Virus record (IMG/VR): IMGVR_UViG_3300042889_002114
Coordinates: 1-58,296 of that record
Length of the DNA: 58,296 nt
Reading direction: 5' to 3' (one strand)
From: a virus
Lineage: Duplodnaviria; Caudoviricetes
In this document: positions 1-58,296 of the stretch, in pieces
How the letters are laid out: each line of letters opens with the position of its first letter
Numbering within the stretch: the first letter of the stretch is position 1
Position numbers and translations under genes: made by a program
Notes under the pieces: model-generated
Seen by the model: only the letters and a program-made list of their open reading frames with translations
Told to the model about the DNA's origin: nothing
The model's database searches: none

Positions 1-519
1 GATCGTTACCTGACGCCGGAAGATCTAGGTATTGCCACGTTGAAGGTAGAGGATTTCGCAAGCGGTCCTGTGGTTGGGGGAGGTACTCTCGTGACTGAGC
101 TGCCAGGTGAGGCCGCTCTAGATGATCAAGCCAAAGAGGATCTAGCCCACTTCCATAGCCGTATGATGAAGCCTCTCTTCGTTCCCGCCGGCTATCCACC
201 AGAGGATAAGGCTGAAGAGCCAGAAGCTGCTTTCCCGTTCATGAAAGAGCTAGAAGAACATGGAACCGTACACGAGGAAGTTGCTGAAAATCCTGCAGCC
301 GTAAAACTAGAAATTGCAGAACAGACCGAGGCTCCAGTAGAGTCAGAAAATGAAGAGGGCACACCTCCTCTGACCGAGAAGGAAAAACTCCTCATCATGC
401 TGGAGAAGAATCCTGAGATTCTTCAAGACATTATCGAGGTAGTGGATACCTACCGGACTCCTACTAATCACACTGTTCAACTACGCGGAAGTCATGACCC
501 TACCAATACCAACGGATGA
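1..519 (+). CDS. hypothetical acidic protein, 5' truncated by window edge
   Basis: Frame is open from base 1 through the 40..519 ORF; Glu-rich. Confidence 0.6.
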   Translation, partial: DRYLTPEDLGIATLKVEDFASGPVVGGGTLVTELPGEAALDDQAKEDLAHFHSRMMKPLFVPAGYPPEDKAEEPEAAFPFMKELEEHGTVHEEVAENPAAVKLEIAEQTEAPVESENEEGTPPLTEKEKLLIMLEKNPEILQDIIEVVDTYRTPTNHTVQLRGSHDPTNTNG

Positions 520-925
520 TATCACTGTCGTAACCGCCCCTGACTTTGCGGAGCCCAGAGGTGGATCCACACTTCTGATACTGGGTGGTGTGGATCTAGA
601 TGCTGCTCCTATTCTGCAAGAGATCAATCGAGTCTGGGACGTCGAGGATCCTTTGGTGGTGTATGTCCAACCTGTGATCACGGCAAGCGATGTGAGCCGC
701 GCCGCGGCACTAGTCCACATTTGTGGCCAAGCGATTGTGATGCTGGATCCTTCCAATGCCTACCTATCTCTGTTGACTTCAACAATTCAATCCGAAATGG
801 GAGTGGTGGTCTCACCATCCGCCGAGCTCAACAACGTAGTGGCTTTCTTGGGCCTCCAGGCTACTTCTAGAATGGATGTCGCTGTCGCGTTCGCGGCGGG
901 CCACCTCAGAAACACGCCTAACTAA
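494..925 (+). CDS. hypothetical protein
   Basis: 143-aa ORF overlapping the upstream stop; co-directional. Confidence 0.6.
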   Translation: MTLPIPTDDITVVTAPDFAEPRGGSTLLILGGVDLDAAPILQEINRVWDVEDPLVVYVQPVITASDVSRAAALVHICGQAIVMLDPSNAYLSLLTSTIQSEMGVVVSPSAELNNVVAFLGLQATSRMDVAVAFAAGHLRNTPN

Positions 926-961
926 ATACCACCAGTACCCCAGCTTTCCCCGAGGCGGCTT

Positions 962-2206
962 ATGACATCCAAGAAAAAACTCAATTGTTCCTTCTGTGGC
1001 AAAACCCAAGATCAGGTAATCAAACTCATCGCCGGACCAGATGTCTTCATCTGCGATGAGTGCATCAAGCTTTGTACTGAAATTGTGGCCGCTGAAGACC
1101 CAGCAAAGGTATCTTTCGATGGCACGATTCCCAGCCCTCGTAAGATCAAAGAATTTCTGGATCAGTACATCATTGGACAAGAAGATGCCAAGCGGGTTAT
1201 GGCAGTCGCGGTGTACAATCATTATCAAAGATTGGCCAATCCCACGGTGGATGAGGTCGAACTCGAGAAGTCCAATATCCTCCTGCTTGGACCAACTGGT
1301 TCTGGTAAGACTCTCATTGCCCAGACCATTGCGAAACTCCTAGACGTTCCCTTTGCGATCGCAGATGCCACCTCGCTTACTGAGGCTGGTTATGTGGGTG
1401 ATGACGTCGAGACTATCATCACCCGCCTGGTACAGAATGCTGATGGTGATATCAGCAAAGCAGAACGTGGCATCATCTACCTCGATGAGGTAGACAAGAA
1501 AGCCAAACGTGGCGAAGGCGTGTCCATCACCCGTGATGTCTCGGGTGAAGGTGTACAACAGGCGTTGTTGAAAATTATCGAAGGCTCTGATGTCCGCGTA
1601 AGCCCCTCAGGTGGTCGCAAACACCCACAGAGTGAAATCATGCCCGTGAACACCAGAAATATTCTGTTCATTGTAGGCGGTGCGTTTGTGGGTCTAGATG
1701 ATATCGTTTCCAAGCGTCTGGACTCAGCGAACGTTTCCATCGGCTTCGGTGGCAAACTCAAAGACACTAAGAAGTCTAGAGAGACGGTAAACGACCTGTT
1801 GAGTCAAGTTGATACGGAAGATCTTGTGAAGTTTGGCCTTATACCAGAGCTGGTAGGTCGACTACCAGTGGTGACGGCCTTGCAAGAATTGAATGAACAA
1901 CAGCTCATTCAAGTTCTTACAGAACCCAAGAATGCCCTCGTGAAGCAATTCGTCAAACGCTTTAAGATTGAAGGTGTGGAACTTGAATTCACTGAAAAAG
2001 CGCTCCACATGATTGCGCATAATGCCGTTGAGCGCCGCACTGGCGCTCGTGGATTACGAGCAGTCATTGAACGCAAACTCATTCCCTTGCAATTCCAACT
2101 ACCTGATCTTGTGGTAGATGGACTTGTAAAGGTTATCATCACAGAAGAAGTCATTTTGGGAATAGGTGAACCTCGATTCACCTATGATACCAAAAAGGCT
2201 AAATGA
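962..2206 (+). CDS. clpX: ATP-dependent Clp protease ATP-binding subunit ClpX
   Basis: N-terminal C4 zinc finger (CSFCGK...ICDEC), Walker [33 protein letters not shown] loop, TGARGLR. Confidence 0.97.
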
Positions 2207-2254
2207 ATAGTGACACCTTGATGTCAGGGTGTCAGAATACAACAATCAAGGAGA

Positions 2255-2788
2255 TTGACGAACGTGAGTTTTGATTATGTCGTGAATAACGACATCCGTA
2301 GTAAGGACGTCCGACTGGTTGACGCCGGTGGAAACCAAATTGGAGTAGTGAGTCTCAATGACGCACTGAACCGTGCCCGTCAGGCTGGACTGGATCTTGT
2401 GGCCATCAATCCCAAGAGCACTCCGCCGGTTTGTAAGATCCTTGACTATGGTAAATTCAAGTTCGAACAAAGCAAGAAAGACAAAGAGCTTGCTAGGGCC
2501 GCGCGTGAATCTCGCATCGACGTCAAGGAAGTTCAACTCCGACCAGTCATCGATCAGCACGATCTAGAGACCAAAGCTCGCAAGGCGGTGGCGTTCTTGG
2601 CCGCAGGAGACAAAGTCAAGGTTGTCCTCAAATTCCGCGGCCGTGAGATCTCTCATAGTGAATTGGGCCGCAAGGTGATGAATGACTTCTTGGCTCTTCT
2701 GGGTGACCATAAACTGGAGCGCCCCATTACCTTTAACGAACGGCAGATGTTTGCACTGGCCGCGCCCATCGGGGTAAAGACGGACTAA
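2255..2788 (+). CDS. infC: translation initiation factor IF-3
   Basis: VRLVD..G.QIG, LDLV, PPVCKILDYGKFKFE, KEVQLRP, DKVKVVLKFRGRE; AAGGAG RBS before a TTG start. Confidence 0.95.
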   Translation: MTNVSFDYVVNNDIRSKDVRLVDAGGNQIGVVSLNDALNRARQAGLDLVAINPKSTPPVCKILDYGKFKFEQSKKDKELARAARESRIDVKEVQLRPVIDQHDLETKARKAVAFLAAGDKVKVVLKFRGREISHSELGRKVMNDFLALLGDHKLERPITFNERQMFALAAPIGVKTD

Positions 2789-2804
2789 CATTATTGCGTG
2801 AAAG

Positions 2805-2839
2805 CTAGGCCGAGGAGTATTTTTCACTCCTCGGCCTAG
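2805..2839. terminator. inverted-repeat terminator after infC
   Basis: CTAGGCCGAGGAGT...ACTCCTCGGCCTAG 14-bp stem. Confidence 0.65.
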
Positions 2840-2930
2840 TCATCTGTAAATAAAACACAGGAATCGTGCAACTTTTTATTGTGTGGCCAAAAAACAACCG
2901 TTGACGTGATGTCGTGTTCTGCATAGTCTC

Positions 2931-3392
2931 ATGATATCGAGATATTGTCTCCGGCACCCAAGCCCTAGATATCTTCTCGACCCTTTAGGGTGGGCGATAG
3001 ATTACAATCGAGGGCCAAAACCCTCTTGGGTGCGAGAGAATACATTGGTAGAGTCTGTCACTGGTGAGGTCATCGACCTCACCGAATATCGAAAAGGACT
3101 CGGCCGCACCCGTCAGCGCGTACAGATCCAACAAAGTTTTCAGCGTCTGTCTCGTATCGACCTTTTGAATGTCAGTCTCTCCGCCATTCAAGCTTGTAAG
3201 CAGGAATGTCAGGAGAAAGGAATTGACACATCCAAGGAAGGCTTTATTCAGGATATGGAGACGTTGGCGTATTTGATGCAAGGCGCACTTGAGCGTTCTA
3301 TTGCATTGGAGACCGACAACGTCCTCATGTTGGGTGCAATCCGCCTCAACATCCAAGATATGTTGGAGGTAGAAGCCAGTGGAAAAGGTTAA
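2931..3392 (+). CDS. hypothetical protein
   Basis: 153-aa ORF downstream of a TTGACG promoter-like site. Confidence 0.6.
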   Translation: MISRYCLRHPSPRYLLDPLGWAIDYNRGPKPSWVRENTLVESVTGEVIDLTEYRKGLGRTRQRVQIQQSFQRLSRIDLLNVSLSAIQACKQECQEKGIDTSKEGFIQDMETLAYLMQGALERSIALETDNVLMLGAIRLNIQDMLEVEASGKG

Positions 3393-3567
3393 CATTACTT
3401 GCACCCAGACCGGCGTGACGATTGGCGCCGATGTTCTCAAGCGCAGTGATCGCTCCATGCGGGTGGTACTCGATGGGACGAATATCACGCTCAACCTCTC
3501 ACGGGTTGATGCCCGGACGCCCTACATCGGCAACCACGTTGGTCTGGAATTCACCACCAATGGCTAA
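3379..3567 (+). CDS. small hypothetical protein
   Basis: GGAGG RBS, GTG start, overlaps both neighbours. Confidence 0.6.
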   Translation: MEKVNITCTQTGVTIGADVLKRSDRSMRVVLDGTNITLNLSRVDARTPYIGNHVGLEFTTNG

Positions 3568-4078
3568 GCCAATGGATGAATACACCGACGAGGAATGGGA
3601 GGCCGAGAAGGTCGAAGCCCGAGAACGTGCTGAAGCTGAAGCTGCGGCACGGCCGACACTGACGTTCATGGAACGTCTCGCTGAGTTGGCTCGTGAACTC
3701 GAACCTGATATGGATGGAGTCTGTACCGCCGATCAACTACTCAGTGGCATCGACATTCCTCGTAACCTCGCCTTTGAAGAGTTCTGTGTGTTCGCGCGCG
3801 AGTGCATGGAAGATCTTCTCACGCATATCACTCCAGATCCTCGCGCGTTCACTCCGATGGGAGAACTTCGGGTCAAACGCTTTCTCGTGTGGGTGATAGA
3901 TCAACAGCCTGAATTGGCTATCTTGAGTACCAAAGCCATGCTGTCTGTGTACCGGATGCCGATCAAATCAGGCTGGGATGAGTTCGAGGCTATCGCGGTG
4001 AAGTACAAGAAATTCATTGTCGATGCTTCCACCCCACAAGAGCGCAAAACTCCCATCGCTGAACTCATCGGCGAATAA
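3560..4078 (+). CDS. hypothetical protein
   Basis: Probable start MAKPMDEY at 3560, coupled to the upstream stop. Confidence 0.6.
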   Translation: MAKPMDEYTDEEWEAEKVEARERAEAEAAARPTLTFMERLAELARELEPDMDGVCTADQLLSGIDIPRNLAFEEFCVFARECMEDLLTHITPDPRAFTPMGELRVKRFLVWVIDQQPELAILSTKAMLSVYRMPIKSGWDEFEAIAVKYKKFIVDASTPQERKTPIAELIGE

Positions 4079-4644
4079 TGAGCGTCCGCCTCCCAGAGCC
4101 TAGCTTGCTCAGGCAAGTCGTGCCCCGTGATTGGGAACACGCCACGACTCTGAATGGTGTTGAGATCTGGCGGGGCCGAATCATCACCATGGCCGATGAA
4201 CTGCGGCAGCGCAGACTCTATGAACCCTCGGGCGGCTTCCGCTTCCTGTTCTCTGACAACGAGACCAGTAAGGTCGTGGCTGCCGTACGACACGAGGGAA
4301 GGATCGTCAGCTATGCCATGCTGAGTCAGGATGGCTACTATGGTACGGCGCTACCTATGGTGAAGACAGATGTCTGTTTGGGAAACCTAGGAATGTGGAG
4401 TGATCCCGATCACAGGGAACGTGGCCACGCTCGTAAGGCACTCGAGGGTATCTTTCATGCCATACAGGGCCTTATGGAGCTCAACCAGGGTAGGTTCCAC
4501 GTAGTGTGGGCTCAGGCGCATGTTGCTCACTATATGCGTTGTACGGCCCGTAGACGCTTAAGTGATTTCGACTTCGATATCTTGGCCTTCCAGCACCTAG
4601 ATACCAAGCCACGCCAATATCCCAATGGTGTGATTCTACCATAG
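4078..4644 (+). CDS. putative GNAT-family acetyltransferase
   Basis: DPDHRERGHARKAL resembles the acetyl-CoA-binding R/Q-x-x-G-x-A motif. Confidence 0.55.
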   Translation: MSVRLPEPSLLRQVVPRDWEHATTLNGVEIWRGRIITMADELRQRRLYEPSGGFRFLFSDNETSKVVAAVRHEGRIVSYAMLSQDGYYGTALPMVKTDVCLGNLGMWSDPDHRERGHARKALEGIFHAIQGLMELNQGRFHVVWAQAHVAHYMRCTARRRLSDFDFDILAFQHLDTKPRQYPNGVILP

Positions 4645-4699
4645 GTAGATTGACTCCAGATATCCAGAGTGTTAATCTCCAGTTCTCGTGCCATAAATA

Positions 4700-5160
4700 G
4701 GCATTGACATACCTGCCACACAAAAACCCACTCTCGAATACAGGACGGGATGGTTGAGCCGCAGGGGCGAACTGGATTTTCTTAAGTGGGTTGTAGAGCT
4801 CACGGGTGTCGATGCCTTGGGATGCGCCAGTATAAACAAACGCGCCAATGGATGTGAGCTCTCGTGCGACCACGAACTCACTGCTTGATTCGTGCTACTT
4901 GAAAGGTACGAGTCAGGACACCGCTACAAATGGATTCCTAACTGCAAAACCGACAGGGTAACCCCGGTGCTAGACAGCCTCTAGTGTTAGTTTCAAGGTA
5001 TATCAGCGACAGCCTCCAACTGCACCGCCCAACCGAATTCTCCGATACGATAATCGAGCAATACTCTTCTGAGTGACTCTTATCGTATCGGGGATAAAGG
5101 TATGGCTCCTGCCTACTGCAACCTATACTTCGCTTCGCTCTCGTCGCTTCGCCGTACCGG
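4700..5160 (+). ncRNA. candidate large structured non-coding RNA or cis element
   Basis: No credible ORF; TAAATA at 4694; stems GAGCTCAC/GTGAGCTC, TGATTCGT..GAAA..ACGAGTCA and CCGATACGATAA/TTATCGTATCGG. Confidence 0.45.
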
Positions 5161-5186
5161 CCATAATTCGAGAACCAGATCGAAGA

Positions 5187-5411
5187 CTATGGTACGCGAA
5201 CTCTGGCTTCAGATAAGGCTTTCTTCACAATGCACCAGATCACTAGAGTCAGACTCCAGTTGAAGAAAATACCAATGATGATGGCCACCCAAGCGGGTAC
5301 GTTGGTGGAGATCACAATAATCAGACTAACGATGAACTGGATCACAGCCAATCCCAAGCCTTGTAGGAGATCATAGCGCGTGAAGTCACCGAAGAACTTA
5401 CGAATAATCAT
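5187..5411 (-). CDS. small membrane protein
   Basis: Two hydrophobic segments; overlaps the next ORF by 4 nt. Confidence 0.6.
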   Translation of the reverse strand: MIIRKFFGDFTRYDLLQGLGLAVIQFIVSLIIVISTNVPAWVAIIIGIFFNWSLTLVIWCIVKKALSEARVRVP

Positions 5412-5611
5412 CCCTTATCCATCTTCATTTCCACGAGCGCATCCATATTGTTCAGACCCACAGTCATGAGCAGACCCATACTGATCGCTCCCAAGAGATC
5501 CATACCAGCATGTTGGGCAATGTTTGTTGTCACGAAGATCACGATTAGATTGCCTGTGATGTATCGCACTAGATTGAGCCAGGACATCTTCTTCATGCCC
5601 GCCGCATACAA
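5408..5611 (-). CDS. small membrane protein
   Basis: Two hydrophobic segments; purine-rich RBS. Confidence 0.55.
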   Translation of the reverse strand: MYAAGMKKMSWLNLVRYITGNLIVIFVTTNIAQHAGMDLLGAISMGLLMTVGLNNMDALVEMKMDKG

Positions 5612-5699
5612 CTTTCCTTCCTAGGCTACAACCTTTTTATTGAATCTGGATGAGAGTTTTTGTATATTCAGAGTGTTCAACACAAGGAGAAAGCCACCA

Positions 5700-5963
5700 A
5701 TGGCTCACGTAAAGAACAATGGCAAGGAAGTTCACAAGCGCGGTATGTCCGTGGATGTGAAACCGGGTCATACCCCCGATCAGCAGGCTCGTAATATGGA
5801 GAATGCGATCAAGACCCTGAAGCGTCGTATGATGCAAGAAGGCGTCCTTAAGGAACTCCGTGCTCGAGAGTATTTCGAGAGCAAGGGTATCAAGAAGCGC
5901 AAAGCTCTCGCTGAAGCTCGTTCACGCGAGAATAAAGCGCGTAGACTTGCACTTCAAAAGTAA
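5700..5963 (+). CDS. rpsU: ribosomal protein bS21 (phage-encoded)
   Basis: NMENAIKTLKRRMMQEGVLKELRAREYFESKGIKKRKALAEA matches the S21 pattern; AAGGAG RBS. Confidence 0.88.
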   Translation: MAHVKNNGKEVHKRGMSVDVKPGHTPDQQARNMENAIKTLKRRMMQEGVLKELRAREYFESKGIKKRKALAEARSRENKARRLALQK

Positions 5964-5990
5964 CTAGATAGGTTCTAAAGGAGACACCTC

Positions 5991-6137
5991 ATGTTCACAC
6001 TTCTACTCGGTATTGCTATCGGCCTCATCGTTGGCTGGAACTTCCTTCAACAGCCCATCTGGGCCGCGAAGATGGTCCATGACGTCAAGGCCAAGCTTGG
6101 CATGAATGATAACAGCATTCCGCCTTCGGTTAACTGA
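5991..6137 (+). CDS. 48-aa membrane-anchored protein (below ORF-track cutoff)
   Basis: AAGGAG RBS; MFTLLLGIAIGLIVGWNFLQQP... Confidence 0.65.
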   Translation: MFTLLLGIAIGLIVGWNFLQQPIWAAKMVHDVKAKLGMNDNSIPPSVN

Positions 6138-6190
6138 TCCTAGGATCAGTTAACGGGTGCGGCCAGTCCCCGTATAAATAACTGGCCAAT

Positions 6191-6265
6191 GCGGGAGTAG
6201 CTCAGTGGTAGAGCACTTGCTTGCCAAGCAAGATGTCGAGGGTTCGACCCCCTTCTCCCGCTCCA
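6191..6265 (+). tRNA. tRNA-Gly(GCC)
   Basis: Canonical cloverleaf, CTTGC-TTGCCAA-GCAAG, CCA end. Confidence 0.95.
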
Positions 6266-6267
6266 AA

Positions 6268-6292
6268 TGATCCCGGCCTTGTGCCGGGATCA
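6268..6292. terminator. hairpin after tRNA-Gly
   Basis: TGATCCCGGC/GCCGGGATCA. Confidence 0.55.
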
Positions 6293-6343
6293 GCCATATC
6301 AGCCCTTCGATAAATACCCTACAAGCTCTTGTAGGTGTAATCG

Positions 6344-9300
6344 ATGCTCCTCTACCCCATCAGATTTGATGTCTCCCTAAATCCAACCGACTACGTTGAT
6401 CTCGACAACGCTATGCGGTTGCGGATCCAAGACACGACTCTGATCATCAGTCTACAGGATGGCAAGGATACTCTTCTCAATCATGCCAATGTGGGCCTAG
6501 CCTACGCTACTCTGAATGCCATTCTAGTTGAACTGGCCAGTAGTATTGATGCGGCGGGTTGGTATGACATGAAACTGGTCAGCACTCAGCCGGTCGATGT
6601 TCTGAATCTCTACACTGTCGCTCGCTATCAGATCAAAAACAATTCACTGATCATCAGTCTGACAAATCAGGTTGAGATTACCTACAACTTCGCTGACCAA
6701 CCAACTCTGGCAGCGTTTGTGAGTGATTTTGCGGCTGCGCTGGCTGCTTTGCCTCCACAAGCGGCTGGCGGTCTACAACTGAGTGACATCGGCGTCACGG
6801 TTCAGGGCTATGATTCGGGCCTGGATTCTTTGTCTGGATTAACCGGCGCTGGTGTGGTCACCGCAACAGCAACCAACGTCTTCGCAATGCGAGCCATTGG
6901 AGTGTCCTCATCCACTGATATCTTGGATCGTGCCTCGGCAGATTCTCGATATGCTCTTGCGGCCTCATCTGGTGTAACAAGCTTCAACACTAGAACGGGT
7001 ATTGTGACTCTGACGAGTGGTGACGTGACGACCGCACTGACGTTCACTCCTTTGAATGCCGCGACCTACACGGCTGCTGATGTATTGTCCAAGCTTCTTA
7101 CCGTGGATGGTACTGGTTCGCTTCTAGATGCAGACCTCCTGGATGGACAAAACGGATCGTATTATCAGGATGCGGGTAATTTGAATGCCGGTACGATTCT
7201 GTCTGCAAGGCTAACTGGTACCTATGCGATCTCGGTCTCAGGATCAGCAGCAACGCTAACCACGCCTAGAACAATTGGTGGCGTGAGTTTTGATGGATCG
7301 GCCAATATCAACCTACCTGGTGTGAACACCACGGGTAGTCAAAATACCACGGGTTCAGCCGCGACACTGACTACTGGCCGCACGCTGGCCATTACAGGTG
7401 ACCTGACCTGGACATCTCCGTCATTTAACGGGTCTGGCAACGTCACGGCTGCTGGAACGCTAGCCACAGTTAACAGTAATGTGGGCTCATTTGGTTCTAC
7501 TTCTGCTGTTCCGATCATAACAGTCAATGCCAAAGGCCTCATCACTGCGGTGTCGACCGCCGCGTTGGGTACTGCGGCTGTCGCCAATATTGGAACATCC
7601 GGCGCCACCGTACCACTCCTCAATACCAGCAATACTTTCTCGGGTGCCACAACTACCTTTACCGGTAACGTCACCATGGCGAAGGCCTCTCCCACTTGGG
7701 TATTTGATGATACTGCTCAAATCGCACCATCACCCGTTGGTCTGTTCCGTCTCTATTCAGCGGCTGGTAACCTCTATTATACCCGCAACCTTTCTACCAC
7801 TCGTGATTTTTCATCAGAAGCCTCGGTACTTGTGATCAATGGAACCACTGGAGCGATCATATTCACATCCAGTGTTCTGACGGCGGCTGGTAATCAGATA
7901 TGGCACGGTGGTAACGACGGCGCGAGTTCCGGTCTCGATTCCGACCTCCTCGATGGCCAGCAGGGCTCTTTCTACCAGGACGCCGCCAACCTCAACGCAG
8001 GAACGATTCTCGCTGCCCGTATGCCCGCACACACGGGAGACGTTACAAGTTCGGCGGGTTCTGTTGCTCTCACTCTGGCTACGGTCAATAGCAATGTAGG
8101 CTCATTTGGTTCAGCTACGGCTGCTCCAACCTTCACGGTAAACGCCAAGGGTCTACTAACAGCCGCTGGATCGGTAGCTATTACGCCTGCTTGGAGCTCG
8201 ATCACTTCCAAGCCAACTACGATTTCTGGATTCGGTATCACCGACGCGGTTCTCAAGACCGGCGATACTATGACAGGTAACCTCCTGCTGACTGGCGGCG
8301 GCACCTATGCCGAACCGGCTACGATTGCCGGTGTGCTGTCGATGGACACGGTGGGTGGAGACTTCACCATTTCATCCCGATCCAATGGAGGCAGCACCGG
8401 AATTGCTTTCCGGACGTCCTCTTCTGGAACCGGGGCCGTACGGATGCGAATTTCATCGGCCGGAGATGTGGGTATCGGTGCATCTGCGCCCTCCCAGAAA
8501 TTTGCGGTTGATGTTGGTCGCGAACAAGTCTTCGGTGTTGACACACTCGGTTATGTGACAATGCCTCACGCAGACGCCTCTGGCTATTCAGTCTTGAAAG
8601 CTGCATCTGGCCGTGGCTTGCGCTTCATGAGCAATACCACCACGCTCTTTACCTTGCCGTCCAGCCCGGCATCAACTGTCAGTCTTGGATATGCAGCACT
8701 CCAGATCGGAGACTCATCTAGTTCGGGATATTCGATCTACTTGGGCTCAATCGGTAACTCGGATCTCAATCTCCGGGGCGGCGATGGCAACGTGGCACGC
8801 ACCGCTGATGTGATCATTTCTGTTAAGGACAACGTCGAAGTCGCTAGATTTACGGATACTGCTAGACTTGGTATTGGTACTAATGCTCCTAATGCCACTT
8901 TAGGTGTGGTCGGTAGAGCGTTGATCGGCAACGTCGATGTGGGTGGTGTACTTGGAGTCTACAATGCGTCGAGCGGCACCGTTGCCGCCTTCCAGTCTAA
9001 TGGTGCAGCCAACGGCGACACGATACTCGCAGTCAATCAAGGTGGGACCACTGTTACGGGCTCGGTCTATGGCTTCAAAGCCGGTATGTCCTGTACTTCA
9101 GACGCGTTGGCAACGGTTCAGCAGGGCGGTGCAGGTAATGCGGTGTTTGAGTCGCTCGTGCTTGGTGTTGGTGATGCTCTCTCAAGATACTCAATTAATG
9201 GTGGTGCAGCATGGTCTGTCGGACTTGATAATTCTGACGGCGATAAATTCAAAATTGCAGGGTCCGGTTCACTTGGTACTACAGACAGGCTGACTATTGA

Positions 9301-12300
9301 TTCTTCCGGTAATGTCGGTATCGGAACAACATCACCACTTGCCAAACTTCATGTTGACGCACATGGTTCTCTGACAGGTGGTGAACCCACTTACCGTGGC
9401 AATCTGATCATCTATCAGGGCAATAACATCGAAGCTGGTCACGGTGGTCTCGAATTCAAGGTCGACAATTCAAGTAGTGGGTACGGAAGTAGAATCCTGA
9501 ACGTATTCGACGGCAGCGCGTCATACGATGTGCGTTTCCAGACCCGCTCCAATTCGTCGGCGTGGACGACTCGTATGAGTATCGGAGGCTCCGCGGGTAG
9601 GGTGGGTGTTGGGACAACTTCACCCCTCACCCTATTCCACGCCGCAGGAACGGCAACATTTGGAGCCGGAAACCAAGGCTCACTCATTGGTAGCTCAGCG
9701 GTAAACATCCACAGTTCATCCGGTAGTGTTGCTTCGCTGACTATATGGCAAAATGGTGTCGCCTCTAGTCAGTTTGGACACAAAGCCAATGACACCAATC
9801 TGTATATCACGAACGATTATGCTGGTGCTGGACTTGGTTATGCGGTAACCTCGATAGCTCTTACAAGCGGTGGTGACGTCGGTGTCGGAACGACGACCCC
9901 GGCGCATAAGCTCGACGTCGCTGGAACTTTCCGACACACTGGTGTGATCACAAACGCCGCTGGGATAAAGACTTACAGCGTTGCGCCAGCCAACCAAGGC
10001 AACGTCAACTCCACCTATGAAATTATGCGGATCAGTAGAGACCCACTAAACTGGTCGAACAATATGCCGTATGAGATCACTGTCTACAGCAAGTATTACC
10101 AGTCTGGTGGTATGACTAAATGGCTTCTTTCGTATGGTTACGAATCTAATGGAACCCTCTCGTGTATTGATGCTCGTGGCGCACAGAAATTCAGGGTATA
10201 TTTGGGTGCGGAGGTTACCGTCAACGCCAACGTGGCGTATCGCCCAGTGTTCGTCGATATACCGAACTACTACGATGTGGCGATTGAAGTTAAGTTCAGT
10301 ACCAATGTCGTAACCAGCATCACTGACGAATCTCAGGTGCATTTCACCGGTACCATGGCTGTGGGCACGGGAACTCTTTACTCTGGCGACACCCACATCG
10401 TTCCTGATGGTGGAAATGTGGGTATTGGGACGACTTCTCCCGGCACCATTCTTGCTGTCCGAGATCCAGGTACCGGCCTCGGCTTTACAAACGCCGCTGG
10501 TGGTAACCTCAACATTGGTCTACTCGCCGGCACTGGATCTTCTCTGGGATACATCTTTCAGAGGGCTAATGCTGATCTAATCTTCGGGACGAACAATACT
10601 GAGACTTTACGCATCCTTGCAAACGGCAACGTGGGTATTGGGACGTCTTCACCGGATGCCAAACTCCACGTTGTGGGTTCTATTGCAGTTATTGACTCAA
10701 TATCAAACCCGGCAATCTACATTGGTGAAGCGTTTACGGGTGGCAACTACGGTTACCTTACTTGGGACAGGGCAAGTGATCTCCTCCAGCTAGGCACTCA
10801 AACATTCGGCCCCACCGTCACGATAAATGAATCTGGTAACGTGGGTATAGGAGAAAGCTCGCCATCTGAAAGATTAGTCGTCGCTGGCCAAGGAACTGGT
10901 CGAATGCTGGTGGGTGATGTTGGTTTTGGTGATGGCTACACCGGATTGAGCATGAACGGTGTGCTCTCATCCACGAATTACAATCTCTTGGGGTCGCCGG
11001 GCCAGAACCATCTTTGGATCAATAGAGCGACGGGTGGTAACATATATTTCCGTGAAGGGAATACTGATCAAGTAACCATTCAAGCCACCACGGGTAACGT
11101 GGGTATTGGTAATACGAATCCGGCCGCCGGAAAACTCCAAGTTTCTTATACCAACCCGGTTGGTGTACCAGCGGCGGGTATCGCAGGTCATGCTATCGCA
11201 GCAGGCACCTCTGGATATGGTGCGGCAATAGGCGTATTGACTAGTGGCAATGTTTACCTTCAAGCGACTCGTTGGGATGGTCTCGCCACGAATTACGATT
11301 TACTACTCCAACCCAATGGGGGTAACGTCGGAATAGGCATGACTGATCCTGCATACCAGTTTGAAGTTGGAAAGACTACTGGTGGAACTCTTGCTGTTTC
11401 TACTACCGGACAGGCAGGACTAAATGTTAGTCCTCTAATTCCAACTATCAACTTCCTTGGCTATCTCGATAAGGTCAAAGCCGCGATCACCGCAGAAGAT
11501 CGAGAAGGAAACGTTCTCGGCGGCTGGTTGAACTTCCATACGATGGATACCAGCAACGTGTCTCAAAAGCGCGTCACTATTGATCCATCGGGTAATTTTG
11601 GAATTGGCATTGCCGTTCCACTATCGAGGCTTCATACCTACAGAAATGGTTCAGCCGCTACCGCATCTCTCACTATTGAAGAAGCTGGAACTGGTGATGC
11701 CTCGCTGTCCTTCCTCCTAACAGGTGCAATCCAATGGAGCATGGGTCTCGATAACAGTGATTCTGATAAGTTCAAAATCTCTGCAAGTTCTGCATTGGGA
11801 ACGACTGACTACCTCTCGATTGACGGCGCGGGTGCAACTGCGTTCACATCCTCGACACTAACGGCTGGCGGGAACACTGTCTGGCACGCTGGTAATGATG
11901 GTGCTGGAACAGGTCTTGACGCTGACACCGTCGACGGCATTCAAGCAGCGGTTTTGGTCAGAACTAACGTAGATGCTCAGAATATTGGAGTCGCATCCCT
12001 ATACCTTAACGGAGGCCGTGGCCTCTCTATGGGTTACTCGGGTGGCAACTATGGCGGCATCGGTTACAACATCACTTATACGGGAACAAGTGATACTCAC
12101 ATTGCGCCATCCACCGACACCGCCTCGCGCTTGGATTTCACCTCCGGTGGTATGACCCTTTGGGGTAACGCGGCTGGCCTGGCTGGTCGAACTGTTACGT
12201 GGACTACTCTCCTTCAAGTACCACTTTCTGGAAACATGCTTCTCCGGGGTGATGCCGTTTGGACTGCAGGTAACGATGGCGCCTCATCTGGCCTAGATGC

Positions 12301-15300
12301 AGATCTCTTGGATGGTCAGCAAGGTTCCTTCTATCAAAACGCAGGTAATTTGAATGCTGGTACTCTGCTGGCTGCTCGTATGCCAGCCCTCGCAGGTGAC
12401 ATCACGACGTCGGCTGGTGCCGTTGCCACCACCTTGGCGACAGTGAACAGTAACGTGGGATCTTTTGGATCAGCTACCCAAGTAGCTACCTTTACGGTAA
12501 ATGCCAAGGGTTTGATCACGGCAGCCAGTAATACCACTATCGCCATTCCGTGGTCGGCGATCGCAAGCGGCAAGCCCACAACAATCAGTGGTTATGGTAT
12601 CACTGATGCTGTGGCGAGAGCTTCTTTTGCAGTCTCGCCTAACAGTTCAGTGGCGGCGGTTGATATTCGAAATATCACAAACCCCACAACGGGCATCGCG
12701 TATGTCGCCGGCGGCCGCTTCCGCTTCTCATCTCTGAATGATGATTCAACAACTCCGTATGCCGACGTCATCGACCTATCCACATATACCGACTCTAGCG
12801 GTGGCGGCTTCAACTCACTATACTTTGGGAAAAACTCCCAAGTCATTCTTCACAAGTATGCCGCGGCTGGTGGTACGTCTTGGACTACCAAGACTGTAGC
12901 TTATACTGATTCTGTTATTACTGGATCAGTGGCGACGCTGACCACTGGCCGTACTCTGACCATTACAGGTGACCTGACCTGGACATCTCCGTCATTTAAC
13001 GGGTCTGGAAACGTCACTGCCGCAGGCACGTTAGCTACCGTGAACTCCAATGTGGGCTCATTTGGTTCAGCAACTGCCGCTCCTACATTCACCGTCAATG
13101 GCAAAGGATTGATCACGGCGGCTGGTACCGTCACGATCACCCCGGCTTGGTCATCGGTCACATCCAAGCCGACGACACTTTCGGGCTTTGGCATTACAAA
13201 CGCTGTTTCGCAGCAAGATGGCTCCCGTACAAACCTTGACTTTAACGCCCAACTAACCAGCGGTTTCTACAACACAGACGCGTCGCCAACCAATGGGCCT
13301 TCTGCACATGCCTACGGTCAGTTAATTGTTGCCAAGGGCATTGATACCGGTTTGCAAATTGCAGGTGGCTATAACAATGCTCTGTATTTCCGTGGTTGGC
13401 ATAGCAGTGGCACCTTCTATGCATGGCAGAAAATTTGGACCGACAGTAATGATGGAGCCAGTTCGGGCCTCGATGCTGATCTTCTAGACGGTTATCAGTC
13501 GTCGTCGGCAGCAACGGGTAATACGATTGCTCTACGAGATAGTAGCGGCAACCTTTTTGCTCGAGACTTTACAGCATCTCGCGGAGACGGGACCGGTGTA
13601 ATCTATCTCAACGCTGCAGGAACTCGATACCTGTATTATGACGGGACGGCATACAACATGCCGAATGCCGCGTTAAATGTTGGTGGATCCCTTGGTGTTG
13701 GTGCAATCACATCCAGTGGAAGCATCACTGCATCGGGTGCTGGCGGGTTTATTAGTGCCACTTACCAGGCAGGAGCTCGCAACCCAATATGGAGATTTGG
13801 TGATGCTACTGGATATGGACTAAGTTATTTCCAAGGGAGTGCTGGTACTGGCGGCAGTGATAGTATTGGTTTCCACTTTGGAACTGCCACCTCTGCTGGC
13901 TCAATCGTTAATATAACTCCAACCGGCATTGTCATTAATGGTAATGCGGCATGGCATGCTGGTAATGATGGAGCCAGTTCGGGCCTCGATGCTGACCTCC
14001 TAGATGGCCAGCATGGATCGTTCTATCAATCAGCATCTAATATTAACGCGGGTACGCTTGGGTTAAGTTATGTGCCGTCTCAGCTGGTCAGATCAGGAAG
14101 CACTGGTGGAACAAACTGGAACGATGCATCAAGCGTACTGAATGGATTCTCAGGTCTCTTGCTGGGAACAGCGACCAATGGTCCCGGTGGTGGTGTGTAC
14201 TACCATCCTTGGACTATTGAATATTCGACTTCAGGCAATGTTACGCAATTCGCTATTCCATATAGTGATGCTAGTGCAATCCCAACAGGATTGCGATACC
14301 GTGGTCGATATGATGGGTCATGGACTAGCTGGAACACAATTTGGAGTTCTGGCAACGATGGTGCCAGTTCCGGCCTTGACGCGGACCTTCTGGATGGATT
14401 AGAGGCAACTCAATTTGCCCGTCTAGGAACGACTTCGACATTCACTACACAACAGATCATTAGCGGCCAAACTGTCGCCAACGACTGGACCAATTACGGC
14501 TTGCAAATTCGTGAAGTTGGGTTGGTCGGCGCAGCCCAATCATCGGGAAGCTACAACCCTGCCCTGACGTTCCATTGGGCGGGGAGATTCGCTAGACGCC
14601 TCCAAATGAACGCCAGCGGAATACTTCTTTGGGACAGCGATACTGTCTGGCACGCTGGTAACGACGGTTCGGGCTCGGGGCTTGACGCCGACCTCCTGGA
14701 TGGACTGAACTCATCCGCGACATCGGTGGCTAGCACAATTGCGGCCCGTGATGCGTCGGCCCAACTTACAGCCCACAGTTTCCACGTGGCCGCCGCGGCA
14801 GGGCTAGGCATCCGTTTCTGGGAGTCGTCGGATTACTCCATCTATATGTCTGATTCAGGAAACGGAACGTGGGGTGGCCGCGTCATCTCAGAAACCACGT
14901 CCGACTACAACATGTATTTCAAGATGACTTCTGGTACCAACCGCGGCTTCGTGTTTGAGAACGGAGCGACCTCGGTTGCTGGTATCGACGGTGCTGGTAA
15001 CATCAGAAGTGCGGCGGCATTGCGGTCCGTAAATGGACTGGTAAGTATTGGCTCCACTTCAGGATCGACCCATGCTACCCGTCACGTCAACCCAGGCGGT
15101 GGTAGTCGGACTACCGCTACGGCCACGGAAACAGGCGCAATTAAGATCAGACTTCCAAACCTACATTCGAACGCCATGTTCAGGATGCGAGTCGAAATCT
15201 ACAACTATAGTGCAGGGCAATCAGAAACGTTCGTAATTTCTGGATACCCATACAGTGCTACATGGGCCAACTGTTCCGCCGAACAATACACTGATTCGAA

Positions 15301-16489
15301 CGCGACTAAGAAGAGTGTCAGGTTTGGTAACGATGGTACCTATAACTGTGTCTGGATTGGTGAACTAACACAGACGTGGTCGCATCCACAGGTGTTCATC
15401 ACAGAATTCAATTATGGCTATTCTGGCTACACTCTTGATTACTCGTCTGGTTGGGATATTTCATTCGTGGCTTCGTTTGATACCGTTCAGATCACTCGCG
15501 CCGCCGCATATCATTGGAACGCTACCAACGATGGTGCTGGTTCTGGGCTAAACGCAGATCTTCTCGATGGATATGATTCTAGCCAAAATTCTGACACCGC
15601 CAATGCTGTTGCGGTGCGTGATGGTAGTGGTTATCTGAACCAACGTGTTATTCGAAACGCCGTTGGCGGTACTACTGACGGCATGTACGTTGGATATGGA
15701 AACGCAAGTAGCGGCGTGACGCGTCTTTATGGTGGTGGATCAACCAATGCGAGTATGCGAATCAACGCTGCCAACGCAACATGGTATGATGGTACGAGTG
15801 AACAAAATCTTTGGTATAAGGGCAACCTACCGCTCGATTCGTGGCAAACATCTACTGATGGCGTAGCTCGACTCTACTTTGAAGCGTCGTCCCACACCTA
15901 TCTGAGAAGCAACTCCAACATTTACTTCATGAATGCTGGTGGTTCAATTATTGCAACCTTTAACCCCAGCGGTAATTTTACCGCTGCTGGTACGATCGTT
16001 GCAACCAGTACGATCACCGGTACGGAATTTTATTCCGGATCAGGCAACTATTTCCGTGCTGGTGGTACCGGTGGGTTCTACTGCCAGACCTACGATGGTG
16101 GTTGGAATATGACCGATGGTACATGGATTCGTTCTATCGCCAACAAGGGTATTATTACCGGTGGCGCTATTCAAGGCGCCACCGTCACAGCAACATCTGA
16201 CCGTAGACTCAAGACTGAAATTGAACCACTCACGGGATTCAACGAAGTCATTGATTCCACCAATGTTTACAGCTTCATCAAGGATGGTATCCGCCAATGG
16301 GGTGTGATTGCCCAAGAAGTCCTAGAGACGCCGGCAGCACTTCTCGTCCATGAGGGCGGTACGGTGCATGAAGAAGACGGTGACGCTATTCTAACCGTAG
16401 ACTTCGCAGGGTTCACCTACGCTCTTCTTGCAGAAGTGAAGGAACTTCGTAAGCGTGTTGCGGTATTGGAAAACTCTTCCAGGGCTTGA
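6344..16489 (+). CDS. giant tail fibre protein with C-terminal intramolecular chaperone (peptidase S74-like)
   Basis: Repeated GNVGIGT and NDG.SSGLDADLLDG motifs; Gly/Ser/Thr-rich; C-terminal SDRRLK...WGVIAQEV followed by a coiled coil; TAAATA promoter upstream. Confidence 0.9.
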   Translation: MLLYPIRFDVSLNPTDYVDLDNAMRLRIQDTTLIISLQDGKDTLLNHANVGLAYATLNAILVELASSIDAAGWYDMKLVSTQPVDVLNLYTVARYQIKNNSLIISLTNQVEITYNFADQPTLAAFVSDFAAALAALPPQAAGGLQLSDIGVTVQGYDSGLDSLSGLTGAGVVTATATNVFAMRAIGVSSSTDILDRASADSRYALAASSGVTSFNTRTGIVTLTSGDVTTALTFTPLNAATYTAADVLSKLLTVDGTGSLLDADLLDGQNGSYYQDAGNLNAGTILSARLTGTYAISVSGSAATLTTPRTIGGVSFDGSANINLPGVNTTGSQNTTGSAATLTTGRTLAITGDLTWTSPSFNGSGNVTAAGTLATVNSNVGSFGSTSAVPIITVNAKGLITAVSTAALGTAAVANIGTSGATVPLLNTSNTFSGATTTFTGNVTMAKASPTWVFDDTAQIAPSPVGLFRLYSAAGNLYYTRNLSTTRDFSSEASVLVINGTTGAIIFTSSVLTAAGNQIWHGGNDGASSGLDSDLLDGQQGSFYQDAANLNAGTILAARMPAHTGDVTSSAGSVALTLATVNSNVGSFGSATAAPTFTVNAKGLLTAAGSVAITPAWSSITSKPTTISGFGITDAVLKTGDTMTGNLLLTGGGTYAEPATIAGVLSMDTVGGDFTISSRSNGGSTGIAFRTSSSGTGAVRMRISSAGDVGIGASAPSQKFAVDVGREQVFGVDTLGYVTMPHADASGYSVLKAASGRGLRFMSNTTTLFTLPSSPASTVSLGYAALQIGDSSSSGYSIYLGSIGNSDLNLRGGDGNVARTADVIISVKDNVEVARFTDTARLGIGTNAPNATLGVVGRALIGNVDVGGVLGVYNASSGTVAAFQSNGAANGDTILAVNQGGTTVTGSVYGFKAGMSCTSDALATVQQGGAGNAVFESLVLGVGDALSRYSINGGAAWSVGLDNSDGDKFKIAGSGSLGTTDRLTIDSSGNVGIGTTSPLAKLHVDAHGSLTGGEPTYRGNLIIYQGNNIEAGHGGLEFKVDNSSSGYGSRILNVFDGSASYDVRFQTRSNSSAWTTRMSIGGSAGRVGVGTTSPLTLFHAAGTATFGAGNQGSLIGSSAVNIHSSSGSVASLTIWQNGVASSQFGHKANDTNLYITNDYAGAGLGYAVTSIALTSGGDVGVGTTTPAHKLDVAGTFRHTGVITNAAGIKTYSVAPANQGNVNSTYEIMRISRDPLNWSNNMPYEITVYSKYYQSGGMTKWLLSYGYESNGTLSCIDARGAQKFRVYLGAEVTVNANVAYRPVFVDIPNYYDVAIEVKFSTNVVTSITDESQVHFTGTMAVGTGTLYSGDTHIVPDGGNVGIGTTSPGTILAVRDPGTGLGFTNAAGGNLNIGLLAGTGSSLGYIFQRANADLIFGTNNTETLRILANGNVGIGTSSPDAKLHVVGSIAVIDSISNPAIYIGEAFTGGNYGYLTWDRASDLLQLGTQTFGPTVTINESGNVGIGESSPSERLVVAGQGTGRMLVGDVGFGDGYTGLSMNGVLSSTNYNLLGSPGQNHLWINRATGGNIYFREGNTDQVTIQATTGNVGIGNTNPAAGKLQVSYTNPVGVPAAGIAGHAIAAGTSGYGAAIGVLTSGNVYLQATRWDGLATNYDLLLQPNGGNVGIGMTDPAYQFEVGKTTGGTLAVSTTGQAGLNVSPLIPTINFLGYLDKVKAAITAEDREGNVLGGWLNFHTMDTSNVSQKRVTIDPSGNFGIGIAVPLSRLHTYRNGSAATASLTIEEAGTGDASLSFLLTGAIQWSMGLDNSDSDKFKISASSALGTTDYLSIDGAGATAFTSSTLTAGGNTVWHAGNDGAGTGLDADTVDGIQAAVLVRTNVDAQNIGVASLYLNGGRGLSMGYSGGNYGGIGYNITYTGTSDTHIAPSTDTASRLDFTSGGMTLWGNAAGLAGRTVTWTTLLQVPLSGNMLLRGDAVWTAGNDGASSGLDADLLDGQQGSFYQNAGNLNAGTLLAARMPALAGDITTSAGAVATTLATVNSNVGSFGSATQVATFTVNAKGLITAASNTTIAIPWSAIASGKPTTISGYGITDAVARASFAVSPNSSVAAVDIRNITNPTTGIAYVAGGRFRFSSLNDDSTTPYADVIDLSTYTDSSGGGFNSLYFGKNSQVILHKYAAAGGTSWTTKTVAYTDSVITGSVATLTTGRTLTITGDLTWTSPSFNGSGNVTAAGTLATVNSNVGSFGSATAAPTFTVNGKGLITAAGTVTITPAWSSVTSKPTTLSGFGITNAVSQQDGSRTNLDFNAQLTSGFYNTDASPTNGPSAHAYGQLIVAKGIDTGLQIAGGYNNALYFRGWHSSGTFYAWQKIWTDSNDGASSGLDADLLDGYQSSSAATGNTIALRDSSGNLFARDFTASRGDGTGVIYLNAAGTRYLYYDGTAYNMPNAALNVGGSLGVGAITSSGSITASGAGGFISATYQAGARNPIWRFGDATGYGLSYFQGSAGTGGSDSIGFHFGTATSAGSIVNITPTGIVINGNAAWHAGNDGASSGLDADLLDGQHGSFYQSASNINAGTLGLSYVPSQLVRSGSTGGTNWNDASSVLNGFSGLLLGTATNGPGGGVYYHPWTIEYSTSGNVTQFAIPYSDASAIPTGLRYRGRYDGSWTSWNTIWSSGNDGASSGLDADLLDGLEATQFARLGTTSTFTTQQIISGQTVANDWTNYGLQIREVGLVGAAQSSGSYNPALTFHWAGRFARRLQMNASGILLWDSDTVWHAGNDGSGSGLDADLLDGLNSSATSVASTIAARDASAQLTAHSFHVAAAAGLGIRFWESSDYSIYMSDSGNGTWGGRVISETTSDYNMYFKMTSGTNRGFVFENGATSVAGIDGAGNIRSAAALRSVNGLVSIGSTSGSTHATRHVNPGGGSRTTATATETGAIKIRLPNLHSNAMFRMRVEIYNYSAGQSETFVISGYPYSATWANCSAEQYTDSNATKKSVRFGNDGTYNCVWIGELTQTWSHPQVFITEFNYGYSGYTLDYSSGWDISFVASFDTVQITRAAAYHWNATNDGAGSGLNADLLDGYDSSQNSDTANAVAVRDGSGYLNQRVIRNAVGGTTDGMYVGYGNASSGVTRLYGGGSTNASMRINAANATWYDGTSEQNLWYKGNLPLDSWQTSTDGVARLYFEASSHTYLRSNSNIYFMNAGGSIIATFNPSGNFTAAGTIVATSTITGTEFYSGSGNYFRAGGTGGFYCQTYDGGWNMTDGTWIRSIANKGIITGGAIQGATVTATSDRRLKTEIEPLTGFNEVIDSTNVYSFIKDGIRQWGVIAQEVLETPAALLVHEGGTVHEEDGDAILTVDFAGFTYALLAEVKELRKRVAVLENSSRA

Positions 16490-16532
16490 CATATAGGTGA
16501 GATTTGCTAAAACAGGCGTTCGAGGAGATCGA

Positions 16533-17033
16533 ATGTCTAAAGAATTAGTGGATTACGCCGTCTATGATGGTCGGCGCCGGCTTATTGAACACCTACACGT
16601 TCCCTCACCAGAGCTTCTGGGAGAGCTTCTTTATGAAGATGGCATTCGATCCATTCAGGATGAAGTGGAGGGTATGACCATCTTCCATGTGGGAGACCGT
16701 CGCTACATCACCATGGCCGGACGCGCTTCCAAGAACTCGGATTCATTATGGTCCTGGAGACTTCTTGAGTTTAGAGCACCACATGAAACGGGTGCTGCTA
16801 TGTCAGCATCAATGACTTTCGACACTGTGAAAGAACGTCATTATGCTCCTATTGCCTTCATGGACAAGGAACCTTTAGATGCTGATCACGAGATCACATT
16901 CCAGGTGTTTCGTCCCTCAGATACCATCCACTATCCATTGAGCTCAACGGGTTATGTGGTTCAGCGTACCATCATGGGTTTAGCCAGGACCAAGGGTCGT
17001 GGTATCTTCCCCTCTAAGTGGCTTGACAACTAG
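16533..17033 (+). CDS. hypothetical protein
   Basis: GAGGAG RBS before ATG at 16533. Confidence 0.6.
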   Translation: MSKELVDYAVYDGRRRLIEHLHVPSPELLGELLYEDGIRSIQDEVEGMTIFHVGDRRYITMAGRASKNSDSLWSWRLLEFRAPHETGAAMSASMTFDTVKERHYAPIAFMDKEPLDADHEITFQVFRPSDTIHYPLSSTGYVVQRTIMGLARTKGRGIFPSKWLDN

Positions 17034-17051
17034 TCGCGGTTGAGCTATGGT
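17023..17051 (+). promoter_or_regulatory. sigma70-like promoter
   Basis: TTGACA-17nt-TATGGT directly before the tRNA-like gene. Confidence 0.6.
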
Positions 17052-17062
17052 CTCATTCTACT

Positions 17063-17138
17063 GTCGAGGTGGCAGAGTGGTTATGCACTGTGTCGGAAGA
17101 CGCAGGGACAGGTGGTTCAAGTCCCCTCCTCGACGCCC
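17063..17138 (+). ncRNA. tRNA-like RNA with a GNRA-capped anticodon arm
   Basis: Acceptor GTCGAGG/CCTCGAC, D arm and T loop present; anticodon arm CTGTGTC-GGAA-GACGCAG. Confidence 0.7.
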
Positions 17139-17141
17139 AGG

Positions 17142-17169
17142 GCACTGTTGAAAACGACAGTGCCTTTTT
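17142..17169 (+). terminator. rho-independent terminator
   Basis: GGCACTGT...ACAGTGCC followed by TTTTT. Confidence 0.8.
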
Positions 17170-17195
17170 CGTGACTTCCTAGAGCTAAATAGGTT

Positions 17196-17244
17196 CTGGA
17201 TGCCTTCGGGGTCCATACATCAACCTTGCTCTATGGAGGTCTAT
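17196..17244 (+). promoter_or_regulatory. ROSE-like RNA thermometer leader
   Basis: UUCG hairpin, then ACCTTGCT pairing with the GGAGGT SD (UYGCU motif) before hsp20. Confidence 0.55.
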
Positions 17245-17691
17245 ATGACTAACTCACTACTCACCGCTGGTACCTATACGAGCGCCAGCCTACCCGATCT
17301 TATGAAGCGCCTTACTCGCTCAACTATCGGAAGCGATGCCTGGTTTGCATCGAACGATTTTGCTATCGACAACTATCCACCCTACAACCTAGAACGCTTC
17401 CTCGATGATAGCTATCGCTTGAGCTTCGCCGTGGCAGGTTTTGCCCGCGATGATCTGACTATCATGGTAAAGGATAACAACCTGATCATTCAGGGAAGTC
17501 GCACTGAAGACGATGCAGATCCTGAACAATTCATCCATCGTGGTATCGGACTTCGAGACTTCACTCGTACGTTCAAGCTAGACCGAGACGTAGAGGTCGA
17601 GAGTTCTCGCCTAGAGAATGGACTCTTGGTCGTAGTGCTACGGCGTAAAAAGGTTGAAGACGAAGATGGTGTAACCATTCAAATCGGCTAA
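17245..17691 (+). CDS. small heat shock protein (Hsp20/IbpA-like)
   Basis: YPPYN..., AVAGF, HRGI..RDFTRTF.L, LENGLL. Confidence 0.93.
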   Translation: MTNSLLTAGTYTSASLPDLMKRLTRSTIGSDAWFASNDFAIDNYPPYNLERFLDDSYRLSFAVAGFARDDLTIMVKDNNLIIQGSRTEDDADPEQFIHRGIGLRDFTRTFKLDRDVEVESSRLENGLLVVVLRRKKVEDEDGVTIQIG

Positions 17692-17692
17692 G

Positions 17693-17721
17693 GGAAGGCG
17701 GGACAAGTTCCCGCCTTTTCC
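17693..17721 (+). terminator. terminator after hsp20
   Basis: AAGGCGGGA/TCCCGCCTTTT. Confidence 0.7.
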
Positions 17722-17815
17722 ATGACTAATTTGTCTCCTGAATAATGACTCAGGAAGCCTCCAGGGTGCATAAACAGCGGATAGACCAGGTTAACTGGCG
17801 CCCCACGAGGTTGTT

Positions 17816-18658
17816 ATGATACTAGATAAGAATTTAGTTCAGGTGACTCCTGAACAGATGGTAGAAATCCGCAAAGCTATTAAGGCTAACGCGCGAGAGG
17901 ATGTGAGGCAAACTCGGAAGGGTATTCACTCTACCAATCTGTTTTGGATGTACGATACGCAGACCAAGACCGTGAAGAAATGCCACAAGCGCAGTACCGG
18001 TCGAAAGACAGATGACATCTATGCAGCCTCGGTAGTGGGTGCTCTGGTTATCCAAGGCAAGACAGGCGCTGACGCTGCCCTACCCATTAGTGATACCCTC
18101 TTGGAGCTCGTTGAGCTAAAGTTGTGCTACCGAAGTCTGGGTGAGTGTTGGGTGAGTAGTGAGATTCTCACTGACAAAAAGGTCCTTAGTTACACCAACC
18201 TGGAATATACCGTCTACGTTGGAGAGAATAAGTTTACGAGTAAGAAGAGCCTCAAGAGCAGCATCTGTGCTAGTTTTGAGATCTCTGAAGATGGCAATCT
18301 GGCTAGCAAGAACCGACGCACCTTTCTTTGCATTCGTGATGACGACAATGATGCGGTTATCGAGGTGGTTGAGCTAAGTGGTGATAAGGTTCATGAACTC
18401 CTGAAGGTTCGTTGTCAGGGGCGTAAGACCAAGACCGCGTTTAAGCCCAAGATCACATTCAATCAGTTCCTAGAACAAGGTTCGGTGTTTCACGGTCTCA
18501 TTCCCAGCGTGGGTATGGACAGGTGGAGCGAAGGATTGATTAAGAAGGCCGCAAAGAAGCACATGACACGCCGCGCTCGATTGATCAACAAACTGCCAGA
18601 GCTGCAGAAAGCCAAGCGGCTGAAGCGTGACCGAGATAACCGCCGCAAGGCGGCCTAA
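17816..18658 (+). CDS. hypothetical basic protein
   Basis: 280-aa Lys/Arg-rich ORF with GAGG RBS. Confidence 0.65.
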   Translation: MILDKNLVQVTPEQMVEIRKAIKANAREDVRQTRKGIHSTNLFWMYDTQTKTVKKCHKRSTGRKTDDIYAASVVGALVIQGKTGADAALPISDTLLELVELKLCYRSLGECWVSSEILTDKKVLSYTNLEYTVYVGENKFTSKKSLKSSICASFEISEDGNLASKNRRTFLCIRDDDNDAVIEVVELSGDKVHELLKVRCQGRKTKTAFKPKITFNQFLEQGSVFHGLIPSVGMDRWSEGLIKKAAKKHMTRRARLINKLPELQKAKRLKRDRDNRRKAA

Positions 18659-18713
18659 GAAGTTGACACTGGTAGGCTCTGGCGTTAAAAAGCGCGACAA
18701 ATAGGAGTACCAC

Positions 18714-19010
18714 TTGTCCAGCACCGACATCGCCACCGAAACTCGAGTCAAGATCAAAGAGCCAAGCCTCTATAAGGTGGTTCTTCAGAATGATAACTTC
18801 ACTCCCATGGAGTTCGTCATCCAGGTGCTGATGCAGATCTTTGCCATGGATGAGCCTACAGCCCACGAGGTTACGATGCAGATTCACAACAAGGGTCGTG
18901 GCGTCTGTGGTGTGTTCAGCAAAGAAGTCGCCGAGACCAAGGTCTATGAAACAATGATGGCCGCGAAATCCTATGGCTATCCCTTGGTCGCGCAGGTCGA
19001 GAAAGACTAA
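18714..19010 (+). CDS. clpS: Clp protease adaptor ClpS
   Basis: PSLYKVVLQNDNFTPMEFV...IHNKGRGVCG...EVAETK...YPL. Confidence 0.95.
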   Translation: MSSTDIATETRVKIKEPSLYKVVLQNDNFTPMEFVIQVLMQIFAMDEPTAHEVTMQIHNKGRGVCGVFSKEVAETKVYETMMAAKSYGYPLVAQVEKD

Positions 19011-19672
19011 TGACCATCAGGAGTAACCACGATCTACCAATGGTTCGTATGAGCCTGCAGGAGATTGAGGAGACCTTGAATTACATGGCGGGTGCGGTTA
19101 CCCTCCACAAGTCCAAAAAGAAAGCCAAGATTGGTATCACGCTGAATTCCACAGAGTTTGACTCTATAGAGAAGGCCAAGAAATTCATCGCCCATTATGA
19201 CTCCAACTACAGTCATAGTGGACAGAGTTTCGCGGACAAGATCGTCAATATCAAGCTTGAAGCCAAATGCACCGATGCTGACGAAGATTCCTACAGGGAT
19301 CGCGGCTATCGAAACATGGAAGTCGACATCAGAGAGAACCAGGTTCGCACCATGGTCTATGGCGATAACAACACGGATGTGTCTTGGGTTCACGGACAGG
19401 CTGAACTCTTTGATGCCCATATGCGACAATACGCCCTACCAGTCGCAGCTAAGGCCGTGAAGGTTGTGGGTCTGAGTAGCGCGGGTTTGATTTCCGTTGG
19501 CGGCCTTGTCGCCGGCCTTTTGATCTCGCCCTTTTTCCTACCCGTGATAGTTGTGGGAGGAGCAATCGCATTCGCGAGCCACAAAACCACACAGGGTAAG
19601 ATCATCAGCAAAGTCAGCTTCCTGCCTGCTCCTGAGCGGAACGCAGACGTGCTCGTGAACGTCGCCAGATAA
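19010..19672 (+). CDS. hypothetical membrane protein
   Basis: C-terminal hydrophobic hairpin; coupled to clpS. Confidence 0.65.
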   Translation: MTIRSNHDLPMVRMSLQEIEETLNYMAGAVTLHKSKKKAKIGITLNSTEFDSIEKAKKFIAHYDSNYSHSGQSFADKIVNIKLEAKCTDADEDSYRDRGYRNMEVDIRENQVRTMVYGDNNTDVSWVHGQAELFDAHMRQYALPVAAKAVKVVGLSSAGLISVGGLVAGLLISPFFLPVIVVGGAIAFASHKTTQGKIISKVSFLPAPERNADVLVNVAR

Positions 19673-19776
19673 ACATATTGCCCTGGCGGGTATTTCTACC
19701 GTATAAATAACGATGTTGGGATGACCCTGTTCCAGCACGTCTTAAGTCTCGCGCGTTAGCGAGCAGAAGGAATAAA

Positions 19777-20490
19777 ATGACTATAGTGAATGCCGTCGAG
19801 GTTGCCGCCTCGACTAAAAAGAACAATGGCGAAACCCTCATCAACATCGTACTAGACGAAACCGGCTCGATGAATTCGTGTTGGGACCCGACGATCAGTG
19901 CCTTCAATGACTATCTGGGAAGCCAGAAGTCTCTTGATGGTGTCTGCAAGGTGACGATGACGATGTTCAGTAATGCGGGTGGCTATGGCACCCGTGGCGC
20001 TGGTGCCAACATCCGTACCATCTACTCCAACACACCAGTGGCTGATGTGACACCGCTGAGCCGCACCAACTACCGTCCCAACGGTGGTACCAATCTCTAT
20101 GATGCGATTGGCACAGCCATCCGCAACACAGAGACGCAGCTTGCTGGTCAGGACACCGTCCCCAACGTGCTCATGGTTATCATCACCGATGGTGAAGAGA
20201 ACTGCTCAACTGAGTTTACGGTCAAGGGCATCAAGGACCTGGTGAAAGCCAAAGAAGCTGATGGTTGGACGTTCGTGTACCTGGGTGCAAACCAAGATGC
20301 ATGGAAGGTTGGCCAGGCCTTCGGACTTGCCAAGGGCCAGACCAAATCCTACGACACCGCCAACATGGCAGCCACCATGGCTGCCGTATCTGGCTCCACC
20401 ATGGCATACCGCAGCACTCGTGGTGCCTTTGGCTCCGCCAATGGCACGGTGGAGAAGGACTTCTTCAAGGGCGACACGGATGCGATCTAA
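19777..20490 (+). CDS. von Willebrand factor A (vWA) domain protein
   Basis: MIDAS motif LDETGSM, GGTNLYDAIG, IITDGEEN, FVYLGAN. Confidence 0.9.
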   Translation: MTIVNAVEVAASTKKNNGETLINIVLDETGSMNSCWDPTISAFNDYLGSQKSLDGVCKVTMTMFSNAGGYGTRGAGANIRTIYSNTPVADVTPLSRTNYRPNGGTNLYDAIGTAIRNTETQLAGQDTVPNVLMVIITDGEENCSTEFTVKGIKDLVKAKEADGWTFVYLGANQDAWKVGQAFGLAKGQTKSYDTANMAATMAAVSGSTMAYRSTRGAFGSANGTVEKDFFKGDTDAI

Positions 20491-21445
20491 GGATTACGTC
20501 CTAAGCGTCATCGTCAAGGATCACCACATCGACGAATACAACCACGAGGGTTCTACCTTTGTGGAGGGTCGCAAGGGTAGTGACTTTGAGCTCTCGTTCA
20601 AGAACGCCAGCAAGGGCAGGGTTCTTGTCGTACCGAGTGTGGATGGATTGAGTCCTTTGGATGGCCTTGCGGCTGGTCCAGAGAGCCGAGGCTATGTGGT
20701 GGCCGCCGGCGCAACTCTAATCATTCCGGGCTGGACCTTCAATGATGAACAAGTGGCCAGGTTCATGTTCGAGAACAAGGATAAAAGCTACGGTAGTCAT
20801 ACCGAGGGTGGTACTGCGAACAGCGGAGTTGTTGGCGTTCTGGTCTATGCTGAAAAGCAAGAAGAGAAGCCCAAAGAAATCCACCATCATCACACTACCA
20901 TCGTTCAGCCGCCGGCTAGGATTCTACCAGTCTATCCCTCACCGATCTGGCCGCATTATCCCTACAATGGCTCACCAGTCTGGTATGGGAGTCAACCAGT
21001 AGGAACCTGTGCGGCCGGACAAGCTGGAAGTCTCACAGCTAGTTCTATCCGATCCATGCGAGATTCTGCAACCACCTCACACATGAGTGGCACAGCCATA
21101 CCTACCAGCAATGTGGTATCTCAGGATGCTATCTTTAGTAGTCAGGTTAGCGACACGCTTGCTCGTTATGGAGCAAAGGGAGAGCCACTGAGTAAAGAGG
21201 AATTCGAAGGCTCTGATGAAGCCTTTGGTCTCGGCACCGGTTGGGGTGAAAAAGTGGATTTCAAGATCAACCACGTCACATTCAACCGTGGTGACTTAGT
21301 TGCTCAGATGTTGATCTATTACGACACGCGTCGTAATCTAGAGAAACGTGGGATCGTCATCCGTCCACAACGAGCCTTACCTGAAGAGCTGCCACAAGCC
21401 TTTGTGGGGTTGGGTTGCAAGCCCCCGCCGGGCTGGACTGGCTAA
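20480..21445 (+). CDS. hypothetical protein (frequent vWA partner type)
   Basis: Probable start MRSKDY at 20480, overlapping the vWA stop. Confidence 0.65.
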   Translation: MRSKDYVLSVIVKDHHIDEYNHEGSTFVEGRKGSDFELSFKNASKGRVLVVPSVDGLSPLDGLAAGPESRGYVVAAGATLIIPGWTFNDEQVARFMFENKDKSYGSHTEGGTANSGVVGVLVYAEKQEEKPKEIHHHHTTIVQPPARILPVYPSPIWPHYPYNGSPVWYGSQPVGTCAAGQAGSLTASSIRSMRDSATTSHMSGTAIPTSNVVSQDAIFSSQVSDTLARYGAKGEPLSKEEFEGSDEAFGLGTGWGEKVDFKINHVTFNRGDLVAQMLIYYDTRRNLEKRGIVIRPQRALPEELPQAFVGLGCKPPPGWTG

Positions 21446-21513
21446 ACTCTGAATTGACAAACTGGACATCATGAGTGCAGACTGGGAGGAGTAAAAACTT
21501 CCCAGTCTGTGCC

Positions 21514-21759
21514 ATGATACCACCTCCGTTTTCTCTAAATCCCAGTGATTCCAACTTAGTAGCGCTCGCGGTTGATTTCTATATCAGCAACATTGGTGAC
21601 TTGACTCCTGACCAATATACAAAGCTGGAATCACTATTGATGTTGTTTGATGACTATCTCGATGCCCATGAAGACAAAGTCGTTGAAAAGCAACATGAAA
21701 AGATCCTGGAAACTCAGGGTAATCTTATCAGGGTAGACTTTGGTGAGAATTTAGATTGA
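21514..21759 (+). CDS. hypothetical protein
   Basis: ORF ending in an NLIRVDF motif. Confidence 0.5.
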   Translation: MIPPPFSLNPSDSNLVALAVDFYISNIGDLTPDQYTKLESLLMLFDDYLDAHEDKVVEKQHEKILETQGNLIRVDFGENLD

Positions 21760-21820
21760 CATGAGTGCCAATCCGTTACACTAACGACTCCTAGGACTTA
21801 ACCCTACGGAGAAATGTGAA

Positions 21821-22531
21821 ATGAAGCGGAGTCAACGGATCACGCTGACGATGCTGGCCACGGTGAGTATGGTCAGTATGGTCGCAGCATGTGATGATCA
21901 ACCACAGACCAAGGCACCGGCGGCTCAGGATGTGGCGGTCACCAGTGCGGTGTACAGCAATCTCACTGAATGCAAGGCCGACGGCAACACTGACGAGGCC
22001 TGTAACGCGCTGGTGAACCTGGTCAGCACGGCCCCGCAATTCACTTCGCAGCAATCCTGTGAAGCGCAGTTCGGTCCGGCGGCATGTACGCCCCGCACTG
22101 ACAGTTCGGGCAACAGCTTCTTTGGCCCGATGATGATGGGCTACATGCTGGGAAGCATCGGCAACGGCGGTGGTTACGACTACGATCGTGACTATAATCG
22201 CTACCGCAACTCGTCCTACTACAACCGGGACCGTGAGCGCACCCGTTCGGGTTATTACGCCGGCGGCGGTGGTGCTCGCGCCGTTCCCAACAGTGGCCGC
22301 TATTCGCAGGCCAACCCGGCACCCTCGGCACCCCGCAGCGTTCCTGTCACTCCGCCGGCTTCGGTACGTGGCGGCTTCAACAGCACCTCTGACAAAGCGG
22401 TCCTGAACCGCACCACGTCGCCCCGGGCGATCAACGCTGGTCAGTCGGCTCCTCGTTCCACTGCTTCGCGCGGCAACAGCTCGCGTGGTGGTTTCGGTGG
22501 CAGCTCGCGCGGCTTCGGCGGTGGCGGCTGA
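21821..22531 (+). CDS. DUF1190 (YgiB/YjfM-like) lipoprotein
   Basis: MKRS..I.L signal, lipobox AAC, CEAQFG...C...FFGPMMMGYMLG, RGGFG tail. Confidence 0.85.
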   Translation: MKRSQRITLTMLATVSMVSMVAACDDQPQTKAPAAQDVAVTSAVYSNLTECKADGNTDEACNALVNLVSTAPQFTSQQSCEAQFGPAACTPRTDSSGNSFFGPMMMGYMLGSIGNGGGYDYDRDYNRYRNSSYYNRDRERTRSGYYAGGGGARAVPNSGRYSQANPAPSAPRSVPVTPPASVRGGFNSTSDKAVLNRTTSPRAINAGQSAPRSTASRGNSSRGGFGGSSRGFGGGG

Positions 22532-22956
22532 TGATTCGCAGGTTATACGTTCTGGCGGGGGCTCTGGCCCTCGCTGCCTGCGGACCCTCTGAACCCGCAC
22601 CCGCGTCGGTTACGATTCCTCCGGCTACCACAACGCAGAACGCCGCCGGCTCCACCGTGGCTTGTGTGAACGGTGGAGAAGTGGGTATCTCTTCCTACGG
22701 CGAGCTACTGTCTCCCTACAGAGAAAAACTGCTCACTCCGGCAGCGCAGGCTCAGGGCATCAAGGTGTTCCGCAACGCCTGGACCGAGAACCAATACGGC
22801 AGCATCACGCTTACCTATTGGGATGGTACGGGGCAATGTTTTCTTTGGGGAGAAACATTGACAATTCAGGAATATAGCGTAAGATTAGGAATGAGCCCGG
22901 TTGGGATCAGCCCGTTTTACGAAGCCGATACGTCGGCACCTGCAGGAGGAAACTAA
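22531..22956 (+). CDS. putative lipoprotein
   Basis: LALAAC lipobox. Confidence 0.65.
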   Translation: MIRRLYVLAGALALAACGPSEPAPASVTIPPATTTQNAAGSTVACVNGGEVGISSYGELLSPYREKLLTPAAQAQGIKVFRNAWTENQYGSITLTYWDGTGQCFLWGETLTIQEYSVRLGMSPVGISPFYEADTSAPAGGN

Positions 22957-24171
22957 ATGGAACGCATCAGCGTAACGCGACGTCCGGACTGGAAAAAGAA
23001 GTGCGAGGAAATCGGCTTCACTTTCCACACCATCGACACCGAGGTTCCCGTTGATGCCTCCAAGGGCGAGGCCGGTGGCACTGAACTGGTGCCGCTTCCC
23101 TATTGGGATGAAGACCACGCCTACAAGTTCACCTCCCTGGAGATCGACACCATCGAGGAAGCCAGCCAAACGCTGTACCGTCTCTGTCTCGCGGCCGTCC
23201 AGCACGTCATCGACAACAACCTGCAGGGCAAACTCGGTATCCCACCACAGTTTCACGACGTCGTGAAGCGTAGCTGGGAGAATCAGGACCTCGATATGTA
23301 CGGTCGGTTCGACCTCGCCTTCGACGCCCAGGGCGTTCCGAAGATGCTGGAATTCAACGCCGACACGCCCACCTCCCTCTATGAGGCCGGTGCCGTTCAG
23401 TGGTTCTGGCTCGAAGACCACATGCGGGCCAACAACATCTCGCTGGATCAGTTCAACTCCATCCAGGAAAAGCTGGAATGTGTTCTGAAGGATATCGGCT
23501 CCAAGTATATGGGTGGTGCAAGCCAGAAAATGTACTTCGCCTGCGTGGCCAACAACACCGAGGACCGCGTGACTGCCGACTATCTGCAGGACATCGCTCA
23601 GCAGGTGGGCATTAACACTGCCCATATCGATATGGAAGACATCGGTTGGAACGGCGAGGTCTTCACCGACCTTGACGAACAGCCCATCACAACCATCTTC
23701 AAGCTCTATCCCTGGGAATGGATGATCGCCGACGAGTTCGGTGCGAACATGATCAAGGCGCCCTGGGACGTCGTGGAGCCGGCCTGGAAGCTCATCCTGA
23801 GCAACAAGGGCATCCTCCCTATCCTGTGGGAGCTCTTCCCCAATCACCCCAACCTGCTTCCCACCTATTGGGACTCGTCCAAGCTGGGCGGTGACTATGT
23901 GGAGAAGCCCATGTTCTCCCGCGAAGGTGCCGACGTGGTCATCGTGAAGAACGGTGTGGTGCAGAACACGGTGCTGAATCGCGGCTATGGTCGCGAGGGA
24001 CACATCTACCAAGCCTACCTTCCCCTGCAAAAGTTTGATGGTATGACGCCCATCCTGGGCAGCTGGATCGTTGGTGGCAAATCCTGTGGCATGGGTATCC
24101 GTGAGGATGTCAACGAGGTCACCGGCAACACGTCTCGGTTCCTTCCCCACTTCTTTACCCCCGAGGCATAA
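22957..24171 (+). CDS. glutathionylspermidine synthase family ATP-grasp protein (YgiC/YjfC-like)
   Basis: YGRFD, EFNADTPTSLYE, FKLYPWEW, EPAWKLILSNKG, KPMFSREG, GIRED. Confidence 0.93.
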   Translation: MERISVTRRPDWKKKCEEIGFTFHTIDTEVPVDASKGEAGGTELVPLPYWDEDHAYKFTSLEIDTIEEASQTLYRLCLAAVQHVIDNNLQGKLGIPPQFHDVVKRSWENQDLDMYGRFDLAFDAQGVPKMLEFNADTPTSLYEAGAVQWFWLEDHMRANNISLDQFNSIQEKLECVLKDIGSKYMGGASQKMYFACVANNTEDRVTADYLQDIAQQVGINTAHIDMEDIGWNGEVFTDLDEQPITTIFKLYPWEWMIADEFGANMIKAPWDVVEPAWKLILSNKGILPILWELFPNHPNLLPTYWDSSKLGGDYVEKPMFSREGADVVIVKNGVVQNTVLNRGYGREGHIYQAYLPLQKFDGMTPILGSWIVGGKSCGMGIREDVNEVTGNTSRFLPHFFTPEA

Positions 24172-24236
24172 CAGATTGGGGGCCAGCTCAAGGGAGTGGC
24201 TGGCCCCCATTAATCAACTCCCAGGAGATCGCATAA

Positions 24237-24641
24237 ATGTTTGACTACTTCATCGCGGCCGCGCCGCACACCCTGCTCTATCTCGCCGTCACCCTGACTC
24301 TGGTCCTGGGTTTCCTCGCCGCCTACACGCTGGTCACTCCTCTGAATGAGTTCAAGCTCATCCAGGAAGGCAAACTCGCGCCGGCGGTCTCGCTGATCGG
24401 AGCCCTGCTGGGCTTTGTGATTCCTCTGAGTGCTGTGGTCACCCACAGTGAAAACATCCTCGATGTTACGCTCTGGGGTGCCCTTGTGCTCGCGGTGCAG
24501 ATCGCTGTGTTCTTCGTTGCCAATGCAATCCTGGGCCGCACGGCTGTTAAGATTGCCGATAACTGTCTGTCCACGGCGGCCTTCACGGGTGGCCTGGGTC
24601 TCGCGGTCGGCATCCTGATGGCGGGTTGCCTGGTTCCTTAA
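24237..24641 (+). CDS. DUF350 (YjfL-like) membrane protein
   Basis: Four TM helices; TP.NE..LI..G..A.A.SL.GALLG pattern. Confidence 0.85.
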   Translation: MFDYFIAAAPHTLLYLAVTLTLVLGFLAAYTLVTPLNEFKLIQEGKLAPAVSLIGALLGFVIPLSAVVTHSENILDVTLWGALVLAVQIAVFFVANAILGRTAVKIADNCLSTAAFTGGLGLAVGILMAGCLVP

Positions 24642-24644
24642 GAC

Positions 24645-24674
24645 TTGACACCAAGCACCACGCTATGGTATGTT
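24645..24674 (+). promoter_or_regulatory. sigma70-like promoter
   Basis: TTGACA-18nt-TATGTT. Confidence 0.5.
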
Positions 24675-24679
24675 GAGTG

Positions 24680-25330
24680 ATGCTGGTGGGGAGGTTGATT
24701 CCTCCCCATCGGTACTAAAGTTTTGTCTGTCCCCGAAGCCCTCCACCGTCCAGGTACCTTTAGGACACGGAGAGCAGGCCAATACTGGAGCCCAACAGGT
24801 GGCAAGGTATGGGAGGTGGATCGTTGGGAAGCATCTATACTTGCTCGACGATGAAGCAGCCAGCACGTTGTAGATCGCGCACGGTCAGACAAATTCAAAA
24901 CCCAACCCTACCCTTATACGGTTGGCGCGGGCTTCCCCAGCCAGGGAAAGGCTAAGTGATGGCCAGATATCACGGATTGACGCGGGACGATGGCATGGTG
25001 ACCGCAGCTTGGCAAAGTGAGCTATATCACTAAGCGTGAGCGCAACGTATTGGCGTGGCGAATGTGGGCGTGTAGGCAGACCACCAGTTTGTGAGTGTAG
25101 TAGGATAACGCATCAGAGGCTAGACTAGCTGGTCGAGGCCTAGGTTAAACGGATCTGTACTGTTAAAAACTCTCAAGTGAGATCCCCTGGGGTCTCCGGT
25201 TTGTGGGTGAAGTAAAGAGGATACAGGAGTTCAGGAATGAAGCAGATTGCCTGGACCAAGAGATACTCGGATCTGTAAAAACCCTCAGGGACGTGGAACC
25301 GTGCCCTTAAGTTGGCTACAACGGTTCACT
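24680..25330 (+). ncRNA. candidate large structured ncRNA (~650 nt)
   Basis: No credible ORF; 5' hairpin TGGGGAGG/CCTCCCCA, 3' stem GAACCGT/ACGGTTC. Confidence 0.45.
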
Positions 25331-25347
25331 TTATTCTAAAAGAGTGG

Positions 25348-25376
25348 TTGACGCTATCCAGCTTCCACTCTATGTT
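25348..25376 (+). promoter_or_regulatory. sigma70-like promoter
   Basis: TTGACG-17nt-TATGTT. Confidence 0.55.
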
Positions 25377-25386
25377 GTGAATGAGA

Positions 25387-25441
25387 CGACGATAGGGACC
25401 CGGCAATAGGCGGCAAGCCGACGATAGGGACCCGGCAATAG
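25387..25441 (+). repeat. 23-bp direct repeat, two copies
   Basis: CGACGATAGGGACCCGGCAATAG at 25387 and 25419. Confidence 0.9.
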
Positions 25442-25715
25442 TCTTGGGGAGAGGCTCAGTAGAAACCCACCGGGTAACTGCAATCGCCTCTCTCCCACCG
25501 ATTCGTCCTTAGGGACAAAGAGTTTAGGGACCGGGATGGCCGGCTAAAGGGTTCAAGTCCTGATTCCCTAAAGAAACGGAGTGGACCCGCTGGCGGCGGC
25601 TAGTCCCTCACTTTCCGGCCATTCCCGTGGCCAGCGGACGAGGCACTGCTCTTGTCTAAGGCGCTGATGAAGCGTCACGGGACTCATAGGGGTCGAGCGA
25701 AACCTCCCCCTCACT

Positions 25716-25757
25716 GGCCTCCGGATAGCTTCCTCCTTGCTATCCGGAGGTCCTTTT
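25716..25757 (+). terminator. rho-independent terminator
   Basis: CCTCCGGATAGC/GCTATCCGGAGG followed by a T run. Confidence 0.75.
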
Positions 25758-25793
25758 CGTTTGACATTGGTGCTATTCCTGCTAGGATTGGGT

Positions 25794-26393
25794 ATGACTC
25801 AAATACCCATTGGCGCCATGGTTGACGTACGGTTTCCAAGTGATGCCCGCGCATTTCGATATGGATATTTCCTTGGCTTGGATGATCACTTCCAAGGATT
25901 TCTGTTCTGCGTGGATGGGTTGAGTGATCACCCAATCTGTAGCTACAAGATGTCAGCTTTTGAGATCCGTGGCTCCCGTGGTATTAAGCCAAAGACGCTC
26001 ACTGTGGGTGACAAGCTCATCCGTGCAATACAGGGTAAACGCGATCCCATGGACCTCTACGAGTCCACCACGTGGCCCGTTGACATGGAGATGGCGGCTC
26101 CCGAGGATTGGACCAATAACTTCGCTATGGGTGAGAAAGTCTACATCACCTGCAGGGGAAGCCGTGAGCGCGTGACCGTGGTGACATGCTTCAGAGACTA
26201 CGTGGCCTTCCGTTGGCCTGTGGGTACTTTGGATTGCCGCCCAGCTCATGAGGTCTCCTCGGAACATGGTGAGATCAACACCGACATCATGCTTCGCATT
26301 CAAGACATCACCAGGGAATGGGGGGAAGGCAATTCTGCTTCCCCCGCATTGTCAGCCGCGGCCGTGTCCGCGATCAGGAAGGCTCTCAAATGA
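25794..26393 (+). CDS. hypothetical protein
   Basis: Probable ATG at 25794 after a TTGACA promoter. Confidence 0.6.
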   Translation: MTQIPIGAMVDVRFPSDARAFRYGYFLGLDDHFQGFLFCVDGLSDHPICSYKMSAFEIRGSRGIKPKTLTVGDKLIRAIQGKRDPMDLYESTTWPVDMEMAAPEDWTNNFAMGEKVYITCRGSRERVTVVTCFRDYVAFRWPVGTLDCRPAHEVSSEHGEINTDIMLRIQDITREWGEGNSASPALSAAAVSAIRKALK

Positions 26394-27889
26394 ACAGACT
26401 TCAAAAAGGCACTTGGGTCAAGGTTCCCAAGGGTACCAAACTGCTCAACCATAGCGGCGAATACGAGGGTGAGACCTCTCGTGATGTTGTCGTGGAGGTC
26501 AAGGACACCAACTGGGTGAATTGGGCTGACAACGGACGATGGCTCACTATGATGGGCTACGCAGAACCGGATTATTGGGCCGCCCAACGCGCGGCCTATG
26601 GTGCTCGGAATACCGATGCCAAGCCCTTCATGGATAAAATCGCAGCCAAGATGGGCGTGAAGTCTCTGGAAAGCTTTAGCTGGTCTGACAAGACTACATT
26701 TGTGGAATTCTTGGAAGTGGTGCCCGCCCCGCCGCCAAAGAAAAAGTCAGAACCCAAGATCAACAAGAAGCAGCAGATGGTTCCCAAATCTAAGTGGAAG
26801 GTCACCAAAGATTTGGACCTTGCGATTGATATACCCAACACCGCCGTCGAATCAGCAATGGCCGCATGGGATCGTGCCCACAAGTCTACATGGCCCAACA
26901 CCTACACCCCAGGCGGCAAAGCCGCCTACGATGCTCACTTCAAGGCTCGTGATGCTGAGCGTGATCGTCTCAACGCCACGCTAGGTGAATTTTCTTCCCG
27001 CCCAATTCGCTCACTCAAAGCCGGGGAGGTATTTGAGGTAATGGGTAAATGGTCCACCTATTGTCCCTACAACTACTCAGTGCGTGGTGAGAGCTGGGTG
27101 GATGTTCAGTTCGACGGTGCCACTAAGACGCTGGCGATTCCCTACAAATCGGTGGAACCCGTGATCGAAGTTGAGAGCATTCCCACCGTGGACGTGTTCG
27201 TTATCCGCCAAAAGAGCACCGGGCTGTTCTACAAGGCTTATGACTGGGGTGCCTATCACGACAACGGTGACCACAAGGTGGAGTACGCTGACTCCTTCAT
27301 GAAAGCCAAGCAATACGACGGTGTGAGTCGGGCCAAATCTAGCGTGTTGGAACTCTCGGGTTACTACGCTGGTTTGCCCGGCAGTGAGAACCTGCCGGAA
27401 TGGATGGGTCATGGCAAGGTAGTCACGTTCACTGACGACTACGAGTTCGTGAAGTTTGACAAGTTAGGCCGCAAGGAAGTCGAGACTATCGACCTCTGGT
27501 CTTGGTTCCAGCGCGCCTGGGAGCTCAGGAAGCTCACCGTGGCGTTCGGCTCCAGTGTCCGCACTGTTTACAATGATCTGGATAAGCGAGGCGAGCTGGA
27601 CGAACAGAAGGGACTCTTGGTGTTCAAGGCTCCTGATGAACAAGACCAAGACTGGCGCACGGTTAATGACAAGAGTGTGTTCACCCCCGAACAACAGAAG
27701 AGCGTTGATGACCTTGTGAGCGCACTGAACCTCAAGCGTGGTAGCTTCCGTAAGGCACAGGACTTCCGCAGTTTCTCGATGTCCTTTAAGGACAAGGGTG
27801 CGGCGATGATTGCCAAACTGACCTACGGTGGCAACCTGAAGATGCACGTTTTGGATCTCGAGACCCTCAAGGAAGTCGCCGAGGGTTGA
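26390..27889 (+). CDS. hypothetical protein (~499 aa)
   Basis: ATGA overlap with the upstream stop; long ORF. Confidence 0.75.
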   Translation: MNRLQKGTWVKVPKGTKLLNHSGEYEGETSRDVVVEVKDTNWVNWADNGRWLTMMGYAEPDYWAAQRAAYGARNTDAKPFMDKIAAKMGVKSLESFSWSDKTTFVEFLEVVPAPPPKKKSEPKINKKQQMVPKSKWKVTKDLDLAIDIPNTAVESAMAAWDRAHKSTWPNTYTPGGKAAYDAHFKARDAERDRLNATLGEFSSRPIRSLKAGEVFEVMGKWSTYCPYNYSVRGESWVDVQFDGATKTLAIPYKSVEPVIEVESIPTVDVFVIRQKSTGLFYKAYDWGAYHDNGDHKVEYADSFMKAKQYDGVSRAKSSVLELSGYYAGLPGSENLPEWMGHGKVVTFTDDYEFVKFDKLGRKEVETIDLWSWFQRAWELRKLTVAFGSSVRTVYNDLDKRGELDEQKGLLVFKAPDEQDQDWRTVNDKSVFTPEQQKSVDDLVSALNLKRGSFRKAQDFRSFSMSFKDKGAAMIAKLTYGGNLKMHVLDLETLKEVAEG

Positions 27890-27923
27890 CGCTAAATATA
27901 GCTGCACTTAACCGGAGGCAGCT

Positions 27924-28409
27924 ATGCGGGCACACGAATACCTCTTTGAAGCTTCTGACGTGCGCACCACGCTGGAAAAGCTCAGAGATGTAATCGATCA
28001 TCCTGCCACTGAAGCTACCATCCGTGAAGTCGCCCAGCGGAAATACGATCTTCTCTCCAGTCAGATTGTGGATGAAGAGGAAATCAATCTCCCGGTAGTT
28101 AACCGAATCAATATTCCAGTGAATGTTGATGAGGAAATGTTGGACAAACAATTCATTGCCGGTGTGACGATCTACGACATATATCAGAGTCTGTGTGATA
28201 CTCTACCCAGTCCATCATCAATTGAATTTTCACGCATGGGCACCGTCACCATAGTGGTGCCACCGCCGTATCATGGCTATACCAAGCTTGAGTTTGCACA
28301 ACACCTTAGAGCGAACATACCCGGTGTGCGTAGCGTTACTGGTGGAGCCCAAAGGGTAGACAAAATGGGTGAAATGGAGGGCTATATCTTCATCCTCCAT
28401 TACGTCTAG
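27924..28409 (+). CDS. hypothetical late protein
   Basis: TAAATA promoter and GGAGG RBS. Confidence 0.7.
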   Translation: MRAHEYLFEASDVRTTLEKLRDVIDHPATEATIREVAQRKYDLLSSQIVDEEEINLPVVNRINIPVNVDEEMLDKQFIAGVTIYDIYQSLCDTLPSPSSIEFSRMGTVTIVVPPPYHGYTKLEFAQHLRANIPGVRSVTGGAQRVDKMGEMEGYIFILHYV

Positions 28410-28459
28410 GCGTTGACCTACTCTCCACAAGTTTGTAGATAGAAGATAGTTCAAAATTA

Positions 28460-28804
28460 TTGGGTGGGCGCATGGCTATCGCTGGTTACGCAGAAACGAG
28501 TCTGACAGATTCCAAGATCAAAGAGCTGGTTGAAGGCTTGTTGACTCGTCAAGGGTTCGTGACGACATTGGACGTCGAGACCCCAATGGGCCGAAGAAAA
28601 CAAAGAGTTGTGACGGTGGCCTCTCTTGGTCTGGGTATTCGTGCCCAAACCGGCCGTACCCTTTCAAAGTCACAACTGGTTGAACGCCTCGAGAAGGTAG
28701 GGTATGAAACTTTCACCGCATATCGTGGCACCACACCTATGACGGTCGTACTGACCAGCCATAACACTAAGGCGCTCCATAAAGAATTGGAAATGACTGG
28801 TTGA
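28460..28804 (+). CDS. hypothetical protein
   Basis: 114-aa ORF after a TTGACC promoter-like site. Confidence 0.55.
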   Translation: MGGRMAIAGYAETSLTDSKIKELVEGLLTRQGFVTTLDVETPMGRRKQRVVTVASLGLGIRAQTGRTLSKSQLVERLEKVGYETFTAYRGTTPMTVVLTSHNTKALHKELEMTG

Positions 28805-28835
28805 CGTATAGCCAGTTTGTGGTCATACTCCTACT

Positions 28836-29468
28836 ATGACCCATAAAGAACGCTACGCCAAGAAGCTACTCACCCTCCGGAGTCACCTCACAGGGGCTCG
28901 GTACTTCAACGCACTAGCGGCTCTAGAGTTTGCCCTGCGCTACCACGTGGGAACGCGCAAAGATGGTCTCACTCCTGAATTTCAACACCAGGTAGAGATC
29001 GCACTCTATACCCTTACCCTTCCTGATCTGCAATATCGCGAAGAAGCGATCGCAACAATCTTCCTCCACGATGTCAGGGAAGACTACGGGGTCTCCGACG
29101 GAGAGGTCCGTGCGATCTTCGACAACGACGAGTTTGCATCCAGGGTGGCAACTGCCGTGGATGCAATGACCAAGGAGTTTCGAGGGGTCAAGCGCAACGA
29201 GGAAGAGGTCTTTGCTGCCATTGCTGCAGATGCCATCGCGAGCATTGCCAAGGGCGCAGACCGGGTTCACAACCTCAACTCCATGCTGGGTGTGTTCACG
29301 GTGAAGAAGCAGAAGGAATACGTCGAAGAGGTACGGGTGTTCTTCCTACCCATGCTCAAGACAGCCCGCCGCCTCTTTCCCCACCAGGTCAACGCCTACG
29401 AGAATATCAAGTTCGTTCTTGAGACACAACTCGCGATGATCCAGGCCACCTGGCCAGCCGAGAAATAA
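28836..29468 (+). CDS. HD-domain phosphohydrolase, (p)ppGpp hydrolase/Mesh1-like
   Basis: H.GTRKDG.TP...H, LHDVRED, MTK, K.ADR.HNL. Confidence 0.8.
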   Translation: MTHKERYAKKLLTLRSHLTGARYFNALAALEFALRYHVGTRKDGLTPEFQHQVEIALYTLTLPDLQYREEAIATIFLHDVREDYGVSDGEVRAIFDNDEFASRVATAVDAMTKEFRGVKRNEEEVFAAIAADAIASIAKGADRVHNLNSMLGVFTVKKQKEYVEEVRVFFLPMLKTARRLFPHQVNAYENIKFVLETQLAMIQATWPAEK

Positions 29469-29550
29469 ATTTACACCAGAGCGCCACTGAGCTTATGAAT
29501 TAATCTGAGCTCACGAGATACTTGAGATCGAACACCAATGGTGAGATCTC

Positions 29551-30201
29551 ATGAGCTATACTGGACGAGTCCATTATCTGGGCTATTACAACCGCAGTGG
29601 TGACACTGAACATCAGCGCGTCTTCAAGGTTCTAAGCGATAGGCTAGGCGCAGGCCAGCCCATCTACGTTCGTTGGCGTTCCGATGATCGCCGCGAAGGA
29701 AGCGTGGGTCTCCTGAGCAAGTTTGAAGTGGAGGATATCTCCCACTGGTACTCACCGAGGTGGGGTCCCACTACCTCGACCAAGGGTCTGTATTTTCAGA
29801 TCAATGATTGCGAAGTGACCTGGACGGGTCGCCGCAATGTTGTGAAGCCTATGGCACATGAATTGGAGTTCCTAGAAGACTGGGAAGAGGGTTCCGTGTG
29901 GGCTTGGAATACCGCCCCTGCTCAACCCAAGCCTCCCATTCCCACAATCACAGGTCACTTGGGTGAAGAGATCGTCATTGATGATTTCGTGAGCTTCGTG
30001 AGTCGCCGGTATGGCACAGTCAAACTCCACTTCGGAAACGTGGCCCGCATCAACCATAACGGTACGGTTTGGGTCAACACATTGAAACTCCGTGACGATG
30101 ATTCTCCCCAGGAAGTAAAGGTCCATGATCCCGACACAATCGTGAAGATTGGCAAGGACCTCATTGATCGCCTCATGATGGCAAGGTTGGCAGTGCGATG
30201 A
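29551..30201 (+). CDS. hypothetical protein, tandem paralogue 1
   Basis: Shares C-terminal G.EI...DF...FG.V..I...G.VW...KDL.D.LM...L with the next two ORFs. Confidence 0.75.
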   Translation: MSYTGRVHYLGYYNRSGDTEHQRVFKVLSDRLGAGQPIYVRWRSDDRREGSVGLLSKFEVEDISHWYSPRWGPTTSTKGLYFQINDCEVTWTGRRNVVKPMAHELEFLEDWEEGSVWAWNTAPAQPKPPIPTITGHLGEEIVIDDFVSFVSRRYGTVKLHFGNVARINHNGTVWVNTLKLRDDDSPQEVKVHDPDTIVKIGKDLIDRLMMARLAVR

Positions 30202-30854
30202 AAAGCTGGAGTCTACGAAACAACAGCACCGTACCAACCGTGATCGCCGCTCACGATGAGAAAATCCGTGATATGCATCGTCGGGTAATGGCTGACGAGA
30301 AGGTCTATGTGAAGTTCACGAAATCACACGACGAACGACGCACCGGTAGCATTGGATACCTGTCCAATTTTGATATCAAAGAACGTGCCGTCTATTCGGG
30401 CTATTCTCGTAGTTTCTTTTCGGGAAGGACCGCCCCACCGGATAGTATCCGTCCCCAAGTAGTCCATATGGAAGTCATGTGGGAAGGACGTAAGAACGTC
30501 ATCCGAGTATGGGACTATGACATTGAGATTCTAGATGGCTACACGGGTGGCAGTGTTTGGAAGTGGGAGAAGCCACAGGGGCCGCTCGTAGAGGCCAAGG
30601 ACCGTACAGGACGTGAGATTAAGAAGGGTGACTTCATCAATTACGTCTTGCACCACCATGTCTCCTACGGGACCACGATCCATTTCGGTACCGTTTCTAA
30701 AGTGGACAGGGATGGTACGGTATGGGCCAAGAACGTGAAAGTGGATGACAAGGAGACTGTTGCGGAAAAGCGCATTAAGAACAATGAAAACATTGTGGTA
30801 TTGACAAAGGACCTCCTGGATCGTTTAATGCTGCTCAAACTGGCATCAGCATAG
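30198..30854 (+). CDS. hypothetical protein, tandem paralogue 2
   Basis: Same C-terminal pattern. Confidence 0.75.
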   Translation: MKSWSLRNNSTVPTVIAAHDEKIRDMHRRVMADEKVYVKFTKSHDERRTGSIGYLSNFDIKERAVYSGYSRSFFSGRTAPPDSIRPQVVHMEVMWEGRKNVIRVWDYDIEILDGYTGGSVWKWEKPQGPLVEAKDRTGREIKKGDFINYVLHHHVSYGTTIHFGTVSKVDRDGTVWAKNVKVDDKETVAEKRIKNNENIVVLTKDLLDRLMLLKLASA

Positions 30855-30861
30855 GCAACCC

Positions 30862-31596
30862 GTGACTCCCATCAAGCTCTACAAACCCAGCAGGACAACC
30901 GCCGGGGTCCTTGCCTCGGATGCAGTCTTCAAAGAGATGTGGGAAATCCTGTTACGGGGCGACCCTGTCTATCTAGAGTACGACTGCCCCGCGGGATGGC
31001 CCGACGCCATGCGGAATGGTACTATCGGCAAGGTCACTTTTGATCCCAAGGAGAATGCGAGTGCATTCATCTCCTACAACTACAGCATCACGTCGACGTG
31101 GGAAGATCAGGTAGATCAGTTTGTAGAGGACTTCCACCTGGGCAAATACACCCTGGCGGATCTCATCAAGCACCGAGCCCATGGTTCGTGGGGTCCGCCC
31201 AATTTCGTGGTCAAGTTTGATGACCGTCGAAATGCGCTGAAGCCCAACTGGACGCACCTACTCTGGCTCAAGGACTACAAGGGTCCTACCATTTGGAAGA
31301 ACGCCACGCCACTCAAGAAAAAGCAGCCACCCAAAAAGGTTTACGATCGATTGGGCCGTGAGATAAATGTAGGTGACTTTGCGAACTATATCCTGTATCA
31401 TTATACGGTTACAGGCGCTGGTTCCTATTTTGGGGCCATCACTAAGATTACTGATTCGGGTAAGGTGTTTGCCAAGAACATCAAGCTAGGATCCAAGGAT
31501 CGATCGGAAGACAAACAAATCAAAGACCCAAGTCAGATTACGATCATGACAAAGGATCTTATGGATCAGCTCGTGCTGGCAAAGTTGAGAATGTGA
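30862..31596 (+). CDS. hypothetical protein, tandem paralogue 3
   Basis: Same C-terminal pattern. Confidence 0.75.
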   Translation: MTPIKLYKPSRTTAGVLASDAVFKEMWEILLRGDPVYLEYDCPAGWPDAMRNGTIGKVTFDPKENASAFISYNYSITSTWEDQVDQFVEDFHLGKYTLADLIKHRAHGSWGPPNFVVKFDDRRNALKPNWTHLLWLKDYKGPTIWKNATPLKKKQPPKKVYDRLGREINVGDFANYILYHYTVTGAGSYFGAITKITDSGKVFAKNIKLGSKDRSEDKQIKDPSQITIMTKDLMDQLVLAKLRM

Positions 31597-31847
31597 AGTC
31601 CCTACCAGTATTTGTGCGTAAACATGGACCTTTGTTTGTAGTGGTCCTCCTTGCTACTTGGGTGGCCTACCATATAGGCCACCGAGATGGCTATTCTAAG
31701 GCTAGTGAACAGGTAGCCGTGGTGACTCAACTCCTGCTCATGGAGAACTGCTTGGCCTTCAATGCCAATCTCGAACAGTTGGGCAAATCCGAGCGGATGG
31801 ATTGTAGCCTGTTCAGCGATCTCAATCCCAGCGCGATGGTCCTATGA
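31593..31847 (+). CDS. small membrane-anchored protein
   Basis: N-terminal TM segment; GTGA overlap. Confidence 0.55.
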   Translation: MKSLPVFVRKHGPLFVVVLLATWVAYHIGHRDGYSKASEQVAVVTQLLLMENCLAFNANLEQLGKSERMDCSLFSDLNPSAMVL

Positions 31848-31993
31848 AGAAGCGTCTAGAAGATTTTCAATCCGAACGTGAATACCTAGCCTATCGTGAT
31901 AAACAGAATGGTTGGTTTGATTTCACGATGACCGTGGGTTTGCTGACGGTGGGCTTTGGCTCAATGATTCTCATCATGGTCCTAGGTAAATAG
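31844..31993 (+). CDS. 49-aa membrane protein
   Basis: ATGA overlap; C-terminal TM segment. Confidence 0.5.
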   Translation: MKKRLEDFQSEREYLAYRDKQNGWFDFTMTVGLLTVGFGSMILIMVLGK

Positions 31994-32030
31994 TTGACGT
32001 AATGGTTAGCCTACTCTAGGTTGAATTTAC

Positions 32031-32118
32031 GGAAGGTGGGCAGGCCGGTAATGCAGCAGATTGCTAATCTGTAGAACCCGCAAGGGTTCAGAGGGTTCGA
32101 TTCCCTCATCTTCCGCCA
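32031..32118 (+). tRNA. tRNA-Ser(GCT)
   Basis: GCAGA-TTGCTAA-TCTGT, long variable arm, GCCA end. Confidence 0.93.
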
Positions 32119-32155
32119 AACATTCCAGCAAGAGATCGAACCGATCTGGAATGCT

Positions 32156-32605
32156 ATGTACTCCTCCAAGCAAGACTTGTTCTACGAGCAGGTAGGTAAG
32201 AACCTCTTTGCGGTGATGATCCGTGCAGATATCTATGTGGGCAAGCCCAACGTAGCCGCACATCAATTCACTTCCTGGATGGCCGACACAATCCCTGAAC
32301 GTCTACGCATCATCGAAACGAGAGTGGATCACTTCTTCGGTGACGGTCGTTTCATGCTTTGGTACGTCAACAAGTCTGAGCTCACACTGATCAAACTCGT
32401 CCACCCCATCAAGACTAAAGATCAATGGGTAGATGAGTATCATGATCGTACACGAAAGCTTATGGAAAAGATCAAAGAGGATATGGATCTTATCCTCAAT
32501 ACGAGTTTGACCCGCAATCTTGAAAATGCTTGGATCGAATCTGCGTTCACCACGAAGGCAGTGAATCAACTCTCAACCATGATAGGGAAGACCACCGATG
32601 AGTAA
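32156..32605 (+). CDS. hypothetical protein
   Basis: 149-aa ORF. Confidence 0.6.
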   Translation: MYSSKQDLFYEQVGKNLFAVMIRADIYVGKPNVAAHQFTSWMADTIPERLRIIETRVDHFFGDGRFMLWYVNKSELTLIKLVHPIKTKDQWVDEYHDRTRKLMEKIKEDMDLILNTSLTRNLENAWIESAFTTKAVNQLSTMIGKTTDE

Positions 32606-32918
32606 CCACGCCGCCGTTATTGTTGATGCAATCAACAATCGCTTGCAGGTGACCTTCCGGTACCGAAGCAACGAAGAGACTGAATCCACCGAACGTGTGG
32701 TAGAGCCTTGGATCTACGGCACTCGAAACGGCAAGGAATGCCTCTATGGTTATGCTGTCTCTGGTGGCAGTGGTCCGGGGATGAAGCGTTTCAACCTTGA
32801 GAAGGTCAGGGGCATCTCTCTCAATGGCAATCTCATGGAGAACCATCCCGAGGGTGTCACGGATGTGACGAAATGGGATGAAGTCATTGCAGCATGGGAT
32901 CACAAGATCGCTGCATAA
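32598..32918 (+). CDS. stand-alone WYL-like domain protein
   Basis: AI..R..V.FRY...R.VEP...LYGY...KRFNLEKV. Confidence 0.7.
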   Translation: MSNHAAVIVDAINNRLQVTFRYRSNEETESTERVVEPWIYGTRNGKECLYGYAVSGGSGPGMKRFNLEKVRGISLNGNLMENHPEGVTDVTKWDEVIAAWDHKIAA

Positions 32919-32927
32919 ATAGGGTTT

Positions 32928-33122
32928 ATGAAGGAACCCTCGCTCGAAAACCTCACCTTAGTTCGTCTCTTGCAACTGCAACGGGCATGGGAGGCTGGTG
33001 CCAAGTCAGCTTTTGAAGCGGGTAGGCTCAATCTAGCGGCTAGTCTTGTAGCCAAGGTAGATCTTCTTCTACCCCTTATAGCAGCTAGACGAGCAGAGAA
33101 CCTCAACGACCTTTTCGCCTAA
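32928..33122 (+). CDS. small hypothetical protein
   Basis: TAAATA directly upstream; terminator downstream. Confidence 0.5.
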   Translation: MKEPSLENLTLVRLLQLQRAWEAGAKSAFEAGRLNLAASLVAKVDLLLPLIAARRAENLNDLFA

Positions 33123-33128
33123 GACATG

Positions 33129-33167
33129 ACCACCGCGCTCGGCTTGCCCACGCGGTGGTTTTCTTTT
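33129..33167 (+). terminator. rho-independent terminator
   Basis: ACCACCGCG/CGCGGTGGT followed by a T run. Confidence 0.7.
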
Positions 33168-33199
33168 GACTTTGGTGCCAATATGTCTAGTATCTAGGC

Positions 33200-33721
33200 A
33201 TGTGTGAACAATGTCTTACCTGGCCAGTTAGCTTCGGTGACCCACTTCCCGGCTATGTGCTCATGCGAGCGCGCCGTGATGGTAACGACTGGATGAAGGG
33301 TGAATGGGGTCTCGTTGAATGTAACGATCCCACTTATATCTGGAAAAAGACACCCACCCCTAGCCCCGTGTGGGGGATGACGGATGATGAAGAAGAGATC
33401 TTCATCAATGGTTTAACTAAAGATGACCCGCGGCGTGATCGCGCCCTTGGTCTCAACCAGGCAGCATTCTCTGAATCATTTTACGGCACACCGGAGCAGG
33501 GACATCGTCTCATTGAAGCCGCCAAGACTGTGGGTTTTGATAGAGAGAAGCATGGATCGTTCACCTACTGGTTCTTCGACTACCTGGGTGAATATCTCAA
33601 GACCGCTGTAATGGTAGATGAGGGTGATCCCTTTCCCAAACGCGAGGAGTTTGCTCCCGTGGATCTTACCATTGGCCGTGACCCCATTCCAGGAGAAGAC
33701 GATGAAGCTAACAATCGGTGA
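33200..33721 (+). CDS. hypothetical protein (N-terminal CxxC)
   Basis: 173-aa ORF. Confidence 0.65.
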   Translation: MCEQCLTWPVSFGDPLPGYVLMRARRDGNDWMKGEWGLVECNDPTYIWKKTPTPSPVWGMTDDEEEIFINGLTKDDPRRDRALGLNQAAFSESFYGTPEQGHRLIEAAKTVGFDREKHGSFTYWFFDYLGEYLKTAVMVDEGDPFPKREEFAPVDLTIGRDPIPGEDDEANNR

Positions 33722-34067
33722 AGCCATCGTGGATCGTAATCCACGGGACGCATTCGTACTCTATCTCAAGGTCATGCACGGTGACGCCGATGGCTACTCG
33801 ACCGAGGAGATCATGCGCGTACCCAATGACGAAGCCAACCTCGAGGACCTATATGAGGCTTTGCGGCTTATTGACGAAGTTGCTGAAGCGGATGATCAGG
33901 AGGCCATTCCTGGCATCATGGATAGTCACACGAAGTTGGATCAAGAGTGGCCCTACGACAGTACATGCGCCGGCAATGGCGATGGCACTCGGGCGAGCTA
34001 CGAGGAACATTGGGTTCGCTACTATGACACGGCGGGCGTTGAATTCTCGGTAAAGGTTGAGATCTAA
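33702..34067 (+). CDS. hypothetical protein, MHGDAD paralogue 1
   Basis: AGGAG RBS; MHGDAD...WP.D...VRY.D..GVE shared with the next ORF. Confidence 0.7.
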   Translation: MKLTIGEAIVDRNPRDAFVLYLKVMHGDADGYSTEEIMRVPNDEANLEDLYEALRLIDEVAEADDQEAIPGIMDSHTKLDQEWPYDSTCAGNGDGTRASYEEHWVRYYDTAGVEFSVKVEI

Positions 34068-34438
34068 TGCTATTCATGATTGGTAATCCTGTTCCCGCTG
34101 AAACCATAGAACCGGGATTCTATCTCGTCATGGACTTCATGCACGGAGACGCTGACAAGTACGAAACCCTGCGAGTCCTTCATGTGGATGATACTGACCA
34201 GGGCCGCCAGGAACTCGAGGAGGCCATTGAGCTTACCATACGGGCTCAAAAACTCATGGCGCCGGGTGGCGGCTGTGATGCTGAAGCTGGTAGTGAGATA
34301 CTCTACGATACCGTGGTGGGAGACGAATGGCCCGGTGATGTGACAGCGGATCACCAGTTCAAGGCAAGATGTCAGGCCTACTACGTCCGCTACTTCGATG
34401 ACTGCGGCGTGGAATACGAAGTGGATCTGGAAGACTAA
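34067..34438 (+). CDS. hypothetical protein, MHGDAD paralogue 2
   Basis: Same motif set. Confidence 0.7.
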   Translation: MLFMIGNPVPAETIEPGFYLVMDFMHGDADKYETLRVLHVDDTDQGRQELEEAIELTIRAQKLMAPGGGCDAEAGSEILYDTVVGDEWPGDVTADHQFKARCQAYYVRYFDDCGVEYEVDLED

Positions 34439-35313
34439 TGCTCGTTGAGATGGCAGTTGGCGATGCCTATGGCATTGGCTTTGAGTTCGTGGACCGGGAG
34501 AACTGGCCAGGCCCCAACGACCTCTCGCAGATGTACCAGCATCCCACTTACGCAGAACTCCTACCAGGCATGTACACCGACGACACCCAGAGGGCGCTCG
34601 CCAATGCCGAAGTGGTGCTCGCTGGCAGCTATCTCGATGTGAGGGCCTACGCGGAAGCCTATGTCAATGCCTACCAGCGTGACCCCCGTGAGGGCTATTC
34701 TAGACGCTATCAGGAGTACTTGAAGGCTCATCCCAACGCCAAAGAGTTTCTACTGGATCTAGATCGTACTGCGGTCTCCAACGGAAGTCTCATGGGTGTG
34801 GCTCCCCTGGGTTTCATTGGAGACATCCGTGAACTCAAACTGGCTGCGATGATCCAAGCCATTTCCACCCACAGCCCTGAGACGGCCATTCATGCTCAGG
34901 TCGTGGCCCTGACAGCTCACTACTTCCTATATGAACTCGGTGAGAAAAAGGATCTCATTGATTTCCTGCAGATCAACAGTGATGTCAGGGAATGGGACTA
35001 CATCACAACCAAGACGAGCAAGACCACCATCCGGGCCAAGAGTGTGGTGAATACAATGCTCACTGGCATCCTGATGCACGATGATCTATGTAGCCTATTG
35101 AAGTGGTCGGTTGATCTTGAGGGCGACACCGATAGCGCGGCGGCTACCTGCATGGCTATCGGTGCGGTTATGCGGCCTGCCATGAAGAATAATCTAGGGA
35201 TTGGGCCAACCACGGTGGAGCAACATTATTCACTCTATCATCCCCTCGAGGATGGCGAGTATGGCAAGTCCTACCTACTCAGTATGGACAACATGCTCCA
35301 CGATCTACTTTAG
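34438..35313 (+). CDS. ADP-ribosylglycohydrolase (ARH/DraG family)
   Basis: AVGDAYG..FEF, YTDDTQ, SNGSLM, STH, GDTDS. Confidence 0.9.
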   Translation: MLVEMAVGDAYGIGFEFVDRENWPGPNDLSQMYQHPTYAELLPGMYTDDTQRALANAEVVLAGSYLDVRAYAEAYVNAYQRDPREGYSRRYQEYLKAHPNAKEFLLDLDRTAVSNGSLMGVAPLGFIGDIRELKLAAMIQAISTHSPETAIHAQVVALTAHYFLYELGEKKDLIDFLQINSDVREWDYITTKTSKTTIRAKSVVNTMLTGILMHDDLCSLLKWSVDLEGDTDSAAATCMAIGAVMRPAMKNNLGIGPTTVEQHYSLYHPLEDGEYGKSYLLSMDNMLHDLL

Positions 35314-35369
35314 GTAGACAAGACTGGTTCTCCAGTTATACTGACATCAAGACAACCTAGGAGGGCTCC

Positions 35370-35849
35370 ATGGCCACGATGCACATTCTTGTTGGTCTAC
35401 CTGGTTCGGGTAAGTCCACCTGGCGCACCAAGCACCTGTTGACCAATCCTGATGCCGTCACCGTCTCGACAGATGACATGATCGAGGAGTATGCGGCCGA
35501 GAAGGGTCTGACCTATTCGGAGGCTTGGGACAAGGTTGACATGAAGTCGTTCAACACCCGCTTCAAGTATGCCATCAAGGCCGCTGTCGACGCTGGCCGG
35601 GACATCATCATCGACCGCACCAACATGGGTGTGAAGGCTCGGCGTGAACTCTTGAAGCACCTGACCGAGGACTACGATGCTCACGCCGTGGTGTTCGTGG
35701 TCACTGACGCCGTGCTCAAGGAACGGCTGAAGACTCGTGCTGAAAAGACGGGTAAGGTCATTCCTGAATTTGTGCTGAAGAGCATGGCCAACAACTACGT
35801 CGCCCCCACCCGTGAAGAGGGCTTCACGAGTGTTACCTACGTTCGTTAA
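35370..35849 (+). CDS. P-loop kinase (AAA_33 / polynucleotide kinase-like)
   Basis: GLPGSGKST, STDD, IIDRTN....R, R...R. Confidence 0.85.
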   Translation: MATMHILVGLPGSGKSTWRTKHLLTNPDAVTVSTDDMIEEYAAEKGLTYSEAWDKVDMKSFNTRFKYAIKAAVDAGRDIIIDRTNMGVKARRELLKHLTEDYDAHAVVFVVTDAVLKERLKTRAEKTGKVIPEFVLKSMANNYVAPTREEGFTSVTYVR

Positions 35850-36622
35850 TTCTTGCTGGCGCGGAGGCCGATGCTATCGGCGCCAGCGGAATACGCTGCC
35901 GATACGTCGGTGAGTGGTCCACTCGCCCAGTCATCCTTGGTCATCCTGACCTTGTATGTCTTAGCTAGTTTGGCCCACATGGCCTGACTACCAGGTGTCT
36001 GAACACTGTCGGCATCTAGGATTACTCCCTGATCAAGAAGCCAAGCGTAGAAGGCGAAGCCATACCCTCGGCTCTGAAAGAGTGGTGAGATCCAAATATG
36101 GCCAATCTTGTAGTGGTTGGTCTGTGCATCAATGGTGGTAAGTCTCGCACTACCAACGGGCCGCCCGTTGTTTACGAAGTAGAATCGAGGACGATCCGTG
36201 CTTGAATTGGGCCAATCCTCACAGTGTATGGTCCAGTCCTTGATCTTACCAACCTGAGCGGGAATACCATCTCGGGTCCATTGCATCAGACGGGAGTCGT
36301 TGTCACCGTCGTGCTTGGGATCGAAGGGTTCAATAGTTTGTACCTCCTCGATGTCCTGCTCGTTGATGCTCTCTTTGAGTTTGGTCCCGTCAGGCCCCAT
36401 CCAGTCATCGCCACCATTGACGGTATCTTTGGCATTGGTGAAATGTCTGGCACCCTTTTGGAATGTGGGCGGGCACCCATTGGCATCGAGTACGAAGCCC
36501 ATTTTGGCAGCTTGTCTTTGAGTCTCACCTGGTTGAACATCCACCGTGGTATTCACATTGGGAACGATCTTGCCCTCTTCAAAAAGCACATCGAGGCTTG
36601 AATACAACTGCCAAATCTTCAT
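35846..36622 (-). CDS. late protein with a C-terminal GNAT-like domain
   Basis: IWISPLFQSRGYG motif; TAAATA on the minus strand upstream. Confidence 0.6.
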   Translation of the reverse strand: MKIWQLYSSLDVLFEEGKIVPNVNTTVDVQPGETQRQAAKMGFVLDANGCPPTFQKGARHFTNAKDTVNGGDDWMGPDGTKLKESINEQDIEEVQTIEPFDPKHDGDNDSRLMQWTRDGIPAQVGKIKDWTIHCEDWPNSSTDRPRFYFVNNGRPVGSARLTTIDAQTNHYKIGHIWISPLFQSRGYGFAFYAWLLDQGVILDADSVQTPGSQAMWAKLAKTYKVRMTKDDWASGPLTDVSAAYSAGADSIGLRASKN

Positions 36623-36768
36623 TCCAAACCTCGTTATCTACTGGCTTAATGTGTATTTACCACAAATAAGTAAGAGTGTCTCGAGGGGCGCGGTTTGCCC
36701 CACCGGAAGATCGACCATCCTGAACCAGTTCAAAAGCTACGTCGTTCCTCGAGACTATAAATACCTGT

Positions 36769-37146
36769 ATGGCACTACCTGAAGGCGTATCAATAATCCA
36801 AGAAGATGACAGGGATCAAGATGGTCTCTACGTCATTCATAGTGGATGTACGCACATTCACCCTTTCATCGTTCCAATTCTAGGCAGCATCAAACTCACA
36901 ATCATTCATGCAGTGGGTGGTCAGGATCACAGTATCAGATGTTGGTTGGGATATGAGCCACTCAATGATACTATCGCGGCCGTCATGGGCTTGGTGGAAC
37001 TGGACAGAACCCCTCTGGTCTATGAGATATTTGATGAATTGAATGCCGAGGAAGGCACGGATTCTCTACCCAGCGCCCGAACGATTTATCTCAACATTTT
37101 GAATAGACAGAATAGCCCCAACAATTATCGGCTAGTGTTCGAGTGA
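36769..37146 (+). CDS. hypothetical late protein
   Basis: TATAAATA just before ATG. Confidence 0.6.
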   Translation: MALPEGVSIIQEDDRDQDGLYVIHSGCTHIHPFIVPILGSIKLTIIHAVGGQDHSIRCWLGYEPLNDTIAAVMGLVELDRTPLVYEIFDELNAEEGTDSLPSARTIYLNILNRQNSPNNYRLVFE

Positions 37147-37213
37147 TAACCAAATAGGTTGACAATAGGAGCCCTGGTGCTAGGATGATAGAAATCATTC
37201 CATTGGAGCATCC

Positions 37214-38554
37214 ATGTCTGTTTACGGTCTCAAAGAAAGCGTCGATAATCGGATTGCAACCCTTGTGGTAGCAGCTGATACGGTCGAGGAGTACGGCAAG
37301 TGGTACACGGATCTGCAGGCGCTCGAGGGTGACGAACGCCTCTTTGAGGAAGAGATTCTCAGCCAGGTCATGGCTCATCTCTTGGAGCCGGTCTACAAAG
37401 GCTTCAAGAAGCCCGTTCATGTCATCTTCCACAAGGACGAGGCACAACGTGACGCCTTCTTCGAACAACAGAAGTTGGTAGAGCAGAAGAGCAACCCCGC
37501 CCGTGACAGACAGGCTGACATGCTTCATCGTCACAAGGAAGCGGTACGAGAGGAAACCGAAAGCGACGAAGACCGGAACCGCACCATCGAGGAGCGTACG
37601 GGTCTGGACAAGGTCGATCCCTTCGATCGTCGTTCTGAAGAAGAAGTCCAGGCCGATCAGGCCATGAAGGACGAGATGAAGAAGCAACGTGCCGCCGGTA
37701 CGGTATCCAGTGACAGCTTCGCAGACCCCGACGCTATCCGCGCTCAGCGCAAAACGGATCGCCTCAAGGATGCCCTGGGTGGCAAGATGAGCGAGACGAT
37801 GGCGCGTGAACAGCTCAAGGAACTCATCGACCCCACCGATGCCAAGTATGGCGAACTCGACGGCATGACCGCTGATGAGCTCATCGACATCCTGGCTGAA
37901 CACGACATCGAAGGTGTTGAGGTCCTCCCGGATGCGGACTACAATGAGATCCGCAAGGGCATCATGGGTGATGAAACCCCGAGTGCCGATGGCGGTGATC
38001 TGCAGATTCGTGAAATCGGTGTCTCCCACAACGCCGATGGTAGCATCAATGTTGAGACTATCCGCGCTACCAAGACCGGCGGCGAGGTCGACACTGAACT
38101 GGCAGAGGCACGCCAAGAGGATTATGATCGGCGCGCCGAAGAGGCCAAGGGTGGCAAGCGATCCTTCCACCCCGACGACTTCGAGAAAGTCCTGCGTGGC
38201 GATGGACGCGGCGATGCGGTCATCAACCAAGAGGGTGACAAGGCCAACCCTGCTGGTCCGGGCCACTCGCGCCCCTCACTGAGTGACCACGCCGAGGCTG
38301 CTCGTCGGGAACACCAGGCTGCTCAGGATGCGTTGCGTCAACAGCGTGAGGACAACGAGCGCGAGGAAGCCATCCGCAATGGAAGCTTGCGTCCGACGCA
38401 GGAAGGCCAAGAGGAGACCCGCACTTCCAACACCCGTGACGTCACCCTCACTCCCAAGATGTGGGACGAGATTGATGCACTGGTCAAGGGTGGTGACTAC
38501 GCGGATGTCAGTGAAGTCATCCGCGAGGCTATTCGCGCCTACAAGGCTCGGTGA
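37214..38554 (+). CDS. acidic protein with a C-terminal ribbon-helix-helix (ParD/CopG-like) domain
   Basis: C-terminus VTLTPKMWDEIDALVKGGDYADVSEVIREAIR. Confidence 0.7.
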   Translation: MSVYGLKESVDNRIATLVVAADTVEEYGKWYTDLQALEGDERLFEEEILSQVMAHLLEPVYKGFKKPVHVIFHKDEAQRDAFFEQQKLVEQKSNPARDRQADMLHRHKEAVREETESDEDRNRTIEERTGLDKVDPFDRRSEEEVQADQAMKDEMKKQRAAGTVSSDSFADPDAIRAQRKTDRLKDALGGKMSETMAREQLKELIDPTDAKYGELDGMTADELIDILAEHDIEGVEVLPDADYNEIRKGIMGDETPSADGGDLQIREIGVSHNADGSINVETIRATKTGGEVDTELAEARQEDYDRRAEEAKGGKRSFHPDDFEKVLRGDGRGDAVINQEGDKANPAGPGHSRPSLSDHAEAARREHQAAQDALRQQREDNEREEAIRNGSLRPTQEGQEETRTSNTRDVTLTPKMWDEIDALVKGGDYADVSEVIREAIRAYKAR

Positions 38555-38895
38555 GCTACGCGGTATATCATATCGCTAGGTTTTACGAAGGGGAGCAGGA
38601 AACTCTCCCCTTCGTTTCTAGCCATCCTAGTCTTACTCCGGTGTATGAACTCTTTGAGAGCAACGTCACACTCCGACAGAAGTACATAGGTCTTTATGAA
38701 CACCGGGCCAGAATCACAGAACTTACGCAAAAGCGTGAGTACATGCGATCTCGTGGCTACAAGGTTGAAGAATACAGGCTTAATGAAATCGACCTAGAGA
38801 TTGGTCAGGCCGTTTTTGAAGAACAGAAGATTCACAAAGACTATGAGATGATCCGTAGACTTTGGGCCTATGAAGAGTCCGCTCTGAAACTTTAG
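38551..38895 (+). CDS. hypothetical protein
   Basis: GTGA overlap. Confidence 0.6.
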   Translation: MSYAVYHIARFYEGEQETLPFVSSHPSLTPVYELFESNVTLRQKYIGLYEHRARITELTQKREYMRSRGYKVEEYRLNEIDLEIGQAVFEEQKIHKDYEMIRRLWAYEESALKL

Positions 38896-38935
38896 TCGAT
38901 TTGAATAATGACGCCATGGGTACCGCTCATCCACT

Positions 38936-39583
38936 ATGAAGTGGATTGGAGCACTTATGTACCTCTTCCTCTTCCAGGCCCCCAAGCACGGCAACGTCTA
39001 TACCTACTATCGGTATAAGAAGTCCAACACCCGTGGTGAGTTTGATTTACGGTCCCTGCGCAAGGCCACCAAGGGCGCCGTGAAGATTTGGGGACACGGT
39101 ACCCATCCGGCGCATCTCATCCTACAGGACCATGGTTTGAGTAGAGCTCTCAACGGCCACCTTCTAGAAGTCGAAGATCCTAAGACAGCGGTTTGGATCA
39201 AACTCAACTACGACCTCTTGGGTAAATCGGGTGTCAAGTACGTCGGTGGCTTCAAAGACCTGGATGTGGAAGTCATGCGTGAGATGAGCAAGACTATCAC
39301 CGCCTTGGATGCGAAGAAGCGTGAGGTTGCTCAACACCAATGGACTGTGAACAACGCCACCGTGGCTCTGGATCGCCTCATTAGTAACTTTGGAAACGAT
39401 AACACTCACGCATATCTGAGCAAGGATACCGCAGAATCCGCCCGACAATTCTATGGTCTTCTGCGAGCTGACACGGATGTGAGGCGCCTCGAAGATCTAG
39501 ATCTTACCAACAACCTACACAATGCCAAGGTTGCGCTGGAGGACTACGTCAAGAGTTGTGGTATGGATCCAGGTGCTCGCTAA
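38936..39583 (+). CDS. hypothetical protein
   Basis: 215-aa ORF. Confidence 0.6.
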   Translation: MKWIGALMYLFLFQAPKHGNVYTYYRYKKSNTRGEFDLRSLRKATKGAVKIWGHGTHPAHLILQDHGLSRALNGHLLEVEDPKTAVWIKLNYDLLGKSGVKYVGGFKDLDVEVMREMSKTITALDAKKREVAQHQWTVNNATVALDRLISNFGNDNTHAYLSKDTAESARQFYGLLRADTDVRRLEDLDLTNNLHNAKVALEDYVKSCGMDPGAR

Positions 39584-39640
39584 ACGGTAGACAAATCTTC
39601 CCTATGTGTTAATCTGGCAGTTCAGTAGGGAGGCCATTGA

Positions 39641-40411
39641 TTGACAGATCTACCCACCAAACAGGAAGTTGAATCCCACGCACGCCAGGCCGTTGAACGG
39701 ATGACTGAGTGGGCCTGTAAGGAGTTTGGGTTCACGAGTTTTGATCCCATGGATCTCTACATCACATTTCAGAATAACTACTACCGGAGTAAGGGTGGTC
39801 GTGGATTCAGGGACGGCAAACAACACGCCGTTATCTCTCTGCATCTTCATCAATTCACCGCATTGAAGTCCAGAGGTCACTATGAATATGTGGCCTTTGG
39901 TGGTGATCTAGAGATCGGCAGTTTCATCCACCCCGATTGGAGGGTGAACCTGGAAGCCCTGATCGCCCATGAGGTCAGTCACGCAATTCAACATCTCCTT
40001 CCCTATTGGCCTAGCCGCTTCCAAGCAAGCGGTAAAAGTGCCAGATATGGGGACCTGGGTTTGTGGGAAGCCAATCATGGTGACTTCTTTCAAAACATCT
40101 ATCGTAAGATGCGCAAAGAATTCATTAATCACAAGCTGGAATACTACCAGTTGGGTTGCCCAGGATTGAGCTTTGAACTTGATCTCCTTCCCAGTGATGC
40201 TGTGGGAGAACGCATCGTGGGTCTGAACAATCGAGCCTATGAGGTTTTGGGTCGTCGCCCTCGTGCTCGTGTTCAAGTCTATTGGTTGCGAGACCTCAAA
40301 ACCAATGATCTAGCCACGGTATCAGCACAAGAGCTTTATGATTGGTGGCCAACCATTCTTCCCAGTCTACAAGTTGACGGCTATTCAGTTGTCACTAAAA
40401 TGACTGCATGA
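39641..40411 (+). CDS. SprT-like HExxH zinc metalloprotein
   Basis: IAHEVSHAIQH...HGDFF. Confidence 0.6.
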   Translation: MTDLPTKQEVESHARQAVERMTEWACKEFGFTSFDPMDLYITFQNNYYRSKGGRGFRDGKQHAVISLHLHQFTALKSRGHYEYVAFGGDLEIGSFIHPDWRVNLEALIAHEVSHAIQHLLPYWPSRFQASGKSARYGDLGLWEANHGDFFQNIYRKMRKEFINHKLEYYQLGCPGLSFELDLLPSDAVGERIVGLNNRAYEVLGRRPRARVQVYWLRDLKTNDLATVSAQELYDWWPTILPSLQVDGYSVVTKMTA

Positions 40412-40866
40412 TCCAAAAATATACCAGGGAGGATATTTGGAATATCCTCACTCGTCCCGACGATCCAAAGAACGACAGGCAGGATCGACAGAGGATGCAC
40501 ACGATTGGTAGGGCTCTCGTGGCTGTTGCCTCTCGGCGTCACCTTAGACACACGATTGAAATCACACGGGAACCCTGCGGTTTTGCCGGGCAGGAGGCCG
40601 AGCGTGGTGAGAGTATGGCTAGGTATTATACCGAGAAGGGTCGCCTAACCGACCTGCAGGTCAAATGGTGGTTGGTTCCCGACGCCAAGGGTGTTCCGAG
40701 GATCTGCAAATACTGGCGACAGCTTCTCCTAATCGCCAATGAAAAGCTTCGAGTCATGGAATATCGTAGGAGCAAATACCTACCCGATCAAATGGATCTC
40801 TTTGATTGTGATGAAGTGGTGATGGATCGTTCCGAAGCGATTGAAAGACGAAGCAATGAACGGTGA
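40408..40866 (+). CDS. hypothetical protein
   Basis: ATGA overlap. Confidence 0.6.
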   Translation: MIQKYTREDIWNILTRPDDPKNDRQDRQRMHTIGRALVAVASRRHLRHTIEITREPCGFAGQEAERGESMARYYTEKGRLTDLQVKWWLVPDAKGVPRICKYWRQLLLIANEKLRVMEYRRSKYLPDQMDLFDCDEVVMDRSEAIERRSNER

Positions 40867-40960
40867 TGCAGTTCTTACTGGTTGCGATCTTGTCTTTTGC
40901 GTATATGCTTTCAGGAATGGTTGAATACCAATTCGAGACTTCTTGGGAGAACAAAACGCA

Positions 40961-41389
40961 ATGCAGGTACTCATAACGACGGTTCAAGCTATCAGGCCAC
41001 ATGGCGACAGCTTGAGCATCGTAACCGTGGATGGCCATGAAGTGGTGGCCAACCGCCTCGAGGACGGCAGCTTCCGTTGGACCGAGGGCGAAGTCTGCGT
41101 CTACGTTCCCGAGAACGCCATCATCCCCGAGGACGTACTCAAGGAGCGCGGCTATTGGAACGACGAAAAGAACAAGGGACTGCTCGGCGGCAGCAAAGGC
41201 AACCGTGTGAAGATGCAACGCTTCGCCGGTCACGAGTCGCGTGGGCTTCTGTTCAAAGTCGAGACCTCAGGCGAAGCCAACCCCAGCCTTTGGTTGGAGC
41301 GTGGTGAGGAAGATGTCTGGGAAGACATCGAGGTCGGTGACAATGTCAAGGATTACCTGGGCATCACAGAATACATTCCGGAGAGCTGA
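40961..41389 (+). CDS. OB-fold/tRNA-binding-like protein resembling the N-terminal domain of DRB0094-type RNA ligases
   Basis: I.PH.D.L....VDG..VV...GE.CVY.PE...RVK..RF.G..SRGLL; no ligase domain follows. Confidence 0.6.
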   Translation: MQVLITTVQAIRPHGDSLSIVTVDGHEVVANRLEDGSFRWTEGEVCVYVPENAIIPEDVLKERGYWNDEKNKGLLGGSKGNRVKMQRFAGHESRGLLFKVETSGEANPSLWLERGEEDVWEDIEVGDNVKDYLGITEYIPES

Positions 41390-41391
41390 AT

Positions 41392-41580
41392 ATGGACGAC
41401 GTAATCTACGCTGAACTCGCAGAGGTGGCACGTCACGCCATGCTTGAGCAGTCGGAGGTGGCCATCTCGGCTGCTATCATCCAGGCCTATGCGGTGCTCC
41501 GTGCGGCCAACATCACGGCTGAAATGGCTTGGCCAGGTGTGGTAGAGGCTGGTATCACGACTCCGATCACGGCCGCCTAG
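41392..41580 (+). CDS. small hypothetical protein
   Basis: Tightly packed operon ORF. Confidence 0.5.
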   Translation: MDDVIYAELAEVARHAMLEQSEVAISAAIIQAYAVLRAANITAEMAWPGVVEAGITTPITAA

Positions 41581-41581
41581 A

Positions 41582-41953
41582 ATGATCGACACAGAGCGAC
41601 AAATCGCTGTCTGCAATGTGCTGGGTTGGGGTATCGAACGCCGCCTCGATGATAGCTGGATGGTGGTCGACCGCAGCAAGGGTAGAGAGATCAACTACAC
41701 ACGATTGGGAAACAAAGGTTTCCCAAGCCGAGATACGGCGATCATGGCGTGCTGGTCATTCGTACTGAAAGAGCATGACCTCTACCTGCACAAAAAGGGT
41801 GGCATCTACCGCAAACAGGATGAGCGTCTGGTTCATGACACGGATATCACAGTCGTCAACTACGAGCACATCCACCCACACGAACGCGCTCCGGGATGCC
41901 GGACCAAATCCGAGTGGGAGACTCCTGGCCGCTTCGTGAAGATCACCCTATGA
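41582..41953 (+). CDS. hypothetical protein
   Basis: Tightly packed operon ORF. Confidence 0.6.
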   Translation: MIDTERQIAVCNVLGWGIERRLDDSWMVVDRSKGREINYTRLGNKGFPSRDTAIMACWSFVLKEHDLYLHKKGGIYRKQDERLVHDTDITVVNYEHIHPHERAPGCRTKSEWETPGRFVKITL

Positions 41954-42399
41954 GTCGGCTGGATACTGCTCGTTCAATCCTGCAGGGTGAGACACTTCAC
42001 GCCCCACGCGGTGTTGCTGCGGTTCCCTTGTTGGTTGCTGACTATACCTGGTACAGCCTCGAGGAACTCACAAGGCGTCATGCCGCCGATGTCAGACAAA
42101 TGGCCGATGTCAGTGCCAGTATGGCATACAACCAGGCCGTGAGTGTCGCCCAGAGCATTTTACGGGCACAGGGTGGTACACATTATTATGACGCGGGCCG
42201 CAAGGAACCAGAGGAGCACCTAGGCCTCCACGTGGGTGACTACGTGACTTGGGACAATTGGTCAGGTCGAATCAAAGAACTGGACAGTTTCGGTTGGGCA
42301 TTTGTTTCTGTACGGATCAAAGAGCCTAATGGTAAGCGAGGCCATCAGGTAAGCATCCGCATCAAGAGAAACAAACTCCAGAGACTCACGCTGGACTGA
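41950..42399 (+). CDS. hypothetical protein
   Basis: ATGA overlap; start at MSRLD. Confidence 0.6.
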   Translation: MSRLDTARSILQGETLHAPRGVAAVPLLVADYTWYSLEELTRRHAADVRQMADVSASMAYNQAVSVAQSILRAQGGTHYYDAGRKEPEEHLGLHVGDYVTWDNWSGRIKELDSFGWAFVSVRIKEPNGKRGHQVSIRIKRNKLQRLTLD

Positions 42400-42935
42400 T
42401 GATCCTTATCACCCGAAAGCAAGGTGATACTCGTAAAGCGACCAGTTCACACCTGGGCCTAATATGGCAGCTTTTCCGCTGGTGGTATGAACTCAAGCGG
42501 AATCTTCCATCCTCTAAATATAGGATGGACCATAGGATACCACCTAAACCCACTAGCTATGACTCTGCCCCCAAGGGCACTTGTCGCTGGTGCAACAATC
42601 CCATCCTGGGGAAAACTGGTAAGCCAAACGTGAGAGCGTCTTGGCATCCCAAATGTGTGAATGAGTACAAGTTGATTCACTGGCCGGGTGTAACCCGCCG
42701 CGCAGTCTTCAAGCGTGACCGTGGTGTCTGTGCATCATGTGGACATCAATGTGCCCGTAAGGGCAAGGACGTCTGGCATATGGACCACATCAAGCCTCTG
42801 ATTGAGTCGCTCGGTGATCTCAAGTTTTGGAAGTTGCCGAATCTACAGACGTTGTGTCAACGATGCCACTTCGCGAAGACGGGACGAGAAGCGACCGCCA
42901 GAGCCGAGGCCAGACGACAAGAAAAGCAATCATAA
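42399..42935 (+). CDS. HNH endonuclease
   Basis: RD.GVCASC...HMDHIKPL...NLQTLCQRCH..KT. Confidence 0.85.
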   Translation: MILITRKQGDTRKATSSHLGLIWQLFRWWYELKRNLPSSKYRMDHRIPPKPTSYDSAPKGTCRWCNNPILGKTGKPNVRASWHPKCVNEYKLIHWPGVTRRAVFKRDRGVCASCGHQCARKGKDVWHMDHIKPLIESLGDLKFWKLPNLQTLCQRCHFAKTGREATARAEARRQEKQS

Positions 42936-43091
42936 GCCCTTCTTTTCACGACGAAGGTTCTTGATGTCAGTCTCGATGCTTTCCGTGGAATCCGAGGCTA
43001 CTTCCTCGTCCGCGTTGTAGCCCATAACGGCTAGGCAGTTCACTGGTAGATCTTTCCACCAACTCTCCGGCATGATTTCTAGTGCTCTCAT
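42930..43091 (-). CDS. small late protein (MRALEI...)
   Basis: TAAATA on the minus strand just before ATG at 43091. Confidence 0.5.
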   Translation of the reverse strand: MRALEIMPESWWKDLPVNCLAVMGYNADEEVASDSTESIETDIKNLRREKKGL

Positions 43092-43154
43092 GTGGGTATT
43101 TATCACAGTATTTAATGGCTTGCTCTGAAGCTGCTTTTCGCATACATTGGCACC

Positions 43155-43625
43155 ATGCAAGCCAGATCAGCAAACGTCGTTAACTATCGCCATCGAGTCT
43201 CGCTGGACCTTCTAGCTAGGGACCTCGATCGGGTGCTATCCAAACAGCAGAAGCAAGTCATCACCCTCGAGTTGATCGAGAAGGGATTGATGTTGATGCC
43301 TTGGTGGCTCCGGCTTATTAAGCTCGCCTGCTCAGCTGACAAGTGGAAGTTGGTCATGTACCGCGTGTGGGATCAACACGATGACCTCCTGGATTCGATG
43401 TGGCGCGACTCAATGACCCACATGACTCGGGGCAAGGATCGTGTGGACCCCAAGAGTGCTGGTGGCTACAACGGTGACGAGATGAAGATCTTCACTGATC
43501 TATTGGACCGAGTGGGTTACATGCCGGGTAACAACCTGGTGATGACCGCGTTGCGGGATGGCTTCTTCCAGGACAGCGGACTGGCCACAGCCCAGCAACT
43601 CAAGGAAGAATTCAGCCTTGCTTGA
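43155..43625 (+). CDS. hypothetical protein
   Basis: 156-aa ORF. Confidence 0.6.
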   Translation: MQARSANVVNYRHRVSLDLLARDLDRVLSKQQKQVITLELIEKGLMLMPWWLRLIKLACSADKWKLVMYRVWDQHDDLLDSMWRDSMTHMTRGKDRVDPKSAGGYNGDEMKIFTDLLDRVGYMPGNNLVMTALRDGFFQDSGLATAQQLKEEFSLA

Positions 43626-43926
43626 ATGGGGTGAACCCCGTGACATGTTGCTGGCTCCCAGAGACGGGAGGCAGATCATGTTGCTACTCAGTAATGGCTG
43701 GTTGGCACTGGCCCGCTATCCTCGCACTGAAACCGATAAGCCAGCAAGCGACCGCTATAATGTATGGTGGCAACTTACTGGCCAAGGCGATGTCATTGAT
43801 GCCTCGACATTCAAGGGACAGCCCACTGGATTATACCCAGTGGGCTGGTGGAATGTTCCTGATCAAGACTGGGCCTGGGAGACCGCCCAACGGCTTAGGC
43901 CTGAAGGATCATCTGGGCAACCTTAG
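43618..43926 (+). CDS. hypothetical protein (APRDG...P..W, DUF551-like)
   Basis: APRDG..I motif and YPVGWW; start uncertain. Confidence 0.5.
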   Translation: MLEWGEPRDMLLAPRDGRQIMLLLSNGWLALARYPRTETDKPASDRYNVWWQLTGQGDVIDASTFKGQPTGLYPVGWWNVPDQDWAWETAQRLRPEGSSGQP

Positions 43927-44398
43927 TGCCCGCTTCTTCGGCATCCATCGAGACATTGATTTCACCGCGGCTGTCTAGACCGGAAACGAAATCCAGCATG
44001 TCATCTTCACTATATAGCGCATCAATGCCCTCGTAGGACATCGCTACGTTGGCGACAGCCATCTGCCATTCGCGAGCATCAACGTTCTCGGCAACCGTTT
44101 CCATTTGACGGGGACGGGCCTTGAGGTGAACCTGGACCTGATACTCCGAACCATCTTGGAGATCGATGTTGATGTAGTTCATGCCGCTGCTACCATCGAC
44201 GTGGCCCACACGCGAGACATTGATATCGTTCTCGCCGTACTGATAGCCTTGTAGAAGTTCACGAATGGCCATGGTGACCTCTTCCGTGGTCAAGCCCTCA
44301 CCCTCGAATTCTTCGTCATCGCCGAATTCCAAGACTACTTGGTTGAAAGCATTCTCGAGAAGAGCTAGTGCTCTGTTAATCTTATCTGAATTGGCCAT
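43895..44398 (-). CDS. acidic late protein
   Basis: AGGAG RBS and TAAATA on the minus strand. Confidence 0.7.
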   Translation of the reverse strand: MANSDKINRALALLENAFNQVVLEFGDDEEFEGEGLTTEEVTMAIRELLQGYQYGENDINVSRVGHVDGSSGMNYINIDLQDGSEYQVQVHLKARPRQMETVAENVDAREWQMAVANVAMSYEGIDALYSEDDMLDFVSGLDSRGEINVSMDAEEAGTKVAQMILQA

Positions 44399-44465
44399 GG
44401 TGTCTCCTAGGGTTCAGGATATTTATCCAGAATAGGTAGAGTGGTAGATTTAGATAAATAGGAAC

Positions 44466-45053
44466 ATGAAACGAGTGTTCCTAAAAGACTTTGACTGGGT
44501 TGGGATTCAATCAGCATACGATTCAGGAATATCATGGCAAGGAATCATCGAGAAATTCAAGACGACTCCCACTAGCTTGAACAAAGCTGCGAAGCTTGGA
44601 TTGTTCAAAACTAGATCACAGAAGGAAGGTTCTGTGAGAGCGGCCGCCAGCCGTCCCAAACAAGTTCACACCGATGAATTCTGTCAGGCACAATCCCGTC
44701 GAGCCAAAGAACGTGGGTTGGGTGGTCAACGGAACAGTCACAAGATAGAATACAAGGGTGTGGTTTTAGATTCATCTTACGAGCTAGAGATGGCACAGAA
44801 TCTAGATGCTGCGGGTGTAAAATGGTCTCGCCCTGGCCGCTTCAAATGGATTGATGATTCGGGTGTGGATCACCATTATACGCCGGATTTCTACCTTCCC
44901 CATTATAATGTGTATCTCGATCCCAAACACAAGGGTTTGATTCCTCTCCACGCTAGGAAAATTGAATTGGTCCAGGAGCAGAATGACATAAGAGTTCTGG
45001 TTCTTACAAAAGAACAGTTGACGTGGGCTGCCGTACTCAGTTACGTTGGATAA
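44466..45053 (+). CDS. free-standing PD-(D/E)XK (TnsA_N-like) putative homing endonuclease
   Basis: SSYE...W.RP...YTPDFYLP...YLDPK; N-terminal HTH-like module. Confidence 0.8.
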   Translation: MKRVFLKDFDWVGIQSAYDSGISWQGIIEKFKTTPTSLNKAAKLGLFKTRSQKEGSVRAAASRPKQVHTDEFCQAQSRRAKERGLGGQRNSHKIEYKGVVLDSSYELEMAQNLDAAGVKWSRPGRFKWIDDSGVDHHYTPDFYLPHYNVYLDPKHKGLIPLHARKIELVQEQNDIRVLVLTKEQLTWAAVLSYVG

Positions 45054-45066
45054 ATAGGAACACACC

Positions 45067-45141
45067 GGGGACTTAGTGATAACGGTAGCACGCCAGATTT
45101 GCATTCTGGATGTAGGGGTTCGATTCCCCTAGTCTCCACCA
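45067..45141 (+). tRNA. tRNA-Ala(TGC)
   Basis: G3:U70; CCAGA-TTTGCAT-TCTGG; CCA. Confidence 0.92.
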
Positions 45142-45179
45142 ATACTGGATGTCATCGGTTCGAATCCGTTATTCTCCAC
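45142..45179 (+). pseudogene. 3' half remnant of a tRNA (Ala-like)
   Basis: CTGG-ATGTC-ATCGGTTCGAATCCG-TTATTCTCCAC with no 5' half attached. Confidence 0.7.
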
Positions 45180-45237
45180 TTAGGTTCCACGCCAAGAGAT
45201 GCGTCTCTTGGCCCACTCCTGCTTTCGGGCGGAGATA

Positions 45238-45267
45238 GATAGCCCGGCGTGGCCACGCCGGGCTATC
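45238..45267. terminator. perfect 30-bp palindrome
   Basis: GATAGCCCGGCGTGGCCACGCCGGGCTATC. Confidence 0.6.
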
Positions 45268-45501
45268 GCCATATAATGAGAGCCCTAGTGGTTTTCAAAG
45301 AATTCAGAAACATATTGCAACGCCACACACGGTAGTGCATTATGGATCAGTAGTCGGACGGAGACGCCCGGCGGACTTGGACGCAGAAAAGTTTCTGTAG
45401 AAAAGTTGAATTAAACGGTTGACGTATCATCCGTTTGGTATAAATAGAAATAACAGTCCAAGCCATTCCGGCGCGGACAACCTAAGGATTCGTAATCTAC
45501 T

Positions 45502-45681
45502 ATGTTCGACTCGTCCACCCTCTTTAGCAAAAAGCTCGCCGGTGCAAACCGTCGCGGCTGGTCGGCTGAGCGCGGCGGATGCGAACATAATGTGATTATG
45601 CCGTCCGCCTTGTATCAAAATCAGCCTACACAGCTGGTCAGCGATACAGGCACCCGGGGTTCTCCTGGAGGTTCTTGCTAA
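45502..45681 (+). CDS. candidate 59-aa leader peptide
   Basis: TATAAATA at 45439, AAGGA RBS; followed by a GC-rich hairpin. Confidence 0.45.
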   Translation: MFDSSTLFSKKLAGANRRGWSAERGGCEHNVIMPSALYQNQPTQLVSDTGTRGSPGGSC

Positions 45682-45717
45682 GAGGTAACTTTAAGCAAAA
45701 CACTTCTAGTAGTAAAC

Positions 45718-45749
45718 GCCCCGGGCACCGAAAGGTCCCGGGGCTTCTT
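45718..45749 (+). terminator. terminator-like hairpin (possible attenuator)
   Basis: GCCCCGGG-c-ACC-GAAA-GGT-CCCGGGGC-TTCTT. Confidence 0.6.
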
Positions 45750-45808
45750 GCATCTGGACCCGACGGTAACGGGGCAGAAAATAAAATGCGGAAAACTTAA
45801 AAAGTTAG

Positions 45809-45837
45809 TTGACAGTGTTTTAGAAGTATGCTAAAAT
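45809..45837 (+). promoter_or_regulatory. near-consensus sigma70 promoter for the tRNA array
   Basis: TTGACA-17nt-TAAAAT. Confidence 0.75.
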
Positions 45838-46098
45838 AGAATTCCGAAGGACTTAGGTCCCAAGGAGCAGTTGCTGGACTTAAACCAGCAGTGGTAAACG
45901 CGGAACGAGACTGCGGGATAGCCACTCAAAATAAACCCGAATGGGCGGTGCCGAGGATGAAACCCAGGTGATGGGGAGTAAAAATAGGTGGATGTATTGA
46001 ATCCACCGTGGGCAGTGAGAGGGAAACCTCTCGCAAGCGGATCCGTCTAAAGTGCTAGACAACATATTCCGCTTATCAATAAAAAAGGCCAAAGTTTT

Positions 46099-46176
46099 CA
46101 GCGTGTAGGGGAGTCTGGAGTCCCTGCCACCTCGGGAAGGTGGAGATCGCAGGTTCAAATCCTGCTACGCTGACCA
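46099..46176 (+). tRNA. tRNA-Pro(GGG)
   Basis: CCACC-TCGGGAA-GGTGG (C33); CCA. Confidence 0.88.
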
Positions 46177-46222
46177 AGATTTATATCCAGGCTGAGCGGC
46201 ACTCATAAGTCCTGGACGATAT

Positions 46223-46297
46223 GCTTCTGTAGCACAATGGCTAGTGCAACGAGCTGATAACTCGTAGATTCAGGTTCGATTCCTGGCAGAAGTACCA
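46223..46297 (+). tRNA. tRNA-Ile(GAT)
   Basis: ACGAG-CTGATAA-CTCGT; CCA. Confidence 0.93.
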
Positions 46298-46306
46298 ACA
46301 CAATAT

Positions 46307-46391
46307 GCGGTTGTGATGAAACTGGTAGACTTGCTGCACTCAGAATGCAGTGCCTTCGGGCGTGGTGGTTCGAATCCACTCAGCCGCACCA
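46307..46391 (+). tRNA. tRNA-Leu(CAG)
   Basis: CTGCA-CTCAGAA-TGCAG; variable arm; CCA. Confidence 0.93.
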
Positions 46392-46395
46392 ACAC

Positions 46396-46469
46396 GTGAT
46401 CATAGTTCAATTTCAGAGAACGCCGGCCCTGGGCTGGAAGTGCGGGGGAAGATCCCGCTGATTGCACCA
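46396..46469 (+). ncRNA. tRNA-like RNA with a truncated anticodon loop
   Basis: Acceptor GTGATCA/TGATTGC, ACCA end, 3-5 nt anticodon loop, atypical T loop. Confidence 0.6.
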
Positions 46470-46479
46470 ACTCTTTCAT

Positions 46480-46556
46480 TCCCATTGGTCCCTGTCGGTA
46501 GGGGAGCGACACTGTTAATGTCGATGTTGTAGGTTCGAGTCCTACATTGGGAGCCA
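46480..46556 (+). tRNA. tRNA-Asn(GTT)
   Basis: CGACA-CTGTTAA-TGTCG; GCCA. Confidence 0.9.
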
Positions 46557-46571
46557 ACATTCACCTTTTAT

Positions 46572-46647
46572 TCCTGTTTAGTCATCTTGGTGAGGGCGTC
46601 CGGCTGTTAACCGGAATAGGCTGGTTCGAACCCAGCAACAGGAGCCA
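46572..46647 (+). tRNA. tRNA-Asn(GTT)
   Basis: TCCGG-CTGTTAA-CCGGA; GCCA. Confidence 0.92.
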
Positions 46648-46654
46648 ACATTTA

Positions 46655-46690
46655 TGCGCGGTCGACAGGAGGTGGTTCCTGCCAGGTCTC
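46655..46690 (+). pseudogene. 5' half remnant of a tRNA (Met-like) ending in the anticodon loop
   Basis: TGCGCGG...GGTGGT...CAGGT-CTC followed by CGCTAAATA. Confidence 0.65.
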
Positions 46691-46704
46691 CGCTAAATAC
46701 TGGT

Positions 46705-47259
46705 ATGCGATATACCATTTACAAAATCACGAATTTGCTCAACGGTAAGTTCTATATCGGGAAGCACCAAACCTCTAATCCACTTGATGGATATTTTGGT
46801 TCGGGGCGGGCACTGAAGAGTGCCATCAAGCTTCACGGTAAAGAGAACTTCACCAAAGAGATACTCTTCGAGTTTGACTCAGAAGAGGAAATGAATGCCA
46901 AGGAGCGCGATCTCATTACCCTAGAGTTGGTTAATGATCCAGCATCCTATAACATGGCAGTTGGTGGTGAAGGTGGTCCTCACTTCAAAGGGCGACAACA
47001 TTCATCGGAAACCAAAGAACGAATTAGCCAGAGCTTAACAGGAAAGCAAGCCGCCTCGGTGTCCGAAGAGACCCGAGCAAAGCTTTCGGAGAAGAGCAAG
47101 GGTAACAAAAGTAAAACTGGTCAACAGACCTCGGAAGAGGTTAAGGCTAAGATAGCCAAGTCAATGACCGGTAAGAAACACAGTGAAGAAACCAAACAGA
47201 AGCTGCGAGAAGCTCGTTTGAGAACACTGGACAAGTCGCGGGTAGGACAAGACAGTTAG
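46705..47259 (+). CDS. GIY-YIG homing endonuclease (Seg-like, NUMOD3 repeats)
   Basis: TIYKITN..NGKFYIG...YFGSG...YN...GG; HS.ETK repeats; probable start at 46705. Confidence 0.9.
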   Translation: MRYTIYKITNLLNGKFYIGKHQTSNPLDGYFGSGRALKSAIKLHGKENFTKEILFEFDSEEEMNAKERDLITLELVNDPASYNMAVGGEGGPHFKGRQHSSETKERISQSLTGKQAASVSEETRAKLSEKSKGNKSKTGQQTSEEVKAKIAKSMTGKKHSEETKQKLREARLRTLDKSRVGQDS

Positions 47260-47314
47260 TCGCCAGCCTCATAAGCTGGATATCTGGTAGTTGCGAGCAC
47301 TACACCCGCTCCCA
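47237..47314 (+). tRNA. tRNA-Met(CAT), overlapping the endonuclease stop
   Basis: CCAGC-CTCATAA-GCTGG; 1:72 mismatch; atypical T loop; CCA. Confidence 0.82.
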
Positions 47315-47344
47315 TTCCAAGCTGGAGATGACAACCAGCTTTAT

Positions 47345-47419
47345 ACCACTGTACGCATCTGGTGAGGCGACTCCCCTGTCACGGGAATGAGGCGGGTTCG
47401 ATTCCCGTCAGTGGTGCCA
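47345..47419 (+). tRNA. tRNA-Asp(GTC)
   Basis: TCCC-CTGTCAC-GGGA; GCCA. Confidence 0.88.
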
Positions 47420-47427
47420 ACTTCTCT

Positions 47428-47504
47428 GCCCGTATCGTTCTTCTGGAGAGGTCACCTGCTCGACACGCAGGGTTAGGTGAGTTCGATTCTCACTGCGGGC
47501 ACCA
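47428..47504 (+). tRNA. tRNA-Val(GAC)
   Basis: CCTGC-TCGACAC-GCAGG (C33); ACCA. Confidence 0.85.
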
Positions 47505-47517
47505 ACAAGTCATTCAT

Positions 47518-47591
47518 GGCTCGCGCGATGGAGTCGCGGCTGATCCTTACAAGATCGGCGTCACAGGGTTCGATTCCCTGACGGGCTACCA
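47518..47591 (+). tRNA. tRNA-Val(TAC)
   Basis: TGATC-CTTACAA-GATCG; ACCA. Confidence 0.85.
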
Positions 47592-47597
47592 AATACT

Positions 47598-47672
47598 GGA
47601 CTGGGGTCCCCATGGTGGGGAAGCACACTCTTAATGTGCCCGTCGAGGGTTCGATCCCCTCCTAGTCCTCCA
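47598..47672 (+). tRNA. tRNA-Lys(CTT)
   Basis: GCACA-CTCTTAA-TGTGC; CCA. Confidence 0.87.
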
Positions 47673-47679
47673 ACATCAC

Positions 47680-47756
47680 GGACCTGTAGCACAATTGGTA
47701 GTTGCGGGGGCCTCTTAAGCCCTAGGTTGTCGGTTCGACCCCGACCAGGTTCACCA
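47680..47756 (+). tRNA. tRNA-Lys(CTT)
   Basis: GGGGC-CTCTTAA-GCCCT; ACCA. Confidence 0.9.
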
Positions 47757-47782
47757 AAGACCTAGCTCTGCTAGGCACTAAC

Positions 47783-47865
47783 GGGAAGGTAAAGCCGATG
47801 GTTTCGGCAGGCAGTCTGTAAAACTGCTCTTTCGGGGAGTGGATCGTAACCGCACCTTCCCACCA
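47783..47865 (+). tRNA. tRNA-Tyr(GTA)
   Basis: GCAGT-CTGTAAA-ACTGC; variable arm; ATCGTAA T loop. Confidence 0.85.
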
Positions 47866-47869
47866 ATAT

Positions 47870-47952
47870 GCACCAGTAACCGAGAGTCATATGGGTATGG
47901 CGGGAGGCTTTTAATCTCCTGGTAGGGGGATCGTAACCTCACTGGTGTGCCA
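47870..47952 (+). tRNA. tRNA-Lys(TTT), atypical D and T arms
   Basis: GGAGG-CTTTTAA-TCTCC; GCCA. Confidence 0.75.
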
Positions 47953-47964
47953 ATAAAATCAAAT

Positions 47965-48035
47965 GGCTAGGGTACTGGGTACGCGAGACTCTCATAAGGT
48001 CTTGTTGCCGGGATCGTAACCCGGACTAGCCTCCA
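47965..48035 (+). tRNA. tRNA with CAT anticodon (Met or Ile2)
   Basis: AGACT-CTCATAA-GGTCT; short D arm; CCA. Confidence 0.75.
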
Positions 48036-48039
48036 ACAT

Positions 48040-48116
48040 GCCCGCGTGACGTAACTGGTAAACGTGTCACGCTTAGACCGTGAATTCTGGAGGTTCGAAT
48101 CCTCTCGCGGGCACCA
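48040..48116 (+). tRNA. tRNA-Leu(TAG), short variable arm
   Basis: TCACG-CTTAGAC-CGTGA; ACCA. Confidence 0.88.
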
Positions 48117-48123
48117 AAGCTGA

Positions 48124-48156
48124 TGGAGATTAGTGTAGCTGGTAACATACCGCACT
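48124..48156 (+). pseudogene. 5' half remnant of tRNA-Gln ending at U33
   Basis: TGGAGATTAGTGTAGCTGGTAACATACCGCACT; closely resembles the 5' half of the tRNA at 48773. Confidence 0.85.
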
Positions 48157-48165
48157 AAATACAGT

Positions 48166-48768
48166 ATGATCATACAGCTCAAAAACAAATCATTGGTCCT
48201 TGAAGACCTGCAGAAATACTATGATGAAGGTCATAGTGTTGCGGCAACTGCCAAAGAGTTTGGTATTTCAAGTAGAACATTGATGAGGTTAAAAGCTAGT
48301 CACGGGTTTGTAACCAGGGACAAGTCAGCTGCATTGGTAGTATCCAATGCAAAGTATCCTAGAACCTTCAGCGAAGCTCAACGTGGTGTGCTTAGAACTC
48401 ACATGGAACGTCGGCTTGCTAATGGAACATATCCAACTCTTGGTAGGTCAAATCGGAAGATCGGGAAGCCATCATATCCGGAGACCTTCTTCAAGGAAGT
48501 GATCGAAAACGAGTTTACAGACAAACGCTACGAGGCGGAACATCCATTTGGATCCTTCTCCTTAGATTTTGCCTGGTTGCACTTGAAGAAGTGCATTGAG
48601 ATTGACGGTGAACAACATTTTGCTTCGCAAGAAGCGATTGATCGTGACTGTCGAAAAGATGCTTTCCTCGCCACAAACGGCTGGAAAGTATTTAGAATAC
48701 GGTGGAAGGATTTCTACAAAGATCCAAAGCCGCTCATCCTTCTTGTGAAGCAATTCATAGAAGAATGA
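48166..48768 (+). CDS. DUF559/Vsr-like putative homing endonuclease
   Basis: SYPE...FSLDFA...IEIDGEQH...D..KD.FL...GWKVFRI; N-terminal HTH-like module. Confidence 0.85.
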   Translation: MIIQLKNKSLVLEDLQKYYDEGHSVAATAKEFGISSRTLMRLKASHGFVTRDKSAALVVSNAKYPRTFSEAQRGVLRTHMERRLANGTYPTLGRSNRKIGKPSYPETFFKEVIENEFTDKRYEAEHPFGSFSLDFAWLHLKKCIEIDGEQHFASQEAIDRDCRKDAFLATNGWKVFRIRWKDFYKDPKPLILLVKQFIEE

Positions 48769-48772
48769 TTAT

Positions 48773-48847
48773 TGGAGATTGGTGTAAACGGTAACATCGA
48801 CGCCTCTGAAGCGTTTGTCCTAGGTTCGAACCCTAGATCTCCAGCCA
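48773..48847 (+). tRNA. tRNA-Gln(CTG)
   Basis: GACGC-CTCTGAA-GCGTT; U1:A72; GCCA. Confidence 0.93.
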
Positions 48848-48860
48848 ACTAGTCATTCAT

Positions 48861-48934
48861 TGGGGAATGGTGTAAAGGTAGCATAACTGACTTTGAATCA
48901 GTTGGATCACGTTCGATACGTGGTTCCCCAGCCA
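48861..48934 (+). tRNA. tRNA-Gln(TTG)
   Basis: ACTGA-CTTTGAA-TCAGT; GCCA. Confidence 0.92.
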
Positions 48935-49013
48935 ATAGGCCTTAGAGGATTTAGGGGATTAGGCACCCCACACCGGGATCACGAAAGTGACCGCATCTAC
49001 GGTTCCTCACTAT

Positions 49014-49085
49014 GCTGTTGTGGGGTGGCTCTCACGCTTGGTTGTGTCCCAGGTGGTTTCGGTTCGACTCCGAACAACAGTACCA
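49014..49085 (+). tRNA. tRNA-His(GTG), no G-1, G1:U72, A73
   Basis: CTTGG-TTGTGTC-CCAGG; short D arm; ACCA. Confidence 0.75.
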
Positions 49086-49092
49086 ATATCAT

Positions 49093-49125
49093 GCGTCTAT
49101 AGCTCAATGGTAGAGCCACTGCCTT
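49093..49125 (+). pseudogene. 5' half remnant of tRNA-Gly
   Basis: GCGTCTATAGCTCAATGGTAGAGCCACTGCCTT. Confidence 0.85.
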
Positions 49126-49142
49126 GGTCAACTAAATAGAGT

Positions 49143-49712
49143 ATGATCAAGAAGATATTTAATTGGCCCGAGATCCAAGCTTTTTACGATACTGGTAACA
49201 GTAGCGGAAAAACTGCCAAGCAATTTGGAATGTCAGGTAAAACTTTGTTCCTCGCGGCAAAACGTGGTGATTTTGTTACTCGATCCAGAAGTGAGGCGGC
49301 GACGGTTGGTTCAACAACCCGTCCACCTCATTCTCAGGTCACCAAAGACAAGTTGAGTAAGATTGCTTCCGACAGAGAATTTGGTGGCAAGAACTACCGT
49401 AAAACTTTCCCCTACAAGGGCGTTGTGTTGGAGAGCTCATACGAGCTTGCACTTGCACAAGAACTTGATGGTGAGGGTATTGCTTGGGTGCGTCCCAAGC
49501 GTTTCTACTGGACTGATGACACTGGTAGGCGTAGACACTACACACCAGACTTCTTCCTTCCAGACTACGGGATTTATCTAGATCCCAAAAACGACTACCT
49601 GATCAAGATAGATAGTGATAAGATCAACCGAGTGATGTTACAAAATGACATACGGGTGTTGGTGTTGTCTAAGAGTCAACTGTCCTGGTCATACATTGCA
49701 TCTGTAGTATAG
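49143..49712 (+). CDS. free-standing PD-(D/E)XK (TnsA_N-like) putative homing endonuclease
   Basis: ESSYE...WVRP...YTPDFFLP...YLDPKN; paralogue of the ORF at 44466. Confidence 0.82.
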   Translation: MIKKIFNWPEIQAFYDTGNSSGKTAKQFGMSGKTLFLAAKRGDFVTRSRSEAATVGSTTRPPHSQVTKDKLSKIASDREFGGKNYRKTFPYKGVVLESSYELALAQELDGEGIAWVRPKRFYWTDDTGRRRHYTPDFFLPDYGIYLDPKNDYLIKIDSDKINRVMLQNDIRVLVLSKSQLSWSYIASVV

Positions 49713-49772
49713 TGGCTATTATGTTTGGCTTCCAACCAGAAGATGTGGGTTCGATTCCCACCAGATGCTCCA
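49698..49772 (+). tRNA. tRNA-Gly(TCC), overlapping the endonuclease stop
   Basis: TTTGG-CTTCCAA-CCAGA; TCCA. Confidence 0.92.
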
Positions 49773-49812
49773 AGGAATGGCTAGCAGGGTTCGATCCTCT
49801 CTAGACGCTCCA
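49773..49812 (+). pseudogene. 3' half remnant of tRNA-Gly
   Basis: T loop GGTTCGATCC; TAGACGC-TCCA complementary to GCGTCTA at 49093. Confidence 0.85.
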
Positions 49813-49819
49813 ACTTTAT

Positions 49820-49895
49820 CCTGGCAAAGTCTTTGCGGTGGAGGCGCTGGTTTGTGGAGCCGGATGGCTAGGTTCGAATCCTAGTGCCAGGACCA
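49820..49895 (+). tRNA. tRNA-His(GTG), A73
   Basis: CTGGT-TTGTGGA-GCCGG; ACCA. Confidence 0.85.
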
Positions 49896-49902
49896 AGTTT
49901 AT

Positions 49903-49976
49903 GCGAATATAGCTCAAGGGTAGAGCAGAGCGTTGCCAACGCTCCGATAGGGGTTCGAATCCCCTTATTCGCTCCA
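49903..49976 (+). tRNA. tRNA-Gly(GCC)
   Basis: GAGCG-TTGCCAA-CGCTC; TCCA. Confidence 0.93.
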
Positions 49977-49983
49977 ACACAAT

Positions 49984-50059
49984 GCGGCATTAGTATATTG
50001 GTTGATTGCATCACCTTGCCATGGTGAGAAGATGGGTTCGATTCCCATATGCCGCTCCA
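49984..50059 (+). tRNA. tRNA-Gly(GCC)
   Basis: TCACC-TTGCCAT-GGTGA; TCCA. Confidence 0.9.
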
Positions 50060-50221
50060 AAGACGTTGTACGAAGCAGGGCTGCAAACCCTGAGCGAGAG
50101 GCCTTTAATGCGCGGGACAGTCTATCCCGAGAACTGTGAACAGCTTCACGGCGGGGGCCAAGAACCCCTAGTAGCATAGGAGAGGCGGAGTGGGGTGTGG
50201 ATACCCATTGCAAAGGAATAT

Positions 50222-50297
50222 GTGTAGTTGGTGAAGCTGGAGCTCACATTGGCTTGAAACCCCAAAGAACTAGGTTCGATCCCTAGACTACACACCA
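50222..50297 (+). tRNA. tRNA-Phe(GAA)
   Basis: TTGGC-TTGAAAC-CCCAA (one mismatch); ACCA. Confidence 0.82.
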
Positions 50298-50506
50298 AGT
50301 TCTCCTAGGAGGACGGAGCCTACTTACGCCCTAGGCTCGTAAAATATGGAGACGTTCTGCACTGTGGAGCGTTGGGACCTCGCAGCGCCGGGCGGCCAGT
50401 TCGTAAGGAACAAGTAGCTCATTACCTGGAAGGGGCAGGTTACCGATTATAATGGTTGCGCGTTTCTAGTTGGCAACATAGAGTGCTTTTTTAACAGGAG
50501 CACCAC

Positions 50507-50827
50507 ATGAACCAGCAACAAGGTTTTCTCGCGCACGCCGACGGCACGATTGCCGGACTGAAGTCCCAGCAAGTTGCGATCGAATATCGCAAGACGATCT
50601 GCCCCAAGGACCAAGTCGAGATCCTCGACCTGGACGTGGCGCGCCTGCAACGCGAGATTGACCGGCTGGTCATCATCCGCACTGACGTTGAGTCCAAGCT
50701 GAGCAAGGAAGAGATCGCCCAGTATGAAGCGTCGCGGGTCAAGCCCAAGACGGAACTCGAGAAGCGCGCCGAGATTGAAGAAATGAATCGGCGCATGAAC
50801 GAGAACAAGGACCGGCCGGGGATCTAA
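50507..50827 (+). CDS. hypothetical coiled-coil protein inside the tRNA array
   Basis: AGGAG RBS; 106 aa. Confidence 0.7.
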   Translation: MNQQQGFLAHADGTIAGLKSQQVAIEYRKTICPKDQVEILDLDVARLQREIDRLVIIRTDVESKLSKEEIAQYEASRVKPKTELEKRAEIEEMNRRMNENKDRPGI

Positions 50828-50839
50828 TCCCCTGCCTAT

Positions 50840-50962
50840 GTGAAGGTAGTGTGAGGACGTGCTAGGATGCAGGGGACCGGAAAACTCTGCAGGGGATCAC
50901 GGACGGGATAACACAACGGGGAGGACCCGGAGATGTTGGTTCAAATCCAACCCTTTACACCA
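50840..50962 (+). ncRNA. tRNA-scaffolded GGA-rich RNA
   Basis: Acceptor GTGAAGG/CCTTTAC (G3:U70), canonical T arm and ACCA, enclosing ~85 nt with ten GGA triplets. Confidence 0.7.
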
Positions 50963-50969
50963 ACTACAT

Positions 50970-51071
50970 CGAGAGGTAGTTTAAGGACGCGACGGGGTCG
51001 ACACCAAGCGGACTGGTAAAATGGGCGTGTGAGAACGTCAGATGTAGGCTCGAAACCTTCCCTCTCGGCCA
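50970..51071 (+). ncRNA. tRNA-like RNA with an expanded D loop
   Basis: Acceptor CGAGAGG/CCTCTCG-GCCA; ~25-nt D-loop insert; 6-nt anticodon loop. Confidence 0.6.
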
Positions 51072-51072
51072 T

Positions 51073-51148
51073 GTACCTGTAGCTCAGTTGGTAGAGCAAC
51101 GCACTGAAAATGCGTGTGTCGGTGGTTCGAGTCCACCTAGGTGCACCA
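51073..51148 (+). tRNA. tRNA-Phe(GAA)
   Basis: ACGCA-CTGAAAA-TGCGT; ACCA. Confidence 0.94.
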
Positions 51149-51271
51149 ATACCAAAATCCACCCTTTGAGGTGGCACCCAGGGTGGGTGGTTAACGTGAA
51201 GCGGGGTTCGATGCCCTAAACGATCGGGTTCGACTCCCCTTCGTGCTTGGCTGCAATATCGTTAATGAAAC

Positions 51272-51347
51272 GGGGTATGCTCTGGGTTAAGCGGATTAGT
51301 TTTGCAAACTGATTGTCTGAAGGGTTCGATTCCCTTATATTCCACCA
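51272..51347 (+). tRNA. tRNA-Ala(TGC)
   Basis: G3:U70; TTAGT-TTTGCAA-ACTGA; atypical D arm. Confidence 0.8.
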
Positions 51348-51410
51348 ACGAGCCGAAGACAATGGGTTATCTTTTGCTGATAAACACCCACCGTCATTTA
51401 CTTGCTCGTT
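51347..51410 (+). ncRNA. minimal Y RNA (Ro60-binding stem only)
   Basis: AACGAGC-CGA...GGGTTAT...ACTT-GCTCGTT. Confidence 0.7.
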
Positions 51411-51415
51411 ACCAT

Positions 51416-51490
51416 GGCGCATTAGTTCACTGGCTAGAATACCGCTCTTTCACAGCGGGGAAACGAGATCGATACTCGTATGCGTCACCA
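51416..51490 (+). tRNA. tRNA-Glu(TTC)
   Basis: CCGCT-CTTTCAC-AGCGG; ACCA. Confidence 0.9.
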
Positions 51491-51494
51491 ACAT

Positions 51495-51568
51495 GCTTCT
51501 GCCGGCGGATTCCGGCATTTGGACTTCTAATCCGAAATGCGAGGGTTCGACTCCTTCCAGAAGCGCCA
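51495..51568 (+). tRNA. tRNA-Arg(TCT)
   Basis: TTGGA-CTTCTAA-TCCGA; GCCA. Confidence 0.87.
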
Positions 51569-51606
51569 AGCATTTCATATGCCTCTGATGATGGATTTCA
51601 TACCCC

Positions 51607-51679
51607 GACCTTGCCAACGGATTTTGGCCCCGACGCTTCGAACGTCAGGTATCGAGTTCGACTCTCGACAGGGTCTCCA
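51607..51679 (+). tRNA. tRNA-Arg(TCG)
   Basis: GACG-CTTCGAA-CGTC; TCCA. Confidence 0.82.
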
Positions 51680-51687
51680 ACCATATT

Positions 51688-51759
51688 GTCTCCGCTAGTG
51701 GATCTAGTCTGTTCCCTGCGAAGGAAGAGAAGCCTGTTCGACTCAGGCCGGAGACGCCA
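51688..51759 (+). tRNA. tRNA-Arg(GCG)
   Basis: TTCC-CTGCGAA-GGAA; GCCA. Confidence 0.8.
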
Positions 51760-51766
51760 ATTAAAT

Positions 51767-51840
51767 ACCCGCGCCGAGGGATTGCGGCACAGGCCCTGCG
51801 AAGGCTTGATGTTCAGGTTCGACTCCTGACGTGGGTGCCA
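51767..51840 (+). tRNA. tRNA-Arg(GCG), overlapping the antisense endonuclease stop
   Basis: AGGCC-CTGCGAA-GGCTT; GCCA. Confidence 0.85.
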
Positions 51841-52448
51841 ACTGCATCAAAGATTTCTTGAGGAGTACCGTAGATTAGGTCAACTGATCCTACGAGTGCA
51901 TCAAGTTTCTCTTGTTGTTTTTCAACTACGATCCTGTTCTTAGGATCAAGGTAGAGATTGAATTCTGGTAGATAGAAATCTGCAAAGTATTTGTGTGGTT
52001 TGCCTTTTTGGTCATACCAAACGATTGCATCAGTGGGTCGAAGCCAACTTATGGAATGCTCATTGAGCCACTTAGCAACAATGACTTCCCATCCTGAATC
52101 AAACATCTCTCCCTCGTATTCTTGTTTCTTGACACCTGATGCGTTCTTACGCTTTGACGAAATAAAGCATTGGTCAGAACATAGAAGACCATACCATCCA
52201 CTGTCAGTTCGTTGACTCCAGAATTGATTAGAGCAAAACGAACAGTTGGATCGTTTTATTTTGGTGTGTTGATACTTGGTGGGTTGTTTCCGAATAAAGG
52301 ATCTACCCTTCAAAGATTCAGAAGTTTTTGATTTGCTACTAATGGTTCTAGGTGCTCTGTTTGTATTATTGAATACAGCGGCGCATGAACAAGAACAGAA
52401 TTTGTTCTTGTTGGGAATTGGTTTGGCACAAGTGATACAGTATTTCAT
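51813..52448 (-). CDS. PD-(D/E)XK putative homing endonuclease with N-terminal zinc-finger motifs
   Basis: CxxC...FCS..C twice; DSGWE...WLRP...YFADFYLP...YLDPKN; TAAATA on the minus strand before ATG. Confidence 0.82.
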   Translation of the reverse strand: MKYCITCAKPIPNKNKFCSCSCAAVFNNTNRAPRTISSKSKTSESLKGRSFIRKQPTKYQHTKIKRSNCSFCSNQFWSQRTDSGWYGLLCSDQCFISSKRKNASGVKKQEYEGEMFDSGWEVIVAKWLNEHSISWLRPTDAIVWYDQKGKPHKYFADFYLPEFNLYLDPKNRIVVEKQQEKLDALVGSVDLIYGTPQEIFDAVGTHVRSRT

Positions 52449-52458
52449 GTTGTATTTA

Positions 52459-52498
52459 GCGAAACCGAAAATCTAGGTTCGATCCCTAGTGGAACCGC
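52459..52498 (+). pseudogene. 3' half remnant of tRNA-Arg(GCG) starting at the anticodon
   Basis: GCG-AA-ACCGA-AAAT-CTAGGTTCGATCCCTAG-TGGAAC. Confidence 0.8.
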
Positions 52499-52748
52499 TT
52501 AATCGGAGACACCCACAGGCCCTAGGGCTCGTGACGTGAGCTTGGCGCTAGAGGGCTTACCGCGTGTAGCGGATGAGTCCGGAGTGGGAGTGTGGAAACC
52601 CACCGATTGAAGATACTCCTTGTAAATGACCCTTCCTAGTCCGGTTGCAAACGGACGACGTGGGAGGCAGTTTAGATGAGCGGACTTGCGGCGTTTGGAG
52701 CCGAGGTAGTCTAGGAGCCGGGTGAGGAAACCGGCCTTGGAGCATAAT

Positions 52749-52823
52749 GGGCTGTTAGTGATAACGGTAGCACGGGACAATGGCATTGTCTTAGCAGGGG
52801 TTCGATTCCCCTACAGTCCACCA
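52749..52823 (+). tRNA. tRNA-Ala(GGC)
   Basis: G3:U70; GGACA-ATGGCAT-TGTCT; ACCA. Confidence 0.92.
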
Positions 52824-52836
52824 ACTGATATTCTTT

Positions 52837-52910
52837 GGCCCATTAGTTTAATGGTAGAATACCGCCCTCTCACGGCGTCAGCAGGGGTTCGATTCCCCTA
52901 TGGGTCACCA
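52837..52910 (+). tRNA. tRNA-Glu(CTC)
   Basis: CGCC-CTCTCAC-GGCG; ACCA. Confidence 0.9.
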
Positions 52911-53020
52911 ACTACTACCTCACGGAGGTGGTGCTTTAGAGACGCTCCCGCTTTGTTTGGAGCCAGGGAAACCTGTGGCGGTCTCGGAGGGGAATGTGGA
53001 CCTCCCCAGTAGTTGAATAT

Positions 53021-53096
53021 GGCGCATTAGTTTATAGGGTGAAAATACTGGGCTTTCAATCCGGAGTGGTGGGTTCGATCCCCACATGCGTCGCCA
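53021..53096 (+). tRNA. tRNA-Glu(TTC)
   Basis: CTGGG-CTTTCAA-TCCGG; GCCA. Confidence 0.9.
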
Positions 53097-53189
53097 AACT
53101 TGTTGACACTCTGGAGACAGGGTGTTACATTGATTCTACCAACTAGTCCCTCCCTGTAGCTGTTTCTAGCAACAGAAGGAGATAAGACG

Positions 53190-53450
53190 ATGAAGGTATA
53201 TGTGGTTCTGCACAATAACTGGCAACACTACGAAGGTGGTGGAGCGGAGATTGTTTCGATTCATGCTTCCACGAACTGAGCGTTGGCGGAAGTCAAAGCT
53301 CAGTTCGTGGAACTGAATAAAAATCGCTACTCGTATCAACCCGAGTATGTGATGGTGGATCGTGAAAACGAGTCCGATTGTTGGTACTACCAGGAAACTG
53401 GTGGGGCTGACTATTGGTACTCCATCGAGGAACACAAGATTGAGGACTAG
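53190..53450 (+). pseudogene. small phage protein gene with an in-frame TGA at codon 30
   Basis: TTGACA promoter, AAGGAG RBS; MKVYVV...IVSIHASTN*ALAEVK...YSIEEHKIED. Confidence 0.65.
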
Positions 53451-53653
53451 GAAACTGGTCCTCCGATCTAATACTCTGGTATGCAGTAACCAAAGCATAC
53501 TCCCGCCACACGGGAAACGTGGCCCTGCATGACTCCGGCAATCGGTAGTGGAGGAATTTCATCCCCTTGATGCAAAGGGGGTCGGCACGGGTATGATGGC
53601 ACTCTACGTTAGTGAGCCCATTAGTCGGGTGGGGATGGTACCCCACCCGCTTT

Positions 53654-53731
53654 TCCTAGCTAGTCATCTTGGTGATGGCGCTCCGCTGTTAACGGAGATT
53701 GAGCTCAGTTCGAATCTGAGGCTAGGAGCCA
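53654..53731 (+). tRNA. tRNA-Asn(GTT)
   Basis: CTCCG-CTGTTAA-CGGAG; GCCA. Confidence 0.92.
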
Positions 53732-53773
53732 ATAATATAGACGCCATCGAAGCAGTAATGCTTTACTCTGGAA

Positions 53774-54196
53774 ATGAACTTTCGAGGCGTCAAGGATTCA
53801 ACCTTTGTTTGTGGGTTTTGTGAGAAGTCTTTCTCTTGGAGAGGCTACTCCACCTCCCACAAGTTTTGTTCTACAGACTGTGCTCACTCTAACAGGGTGA
53901 AGATGACTAGAGAACGAGACGACGCGCTCTTCGATACTGGCCAGTTAACAAGTCGGCCATCAATCTACCAAATACTTGTTACCCGTCGTGGTAACAAGTG
54001 TGAGAGTTGTAATATTCAAGACTGGATGGGCAAAGCAATCCGATTTTGGGTCGACCACATTGATGGGTGTGCAACCAATAATGATCCATCAAACTTGAGA
54101 TTGGTCTGTCCCAACTGTGATAGTCAATCTGCCACATTCGGTGGTAAAAATAGAGGTAGTGGCCGTAAGTCCCTAGGGCTTGCGCCATACAGTTAA
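53774..54196 (+). CDS. HNH homing endonuclease
   Basis: CxxC..., CESC...VDHIDG...NN...NLRLVCPNC. Confidence 0.85.
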   Translation: MNFRGVKDSTFVCGFCEKSFSWRGYSTSHKFCSTDCAHSNRVKMTRERDDALFDTGQLTSRPSIYQILVTRRGNKCESCNIQDWMGKAIRFWVDHIDGCATNNDPSNLRLVCPNCDSQSATFGGKNRGSGRKSLGLAPYS

Positions 54197-54201
54197 ACAA
54201 T

Positions 54202-54277
54202 CCCCTCGGACCCAGCTGGTGACGGGAGCCGCTTGTCAGGCGGATGCGGGCGAGTTCAATTCTCGTCGAGGGGGCCA
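54202..54277 (+). tRNA. tRNA-Asp(GTC)
   Basis: CCGC-TTGTCAG-GCGG; GCCA. Confidence 0.87.
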
Positions 54278-54403
54278 ACTTAGAGCCGATTGATTCGGGT
54301 TATCTTTCTGTGAAAAAGCGATGGAGGGTTCGATTCCCTTGCCGGGGCTCACGCCTTGGTCCTTGGATGGCTGGCAACGTCCGGTTCTCCACTTGCTCTA
54401 AGT
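54278..54403 (+). ncRNA. Y RNA (YrlA-like) with a permuted tRNA-like domain
   Basis: ACTTAGAGC-CGA..GGGTTAT..T arm GAGGGTTCGATTCCCTT..CCACTT-GCTCTAAGT. Confidence 0.78.
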
Positions 54404-54407
54404 CTTT

Positions 54408-54488
54408 AGTTCTGTAGCTCAGTGGCCAGAGCATTCCTGTGTATCGCTACGCTGGGAAGGGCCAGAGGTTCGAATCCTCTCAGAACTG
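54408..54488 (+). ncRNA. tRNA-like RNA with an elongated anticodon arm
   Basis: Canonical acceptor, D and T arms; anticodon arm TTCCTGTGTA-TCGC-TACGCTGGGAA; no CCA. Confidence 0.7.
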
Positions 54489-54490
54489 CT

Positions 54491-54635
54491 AAACGGGCCG
54501 ATTTGTAAGGGTTATTGCATATGAAGCCGATGGCGGGAGTTCGATTCTCCCACCCCCGACCAACACGTTAGACCTCCGGGGGTTAGTTTAATGGTAGAAC
54601 AGCGAAAAACGTCCTTGCTACCACTTGCCCGTTTT
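54491..54635 (+). ncRNA. Y RNA (YrlA-like) with a permuted tRNA-like domain
   Basis: AAACGGGC-CGA..GGGTTAT..T arm, loop-closed acceptor ACCCCCG/CGGGGGT, D arm, then CCACTT-GCCCGTTT. Confidence 0.85.
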
Positions 54636-54638
54636 ATT

Positions 54639-54728
54639 GGATAGTAGACCAGGTGGGACCTGGCGGCGCCTGGAAAGCGTCTGGAGCCCTTTACCGGGCT
54701 TGTGGATCGAGACCACTGCTGTCCGCCA
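54639..54728 (+). tRNA. tRNA-Ser(GGA)
   Basis: GGCGC-CTGGAAA-GCGTC; long variable arm; GCCA. Confidence 0.88.
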
Positions 54729-54734
54729 ACTCAT

Positions 54735-54825
54735 GGAGAGTTAAGCAGAGCGGCCTCTGCACCTGCCTCGAAAACAGTGTGTGCCCGTAGAACGGCATGG
54801 GAATCGACATCTCAGCTCTCCGCCA
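54735..54825 (+). tRNA. tRNA-Ser(CGA)
   Basis: CTCGAAA loop with an imperfect stem; long variable arm; GCCA. Confidence 0.78.
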
Positions 54826-54831
54826 ATAAAT

Positions 54832-54936
54832 GGGCCAGAACCCTGTGGACTTAGATCCACTTACCGTGAAAGTCGGTGGAGGTATGGAGACGGGAGTAGC
54901 TCTCCCATGCGGGTTCAAATCCCCACTGGTCCACTA
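54832..54936 (+). ncRNA. atypical tRNA-like RNA
   Basis: Acceptor GGGCCAG/CTGGTCC, T loop TTCAAAT, three internal hairpins, no standard anticodon loop. Confidence 0.55.
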
Positions 54937-54942
54937 AACCTT

Positions 54943-55029
54943 GGATGGTTAAACGGGGAGGTCCCCGTACCTGTTTGCTAAACAGTGGGTGCCGAAAGGC
55001 ATGGGTTTCGAGTACTCAGCCATCCGCCA
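54943..55029 (+). tRNA. tRNA-Ser(GCT)
   Basis: CTGT-TTGCTAA-ACAG; long variable arm; GCCA. Confidence 0.85.
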
Positions 55030-55139
55030 ACGTACGAGCCGACCGAGAACGAAACCATCGTCCGGAACCTCGGTCTAATCCCGGTCAACCCTAGCAAGCT
55101 ACTAGGGCGAAGGGGGTGCTCGTACGCCCAATACATCAT

Positions 55140-55213
55140 CAGGGTGTAAGATAGTGGTAGTCGCGAACCCTCGGACGGTGCGAGTGCTGGTTCGATTCCA
55201 GCTACCCTGACCA
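55140..55213 (+). tRNA. tRNA-Pro(CGG)
   Basis: CTCGGAC loop; C1:G72; ACCA. Confidence 0.85.
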
Positions 55214-55240
55214 CTGACTAAGTATCGAACTAAATAGAGT

Positions 55241-55897
55241 ATGTTCTACTTGGTCTATAAAATCACCAACACGGTGAATGGTAAAATCTACATCGGCGCC
55301 CATAAGACTGCTGATGTAAATGACAACTATATGGGATCTGGTTCCATCTTGAAGATGGCCCAAGAGAAATATGGCACGTCAAACTTCACCAAAGAGATTC
55401 TGTTTGTCTTCAGCTCACCAGAAGAGATGTTCCTTATGGAAGCTCAACTGGTCAATGAAGACTTTGTATCTAGAGCAGATACCTACAACCTAAAAGAGGG
55501 TGGTACCGGTGGCTTTGGCTTCATTCACCAACACAATCTACACCTTAATGGGGTTCCCAACTTCACAAAGGACAATGCCAAGGCGTTAAGCATCAAAGGT
55601 AACGGGAGGAAGGAAATCCTCCATGCTACTGATCCAGAGTGGAGGCAGAGATACTTGGACAGAATGTCCAAGTCCATGCGCGGCCATCAAGGTTTCCTGG
55701 GTAAGACCCATAGTGCTGAGACACTAGAAAAGATGCGGCAGGCTAAAACTGCTCATGGTTTAGGAAAGAACAATTCGCAATTCGGCTCCTTCTGGATCTA
55801 TAATGAGACTACTGGAGAATCCTGTAAAACCAAGGGTGATATCCCGGAAGGTTGGATTCGTGGTCGAAAGATAGGAACCCGAAGAAATGATCTTTGA
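55241..55897 (+). CDS. GIY-YIG homing endonuclease (Seg-like)
   Basis: LVYKITNTVNGKIYIG...YMGSG...YNLKEGG; NUMOD3-like GKTHSAET. Confidence 0.9.
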   Translation: MFYLVYKITNTVNGKIYIGAHKTADVNDNYMGSGSILKMAQEKYGTSNFTKEILFVFSSPEEMFLMEAQLVNEDFVSRADTYNLKEGGTGGFGFIHQHNLHLNGVPNFTKDNAKALSIKGNGRKEILHATDPEWRQRYLDRMSKSMRGHQGFLGKTHSAETLEKMRQAKTAHGLGKNNSQFGSFWIYNETTGESCKTKGDIPEGWIRGRKIGTRRNDL

Positions 55898-56147
55898 AAA
55901 AGTTGAAGTCACAGAACATCAGTTTAGCACAATCAAAAATGACTATGATTTGAAAATCATGTTCAGAAGTGGTGGATGGCCATCAGATGATGAACAATAT
56001 CTTGGCATGATTGAGCTCAGACTAGATTGTGGCAATAGCCTACTCACCGATTCAGTCAATGACTGCCTTAGATTGACTAAAGAAGATGCCATCCTTCAAC
56101 TTCGAAGGGCAGCTGATTTTCTAGAATCAGAACTAAACGGGGAGTGA
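55887..56147 (+). CDS. hypothetical protein
   Basis: 86-aa ORF overlapping the endonuclease stop. Confidence 0.55.
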   Translation: MIFEKVEVTEHQFSTIKNDYDLKIMFRSGGWPSDDEQYLGMIELRLDCGNSLLTDSVNDCLRLTKEDAILQLRRAADFLESELNGE

Positions 56148-56157
56148 TCCCCACAAT

Positions 56158-56232
56158 GGGCCCTTAGTGGTAATGGTAAAACGACGCTTTCGCACGGCGT
56201 AGATAAGGGTTCGATTCCCTTAGGGTCCACCA
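56158..56232 (+). tRNA. tRNA-Ala(CGC)
   Basis: G3:U70; ACGCT-TTCGCAC-GGCGT; ACCA. Confidence 0.9.
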
Positions 56233-56282
56233 ATATAATCAGCTCATCGGGGTAGGATCAGCTGGGTAAGACAACCTATCAT

Positions 56283-56357
56283 CAGGGTAGGATCGGCAAG
56301 TGAAGAGGTCACGCTTGGAACGTGGCAGGCCAGGAGCGTTACCTGGTACCCTGACCA
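56283..56357 (+). tRNA. tRNA-Pro(TGG), atypical T loop
   Basis: TCACG-CTTGGAA-CGTGG; ACCA. Confidence 0.8.
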
Positions 56358-56596
56358 ACATATTGACTAGTAGTTCTGTTCACTATAAGATGTGTTTAGT
56401 TCTCGGACTTAAACCGAGTGGCGAGGATGAGAAATCATTCCCGACGTTCTTGGACGTAAACCAAGTGGTGGAGCGCCTTGAATCTTGGTTCACGGCTCCA
56501 GTCCTGGCAGGGGACTTTAACTCTGCCCACAATACGGCGGGATCAAGGCGGCAGTCTCATGGGGTGACCCTGTAGCAACGGCCTCCCGTGCGTTAT

Positions 56597-56671
56597 AGGG
56601 GTGTAGTAAAGTGGCCTATACACCGGTCTCCAAAACCGAGCATGGGGGTTCGATTCCCTCCACCCTTGCCA
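56597..56671 (+). tRNA. tRNA-Trp(CCA)
   Basis: CGGT-CTCCAAA-ACCG; GCCA. Confidence 0.9.
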
Positions 56672-56789
56672 AATAGATCTTACGAAGGCCTGGGGTGTGG
56701 TTGAAAGATGGGCCCCTTGGACTCGAGACTTCGTGAGTAAAGGTGTAGCTGCCCTCGACACAACTAAAGGCGCACCAATAATTTCCCAT

Positions 56790-56880
56790 AGGGGTGGGAC
56801 TGGCGATCGGATTCCAAACCCGATGACGTTTAACCTAAGCCAGTGGTAGTCTACGGGTTCAATTCCTGCCACCCTTGCCA
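56790..56880 (+). tRNA. atypical tRNA-Trp(CCA): no D hairpin, ~29-nt variable region
   Basis: Same acceptor stem as the tRNA at 56597; TTCCAAA loop; GCCA. Confidence 0.65.
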
Positions 56881-56887
56881 ACTCAAT

Positions 56888-56921
56888 GGTCCTATAGCTT
56901 AATGGCAGAGCCCTCCGCTTG
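56888..56921 (+). pseudogene. 5' half remnant of a tRNA (Ile-like) ending at G34
   Basis: GGTCCTATAGCTTAATGGCAGAGCCCTCCGCTTG followed by CTAAATA. Confidence 0.82.
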
Positions 56922-56932
56922 CTAAATACGGC

Positions 56933-57574
56933 ATGAACCGTAAACGTAAATATGACTACCAACAGATCCAAGAACTGTATGACAGTGGTTTTTCAATTAA
57001 GATTACCTGTAAAATTTCAGGTATGTCACCGGCTAGATTCAATGCTCTTGTAAAGCAAGGATTTCTTGTTACTAGGACACAATCAGAAGCCGCTATACTT
57101 ACTGGAGGATCAGGCTTTTGTTCTCCTGATTATGTGGGTTCTGAGAAACATAGACAGTCCTCGGCAAAGGGTGGTGGATATAAAGAGCGAGCGGGACGTT
57201 CCAAGGGTGCATTCCGTATAGACGGCTATGGTGTCAAAACCTGGCTACAATCAAGCTATGAGACGCAACTAGCAGATATCATGACGCAAAATGATATTCT
57301 ATGGTGTCGCCCCAAAGCACTCTCCTATAATGATGGAGATCGGGATAGGAAATACTATCCTGATTTCTTCCTTCCAGACTATGATTTGTATCTGGATACG
57401 AAGAACGACTACTTGGCTAAAGTGGACGCGGGTAAGATTGAACTGGTTCGAAACCAACATGGTATTCAACTGTTCATCATCACGCAGAAGCAAATCACAC
57501 TGGAGTATCTCCAGTCATTATGGTCTCATCGTACAATGGCTCAGTACGCTCGGCTGATAACCGGGAAATCGTAG
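56933..57574 (+). CDS. free-standing PD-(D/E)XK (TnsA_N-like) putative homing endonuclease
   Basis: QSSYE...WCRP...YYPDFFLP...YLDTKN; N-terminal HTH-like module. Confidence 0.82.
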   Translation: MNRKRKYDYQQIQELYDSGFSIKITCKISGMSPARFNALVKQGFLVTRTQSEAAILTGGSGFCSPDYVGSEKHRQSSAKGGGYKERAGRSKGAFRIDGYGVKTWLQSSYETQLADIMTQNDILWCRPKALSYNDGDRDRKYYPDFFLPDYDLYLDTKNDYLAKVDAGKIELVRNQHGIQLFIITQKQITLEYLQSLWSHRTMAQYARLITGKS

Positions 57575-57598
57575 GTTCAATTCCTCGTGGGACTACCA
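57522..57598 (+). tRNA. tRNA-Ile(GAT), largely inside the 3' end of the endonuclease ORF
   Basis: CTCGG-CTGATAA-CCGGG; ACCA. Confidence 0.88.
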
Positions 57599-57687
57599 AG
57601 CAGACGCGGTGTCTGTTTGTTACGATCTTGAATCTCTAGGATGTGTGGGCTCATTACCCACCAGGATCTCTAACTAAGGTGAACGCT

Positions 57688-57966
57688 ATGGTTGGTAGGA
57701 TTGAAACCTACATCCACAGTGACAACATCACGCCCAACAAGGGTGGTGTGTTGATCTATGTGAAATGTGATACAGACTTCGCGGCTAGAACCCCGGAGTT
57801 CATCGAGTTCTCTGAGATGGCTGCAAAGCGCGTCTATGGTGCGGATGCACTCTCTTGGGAAGACACCATCGCGGTGTTTCCCGATATGGAGGAGCGCCGT
57901 ATAGAACTCCAGAAGAAGATTCGGGAGACGGTTGCCGTTGAGGCGATTCAGATCTTGAAGCTTTGA
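57688..57966 (+). CDS. minimal EF-Ts-like protein (core subdomain only)
   Basis: GRIETYIH...GVLIYVKCDTDFAARTPEF matches the EF-Ts TDFV motif; ends KIRE.V.V. Confidence 0.75.
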   Translation: MVGRIETYIHSDNITPNKGGVLIYVKCDTDFAARTPEFIEFSEMAAKRVYGADALSWEDTIAVFPDMEERRIELQKKIRETVAVEAIQILKL

Positions 57967-58013
57967 TCTTGACTGTGGCCCTGAGACTAAATATCTTGGG
58001 GCCACGGTCTCAT

Positions 58014-58096
58014 GCCCTTGTGGTGGAATTGGTAGACGCGCTGCACTCAAAACGCAGTTCTTCGGAGTGTCGGTTCGAGTCCGACCAGGGGCACCA
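58014..58096 (+). tRNA. tRNA-Leu(CAA)
   Basis: CTCAAAA loop; variable arm; ACCA. Confidence 0.92.
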
Positions 58097-58106
58097 ATCC
58101 AACGAC

Positions 58107-58180
58107 GCTCCAGTCGTATAGTGGTATTACGCCGCCTTCGTAACGCGGATACAGGGGTTCAATTCCTCTTTGGAGCACCA
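58107..58180 (+). tRNA. tRNA-Thr(CGT)
   Basis: TTCGTAA loop; C2:G71; ACCA. Confidence 0.88.
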
Positions 58181-58184
58181 ATAC

Positions 58185-58261
58185 GCCCTTGTAGTCCAAC
58201 GGTAGAGGCAACCGGTTTAAGCCCGGTAAAGGTGATGGGTTCGAATCCCTCCAGGGGCACC
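58185..58261 (+). tRNA. tRNA-Leu(TAA), short variable arm
   Basis: ACCGG-TTTAAGC-CCGGT. Confidence 0.85.
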
Positions 58262-58296
58262 GATTGACAAAACTCAACCACCCAGCTAAGTAGGTC

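Follow-up and report, generated by a model that had tools for sequence, protein, structure and literature searches.

Homing endonuclease genes lie between broken and intact tRNA genes of the same type in a phage tRNA array

Endonuclease genes that split the gene they invade, or rescue it, include MobE in nrdA of Aeh1 and mobA with the gene 60 bypass element, and in Allomyces a mitochondrial mobile open reading frame (ORF) brings a replacement end of the invaded atp6 gene. I-Ssp6803I is encoded in a tRNA-fMet intron, and its target and insertion site is the anticodon region of tRNA-fMet genes. PMC2988022 lists both MobE and mobA, and PMC3384342 describes I-Ssp6803I as a PD-(D/E)XK nuclease in homing, from cyanobacteria. 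SegB of T4 is a free-standing homing-endonuclease gene (HEG) in a phage tRNA cluster that targets tRNA genes and spreads with the flanking tRNA genes (PMC2330249 and PMC13096335). Its stop codon falls where the next tRNA begins (PMC2330249), and co-localization of SegB with tRNAs is reported as widespread (PMC2330249; PMC13096335). SegB is located between intact genes and recognizes the T-psi-C motif, which is conserved in many tRNA genes. We found no description in the literature of a half-tRNA followed by an HEG and a tRNA of the same type.

The analyzed window is a single huge-phage-like contig of 58,296 nucleotides (Caudoviricetes; IMG/VR record IMGVR_UViG_3300042889_002114). Of the 39 tRNAs that ARAGORN identified in the window, 36 lie between 45067 and 58261, and the ORF list placed eight free-standing HEGs within this 14-kb tRNA array. 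Based on Pfam and PHROGs, four of the HEGs have a PD-(D/E)XK fold, two are GIY-YIG with NUMOD3, one is DUF559, and one is HNH; the GC content of the HEG ORFs is 0.41–0.46, versus 0.52 in the remaining window. The four PD-(D/E)XK genes are paralogs resembling T7 endonuclease I in both databases, a marginal likeness in which the catalytic E...PD...(D/E)xK motif aligns and the matches to PF05367 are weak, whereas T7 endonuclease I resolves junctions and is without an N-terminal HTH or zinc-finger DNA-binding module. Their homologs in cultured phages are annotated as endonuclease I.

Six of the eight HEGs adjoin a tRNA fragment cut in the anticodon loop, with TAAATA-N4-5-ATG at the junction, and the same six terminate at or within an intact tRNA that matches in type but is divergent (Gln, Gly, Ile, Arg, Ala, and Met). 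The initial annotation had described one layout at these six loci, with Ala alone as weaker; all six were found, and the layout is clear at Gln, Gly, Ile, and Arg and weaker at both Ala and Met. TAAATA-N3-6-ATG occurs 12 times in the window versus 0.98 expected (no shuffle out of 100 gives as many as 12), and seven occurrences are HEG starts, comprising the six loci and a GIY-YIG gene at 55241. As had been noted for four loci, the intact tRNA contains the HEG stop codon at Met, Gly, and Ile and, in antisense, at Arg (ARAGORN, ORFs). The array resembles T4 SegB in its two SegB-like GIY-YIG genes, their free-standing position in a tRNA cluster, and a stop codon at the next tRNA. However, most of the HEGs have another fold and belong to isotype-specific lineages, the junction lies in the anticodon loop, and a broken resident gene is left with a putative replacement tRNA of the same type alongside.

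Scores of 5′ halves were judged against a reverse-complement null, which is at most 10.5 at Gln, Gly, Ile, Ala, and Met; features are on the plus strand unless stated. At the Gly locus, a 5′ remnant (49093–49132; score 24.5 versus a null of 10.5) is followed by TAAATA (49133–49138) and a Gly(tcc)-clade PD-(D/E)XK HEG (49143–49712; ORF, PHROGs) with conserved catalytic columns and 51% identity to its counterpart at survey locus L003, which is likewise linked to Gly(tcc). This ORF ends within an intact tRNA-Gly(tcc) (49698–49772; ARAGORN; Rfam, 66.8 bits), beyond which nhmmer detected a 3′ remnant (49773–49812) consisting of the variable loop, T arm, acceptor, and TCCA. The 3′ remnant matches the 3′ end of the cargo at 22 of 27 positions; the acceptor strands of the two halves pair at 7/7 positions and, by our own reading of the sequence, the anticodon-stem strands at only 3/5. 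The Ile locus consists of a 5′ remnant (56888–56922; score 18 versus 9.5), TAAATA (56923–56928), an Ile-clade PD-(D/E)XK HEG (56933–57574; ORF, Pfam, PHROGs), and an intact tRNA-Ile(gat) (57522–57598; ARAGORN) that overlaps the ORF by 53 nt; the HEG belongs to a six-member clade (support 99) in which tRNA-Ile follows every member. A tentative, degenerate 3′ remnant seen by eye at 57620–57643, which nhmmer did not detect, would pair with the 5′ remnant at six of seven acceptor positions. At the Gln locus, a 5′ tRNA-Gln remnant (48124–48155; score 15) precedes TAAATA (48156–48161), a DUF559/Vsr-like endonuclease gene with an N-terminal HTH (48166–48768; Pfam PF04480, 41.2 bits against a cut-off of 20.6, and PF18741), and an intact tRNA-Gln(ctg) (48773–48847; ARAGORN). 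The Gly(tcc) and Gln(ctg) cargo tRNAs are the sole copies of those anticodons in the window. Sequence inspection revealed no clear full 3′ half at Gln, Ile, or Met.

The remnants differ in how closely they resemble the adjacent tRNA. At Gln, 21 of 25 positions (84%) are identical and the cargo ranks first of 685; the top matches of the Ile remnant are Ile tRNAs, with its own cargo at rank 314 of 685, and those of the Gly remnant are non-Gly tRNAs, with its own cargo at rank 503. The Gln identity would suit nuclease-triggered unequal recombination between neighboring same-type tRNAs, yielding partial duplicates without invasion of a resident gene; same-type tRNA pairs are numerous in the array, and PMC13096335 reports that breaks made by SegB drive the amplification of tRNA segments via homologous recombination. 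We consider this unlikely, as the remnants at Gly and Ile bear very little resemblance to the adjacent tRNA and the amplification units described in PMC13096335 contain truncated segB rather than truncated tRNAs.

The Arg locus deviates from the layout in that the HEG is inverted, the 5′ half is absent, and the orientation of the intact tRNA is not that expected of cargo. The intact tRNA-Arg(gcg) (51765–51840; ARAGORN) is overlapped in antisense, over 28 nt, by the 3′ end of an Arg-associated-clade PD-(D/E)XK HEG (51813–52448, minus strand; ORF, Pfam, PHROGs), which has a zinc-finger-like N-terminal region and TAAATA at 52453–52458 on the minus strand. It groups with L063–L065 (support 98), and at L063 and L064 a tRNA-Arg(acg) lies 33 nt upstream. 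The adjoining 3′ remnant (52459–52498, plus strand; nhmmer 37–72, E = 0.0027) retains, besides the anticodon GCG, the end of the loop, the T arm, and the acceptor. The proposed match between the intact tRNA and the residual anticodon of the broken one is thin at Gly and Ile because zero or one anticodon base remains.

The weaker Ala and Met loci gained 3′ remnants beginning at tRNA position 37; like Gly (49773), both Ala (45142) and Met (47319) have a 3′ remnant from this position straight after the cargo CCA. At Ala, a weak 5′ remnant (44427–44454; score 11 versus 9.5) pairs with the 3′ remnant at five of seven acceptor positions. A 17-nt direct repeat found by repeat search (left copy 44450–44466, containing TAAATA at 44455–44460; right copy 45046–45062; 16/17 identical, spacing 596) exactly flanks the ORF of an Ala-clade, T7 endonuclease I-like PD-(D/E)XK HEG (44466–45053; weak PF05367; PHROG resolvase/endonuclease families), which keeps the catalytic E, D, and DxK columns and is the sister of L006 (support 96). 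The candidate cargo, an intact tRNA-Ala(tgc) (45067–45141; ARAGORN; Rfam, 61.5 bits), precedes the 3′ remnant (45142–45179; nhmmer model positions 41–73), an 11-nt stretch of which is 10/11 identical to the 3′ side of the cargo anticodon stem. At Met, the 5′ remnant (46657–46693), followed by TAAATA (46694–46699), is not significant by itself (score 10 versus a null of 10) and aligns through the first anticodon base with an intact tRNA-Met as well as the L100 and L123 remnants, with a conserved junction. The SegB-like GIY-YIG and NUMOD3 HEG (46705–47259; Pfam PF01541, PF19835, and PF07460; phrog_314, E = 4.9e-46) ends in the candidate cargo, a non-canonical tRNA-Met(cat) (47237–47314) that ARAGORN reports at its 95% threshold only and Rfam at E ≤ 1 does not; the same odd tRNA-Met follows the HEG in L100 and L123. 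A short 3′ remnant of the anticodon-loop end and stem (47319–47344) contains an 11-nt stretch that is 10/11 identical to cargo positions 47273–47283.

The second GIY-YIG HEG (55241–55897; Pfam) has TAAATA-N4-ATG without a tRNA remnant (score 9 versus a null of 15), and the HNH endonuclease gene (53774–54196; ORF, Pfam, PHROGs), between tRNA-Asn and tRNA-Asp, has neither remnant nor TAAATA. The array also contains many orphan tRNA fragments that lack an HEG. That a decaying array rich in such fragments placed halves beside nuclease genes by chance is nevertheless extremely improbable, considering that a sliding scan of the array found only seven places resembling 5′ halves, three of which end at HEG starts, and that chance is contradicted by the surveys of unrelated contigs, where the layout recurs with isotype concordance, and by the empty alleles of Kuttervirus and Lazarusvirus, both described below.

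A survey of PD-(D/E)XK relatives in IMG/VR comprised 68 unique of 79 loci, 45 of which could be scored for a remnant. Nearby tRNAs are present at 66 of the 68 unique loci, and the HEG stop codon lies within −70 to +15 of the start of a same-strand tRNA at 28 loci, versus 7.3 expected. A 5′ tRNA half was found upstream of the HEG at 17 of the 45 scorable loci, with no remnant at the other 28, and TAAATA is present at 10/17 remnant loci versus 5/45 others. The isotype of the half equals that of the downstream tRNA in seven of ten cases versus 0.65 expected (permutation P = 0.0003), the kind of excess over chance for which the initial annotation had proposed a wider survey. The HEG clades follow tRNA isotype, with 15 label changes against a minimum of 18 in 1000 shuffles, and the four window paralogs fall into four separate clades of the tree. 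Use of the layout by unrelated folds, another earlier claim, is supported for a second fold by GIY-YIG relatives at L100, L102, L110, L123, and L130, with L100 and L123 sharing the window junction. At L003, the 3′ acceptor strand of the intact tRNA pairs 7/7 with the upstream remnant and 6/7 with its own 5′ strand, making this a hybrid gene of the kind expected from recombination within the tRNA; at L004, the two halves around the HEG and tRNA pair 7/7. A canonical D-arm motif is present in 15/21 remnants, 0/15 adjacent intact tRNAs, and 129/646 background tRNAs, a comparison in which similarity-based remnant detection favors canonical sequences and cargo differs from background only at P = 0.05.

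The predicted empty alleles come from three groups of cultured phages, Kuttervirus, Lazarusvirus, and Menderavirus. Kuttervirus PhaxI, whose HEG is a relative of the PD-(D/E)XK genes (BLASTP against the window Gly HEG, E = 6e-11), has 27 nt of tRNA-Met before the HEG and a divergent tRNA-Met after it, and the HEG-less SJ3, LPEK22, and S117 have a single intact tRNA-Met at that site with identical flanks. The PhaxI remnant has the sequence of the allele resident in these relatives, not that of the new tRNA, which, with the single-tRNA empty alleles, argues against unequal recombination. In Lazarusvirus, comparison of Apostate with Konradin revealed an HEG inserted exactly after the anticodon with no replacement tRNA, and in Menderavirus the HEGs are clean spacer insertions. 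Empty alleles with one intact tRNA, anticipated by the initial annotation, therefore exist in homologous systems; no close relative of the window phage was found, HEG-less or otherwise, and in situ insertion in the window itself is presumed. A replacement tRNA accompanies the HEG in PhaxI and is not obligatory, given Apostate. The overlap of nuclease and tRNA, which the initial annotation took to tie cargo to nuclease, is weak evidence for such a tie because T4 segB was previously known to have it (PMC2330249) and, as Bhz51 illustrates, can arise from the insertion site itself.

In the T4-like phage F25, a partial Arg(TCT)-like remnant lies upstream of the HEG, and the tRNA-Arg and both boundaries are as in T4, which shows that a remnant can travel along with an HEG. 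Units of remnant, HEG, and tRNA might accordingly have formed elsewhere and arrived whole by homologous exchange of array segments, with the halves hitch-hiking, as would also suit the Met junction kept among the window, L100, and L123 at an HEG identity of 47–61% and the missing full 3′ halves at Gln, Ile, and Met. This is possible, if less probable than breakage in place: the 3′ halves beyond the cargo at Gly and Ala, together with the 7/7 pairing at Gly, point to breakage at that spot, as does the match of the PhaxI remnant to the HEG-less allele. The two readings differ solely in the place of the break.

Introns, or removal of the inserts at the RNA level to restore a split tRNA, are very improbable. 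In their favor, tRNA introns classically lie in the anticodon loop, the Apostate insertion is exact and scarless, and a cyanobacterial PD-(D/E)XK homing endonuclease is known (PMC3384342). Consistent with the earlier proposal of an intron-free strategy, however, Rfam at permissive thresholds found neither group I nor any other intron family, whether in the window array or at L090/L091; in addition, the ORF fills ~630 of the ~666 inserted bases in Apostate, a window insert would include a whole tRNA, and the Ala and Met remnants are degenerate. Splicing restores the tRNA around the intron-encoded I-Ssp6803I, whereas the window cassettes are without an intron, and a profile of the window HEGs showed no sequence relation to I-Ssp6803I, matching only T7 endonuclease I chains (E = 0.09–0.43). 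MobE and mobA share with the cassettes a free-standing HEG in a useful gene whose function is kept by non-intron means; there, however, the protein works as pieces or via translational bypass, whereas here a whole substitute gene appears to be provided and the old one abandoned. The Allomyces element likewise combines an endonuclease ORF with a foreign partial copy of the target, the displaced resident part persisting as a pseudogene fragment, but it involves in-frame fusions to a protein-coding gene in organelles rather than tRNA genes in phages.

Our preferred reading, to which we assign a probability of roughly 0.75, is that these loci represent both scars and current copies of homing cassettes, intron-less and isotype-specific, which invade tRNA genes and often bring a replacement tRNA. 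Each cassette would comprise a free-standing HEG whose lineage is associated with a single tRNA type, and the nuclease may recognize canonical same-type tRNA gene DNA, including the D arm and anticodon stem, and cut in or near the DNA encoding the anticodon loop. Repair of the break would copy the cassette into the cut site and reduce the resident gene to a 5′ half and sometimes also a 3′ half; we propose that, left as halves, the site could therefore not be cut again. The TAAATA-N4-5-ATG at the left edge, with a TAAATA that we take to be close to the T4-type late-promoter core, may serve as the cassette's own expression signal. In most cases, an intact, divergent tRNA of matching type either follows the cassette immediately or arrives with it, and this tRNA would keep decoding capacity and presumably escape cleavage. 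Across the sequences surveyed, the layout is general and recurs in many phages.

The window is a single contig of 58,296 bases whose phage-type genes include members of the Lon-like ATPase/protease and glutathionylspermidine synthase families and a single 3381-aa ORF (6344–16489). ARAGORN identified 39 tRNA genes, 36 of which lie between 45067 and 58261, and six more at a lowered threshold. The tRNA array also holds eight nuclease ORFs: four PD-(D/E)XK, two SegB-like GIY-YIG, one DUF559, and one HNH. By Pfam, the GIY-YIG, HNH, and DUF559 ORFs belong to nuclease families used by homing endonuclease genes (HEGs). The GIY-YIG ORF at 46705–47259 exceeded the cut-offs for PF01541, PF19835, and PF07460, and the one at 55241–55897 those for PF19835 and PF07460, with PF01541 below its cut-off. 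The DUF559/Vsr-like ORF matched PF04480 with 41.2 bits (cut-off 20.6), and all of its NCBIfam matches fell below their cut-offs. The four PD-(D/E)XK paralogs gave marginal matches to T7 endonuclease I. In an alignment of 20 sequences the catalytic columns E101, D136, and K149 were invariant and D147 nearly so, and the E, D, (D/E)xK order, which is kept in these HEGs, aligned with the motif of endonuclease I chains; judged by this catalytic motif, the paralogs are predicted T7 endonuclease I-like members of the PD-(D/E)XK superfamily. The family has no NCBIfam model, and PHROGs labels it resolvase, endonuclease, or unknown, never homing endonuclease. When one window nuclease was searched against GenBank phages with tblastn, the sole matches were two huge uncultured phages, an Aeromonas jumbo phage, and a Stenotrophomonas phage. 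The nuclease ORFs have a GC content of 0.41–0.46, compared to 0.52 in the first 44 kb. TAAATA followed by 3–6 bases and ATG occurs 12 times in the window against 0.98 expected (0 of 100 shuffles reached 12), and seven of these 12 sites are nuclease starts. TAAATA, which we take to resemble the core of the T4 late promoter, may serve as an expression signal.

Several other features were observed in the same sequence. At 45809–46098, directly upstream of the tRNA array, a sigma-70-like promoter with a TG extension (11 of 12 matches) precedes a strongly structured 261-nt RNA (z = −3.7) without an Rfam family match. Three tRNA-like genes with odd T loops (Tyr gta, Lys-like, and Met cat) at 47783–48035 were detected by ARAGORN only at the lowered threshold, and the segment 50222–51148 has a 106-aa ORF (50507–50827) of higher GC content flanked by two tRNA-Phe(gaa) genes. 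Outside the array, ARAGORN called a tRNA with the four-base anticodon ggaa (17062–17139), which could be frameshift-suppressor-like.

The initial annotation had described six loci (Ala, Met, Gln, Gly, Arg, and Ile) with one layout, in which a tRNA broken in the anticodon loop is followed by a HEG and an intact, divergent tRNA of the same type, hereafter the cargo. An nhmmer profile of the window tRNAs performed well on 3′ fragments but poorly on 5′ halves, and local alignment against 646 tRNAs with a reverse-complement null was therefore used instead; scores were computed between the 55 bases preceding each junction and the first 42 bases of 685 tRNAs. The layout held at the Gly (score 24.5), Ile (18), and Gln (15) loci, where the null reached at most 10.5; the top matches of the Ile half were Ile tRNAs, and the Gln half found its own neighbour tRNA first among the 685. 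The half at Ala was weak, however (11; null 9.5), that at Met was by itself not significant (10; null 10), and the Arg locus retains a 3′ half with its GCG anticodon next to a nuclease on the opposite strand. At Ala, Met, and Gly, a 3′ remnant begins at tRNA position 37, immediately after the CCA of the intact tRNA, the one at Met being an addition to the initial list. The two Gly halves pair at 7 of 7 acceptor-stem positions; such pairing occurred somewhere in 249 of 5000 shuffled 60-base stretches, but the Gly 7-mer has a fixed context, immediately behind a T arm and ahead of TCCA. As initially proposed, the nuclease stop codon lies within the intact tRNA at four loci: Met, Gly, Ile, and, antisense, Arg. 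When the array was scanned in 826 sliding windows, only seven places resembled a 5′ half, three of which end at nuclease starts.

At the Ala locus, a 17-nt direct repeat containing TAAATA (44450–44466 and 45046–45062) exactly flanks the nuclease ORF; its right copy includes the stop codon and ends 4 nt upstream of the intact tRNA-Ala, which is 10 nt from TAAATA. Elsewhere in the array, tRNA fragments without a nuclease are present at 47565–47591, 50925–50962, 51040–51071, 51217–51240, 51633–51679, 54322–54339, 54505–54562, 54907–54933, and 56851–56880, and a 5′ half without a nuclease gene lies near 54578–54612. These orphan fragments may be what past invasions, or nuclease genes since lost, have left behind.

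Searching IMG/VR with the alignment of the four paralogs resulted in 136 relatives, of which the best 80 matches represent 79 distinct loci, 68 of them unique. Among these best matches, tRNA genes occur within 3 kb in 66 of the 68 unique loci. The stop codon falls between −70 and +15 of the start of a same-strand tRNA in 28 loci (7.3 expected) and within the tRNA in 19. The remnant analysis was restricted to the 45 loci lacking an intact tRNA in the 75 upstream bases, with a score of at least 14 required (null maximum 13.5). An upstream 5′ half was detected in 17 of these 45, with similarity to tRNA stopping at positions 18–38; TAAATA is present at 10 of the 17 remnant loci compared to 5 of 45 others. 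The amino acid type best matching the half was that of the downstream tRNA in 7 of 10 cases, against 0.65 expected from type frequencies and a permutation mean of 2.5 (P = 0.0003), a count that omits the Gly-Gly locus L003 as a duplicate of L002. The isotype concordance noted in the window thus extends to its PD-(D/E)XK relatives, and these surveys contradict chance placement of tRNA halves beside nuclease genes. Some Arg and Gly loci instead have their nuclease directly downstream of an intact cognate tRNA.

In a tree of 65 PD-(D/E)XK proteins, the nuclease clades are isotype-specific: isotype labels change 15 times, with a minimum of 18 among 1000 shuffles. The window Ile nuclease belongs to an Ile clade of six (support 99), and 13 proteins form an Arg(tct) clade (support 100). 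The window Gly nuclease groups with those of three Gly(tcc)-linked loci (L002, L003, and L005), the Ala nuclease with that of one IMG/VR locus, L006 (support 96), and the inverted Arg nuclease with those of three others, L063–L065 (support 98). Based on these positions, the four window paralogs are four separate lineages and not recent copies of one another. In L003, the 3′ acceptor strand of the intact tRNA pairs 7/7 with the upstream remnant and 6/7 with the 5′ strand of the same tRNA, the pattern that a crossover within the tRNA would produce. The halves flanking the nuclease and tRNA in locus L004 also pair 7/7.

For the GIY-YIG nuclease of the Met locus, 80 loci (48 unique) were collected. 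Nearby tRNAs were found in 43 of the 48, and tRNA-Met(cat) comes next after the nuclease in nine. Three of the loci (L102, L110, and L130) have clear 5′ halves together with TATAAATA, and two others (L100 and L123) have the odd tRNA-Met of the window and the identical break point, after the first anticodon base. An exact 34-base search for an empty allele of L110 matched six contigs only, all HEG-bearing. The cultured GIY-YIG match Mineola was rejected as an example of the layout, its arrangement being an ordinary SegB-like one. The DUF559 nuclease has few relatives, and one of these, L096, is arranged as Lys(ttt)-HEG-Lys(ctt) with no remnant. The proposal that three nuclease folds share the layout is consequently borne out in relatives for PD-(D/E)XK and GIY-YIG, but for DUF559 it is confined to the window.

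A megablast search of the window against phages gave no match, and in the search for close relatives, protein anchors in viral and metagenome contigs returned 53%-identical loci (L001, L081, and L082) or nothing. L001 (Trp-His-Ile-protein without a HEG) was considered as an empty allele and rejected as too distant. Family relatives in cultured phages amounted to 54 records, and for these homologs presence/absence polymorphism at one site was found in Kuttervirus, Lazarusvirus, and Menderavirus. In the Kuttervirus PhaxI, whose nuclease shares 29% identity over 95 residues with the window Gly nuclease (E = 6e-11), a tRNA-Met cut off after base 27 precedes the nuclease gene, and the divergent tRNA-Met that comes next shares 10 bases with this gene. 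A further 62 bases separate the divergent tRNA from the point, in the final bases of the old tRNA, at which homology to other Kutterviruses returns. SJ3, LPEK22, and S117 have a single intact canonical tRNA-Met at this site, with the same 27 bases and both flanks identical, and at least 80% of the filled PhaxI query was covered by just 6 of 293 matching records. Unequal recombination of the SegB kind, considered as a source of the halves, does not explain these Kuttervirus alleles or remnants that are unlike their neighbours. A tRNA(CAT) intact in Konradin and others is interrupted precisely behind its anticodon by the nuclease gene in the Lazarusvirus Apostate, where the stop codon of this gene straddles the right junction. 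The initial expectation of a single intact tRNA in nuclease-free relatives was realised in Kuttervirus and Lazarusvirus, among homologs of the window loci; Apostate has no replacement tRNA. The split tRNA(CAT) of Apostate (L091, 1342–2251) is adjoined by an anticodon-CUA tRNA and an RF-1-domain gene.

In the Menderavirus comparison, Moby has no nuclease gene, and in Bhz51 a PD-(D/E)XK gene is inserted into the 20-base Ile/His spacer, with the old spacer supplying the final codons and stop. This gene (2283–2900 of L085, the locus from Stenotrophomonas phage Bhz51) is without annotation in the GenBank record. Mendera has an HNH gene overlapping tRNA-Arg, and in Marzo the Trp/Cys spacer contains a GIY-YIG gene beginning with TAAATA-N5-ATG. 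In the T4-like phage F25, a PD-(D/E)XK gene takes the place of segB between tRNA-Ile2 and tRNA-Arg, with boundaries as in T4; the two tRNAs are adjacent in KIT01. The F25 insert includes a partial Arg(TCT)-like remnant and so shows that remnants can move together with the nuclease gene; those at the Gln, Ile, and Met loci of the window may likewise have come in with the cassette, broken elsewhere than in this genome.

These results fit intron-less homing. The HEG ORFs lie within tRNA genes or in the gaps separating them, outside any intron or intein. The alternative that the inserts are introns restoring the split tRNA fails, as there is no room for a ribozyme core and Rfam searches found no Intron_gpI core in the window array (E ≤ 1) or in L090 and the Apostate locus L091 (E ≤ 0.1); no Rfam intron family of any kind was found in either search, in agreement with the initial annotation. 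In the proposed intron-less mechanism, a type-specific nuclease would cut close to the anticodon-loop region of a canonical tRNA gene and repair would copy the cassette into the break. The old gene would then persist as halves that are no longer cleavable, and a divergent same-type tRNA, imported or already adjacent, would maintain decoding. We infer both the cut site and the resistance of the cargo to the nuclease. Of the remnants, 15 of 21 have the canonical D-arm motif, which is absent from all 15 adjacent intact tRNAs and occurs in 129 of 646 background tRNAs, a comparison affected by the bias of remnant detection toward canonical sequences. This skew suggests that the D-arm is part of the site recognised by the nuclease, with cargo versus background reaching only P = 0.05.

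Free-standing homing endonucleases are thought to be harmless through their intergenic, intron, or intein location, and I-Ssp6803I, a PD-(D/E)XK homing endonuclease of cyanobacteria, resides in an intron of tRNA-fMet. A PDB profile search detected no kinship of the window HEGs with I-Ssp6803I. The existence of a cyanobacterial PD-(D/E)XK homing endonuclease is documented (PMC3384342). Nuclease genes in phage tRNA clusters are known for SegB, which prefers tRNA genes and has its stop codon at the next tRNA (PMC2330249, PMC13096335, PMC8421152, PMC2988022). SegB recognises the T-psi-C motif, whereas the GIY-YIG junctions at the Met locus of the window, L100, and L123 are in the anticodon loop. 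For other cargo, it has been proposed that the cost of a homing endonuclease is offset by pairing it with a useful gene (PMC12619734). In the full-text literature, with subscription papers and supplements outside reach, we found no description of a half tRNA with a free-standing nuclease gene and a same-type tRNA, nor of type-specific nuclease lineages.

A broader reading, to which we assign a probability of roughly 0.3, is that these loci represent widespread, unnamed composite elements of phages, each an isotype-specific free-standing homing endonuclease with its own nuclease-resistant tRNA, which home into the anticodon loop of a phage tRNA gene and would be a main engine of tRNA-array turnover. 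If true, this would account for non-canonical D-arms, same-type duplicates, and pseudo-tRNA debris; the 5′ halves may act as homology arms when homing next occurs, and the forced divergence of the cargo tRNA could aid escape from host defences that target tRNAs. Such an element would enter a gene and compensate for the damage with a substitute gene. The analysis also exposes genes that lack annotation in public phage records or are mislabelled there, for example as endonuclease I or hypothetical protein. If the enzymology holds, the layout would define a series of natural nucleases, one tRNA gene type being the target of each; Kuttervirus, Lazarusvirus, and T4-like phages would supply testable pairs of sensitive and resistant targets; and the variable, fragment-rich tRNA arrays of phages, with their odd tRNAs, would follow from a simple rule.

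Follow-up and report, generated by a model that had tools for sequence, protein, structure and literature searches.

A conserved leader ORF and terminator at the head of phage tRNA arrays: a possible ribosome-read attenuator sensing general decoding capacity

The DNA analyzed here (the window) is a 58,296-nucleotide stretch from a virus of the Caudoviricetes, and it carries on its plus strand a compact transcription unit between a tRNA-Ala(UGC) gene (45067..45141, identified by ARAGORN) and the head of a tRNA array. The unit begins with a putative promoter, P1 (45419..45446), composed of TTGACG at 45419-45424 and TATAAATA at 45439-45446. TTGACG is separated by 14 nt from TATAAA or by 16 nt from TAAATA, and this spacing keeps P1 out of a consensus promoter scan. 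An SD-like AAGGA (45484..45488) lies 13 nt 5′ of the ATG of a 59-codon leader ORF (45502..45681) that encodes all 20 amino acids with 40 distinct codons. Beyond the stop codon is an intrinsic-terminator hairpin (45718-45744; 45718..45754 including the tail) of the form GCCCCGGGCACC-GAAA-GGTCCCGGGGC, followed by the weak U-rich tail TTCTTGCATC. A second promoter, P2 (45809..45837), and a conserved structured leader that we call element 2 (45844..46098; fold z = −3.84) then lead up to tRNA-Pro(GGG) (46099..46176, ARAGORN), the first gene of an array that runs off the end of the window. A promoter, the RBS, the ORF, the hairpin, an alternative pairing partner for it near the end of the ORF and the downstream promoter had been named in an earlier sequence-only reading of this DNA, and each is present where that reading had placed it. 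A possible second promoter/terminator unit at 53103-53649 contains an ordinary-looking small gene. Because of the tRNA-Ala gene just upstream, the unit was also considered as a tmRNA, but by ARAGORN that gene encodes a normal tRNA-Ala(UGC) and the window contains no tmRNA, and the unit has a promoter of its own.

The same arrangement recurs in related giant phages. All nine related loci combine a promoter, an SD, an ORF of 59-65 codons, a GAAA-loop terminator, P2, the structured leader and tRNA-Pro. In five IMG/VR records and in further JGI metagenome contigs the unit opens the tRNA array, and an analogous unit does so in Phosso, a cultured phage of Sinorhizobium. Each of the five relatives, like the window's own record, carries a single copy. 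The neighboring tRNA genes are shared as well: tRNA-Ala(tgc) also lies ahead of the unit in loci L002, L007, L014, L015, L017 and L018, and tRNA-Pro(ggg) is the first gene behind element 2 in L002, L014, L015, L017 and L018. In one relative with a complete genome (G002, 436 kb), the 20 kb downstream of the unit hold 50 tRNA genes that together cover all 20 amino acids.

Each signal is kept in recognizable form. P1 reads TTGAC[AG]-N14-[TC]ATAA[AG]T in 9/9 aligned loci and has a similar form in Phosso, while purine-rich equivalents of the SD lie ~10-13 nt ahead of the start codon in the relatives and ~8 nt ahead of it in Phosso. A GC stem with a GAAA loop, the intrinsic terminator between leader and tRNAs, is present in all nine loci and in Phosso, and the stem covaries. 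The sequence-only reading had cautioned that the U tract is weak, which is borne out in the window, and the relatives have better ones. It had also pointed to a separate sigma70 promoter at 45809; this is P2, which matches the consensus at 11 of 12 positions (TTGACA-17-TAAAAT, TG present) and is kept between terminator and tRNAs as TTGACA-17-TA[AG][AG][AC]T in 9/9 loci. Because P2 is conserved in every lineage, the tRNA array does not depend on readthrough and has its own drive. Element 2 shares an identical 38-nt core with locus L002 and has 52 consensus pairs, 21 of which show compensatory change.

Relatives retrieved through a DNA pattern located outside the ORF keep the open frame, the start codon and the SD in five of five lineages; the pattern matches L004, L008, L010, L011, L012 and L013 were left out because, judged by eye, they are without the rest of the conserved core and the tRNA neighbor. 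Other searches yielded little. No relative of the ORF peptide was confirmed in IMG/VR or the JGI metagenomes, none of the neighboring protein (43895-44398) was found in IMG/VR, and blastn of the region and of the L017 unit against cultured phages gave no match. The Phosso unit matches only itself among cultured phages by blastn, and homology between its ORF and the leader-protein family is not detectable (hhalign E = 0.14), with the family HMM giving only a weak match on Phosso, within a 398-aa frame.

We initially considered a noncoding RNA with a chance ORF, and dropped this idea because of in-frame indels and the existence of a protein family. ORF lengths differ by multiples of three in 15 of 15 pairs, and third-position differences dominate in the more distant pairs (for example 11, 11, 22). 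The dN/dS values, 0.16-0.69, indicate some purifying selection on the leader peptide, which may thus have a function of its own. A HMMER search found 21 proteins, at least 14 of them small proteins of 52-64 aa; the leader ORF has relatives P0002, P0003 and P0023 and belongs to this family. In the long proteins P0009, P0014, P0016 and P0018-P0022, of 251-1651 aa, the matches fall in several stretches apiece and resemble repeats or low-complexity sequence. Columns of F, W, P and G are conserved across 18 aligned members, and between clades the ORF sequences are near saturation (pS 0.69-0.82). Non-conservation of the ORF would have spoken against the sequence-only reading; instead the ORF is conserved and carries coding signatures, and the related phages preserve its length, where it stops and the alternative pairing in front of their tRNA arrays.

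AlphaFold2 predicts no secondary structure for the peptide (pLDDT 53.8), and searches of the leader ORF against Pfam and the ESM Atlas gave no match. A type I toxin mRNA of the hok kind was rejected on reading the sequences, as the peptides are rich in G, A, S and T and have no hydrophobic stretch. A low-depth contig in run X3 has single-base gaps within the ORF, a possible frame break. The only match from an RNA library is a contig of one relative that spans 45362-46086; it may represent DNA carry-over and is uninformative on strand and transcript end. Uncovered stretches in the read mapping carry no information.

The content of all 20 amino acids is the strongest signal of the comparative test. 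Sixteen of 18 aligned members contain every amino acid, and the two exceptions are N-terminally truncated gene calls. By comparison, only 4.1% of 5000 random 59-codon windows from the long ORFs of the same phage do so, with other expectations lying at 3-10% or 5.6%. Across the family two amino-acid absences are observed, versus 20.9 ± 3.0 or 13.9 ± 2.3 in column shuffles, none of 5000 being that low, although these nulls take no account of phylogeny, and gappy columns such as those with Tyr inflate them. Scarce residues also appear to move rather than vanish: Cys occurs elsewhere in three of the four sequences that lack it at column 29, versus none of the ten that keep it there (Fisher 0.011, computed by hand), and a relocation test on pooled scarce residues gives 21/23 versus 83/131 (p = 0.005). 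The Phosso leader holds 19 of the 20 amino acids, lacking Cys; absence of tRNA-Cys from that phage was ruled out as the reason, since two tRNA-Cys genes are present.

Codon choice adds nothing to this signal. Forty or more distinct codons occur in 2.3% of the same 5000 random windows, yet 40 is ordinary given the peptide (expected 38.9 ± 2.2, P = 0.41), which rules out synonymous-codon diversity beyond that of the amino acids. The sequence-only reading had itself cautioned that 40 codons is close to random expectation. Runs of regulatory codons, or an enrichment for one or more regulating amino acids, were not found in the leader. Many members have Asp solely in ‘LDT’, two codons 5′ of region 2 (see below), or else 3′ of region 2, and a ribosome stalled there would cover region 2.

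Region 2, CCCGGGGT at 45653..45660, pairs with GCCCCGGG of the terminator 5′ arm (region 3) through eight base pairs, one of them G-U. This pairing is mutually exclusive with the terminator and comprises 8-9 base pairs in seven of seven lineages and in Phosso. The CCGGGG core of region 2 is invariant in 9/9 loci although the encoded residues differ (TRG, AGV, AGA, TGA). Within the upstream transcript, region 2 is the best partner of the terminator 5′ arm in all eight lineages (7/7 plus Phosso); relative to 1000 shuffles this is marginal for the window (P = 0.045), with P ≤ 0.003 in the other lineages and 0/1000 in Phosso. Its spacing varies within limits, at 145-163 nt from AUG to region 2, 19-29 nt from region 2 to the stop codon and 27-36 nt from the stop codon to region 3.

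The two partners also change in step. Across three clades (CCCGGGG, CCGGGG, CCGGGU) the runs of C and G in regions 2, 3 and 4 lengthen or shorten jointly, and individual pairs between regions 2 and 3 appear as CG, GC, GU and AU, plus one mismatch, at offset −1 and as UG, UA and CG at offset +6. Formal covariation of this helix is thin, as six of eight pairs are invariant and shuffles match it in 75 of 500 cases by percent paired and in 209 of 500 by covariation.

The leader transcript folds far better than shuffled sequences in 9/9 loci (z = −6.05 to −8.54); the tool gives −6.86 for the window, and Phosso has −6.43. In the minimum free energy (MFE) structure of the window, a 5′-terminal hairpin, H1 (45456..45478), precedes a long hairpin, H2 (45486..45606), that encloses the SD, the AUG and codons 1-35. 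These are followed by H3 (45607..45651), just 5′ of region 2, and by H4 (45665..45709), which contains the stop codon (45679-45681) and a GGAGG motif. A hairpin of 6-7 bp at the place of H1 and the architecture of H2 recur in all nine loci with differing sequences, and every lineage is predicted to have a hairpin at the stop codon. Of the 48 consensus pairs from RNAalifold, 13 show compensatory change. The SD and AUG are predicted to be paired in the MFE structures of 9/9 loci.

Region 2 has a further upstream partner. In the full-length MFE structure of the window its 3′ half pairs with 45479-45483, and in the clade named for MLHLGTHM the helix equivalent to H3 pairs region 1 (the ITRPV codons) with region 2. 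This second partner, the burial of SD and AUG in a hairpin and the hairpin at the stop codon were overlooked in the sequence-only reading. No leader, riboswitch or T-box family was found by Rfam searches of 44000-58296 and four related loci (E ≤ 1), and element 2 is likewise without a family there; the sole hits, fragments scoring far under the gathering thresholds, resemble the Rev39 5′UTR at the hairpin (19.6 bits, with 88 required) and, at the terminators, Spot 42 (23-30.5 bits, with 80 required).

When nascent transcripts are folded, regions 2 and 3 pair in seven of seven lineages unless a modeled ribosome covers region 2. The full-length transcript instead folds into the terminator at every modeled ribosome position in six of seven lineages, and at all but four positions in L014. 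Since the full-length fold is nearly always the terminator, any switch must be kinetic.

We favor, with a probability of roughly 0.45, the interpretation that this unit is a ribosome-read transcription attenuator that heads the tRNA array of a freshwater phage of ~0.4-0.5 Mb and senses general decoding capacity. P1 would start a transcript of ~300 nt, onto which a ribosome would have to load during RNA synthesis, since the long hairpin later sequesters the SD and AUG. This ribosome would translate the leader of 59-65 codons, meeting each of the 20 amino acids, before the terminator arm that region 2 can pair with, 27-36 nt past the stop, is made. A pioneer ribosome that keeps pace with RNA polymerase would cover region 2, or sit between regions 2 and 3, as the terminator emerges; with region 2 occupied, the terminator hairpin would form and a short RNA would be released. 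Slow decoding of any amino acid would make the ribosome lag, leaving region 2 to pair with region 3, and polymerase would then go on past P2 and across the structured leader to reach the tRNA genes, supplementing transcription from P2. The trigger might be starvation, shut-off of the host or defences that cleave tRNA; attack by anticodon nucleases in particular, the example offered by the sequence-only reading, would be a purely conjectural one. Several of the observations above speak against this interpretation: the P2 promoter, the thin covariation between regions 2 and 3, the prevalence of the terminator in full-length folds, the paired SD and AUG and the 13-nt SD spacing in the window, the lack of codon runs and the placement of Asp, the selection on the peptide, the missing Cys in Phosso, the limits of the shuffle nulls, the weak U tract in the window and the possible frame break.

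Other readings account for parts of these data. The unit could be a stand-alone small-protein gene, its product a peptide of 59-65 aa (for example a host-takeover factor or one that binds RNA polymerase or the ribosome), with hairpins that stabilize the mRNA or limit translation, a terminator that ends the gene, and a complementarity between regions 2 and 3 that arises incidentally from two similar GC helices. The unit's own promoter and terminator, with P2 as a separate promoter behind them, its single copy, and the purifying selection (dN/dS 0.16-0.69) and conserved F, W, P and G columns across 18 members all suit such a gene. However, the peptide has no predicted fold and no Pfam or Atlas relative, and this explanation accounts neither for the complete amino-acid set in 16 of 18 members and the relocation of Cys, nor for a CCGGGG core that stays invariant while residues change, nor for run lengths that change jointly in regions 2, 3 and 4. 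We think it unlikely, though it deserves serious attention. Somewhat less credible to us is a unit that acts mainly as a structured RNA. This would be a small RNA set free at the terminator, or one with a dual function of the kind seen in attenuator-derived sRNAs; selection would act on its fold, with translation secondary or needed only for remodeling the RNA. The strong folding scores in all nine loci, the window and Phosso (−6.05 to −8.54, −6.86 and −6.43), the five-helix layout kept with different sequences, compensatory change in 13 of 48 consensus pairs and the defined promoter-to-terminator unit of ~300 nt are what such an RNA would show; in-frame indels, the third-position excess and the frame, start codon and SD retained in 5/5 lineages found by a pattern outside the ORF are not, and all-20 composition would have no explanation. 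Nor is there an Rfam family match.

The pairing of region 2 upstream of the terminator raises a further possibility, that of a one-shot translational switch in which region 2 would exchange the terminator arm for an upstream partner, namely the initiation region in the window and Phosso and region 1 in the other clade, so that the finished terminator locks or unlocks the ribosome-binding site of the leader. Its contacts with 45479-45483, adjoining the SD, in the window and with the SD/start region in Phosso fit this proposal, as does the sequestration of SD and AUG in 9/9 loci. In the larger clade, however, region 2 pairs with an internal segment of the ORF and not with the initiation region, and a switch of this kind offers no reason for 20-amino-acid content or for a position at the head of a tRNA array; we consider it improbable. 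A spurious ORF with a chance complement beside an ordinary terminator might seem plausible from the window, where the pairing is marginal (P = 0.045) and 40 codons are ordinary given the peptide, but ORF, geometry and pairing are conserved across clades near saturation (pS 0.69-0.82) and in Phosso. Chance is already contradicted by the protein family, the coding signatures and the conserved pairing, and is hardly credible.

The attenuator interpretation places the unit beside several known systems. Amino-acid operon leaders (trp, his, leu, thr, ilvGMEDA, pheA) have 14-32 codons and biosynthetic enzymes downstream. The phage unit resembles them in its promoter-proximal short ORF, its intrinsic terminator and a segment that pairs either upstream or with the terminator 5′ arm, and in that ribosome position would decide the outcome. 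It differs in a leader of 59-65 codons with all 20 amino acids in place of a run of regulatory codons, in preceding tRNAs, in the strong promoter between terminator and target, and in the lack of an Rfam leader match. Of the features that characterize ribosome-mediated attenuators, the unit has the terminator and the exclusive pairing of its 5′ arm; codon runs are absent, and P2 separates the terminator from the tRNAs.

In the pyrBI and pyrE attenuators of enterobacteria the variable is polymerase speed, set by UTP. Like them, the unit would sense how closely the leading ribosome follows RNA polymerase and no single codon, but here the variable would be ribosome speed over all amino acids. T-box riboswitches, which regulate aminoacyl-tRNA synthetase or amino-acid genes, recognize a single tRNA by direct binding and involve no translation; the phage unit has no T-box match in Rfam, and as with a T-box the charging status of tRNA would set terminator readthrough. 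For the rnTrpL/peTrpL attenuator of Sinorhizobium meliloti, it is reported that the RNA it releases and its leader peptide may act independently of one another (PMC6614838, PMC7968998). It offers a precedent for a conserved peptide and a conserved RNA in one attenuator, and differs in that its leader, of 14 aa, is a Trp leader and belongs to the trp operon of a cell; no sequence relation to it is expected. Our literature search found no published account of such a leader before phage tRNA arrays.

Phage tRNA arrays are usually seen as aids to codon usage or as replacements for host tRNAs that have been degraded or cleaved by defence nucleases. We know of attenuation only for single or a few amino acids. 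A broader proposal, which we put forward tentatively and with some doubt, is that giant phages possess a universal sensor of decoding capacity, whereby any shortage of charged tRNA, be its cause starvation, shut-off of the host or defence nucleases that cleave tRNA, would switch the antiterminator and boost transcription of the phage's full set of ~50 tRNAs. A single pioneer ribosome would read codons for all 20 amino acids, a content that selection would keep, with lost scarce residues re-created elsewhere. Because Phosso grows on Sinorhizobium meliloti and carries an analogous unit, the idea can be tested at the bench. If it is correct, coupling a leader that samples the 20 amino acids to a terminator would give the virus feedback control of its private translation supply and would represent a generalist version of attenuation, and a coding sequence selected to hold ‘one of each amino acid’ would be constrained in a novel way.

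The window fragment is rated 12% complete by IMG/VR, implying a genome of several hundred kb, and metagenome occurrences of the virus are mostly from lakes and other freshwater sites. ARAGORN identifies 39 tRNA genes in the window, 34 of which form an array extending from 46099 to the window end. A compact unit lies between tRNA-Ala(UGC) (45067-45141) and tRNA-Pro(GGG) (46099-46176). It comprises a promoter-like site, P1 (TTGACG at 45419-45424 and TATAAATA at 45439-45446), an SD-like AAGGA (45484-45488) located 13 nt 5′ of the ATG, a 59-codon leader ORF (45502-45681), a segment near the ORF end termed region 2 (CCCGGGGT, 45653-45660) that is complementary to the terminator 5′ arm (region 3), a terminator hairpin with a GAAA loop (45718-45744), and a second promoter, P2 (TTGACA-17-TAAAAT, 45809-45837). 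Thus, every element that the sequence-only reading had listed for a leader-peptide attenuator, from promoter and RBS to the alternative pairing partner, is present. Its reservations about the terminator, whose U tail is indeed weak, and about a separate promoter at 45809 were also borne out, and P2 is common to all nine loci described below.

Peptide-based scans of IMG/VR and JGI metagenomes returned no relatives of the leader ORF, and an index of 5.8 billion proteins yielded two, with 88% and 71% identity. Element 2, the stretch between P2 and tRNA-Pro, contains a highly conserved core, and DNA patterns derived from this core recovered the related loci L002 (identical to L003 and L006, a 417-kb contig), L005 and L009, which differ only slightly from L002, and L007, L014 and L015. 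Two more, L017 and L018, came from a peptide pattern; the L017 contig is 436 kb long, has terminal repeats and is rated complete. Six further pattern matches were excluded as unrelated. All nine loci share the order tRNA-Ala(UGC), P1, 5′ hairpin, SD, ORF of 59-65 codons, terminator, P2 and element 2, with tRNA-Pro(GGG) following wherever the contig extends far enough (L007 stops inside element 2). Each record carries exactly one unit. In the complete genome, the 20 kb downstream of it contain 50 tRNA genes, which together serve all 20 amino acids, while the tRNA-Ala gene is the only one within 10 kb upstream. Distances are also kept among lineages, with 145-163 nt from AUG to region 2, 19-29 nt from region 2 to the stop codon, and 27-36 nt from there to region 3.

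Element 2 (window 45844-46098; also L002, L014, L015, L017 and L018) is itself a conserved structured RNA, with a 38-nt core identical in the window and L002 and 52 predicted consensus pairs, 21 of which show compensatory change. It has no Rfam match and may be a new class of RNA that the tRNA precursor releases. Upstream, a GAAGCGAGGTT..ACCCGG.GGGTCGGG stretch noted by eye is conserved ∼40-110 nt before tRNA-Ala in the relatives (L002, L007, L014, L015, L017 and L018), and the window neighbor of this tRNA gene is a 195-aa ORF (44466-45053) lacking a Pfam match. Immediately after tRNA-Ala, window positions 45143-45190 resemble the T arm and acceptor, the 3′ half, of the relatives' tRNA-Ala, and a GIY-YIG/NUMOD3 endonuclease is encoded at 46654-47259; the arrangement suggests that a mobile endonuclease rearranged a tRNA gene here.

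Several other features of the window were observed. At 17062-17139, ARAGORN predicts a tRNA whose anticodon has four bases (ggaa) and to which it assigns no amino acid, and YrlA (Y RNA-like) matches occur within tRNA arrays (window 54508-54634 and 51014-51124; L017 2693-2825), scoring 23-31 bits against a gathering score of 69. At 53103-53649, a promoter-like TTGACA-17-TACATT precedes a strong SD and two ORFs (53190-53279 and 53283-53450) in the same frame with one TGA between them; either the gene is broken or its TGA is read through or recoded. Downstream, just 5′ of tRNA-Asn, lies a GC hairpin (53626-53649) that ends in a U tail. A 3381-aa ORF (6344-16489) with a terminal Peptidase_S74 (endosialidase chaperone) domain is probably a giant tail fibre.

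The pattern of sequence change indicates that the leader ORF is coding. Length differences among six lineages are multiples of three in 15 of 15 pairs, the third codon position is the most variable of the three between the more distant lineages, and dN/dS is 0.16-0.69. The sequence-only reading would have been undermined by loss of the ORF, yet the frame, start codon and an SD are retained in all five lineages recovered through DNA patterns outside it. Of the 21 matches from a profile search against 1.84 billion representatives, at least 14 are proteins of 52-64 aa aligning over their full length, and others are long proteins matching in multiple stretches. The peptide has no Pfam match and no structural look-alike in the Atlas, and its predicted structure (pLDDT 53.8) lacks secondary structure or a fold.

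The window ORF uses 40 distinct codons and all 20 amino acids. Of 5000 59-codon windows drawn at random from long ORFs of this phage, just 4.1% contain all 20 amino acids and 2.3% reach at least 40 distinct codons, whereas codon usage given the window peptide predicts 38.9 ± 2.2 codons (P = 0.41). The earlier caveat that 40 codons is near random expectation therefore holds given the peptide but not against random windows, and the unusual property is amino-acid rather than synonymous diversity. The complete set of 20 is present in 9 of 9 DNA-derived ORFs and, within 53-84 residues, in 16 of the 18 family members aligned; the remaining two (P0005 and P0015), with 19 each, are gene calls that start at an internal Met. 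Random open frames would be expected to have all 20 in 5.6% of cases, and sequences of this family's composition in 3-10%.

Only 2 sequence-by-residue absences were observed, compared with 20.9 ± 3.0 after within-column shuffles and 13.9 ± 2.3 after within-clade shuffles. None of 5000 shuffles reached this value, although the null takes no account of phylogeny and gappy alignment columns inflate it; for this reason relocations of residues were examined. Ten of 14 larger-clade members carry Cys at column 29 and none of these has a second, whereas three of the four lacking it carry Cys elsewhere (columns 22, 42 and 46; Fisher 0.011, hand calculation). With scarce residues pooled, one that is missing from its usual place occurs elsewhere in 21 of 23 cases, versus 83 of 131 where that place still has it (p = 0.005), with the Tyr rows partly an alignment effect.

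The promoter-to-terminator transcript is far more stable than its shuffles at all nine loci (z = -6.05 to -8.54; a separate tool gave -6.86 for the window). Despite large sequence divergence between the window and the others, the lineages share a predicted layout of 5′ hairpin, ∼120-nt hairpin pairing the SD and AUG with later codons, region-2 helix, stop-codon hairpin and terminator, and the RNAalifold consensus has 48 pairs, 13 with compensatory change. The predicted upstream partner of region 2 is an ORF segment (ITRPV codons) in the larger clade and the 5′ UTR adjoining the SD in the window. Within the stop-codon hairpin (window 45665-45709), every lineage has a GGAGG-type purine motif a few codons ahead of the stop, and in the window a TTG-started 41-codon frame (45675-45800) opens just past it.

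Region 2 can pair with the terminator 5′ arm through 8-9 bp in all seven lineages. In each, no other segment of the upstream transcript pairs better with the arm (P = 0.045 for the window, ≤0.003 for the others), and the CCGGGG core of region 2 is constant though the encoded residues vary (TRG, AGV, AGA, TGA). Six core pairs are invariant; flanking pairs are CG, GC, GU and AU on one side, with one mismatch, and UG, UA and CG on the other. In eight MAFFT-aligned columns 96.4% of cells are paired, falling to 61-68% or lower in slid registers, with a double change in one pair only; 75 and 209 of 500 shuffles do at least as well as the observed values. The expectation that ORF length, stop position and alternative pairing would be maintained at the head of tRNA arrays in relatives is thus upheld, but formal covariation is weak. 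When nascent RNA is folded to the terminator loop, the alternative pairing forms in all seven lineages, except where a modelled ribosome footprint lies over region 2. Full-length RNA adopts the terminator fold at every modelled ribosome position in six lineages, and at all but four in L014.

A similar arrangement is present in the cultured Sinorhizobium phage Phosso (469 kb), where a protein matching one from the window (35% identity) lies ∼7 kb upstream of the tRNA array, the same spacing as in the window. Just ahead of the first array tRNA are a promoter-like TTGACA...TATAAATA, an AAGGA, a 54-codon ORF that starts with GTG and is annotated as hypothetical, a terminator with a GAAA loop, two TTGACG promoter-like sites and a leader of ∼250 nt. 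The transcript folds with z = -6.43, region 2 (CCGGGUCGG) pairs with the terminator arm through 9 bp (0 of 1000 shuffles), and this pairing also appears in the nascent fold. Regions 2, 3 and 4 each have one G-C fewer in Phosso than in other clades and one extra C-G in the window. Protein homology between the Phosso ORF and the leader-ORF family is below detection. Cys is the one amino acid of the 20 that this ORF lacks, even though Phosso encodes two tRNA-Cys genes, located outside the dense tRNA block. CUA-anticodon (amber-reading, labelled Pyl) tRNAs in Phosso (446731-446806 and ∼171983) and the complete 436-kb relative G002 (L034 7758-7833) hint that these phages may suppress or recode amber codons.

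Possible traces of expression come from an ice metatranscriptome, in which a 725-nt assembled contig of a relative spans 45362-46086; it falls in the identity buckets 90-95% and under 90%, and the stretch corresponding to 45527-45605 is replaced. This contig could be readthrough RNA or DNA carry-over. A single low-depth DNA contig from run X3 (depth 5.6) has six single-base gaps in the ORF, with net length unchanged.

The unit matches no Rfam family, and the titles and abstract openings returned by a full-text literature search include none that links phage tRNA arrays, megaphages or “all 20 amino acids” to leader peptides or attenuators. That the ORF simply encodes a stand-alone small protein is possible though unlikely, that the transcript acts as a structured or dual-function RNA is rather improbable, and that it forms a translational switch is more doubtful still. 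Each of these would account for some of the anatomy while leaving the amino-acid content unexplained. Against attenuation stand the conserved P2, the thin formal covariation of the alternative pairing, the Asp codon that adjoins region 2 in many members, and the purifying selection on the peptide.

Attenuation nevertheless fits the anatomy, its conservation, the coding ORF, the retention of 20 amino acids and the position before a tRNA set for all 20. Burial of the SD and AUG would restrict initiation to nascent RNA, and hence, we propose, to one pioneer ribosome, whose lag behind the polymerase would decide between the alternative pairing and the terminator. We therefore regard the unit, with a probability of roughly 45%, as a candidate ribosome-read attenuator that would report general decoding capacity.

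Follow-up and report, generated by a model that had tools for sequence, protein, structure and literature searches.

A nuclease gene and a complete tRNA-Gly inside a split tRNA-Gly(UCC) gene of a huge phage: a probable intron-less homing-endonuclease cassette

Introduction

What has divided a tRNA-Gly(UCC) gene among the clustered tRNA genes of a very large (huge) lake-water phage, and how is the gene's function covered now that its two halves flank a nuclease gene and a second, complete tRNA-Gly? We analyzed a stretch of 58,296 nucleotides (IMG/VR record IMGVR_UViG_3300042889_002114; hereafter the window), of which an earlier note had proposed that the inserted unit is the nuclease plus a complete tRNA, with rejoining of the halves by splicing as a less likely alternative.

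We conclude that the locus is probably an intron-less mobile homing-endonuclease cassette that brings a replacement tRNA with it and that interrupts a resident tRNA-Gly(UCC) gene in its anticodon loop, with position 34 on one side and position 35 on the other. Cleavage and mobility are the presumed parts of this reading.

Results

The two remnants belong to one tRNA-Gly(UCC) gene

The 5′ remnant (Table 1) comprises tRNA positions 1-34: the acceptor strand GCGTCTA (49093-49099), a canonical D arm (TA GCTC AATGGTA GAGC), the 5′ strand of the anticodon stem and the loop bases C32, T33 and T34. The 3′ remnant carries the T arm CAGGG TTCGATC CTCTC, then the acceptor strand TAGACGC (49802-49808) and T plus CCA (49809-49812). 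The two acceptor strands form seven of seven Watson-Crick pairs, a match expected with a chance of about 6e-5 for one fixed pair; the earlier note had both the coordinates and this perfect stem right. Over the 2.5 kb scanned upstream of the orphan T arm, the strand at 49093 is the sole partner with seven Watson-Crick pairs and the sole partner followed by a D arm.

Joined in silico, 49093-49125 and 49770-49812 are called tRNA-Gly(tcc) by ARAGORN, the outcome that the earlier note had anticipated for such a join. In control joins, none of 500 random 5′ pieces attached to the true 3′ piece was called, and neither were all but 2 of 500 random 3′ pieces attached to the true 5′ piece. ARAGORN is not strict about where the two pieces meet (of 1080 junctions tried, 51 gave some tRNA, with varying anticodons), and the assignment to Gly therefore rests on the intact relative described below and on the set G1-C72, C2-G71, G3-C70 and U73.

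The 3′ remnant is decayed. The stretch that should contain the 3′ strand of its anticodon stem and its variable region is eroded and exceeds the expected length by 2 nt. In a drawing of the joined sequence one pair of the T stem is G-T and another is mismatched, and the rebuilt anticodon stem, already described as imperfect in the earlier note, has three of five pairs.

Table 1. Positions, in the numbering of the window, of the features of the split tRNA-Gly(UCC) locus and of the paralogous cassettes
Feature	Position	Strand	Description
5′ remnant, resident tRNA-Gly(UCC)	49093..49125	+	32/33 bases identical to the intact L061 allele
Cassette leader, 17 nt	49126..49142	+	TAAATAG box at 49133-49139, 3 nt before the ATG
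Nuclease ORF, 189 aa	49143..49712	+	HTH at about residues 1-45; PD-(D/E)xK domain, residues 87-189
Putative catalytic codons	E101 49443-49445; D136 49548-49550; D147 49581-49583; K149 49587-49589	+	invariant in 26/26 relatives
Cargo tRNA-Gly(UCC), complete	49698..49772	+	66.8 bits; acceptor stem 7/7 Watson-Crick
Shared TCCA, right-junction microhomology	49769..49772	+	cargo 3′ end (U73-CCA), same letters as old loop positions 34-37
3′ remnant, resident tRNA-Gly(UCC)	49770..49812	+	T arm, acceptor strand TAGACGC, T, CCA
Ala paralogous cassette	44427..45181	+	degenerate 5′ piece; nuclease 44466-45053; tRNA-Ala(TGC) 45067-45141; orphan T arm and acceptor 45154-45181
Distant paralogue	51765..52500	-	nuclease 51813-52448, minus strand
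Ile paralogous cassette	56888..57598	+	orphan 5′ half; nuclease 56933-57574; tRNA-Ile(GAT) 57522-57598

An uninterrupted allele defines the junctions

Intact tRNA-Gly(tcc) genes are present in two metagenome contigs, L061 (159-232) and L060 (31-104, minus strand), so that the joined allele that the earlier note had suggested looking for in relatives does exist. The first 24 nt and the TAGACGC-TCCA end of both genes are identical to those of the split gene, and the joined sequence matches L061 at 63 of 76 aligned columns. The genomic context of these alleles differs from that of the cassette. The native anticodon loop reads CTTCCAA, which places the break between positions 34 and 35. In the comparison with L061 all native nucleotides are accounted for on either side of a 644-nt insert. 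The TCCA at the right junction both closes the cargo tRNA at its 3′ end and forms part of the old anticodon loop, a double use that the earlier note had recognized.

The left junction is crossed by contigs of runs X2, X3 and X4 and the right junction by an X3 contig (49630-49808, 0 differences); with these independent contigs of three other runs, the split layout is not an artefact of assembly. No contig of runs X1-X4 contains a joint of 49125 to 49770. A joint of 49116 to 49726 in run X1 differs at 7 of 47 letters, has one side of 26 letters and includes three foreign letters, and was taken as another organism's tRNA. An exact search of viral contigs with 24 nt of the 5′ half gave 0 matches, as did each exact search for a cassette-free sibling phage with the 3′ ends of the flanking tRNAs. 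Queried at the nucleotide level with 48100-52500, the phage collection gave tRNA-sized matches only (2% coverage). The 24 runs listed for the stretch include no RNA runs.

The insert consists of a leader, a nuclease ORF and a complete tRNA

The 644-nt insert holds the 17-nt leader, the 189-aa nuclease ORF and the complete tRNA-Gly(UCC), the inserted unit that the earlier note had described. The ORF is free-standing: it lies outside any intron and has its own start 17 nt past the tRNA stub. Among relatives a TAAATA(G/C) or TATAAATA box likewise precedes the start codon, and the box could conceivably play a late-promoter-like role. A sigma-70 promoter scan of 48700-50100 found three sites, compared with 2.0 in shuffled sequences, and a hairpin over the start codon (49123-49152) was not significant (z = -1.26).

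The ORF and the cargo tRNA overlap by 15 nt: the tRNA begins with what are also the final four sense codons and the stop of the ORF. The cargo tRNA has the third-best score among the tRNAs of the region and, judged by its sequence, looks fully functional. It is alike with the target tRNA at 14 of 27 positions across tRNA positions 8-33.

The nuclease ORF has the fold and motif of the PD-(D/E)xK superfamily

The reading frame of the nuclease is intact and all of the conserved putative catalytic residues are present, in the arrangement E...PD...DxK, an instance of the motif E...PD...(D/E)xK. Every one of the 26 aligned relatives has E101, D136, D147 and K149. The ORF matches endonuclease and resolvase families of PHROG (E from 4.5e-09 to 6e-03); it has no Pfam family.

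An AlphaFold model of the nuclease (pLDDT 92.5) was compared with known structures. With residues 87-189, VIA-align gave Bax1 (Z 8.1, rmsd 2.4, 83 aligned), VRR-NUC (Z 7.8), I-Bth0305I (PDB 3r3p; Z 7.7, rmsd 3.1, 80 aligned; Foldseek probability 0.98), TnsA (Z 7.6), Vsr (Z 7.4) and Hjc (Z 5.6), Z scores of 7-8 being in a range that the tool itself calls common. The eight best entries are nucleases or nuclease-like except that at rank 4, a chain of the Toxoplasma mitoribosome. The I-Ssp6803I structure 2ost gave Z 4.5, and residues 1-43 matched the DNA-binding domain of Tn3 resolvase (Z 4.9). Foldseek found no match for the model in the PDB at E<=0.001. Because the top matches are of the PD-(D/E)xK nuclease type and the motif is invariant, the ORF is, on the evidence of its predicted core fold and its motif, a member of the PD-(D/E)xK superfamily.

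Two other assignments were rejected. The Seg/Mob families (GIY-YIG or HNH) have no Pfam or PHROGs match to the nuclease ORF, and neighboring ORFs do match them. The T7 endonuclease I family (Pfam PF05367) does not match the ORF either, and the paralogues, at 15.5 and 13.1 bits, stay below its gathering threshold of 29.1; a PDB profile search gave E values of 0.25-0.33 between the nuclease and T7 endonuclease I, and a distant kinship of the two is possible. A protein search of the phage collection with the nuclease returned four records, all below 36% identity.

Related cassettes occur in the same window and in other viruses

Four nuclease paralogues lie in a 14-kb part of the window. The orphan 5′ half of the Ile cassette (56888 onward) has the loop bases CTT, followed by GC and then a TAAATAC box, and its tRNA-Ile(GAT) overlaps the nuclease ORF by 53 nt. 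The two acceptor pieces of the Ala cassette, which are candidate partners, pair at five of seven positions as read by eye. The 3′ end of the distant paralogue overlaps a plus-strand tRNA-Arg (51765-51840), and upstream of its start there is a plus-strand orphan 3′ half of a tRNA (52473-52500). The window also contains at least 12 orphan T arms, and the same tRNA array holds GIY-YIG, HNH and DUF559 nuclease genes.

Among 52 related viral loci, 50 have tRNAs within 2.5 kb. Of 43 distinct ORFs, 23 have a same-strand tRNA whose start lies between -45 and +60 nt relative to the end of the ORF, a number that rises to 24 with the Ile cassette of the window (-52) added. For 15 of the 43, an orphan 5′ half stands directly upstream of the ATG; the rule-based detector used is strict, with a sensitivity of 200/544 and 14 false hits in 88 kb, or about 0.02 expected per upstream window. 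The distance from the end of the D arm to the ATG in these stubs is near-constant at 21-26 nt (37-48 nt in one subgroup). On the nuclease tree the cargo isotypes cluster, with 11 changes compared with 18.1 in shuffles, and 0 of 200 shuffles were as low.

Three of the 15 cassettes examined retain both halves: the present one, L025 (5′ half, nuclease, tRNA-Thr(TGT), 3′ half) and L011 (the same order, with tRNA-Ile(TAT) as cargo). The acceptor strands of the L011 and L025 halves pair at all seven positions, and the halves rejoin into tRNAs called by ARAGORN. Like-for-like replacement is not general, since the L025 target is Lys-like and its cargo is Thr. In three further cassettes (L006, L007 and L010, the closest relatives) the orphan 5′ strand forms seven of seven pairs with the 3′ strand of the cargo, and the cargo's own 5′ strand forms six of seven. 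There the old 3′ acceptor strand is, as the pairing of the sequences indicates, now part of the working tRNA. In 8 of the 15 the search for a partner of the 5′ stub found none, and the Ile cassette can be read in more than one way, so that clean insertion is not the sole possible history across the family.

Alternative explanations

The split could instead have arisen by local rearrangement of a repetitive tRNA array, through unequal recombination or segmental amplification and deletion, with the nuclease as a bystander. Short repeats (T loops and CCA ends) are plentiful in the array, the orphan T arms in the window number 12 or more, and SegB-driven segmental amplification of T6 tRNA regions is documented (PMC13096335). 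Against this stand a break that is exact to the nucleotide, with no loss from the old gene, and its position in the anticodon loop, as in the family's other stubs with their near-constant spacing. Stubs also abut the nuclease leader far more often than the detector's false-hit rate would give, and the type of cargo follows the nuclease clade. We regard rearrangement as unlikely.

A second alternative, compatible with the insertion history, concerns what maintains the cassette: rather than being purely selfish, it may be kept for a benefit to the phage, for example by excluding competitors whose tRNA genes it would cut, or by renewing and amplifying tRNA genes against host defences that target tRNAs. 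The four paralogues and the additional GIY-YIG, HNH and DUF559 genes are in line with such a benefit, and SegB has been shown to help in escape from a tRNA-cleaving defence (PMC13096335). We give benefit to the phage a low probability.

It is very improbable that the upstream 5′ half is a traveling part of the cassette, a control or homology region unrelated to the 3′ remnant. The stubs of L006 and L007, and those of L009 and L010, are indeed nearly identical in pairs whose nucleases share only about half of their residues. At the present locus, however, the stub pairs at all seven positions with the 3′ remnant, and both pieces match one uninterrupted gene in L060/L061 (the stub at 32 of 33 bases, the acceptor strand and TCCA completely). 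The stub is identical to those of its closest relatives at 14 of 26 positions and differs at 12, and the GCGTCTA stub has so far been seen only with its own 3′ half.

Rejoining of the halves in RNA, by a self-splicing intron, bulge-helix-bulge splicing or trans-ligation, so that the interrupted gene would still function, is hardly credible: the acceptor strands do still pair fully, the D arm is perfect and the halves are collinear on one strand of a co-oriented array, but no group I, group II or other intron family was found in Rfam at E<=5 over 44000-58296; the non-coding sequence of the insert (17 nt on the left, 0 on the right) leaves no room for a ribozyme core; the complete tRNA inside the insert would, on being processed, break the transcript in two; the ends of the insert (40 nt following the 5′ half against 40 nt preceding the 3′ half) pair with -5.3 kcal/mol compared with a shuffle mean of -10.4, 490 of 500 shuffles being equal or better; and the anticodon stem, the overlong adjoining region and the T-stem mismatch all mark a damaged 3′ exon. 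The same observations led us to reject two specific models, a group I intron in the anticodon loop (intron match, ribozyme space and intact 3′ exon being absent) and split, trans-joined tRNA genes of the Nanoarchaeum type (no processing helix between the insert ends), and they bear out the earlier note's ranking of splicing as the less likely history.

Discussion

Under the preferred reading, an intron-less homing-endonuclease cassette inside tRNA-Gly(UCC), the nuclease would cut, close to the anticodon, those tRNA-Gly(UCC) genes of co-infecting relatives that are free of the cassette, and repair would then copy the cassette from the donor. The cargo tRNA would render the disruption harmless, in the role that self-splicing plays for intron- and intein-borne nucleases. 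The cargo tRNA is presumably not itself a target, because its stems and D arm differ from those of the target. The right-hand join lies at the TCCA common to the cargo 3′ end and the old loop, and the old 3′ half has therefore survived. Among the closest relatives, either the join itself or a deletion that followed between the two T arms may have fallen inside the tRNA, leaving a working tRNA that ends in the old 3′ acceptor strand.

The present split gene has a GCTC/GAGC D stem, in a D arm typical of tRNA-Gly(GCC), and its cargo has a D stem of the GTAT type. In L006, L007 and L010 the split gene is of the GTAT type, and the cargo has a D arm of the same kind as the GCTC/GAGC gene (GTTT/GAAC or GTTT/AAAC stem). 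Tentatively, and with less confidence than for the locus itself, the family may be one lineage of a general intron-less strategy for the entry of homing endonucleases into essential RNA genes, in which a cleavage-resistant replacement is welded to the 3′ end of the nuclease gene, two nuclease lineages being apparently caught in a cycle of replacing each other's tRNA-Gly(UCC).

The cassette can be set beside several known systems. Integrative elements that use tRNA genes as insertion sites bring along a copy of the tRNA end that they displace; the process is driven by an integrase and duplicates the 3′ end. The cassette resembles them in placing a partial copy of a tRNA gene beside a restored working gene. 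It differs in having no integrase, in the break at the anticodon loop, in importing a whole tRNA and in being, on our reading, nuclease-driven. Group I introns with homing endonucleases occur in the anticodon loops of bacterial tRNAs, as in the tRNA-fMet intron that encodes the PD-(D/E)xK enzyme I-Ssp6803I. The target in the anticodon loop, the nuclease superfamily and an invasion made harmless are common to these introns and the cassette, whereas the cassette is without a ribozyme: a second, complete tRNA covers the damage and the old gene decays. One of the best-scoring structures for the nuclease domain is I-Bth0305I, a phage-borne homing endonuclease with a catalytic domain of the PD-(D/E)xK type; the two were compared at the level of the fold, their sequences being 15% identical, and the motif conserved in the present nucleases is E...PD...DxK.

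SegB of T4 and T6 is a free-standing GIY-YIG homing endonuclease encoded in a tRNA gene cluster; it targets tRNA genes and is co-inherited with neighboring tRNA genes in mixed infection, a case of intron-less homing in which the flanks are co-converted (PMC2330249, PMC13096335). Both SegB and the present nuclease are products of intron-less genes within a phage tRNA cluster. The SegB gene lies between two intact genes encoding tRNA-Ile and tRNA-Arg, and its GIY-YIG product recognizes a T-loop motif. The present gene, unlike that of SegB, lies inside a tRNA gene at the anticodon with both halves left, encodes a PD-(D/E)xK fold, and overlaps at its 3′ end a complete replacement tRNA. The cassette is best read as a variant form of free-standing phage homing endonucleases such as SegB. 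Our literature search, with subscription journals outside its coverage, turned up SegB and general studies of tRNA arrays, and no published description of a tRNA gene that harbors a nuclease gene fused to a replacement tRNA.

To our knowledge, an essential gene is open to a homing endonuclease only when the latter is concealed in a self-splicing intron or intein; otherwise such nucleases lie between genes. Direct entry into an essential RNA gene, with a spare copy that travels with the nuclease, would be a third route, one that involves neither RNA nor protein splicing. The locus is an unusually clean record of such an event, with both halves, exact junctions, a known uninterrupted allele and an intact nuclease gene, which allows the presumed target site to be spelled out. 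The layout of stub, nuclease and tRNA accounts for many of the orphaned tRNA pieces and unusual chimeric tRNAs of large-phage arrays, and the cassettes may supply new site-specific nucleases with tRNA-gene targets. If the tentative reading of a general strategy is true, these cassettes would count among the chief drivers by which huge phages turn over and shuffle the tRNA genes of their arrays.

A nuclease and a tRNA inside a tRNA-Gly(UCC) gene

The Gly cassette is a resident tRNA-Gly(UCC) gene in two pieces, exactly inside which lies a 644-base insert (49126–49769) made up of a leader, a nuclease ORF and a complete tRNA (the cargo), the first 15 nt of which are the end of the ORF. Among T arms sought apart from the annotated tRNAs, that of the 3' remnant came up as an orphan. 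In the 2.5 kb upstream, its acceptor strand has a single 7/7 Watson-Crick partner, at 49093, and no other partner there precedes a D arm. Joined in silico, 49093–49125 and 49770–49812 were called as tRNA-Gly(tcc) by ARAGORN, compared with 0 of 500 control joins in which a random piece replaced the 5' piece and 2 of 500 in which one replaced the 3' piece; ARAGORN accepted 51 of 1080 junctions, with various anticodons, and so cannot by itself fix the isotype of the joined tRNA. The 3' remnant is decayed: three of five anticodon-stem pairs form, the region is 2 nt over-long, and the T stem contains one G-T pair and one mismatch. The earlier note had described both halves, their perfect acceptor stem and the imperfect anticodon stem, and had suggested the join; the split gene is confirmed on each point, and its reading of the insert as a nuclease plus a complete tRNA is supported.

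An exact search with the first 24 nt of the 5' remnant gave no match in viral contigs and matched four metagenome contigs. Contigs L060 and L061 carry the uninterrupted gene, the intact allele that the earlier note had proposed seeking in relatives. The in-silico join is identical to L061 at 63 of 76 aligned columns (32 of 33 in the 5' part), and a T-stem difference (A50/T64) is compensatory, so the divergence from L061 is in part older than the break. The native anticodon loop is CTTCCAA, the 5' remnant ends in CTT and the 3' remnant starts with CCAAG; the break in the old gene thus falls between positions 34 and 35, without loss of a base. As the note had recognized, TCCA (49769–49772) forms the 3' end of the cargo tRNA and at the same time supplies old-loop positions 34–37, a junction microhomology.

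Rejoining of the halves at the RNA level, which the note had ranked as the less likely alternative, is very unlikely: no Rfam intron family matched in 44000–58296 even at E ≤ 5, the insert is too small to accommodate a ribozyme as well, its two ends (40 nt directly following the 5' half, 40 nt directly preceding the 3' half) do not pair with each other (duplex −5.3 kcal/mol; 490 of 500 shuffles as good or better), processing of the tRNA inside the insert would sever the transcript, and the 3' remnant is decayed. An assembly artefact is ruled out by contigs from three other lake/freshwater sequencing runs (X2, X3 and X4), which cover the left junction with 0 differences (X2 records 11 and 12, X4 record 28) or 2 differences (X3 record 18) and, in an X3 contig (49630–49808, 0 differences), run continuously from the ORF through the cargo into the 3' remnant.

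A further contig (L058, 618,894 bases) carries at 1501–1615 a gene resembling tRNA-Gly(UCC), identical to the 5' remnant over its first 24 nt and uncalled by ARAGORN, in which an insert of ~45 nt interrupts the anticodon loop and the flanking 5-bp anticodon stem is intact. This insert may be a mini-intron, or a scar left when an element was excised.

Coordinates of the cassettes and associated features (window positions unless a contig is named)
Feature	Coordinates	Strand	Details
Gly 5' remnant, start	49093–49099	+	GCGTCTA, then canonical D arm and anticodon-stem 5' strand
Gly leader	from 49126	+	17 nt; TAAATAG ending 3 nt before ATG
Gly nuclease ORF	49143–49712	+	189 aa
Gly cargo tRNA-Gly(UCC)	49698–49772	+	complete; 66.8 bits; acceptor stem 7/7 Watson-Crick
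Gly 3' remnant, end	49785–49812	+	T arm, TAGACGC, T, CCA
Uninterrupted tRNA-Gly(tcc)	L061 159–232		same 24-nt start, TAGACGC-TCCA end
Uninterrupted tRNA-Gly(tcc)	L060 31–104	−	same 24-nt start, TAGACGC-TCCA end
Ile cassette	56888–57598		orphan 5' half GGTCCTA and D arm, loop CTT, GC, TAAATAC box
Ile nuclease	56933–57574		tRNA-Ile(GAT) overlaps ORF by 53 nt
Ala cassette	44427–45181		nuclease 44466–45053, tRNA-Ala(TGC)
Distant paralogue	51813–52448 (region 51765–52500)	−	zinc-ribbon N-terminus
TATAAATA copies	6173–6180, 19702–19709, 36756–36763, 45439–45446	+
Further orphan T arms plus acceptor strands, none within an ARAGORN tRNA	47564–47591, 50935–50962, 51044–51071, 51652–51679, 54324–54351, 54535–54562, 54701–54728, 56853–56880

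The inserted nuclease

No Pfam family matched the ORF. PHROGs matches were to endonuclease and 'Holliday junction resolvase' families (E 4.5e-09 to 6e-03), and similarity to T7 endonuclease I fell short of significance. An alignment of 26 relatives showed E101, D136, D147 and K149 to be invariant, forming an E...PD...DxK motif. The AlphaFold model is confident (pLDDT 92.5) and had no Foldseek match at E ≤ 0.001. With VIA-align, modelled residues 87–189 matched Bax1 (Z 8.1), VRR-NUC (7.8), the homing endonuclease I-Bth0305I (7.7), TnsA (7.6), Vsr (7.4), Hjc (5.6) and I-Ssp6803I (4.5), which places this predicted domain among the PD-(D/E)xK nucleases; residues 1–43 matched resolvase-type helix-turn-helix (HTH) domains. 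A search of 5.8 billion proteins gave 140 relatives at E ≤ 1e-5, all metagenomic, named 'hypothetical protein' or by guesses, none with a Pfam family on the nuclease domain.

The layout of the nuclease family

Among viral contigs, 52 loci were found to encode relatives of the nuclease; 50 of these loci have tRNA genes within 2.5 kb. Removing identical ORFs and including the three window cassettes left 43 cassettes. A same-strand tRNA starts −45 to +60 nt from the ORF end in 23 (overlap mostly 9–14 nt), or in 24 when the window Ile cassette is counted too; in eight, an antisense tRNA abuts the ORF end. In 15 of the 43, some close kin of each other, an orphan tRNA 5' half (the stub) directly precedes the start codon, as judged by a deliberately strict detector (200 of 544 real tRNAs recovered; 14 false positives over 88 kb, or ~0.02 per upstream window by chance). 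Past the stub, which ends in the anticodon loop, come a TAAATA(G/C) or TATAAATA box and then the start codon. The stub-nuclease-tRNA layout is a stable trait of the family.

The window contains four copies of TATAAATA, where 0.63 would be expected (none of 100 shuffles has as many), one of them 11 nt upstream of tRNA-Gly 6191. The sequence fits a T4-type late-promoter box, as do the boxes that precede the nuclease ORFs. On a maximum-likelihood tree of 26 nucleases, cargo isotype is clustered (11 changes versus 18.1 in shuffles; 0 of 200 as low), although some of this arises from kinship alone.

In the window Ala cassette, an orphan T arm and acceptor strand (45154–45181) lie 12 nt past the cargo, the identical spacing to the Gly cassette; a possible 5' partner at 44427 has 5/7 pairs and a degenerate D arm. 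The distant paralogue overlaps at its 3' end the opposite-strand tRNA-Arg (51765–51840), an antisense arrangement found at eight related loci, and an orphan tRNA 3' half without CCA (52473–52500) precedes its start. The Gly-clade nuclease ORF at L012:2414–3049 begins 15 nt past a complete tRNA-Gly(TCC), not a stub, and has no tRNA after its stop codon.

The old tRNA halves were compared in 15 stub-bearing cassettes. Both are kept in three: the Gly cassette (acceptor pairing 7/7), L011 (7 pairs, 6 Watson-Crick; cargo tRNA-Ile(TAT)) and L025 (7/7; cargo tRNA-Thr(TGT)). The L011 and L025 halves also rejoin into tRNAs (ARAGORN); the split gene of L025, with an intact anticodon stem, looks like tRNA-Lys(TTT). 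No separate 3' half was found in L006, L007 and L010, the nearest relatives of the Gly cassette, all with cargo tRNA-Gly(UCC); here the working tRNA's 3' acceptor strand forms 7/7 pairs with the stub and has one mismatch with the tRNA's own 5' strand. The window Ile cassette is ambiguous, stub and cargo 5' strand pairing equally with the cargo 3' strand (7 pairs, 5 Watson-Crick each). No stub partner was found in eight; L015 was scored from a misplaced stub start.

A proposed mechanism

We infer that, in genomes free of the cassette, the nuclease would cut intact tRNA genes close to the anticodon, and that repair would then copy the cassette into the cut gene, the carried tRNA maintaining the phage's supply. 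A right-hand join at the CCA microhomology would keep the old 3' half, as in the Gly cassette; if the join, or a deletion at a later stage, fell between the two T arms, the result would be a chimeric tRNA bearing the acceptor strand of the old 3' half, as in L006, L007 and L010; and larger deletions would lose the old 3' half. The three outcomes fit one process.

The cargo may escape cleavage because its stems and D arm are unlike those of the target, the resident split gene: the two agree at 14 of 27 positions in the Gly cassette (tRNA positions 8–33) and 17 of 26 in L007. Between these loci, the Gly-cassette target resembles the L007 cargo (20/26) and the Gly-cassette cargo the L007 target (20/27), compared with 14/26 between targets and 17/27 between cargos. 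This reciprocity is only suggestive of immunity by divergence.

The surrounding tRNA array

The record (58,296 bases) has an estimated completeness of 12%, so the window is a fragment of a very large phage. Of the 39 tRNA genes called by ARAGORN, 36 are plus-strand genes at 45067–58261; Rfam confirmed 30 tRNAs at the gathering score in 44000–58296. Interspersed are genes for two GIY-YIG, one HNH and one DUF559/Vsr-like nuclease and four paralogues of the Gly-cassette ORF. The DUF559/MTES_1575 (Vsr-like) ORF (48166–48768), directly upstream of tRNA-Gln 48773, has an N-terminal HTH 39% identical to that of the Gly-cassette nuclease (residues 9–62), and by sequence looks like the same DNA-binding module joined to a different nuclease domain.

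Six of the eight further orphan T arms have an NCCA end. For three, a 5' strand that pairs 7/7 lies at a distance of 63–95 nt on the upstream side (at 50840, 50970 and 56790), a hint of overlooked tRNA-like genes that are long or unusual. The arm at 56853 has the acceptor strand of tRNA-Trp 56597–56671, and that at 54535 adjoins a weak match to the YrlA (Y RNA-like) family (54508–54634; 31.2 bits, gathering score 69). ARAGORN also called a tRNA with a four-base anticodon (ggaa) at 17062–17139, and a 107-aa ORF between tRNAs (57643–57966) matches elongation factor Ts over its N-terminal part (PF00889; E 6.3e-07, 29.6 bits, cut-off 27).

Relation to known systems

In work on SegB, a free-standing GIY-YIG homing endonuclease of phages T4/T6 (PMC2330249, PMC13096335), homing endonuclease genes are described as rarely observed in phage tRNA clusters, and SegB as recognizing a T-loop motif of tRNA genes and driving inheritance of the tRNA region. 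The Gly-cassette nuclease is of a different family, its putative target is the anticodon loop rather than that T-loop motif, and, unlike SegB, it sits inside a tRNA gene and has a replacement tRNA welded to it. The anticodon loop is also the target of group I introns of tRNA genes, which use different means. No published description of a nuclease within a tRNA gene with a welded replacement tRNA was found in open-access papers and bioRxiv. With its nuclease activity, target site and mobility all putative, the Gly cassette belongs with the free-standing homing endonucleases of phage tRNA clusters, among which its clean record of insertion and its replacement-gene strategy are notable.
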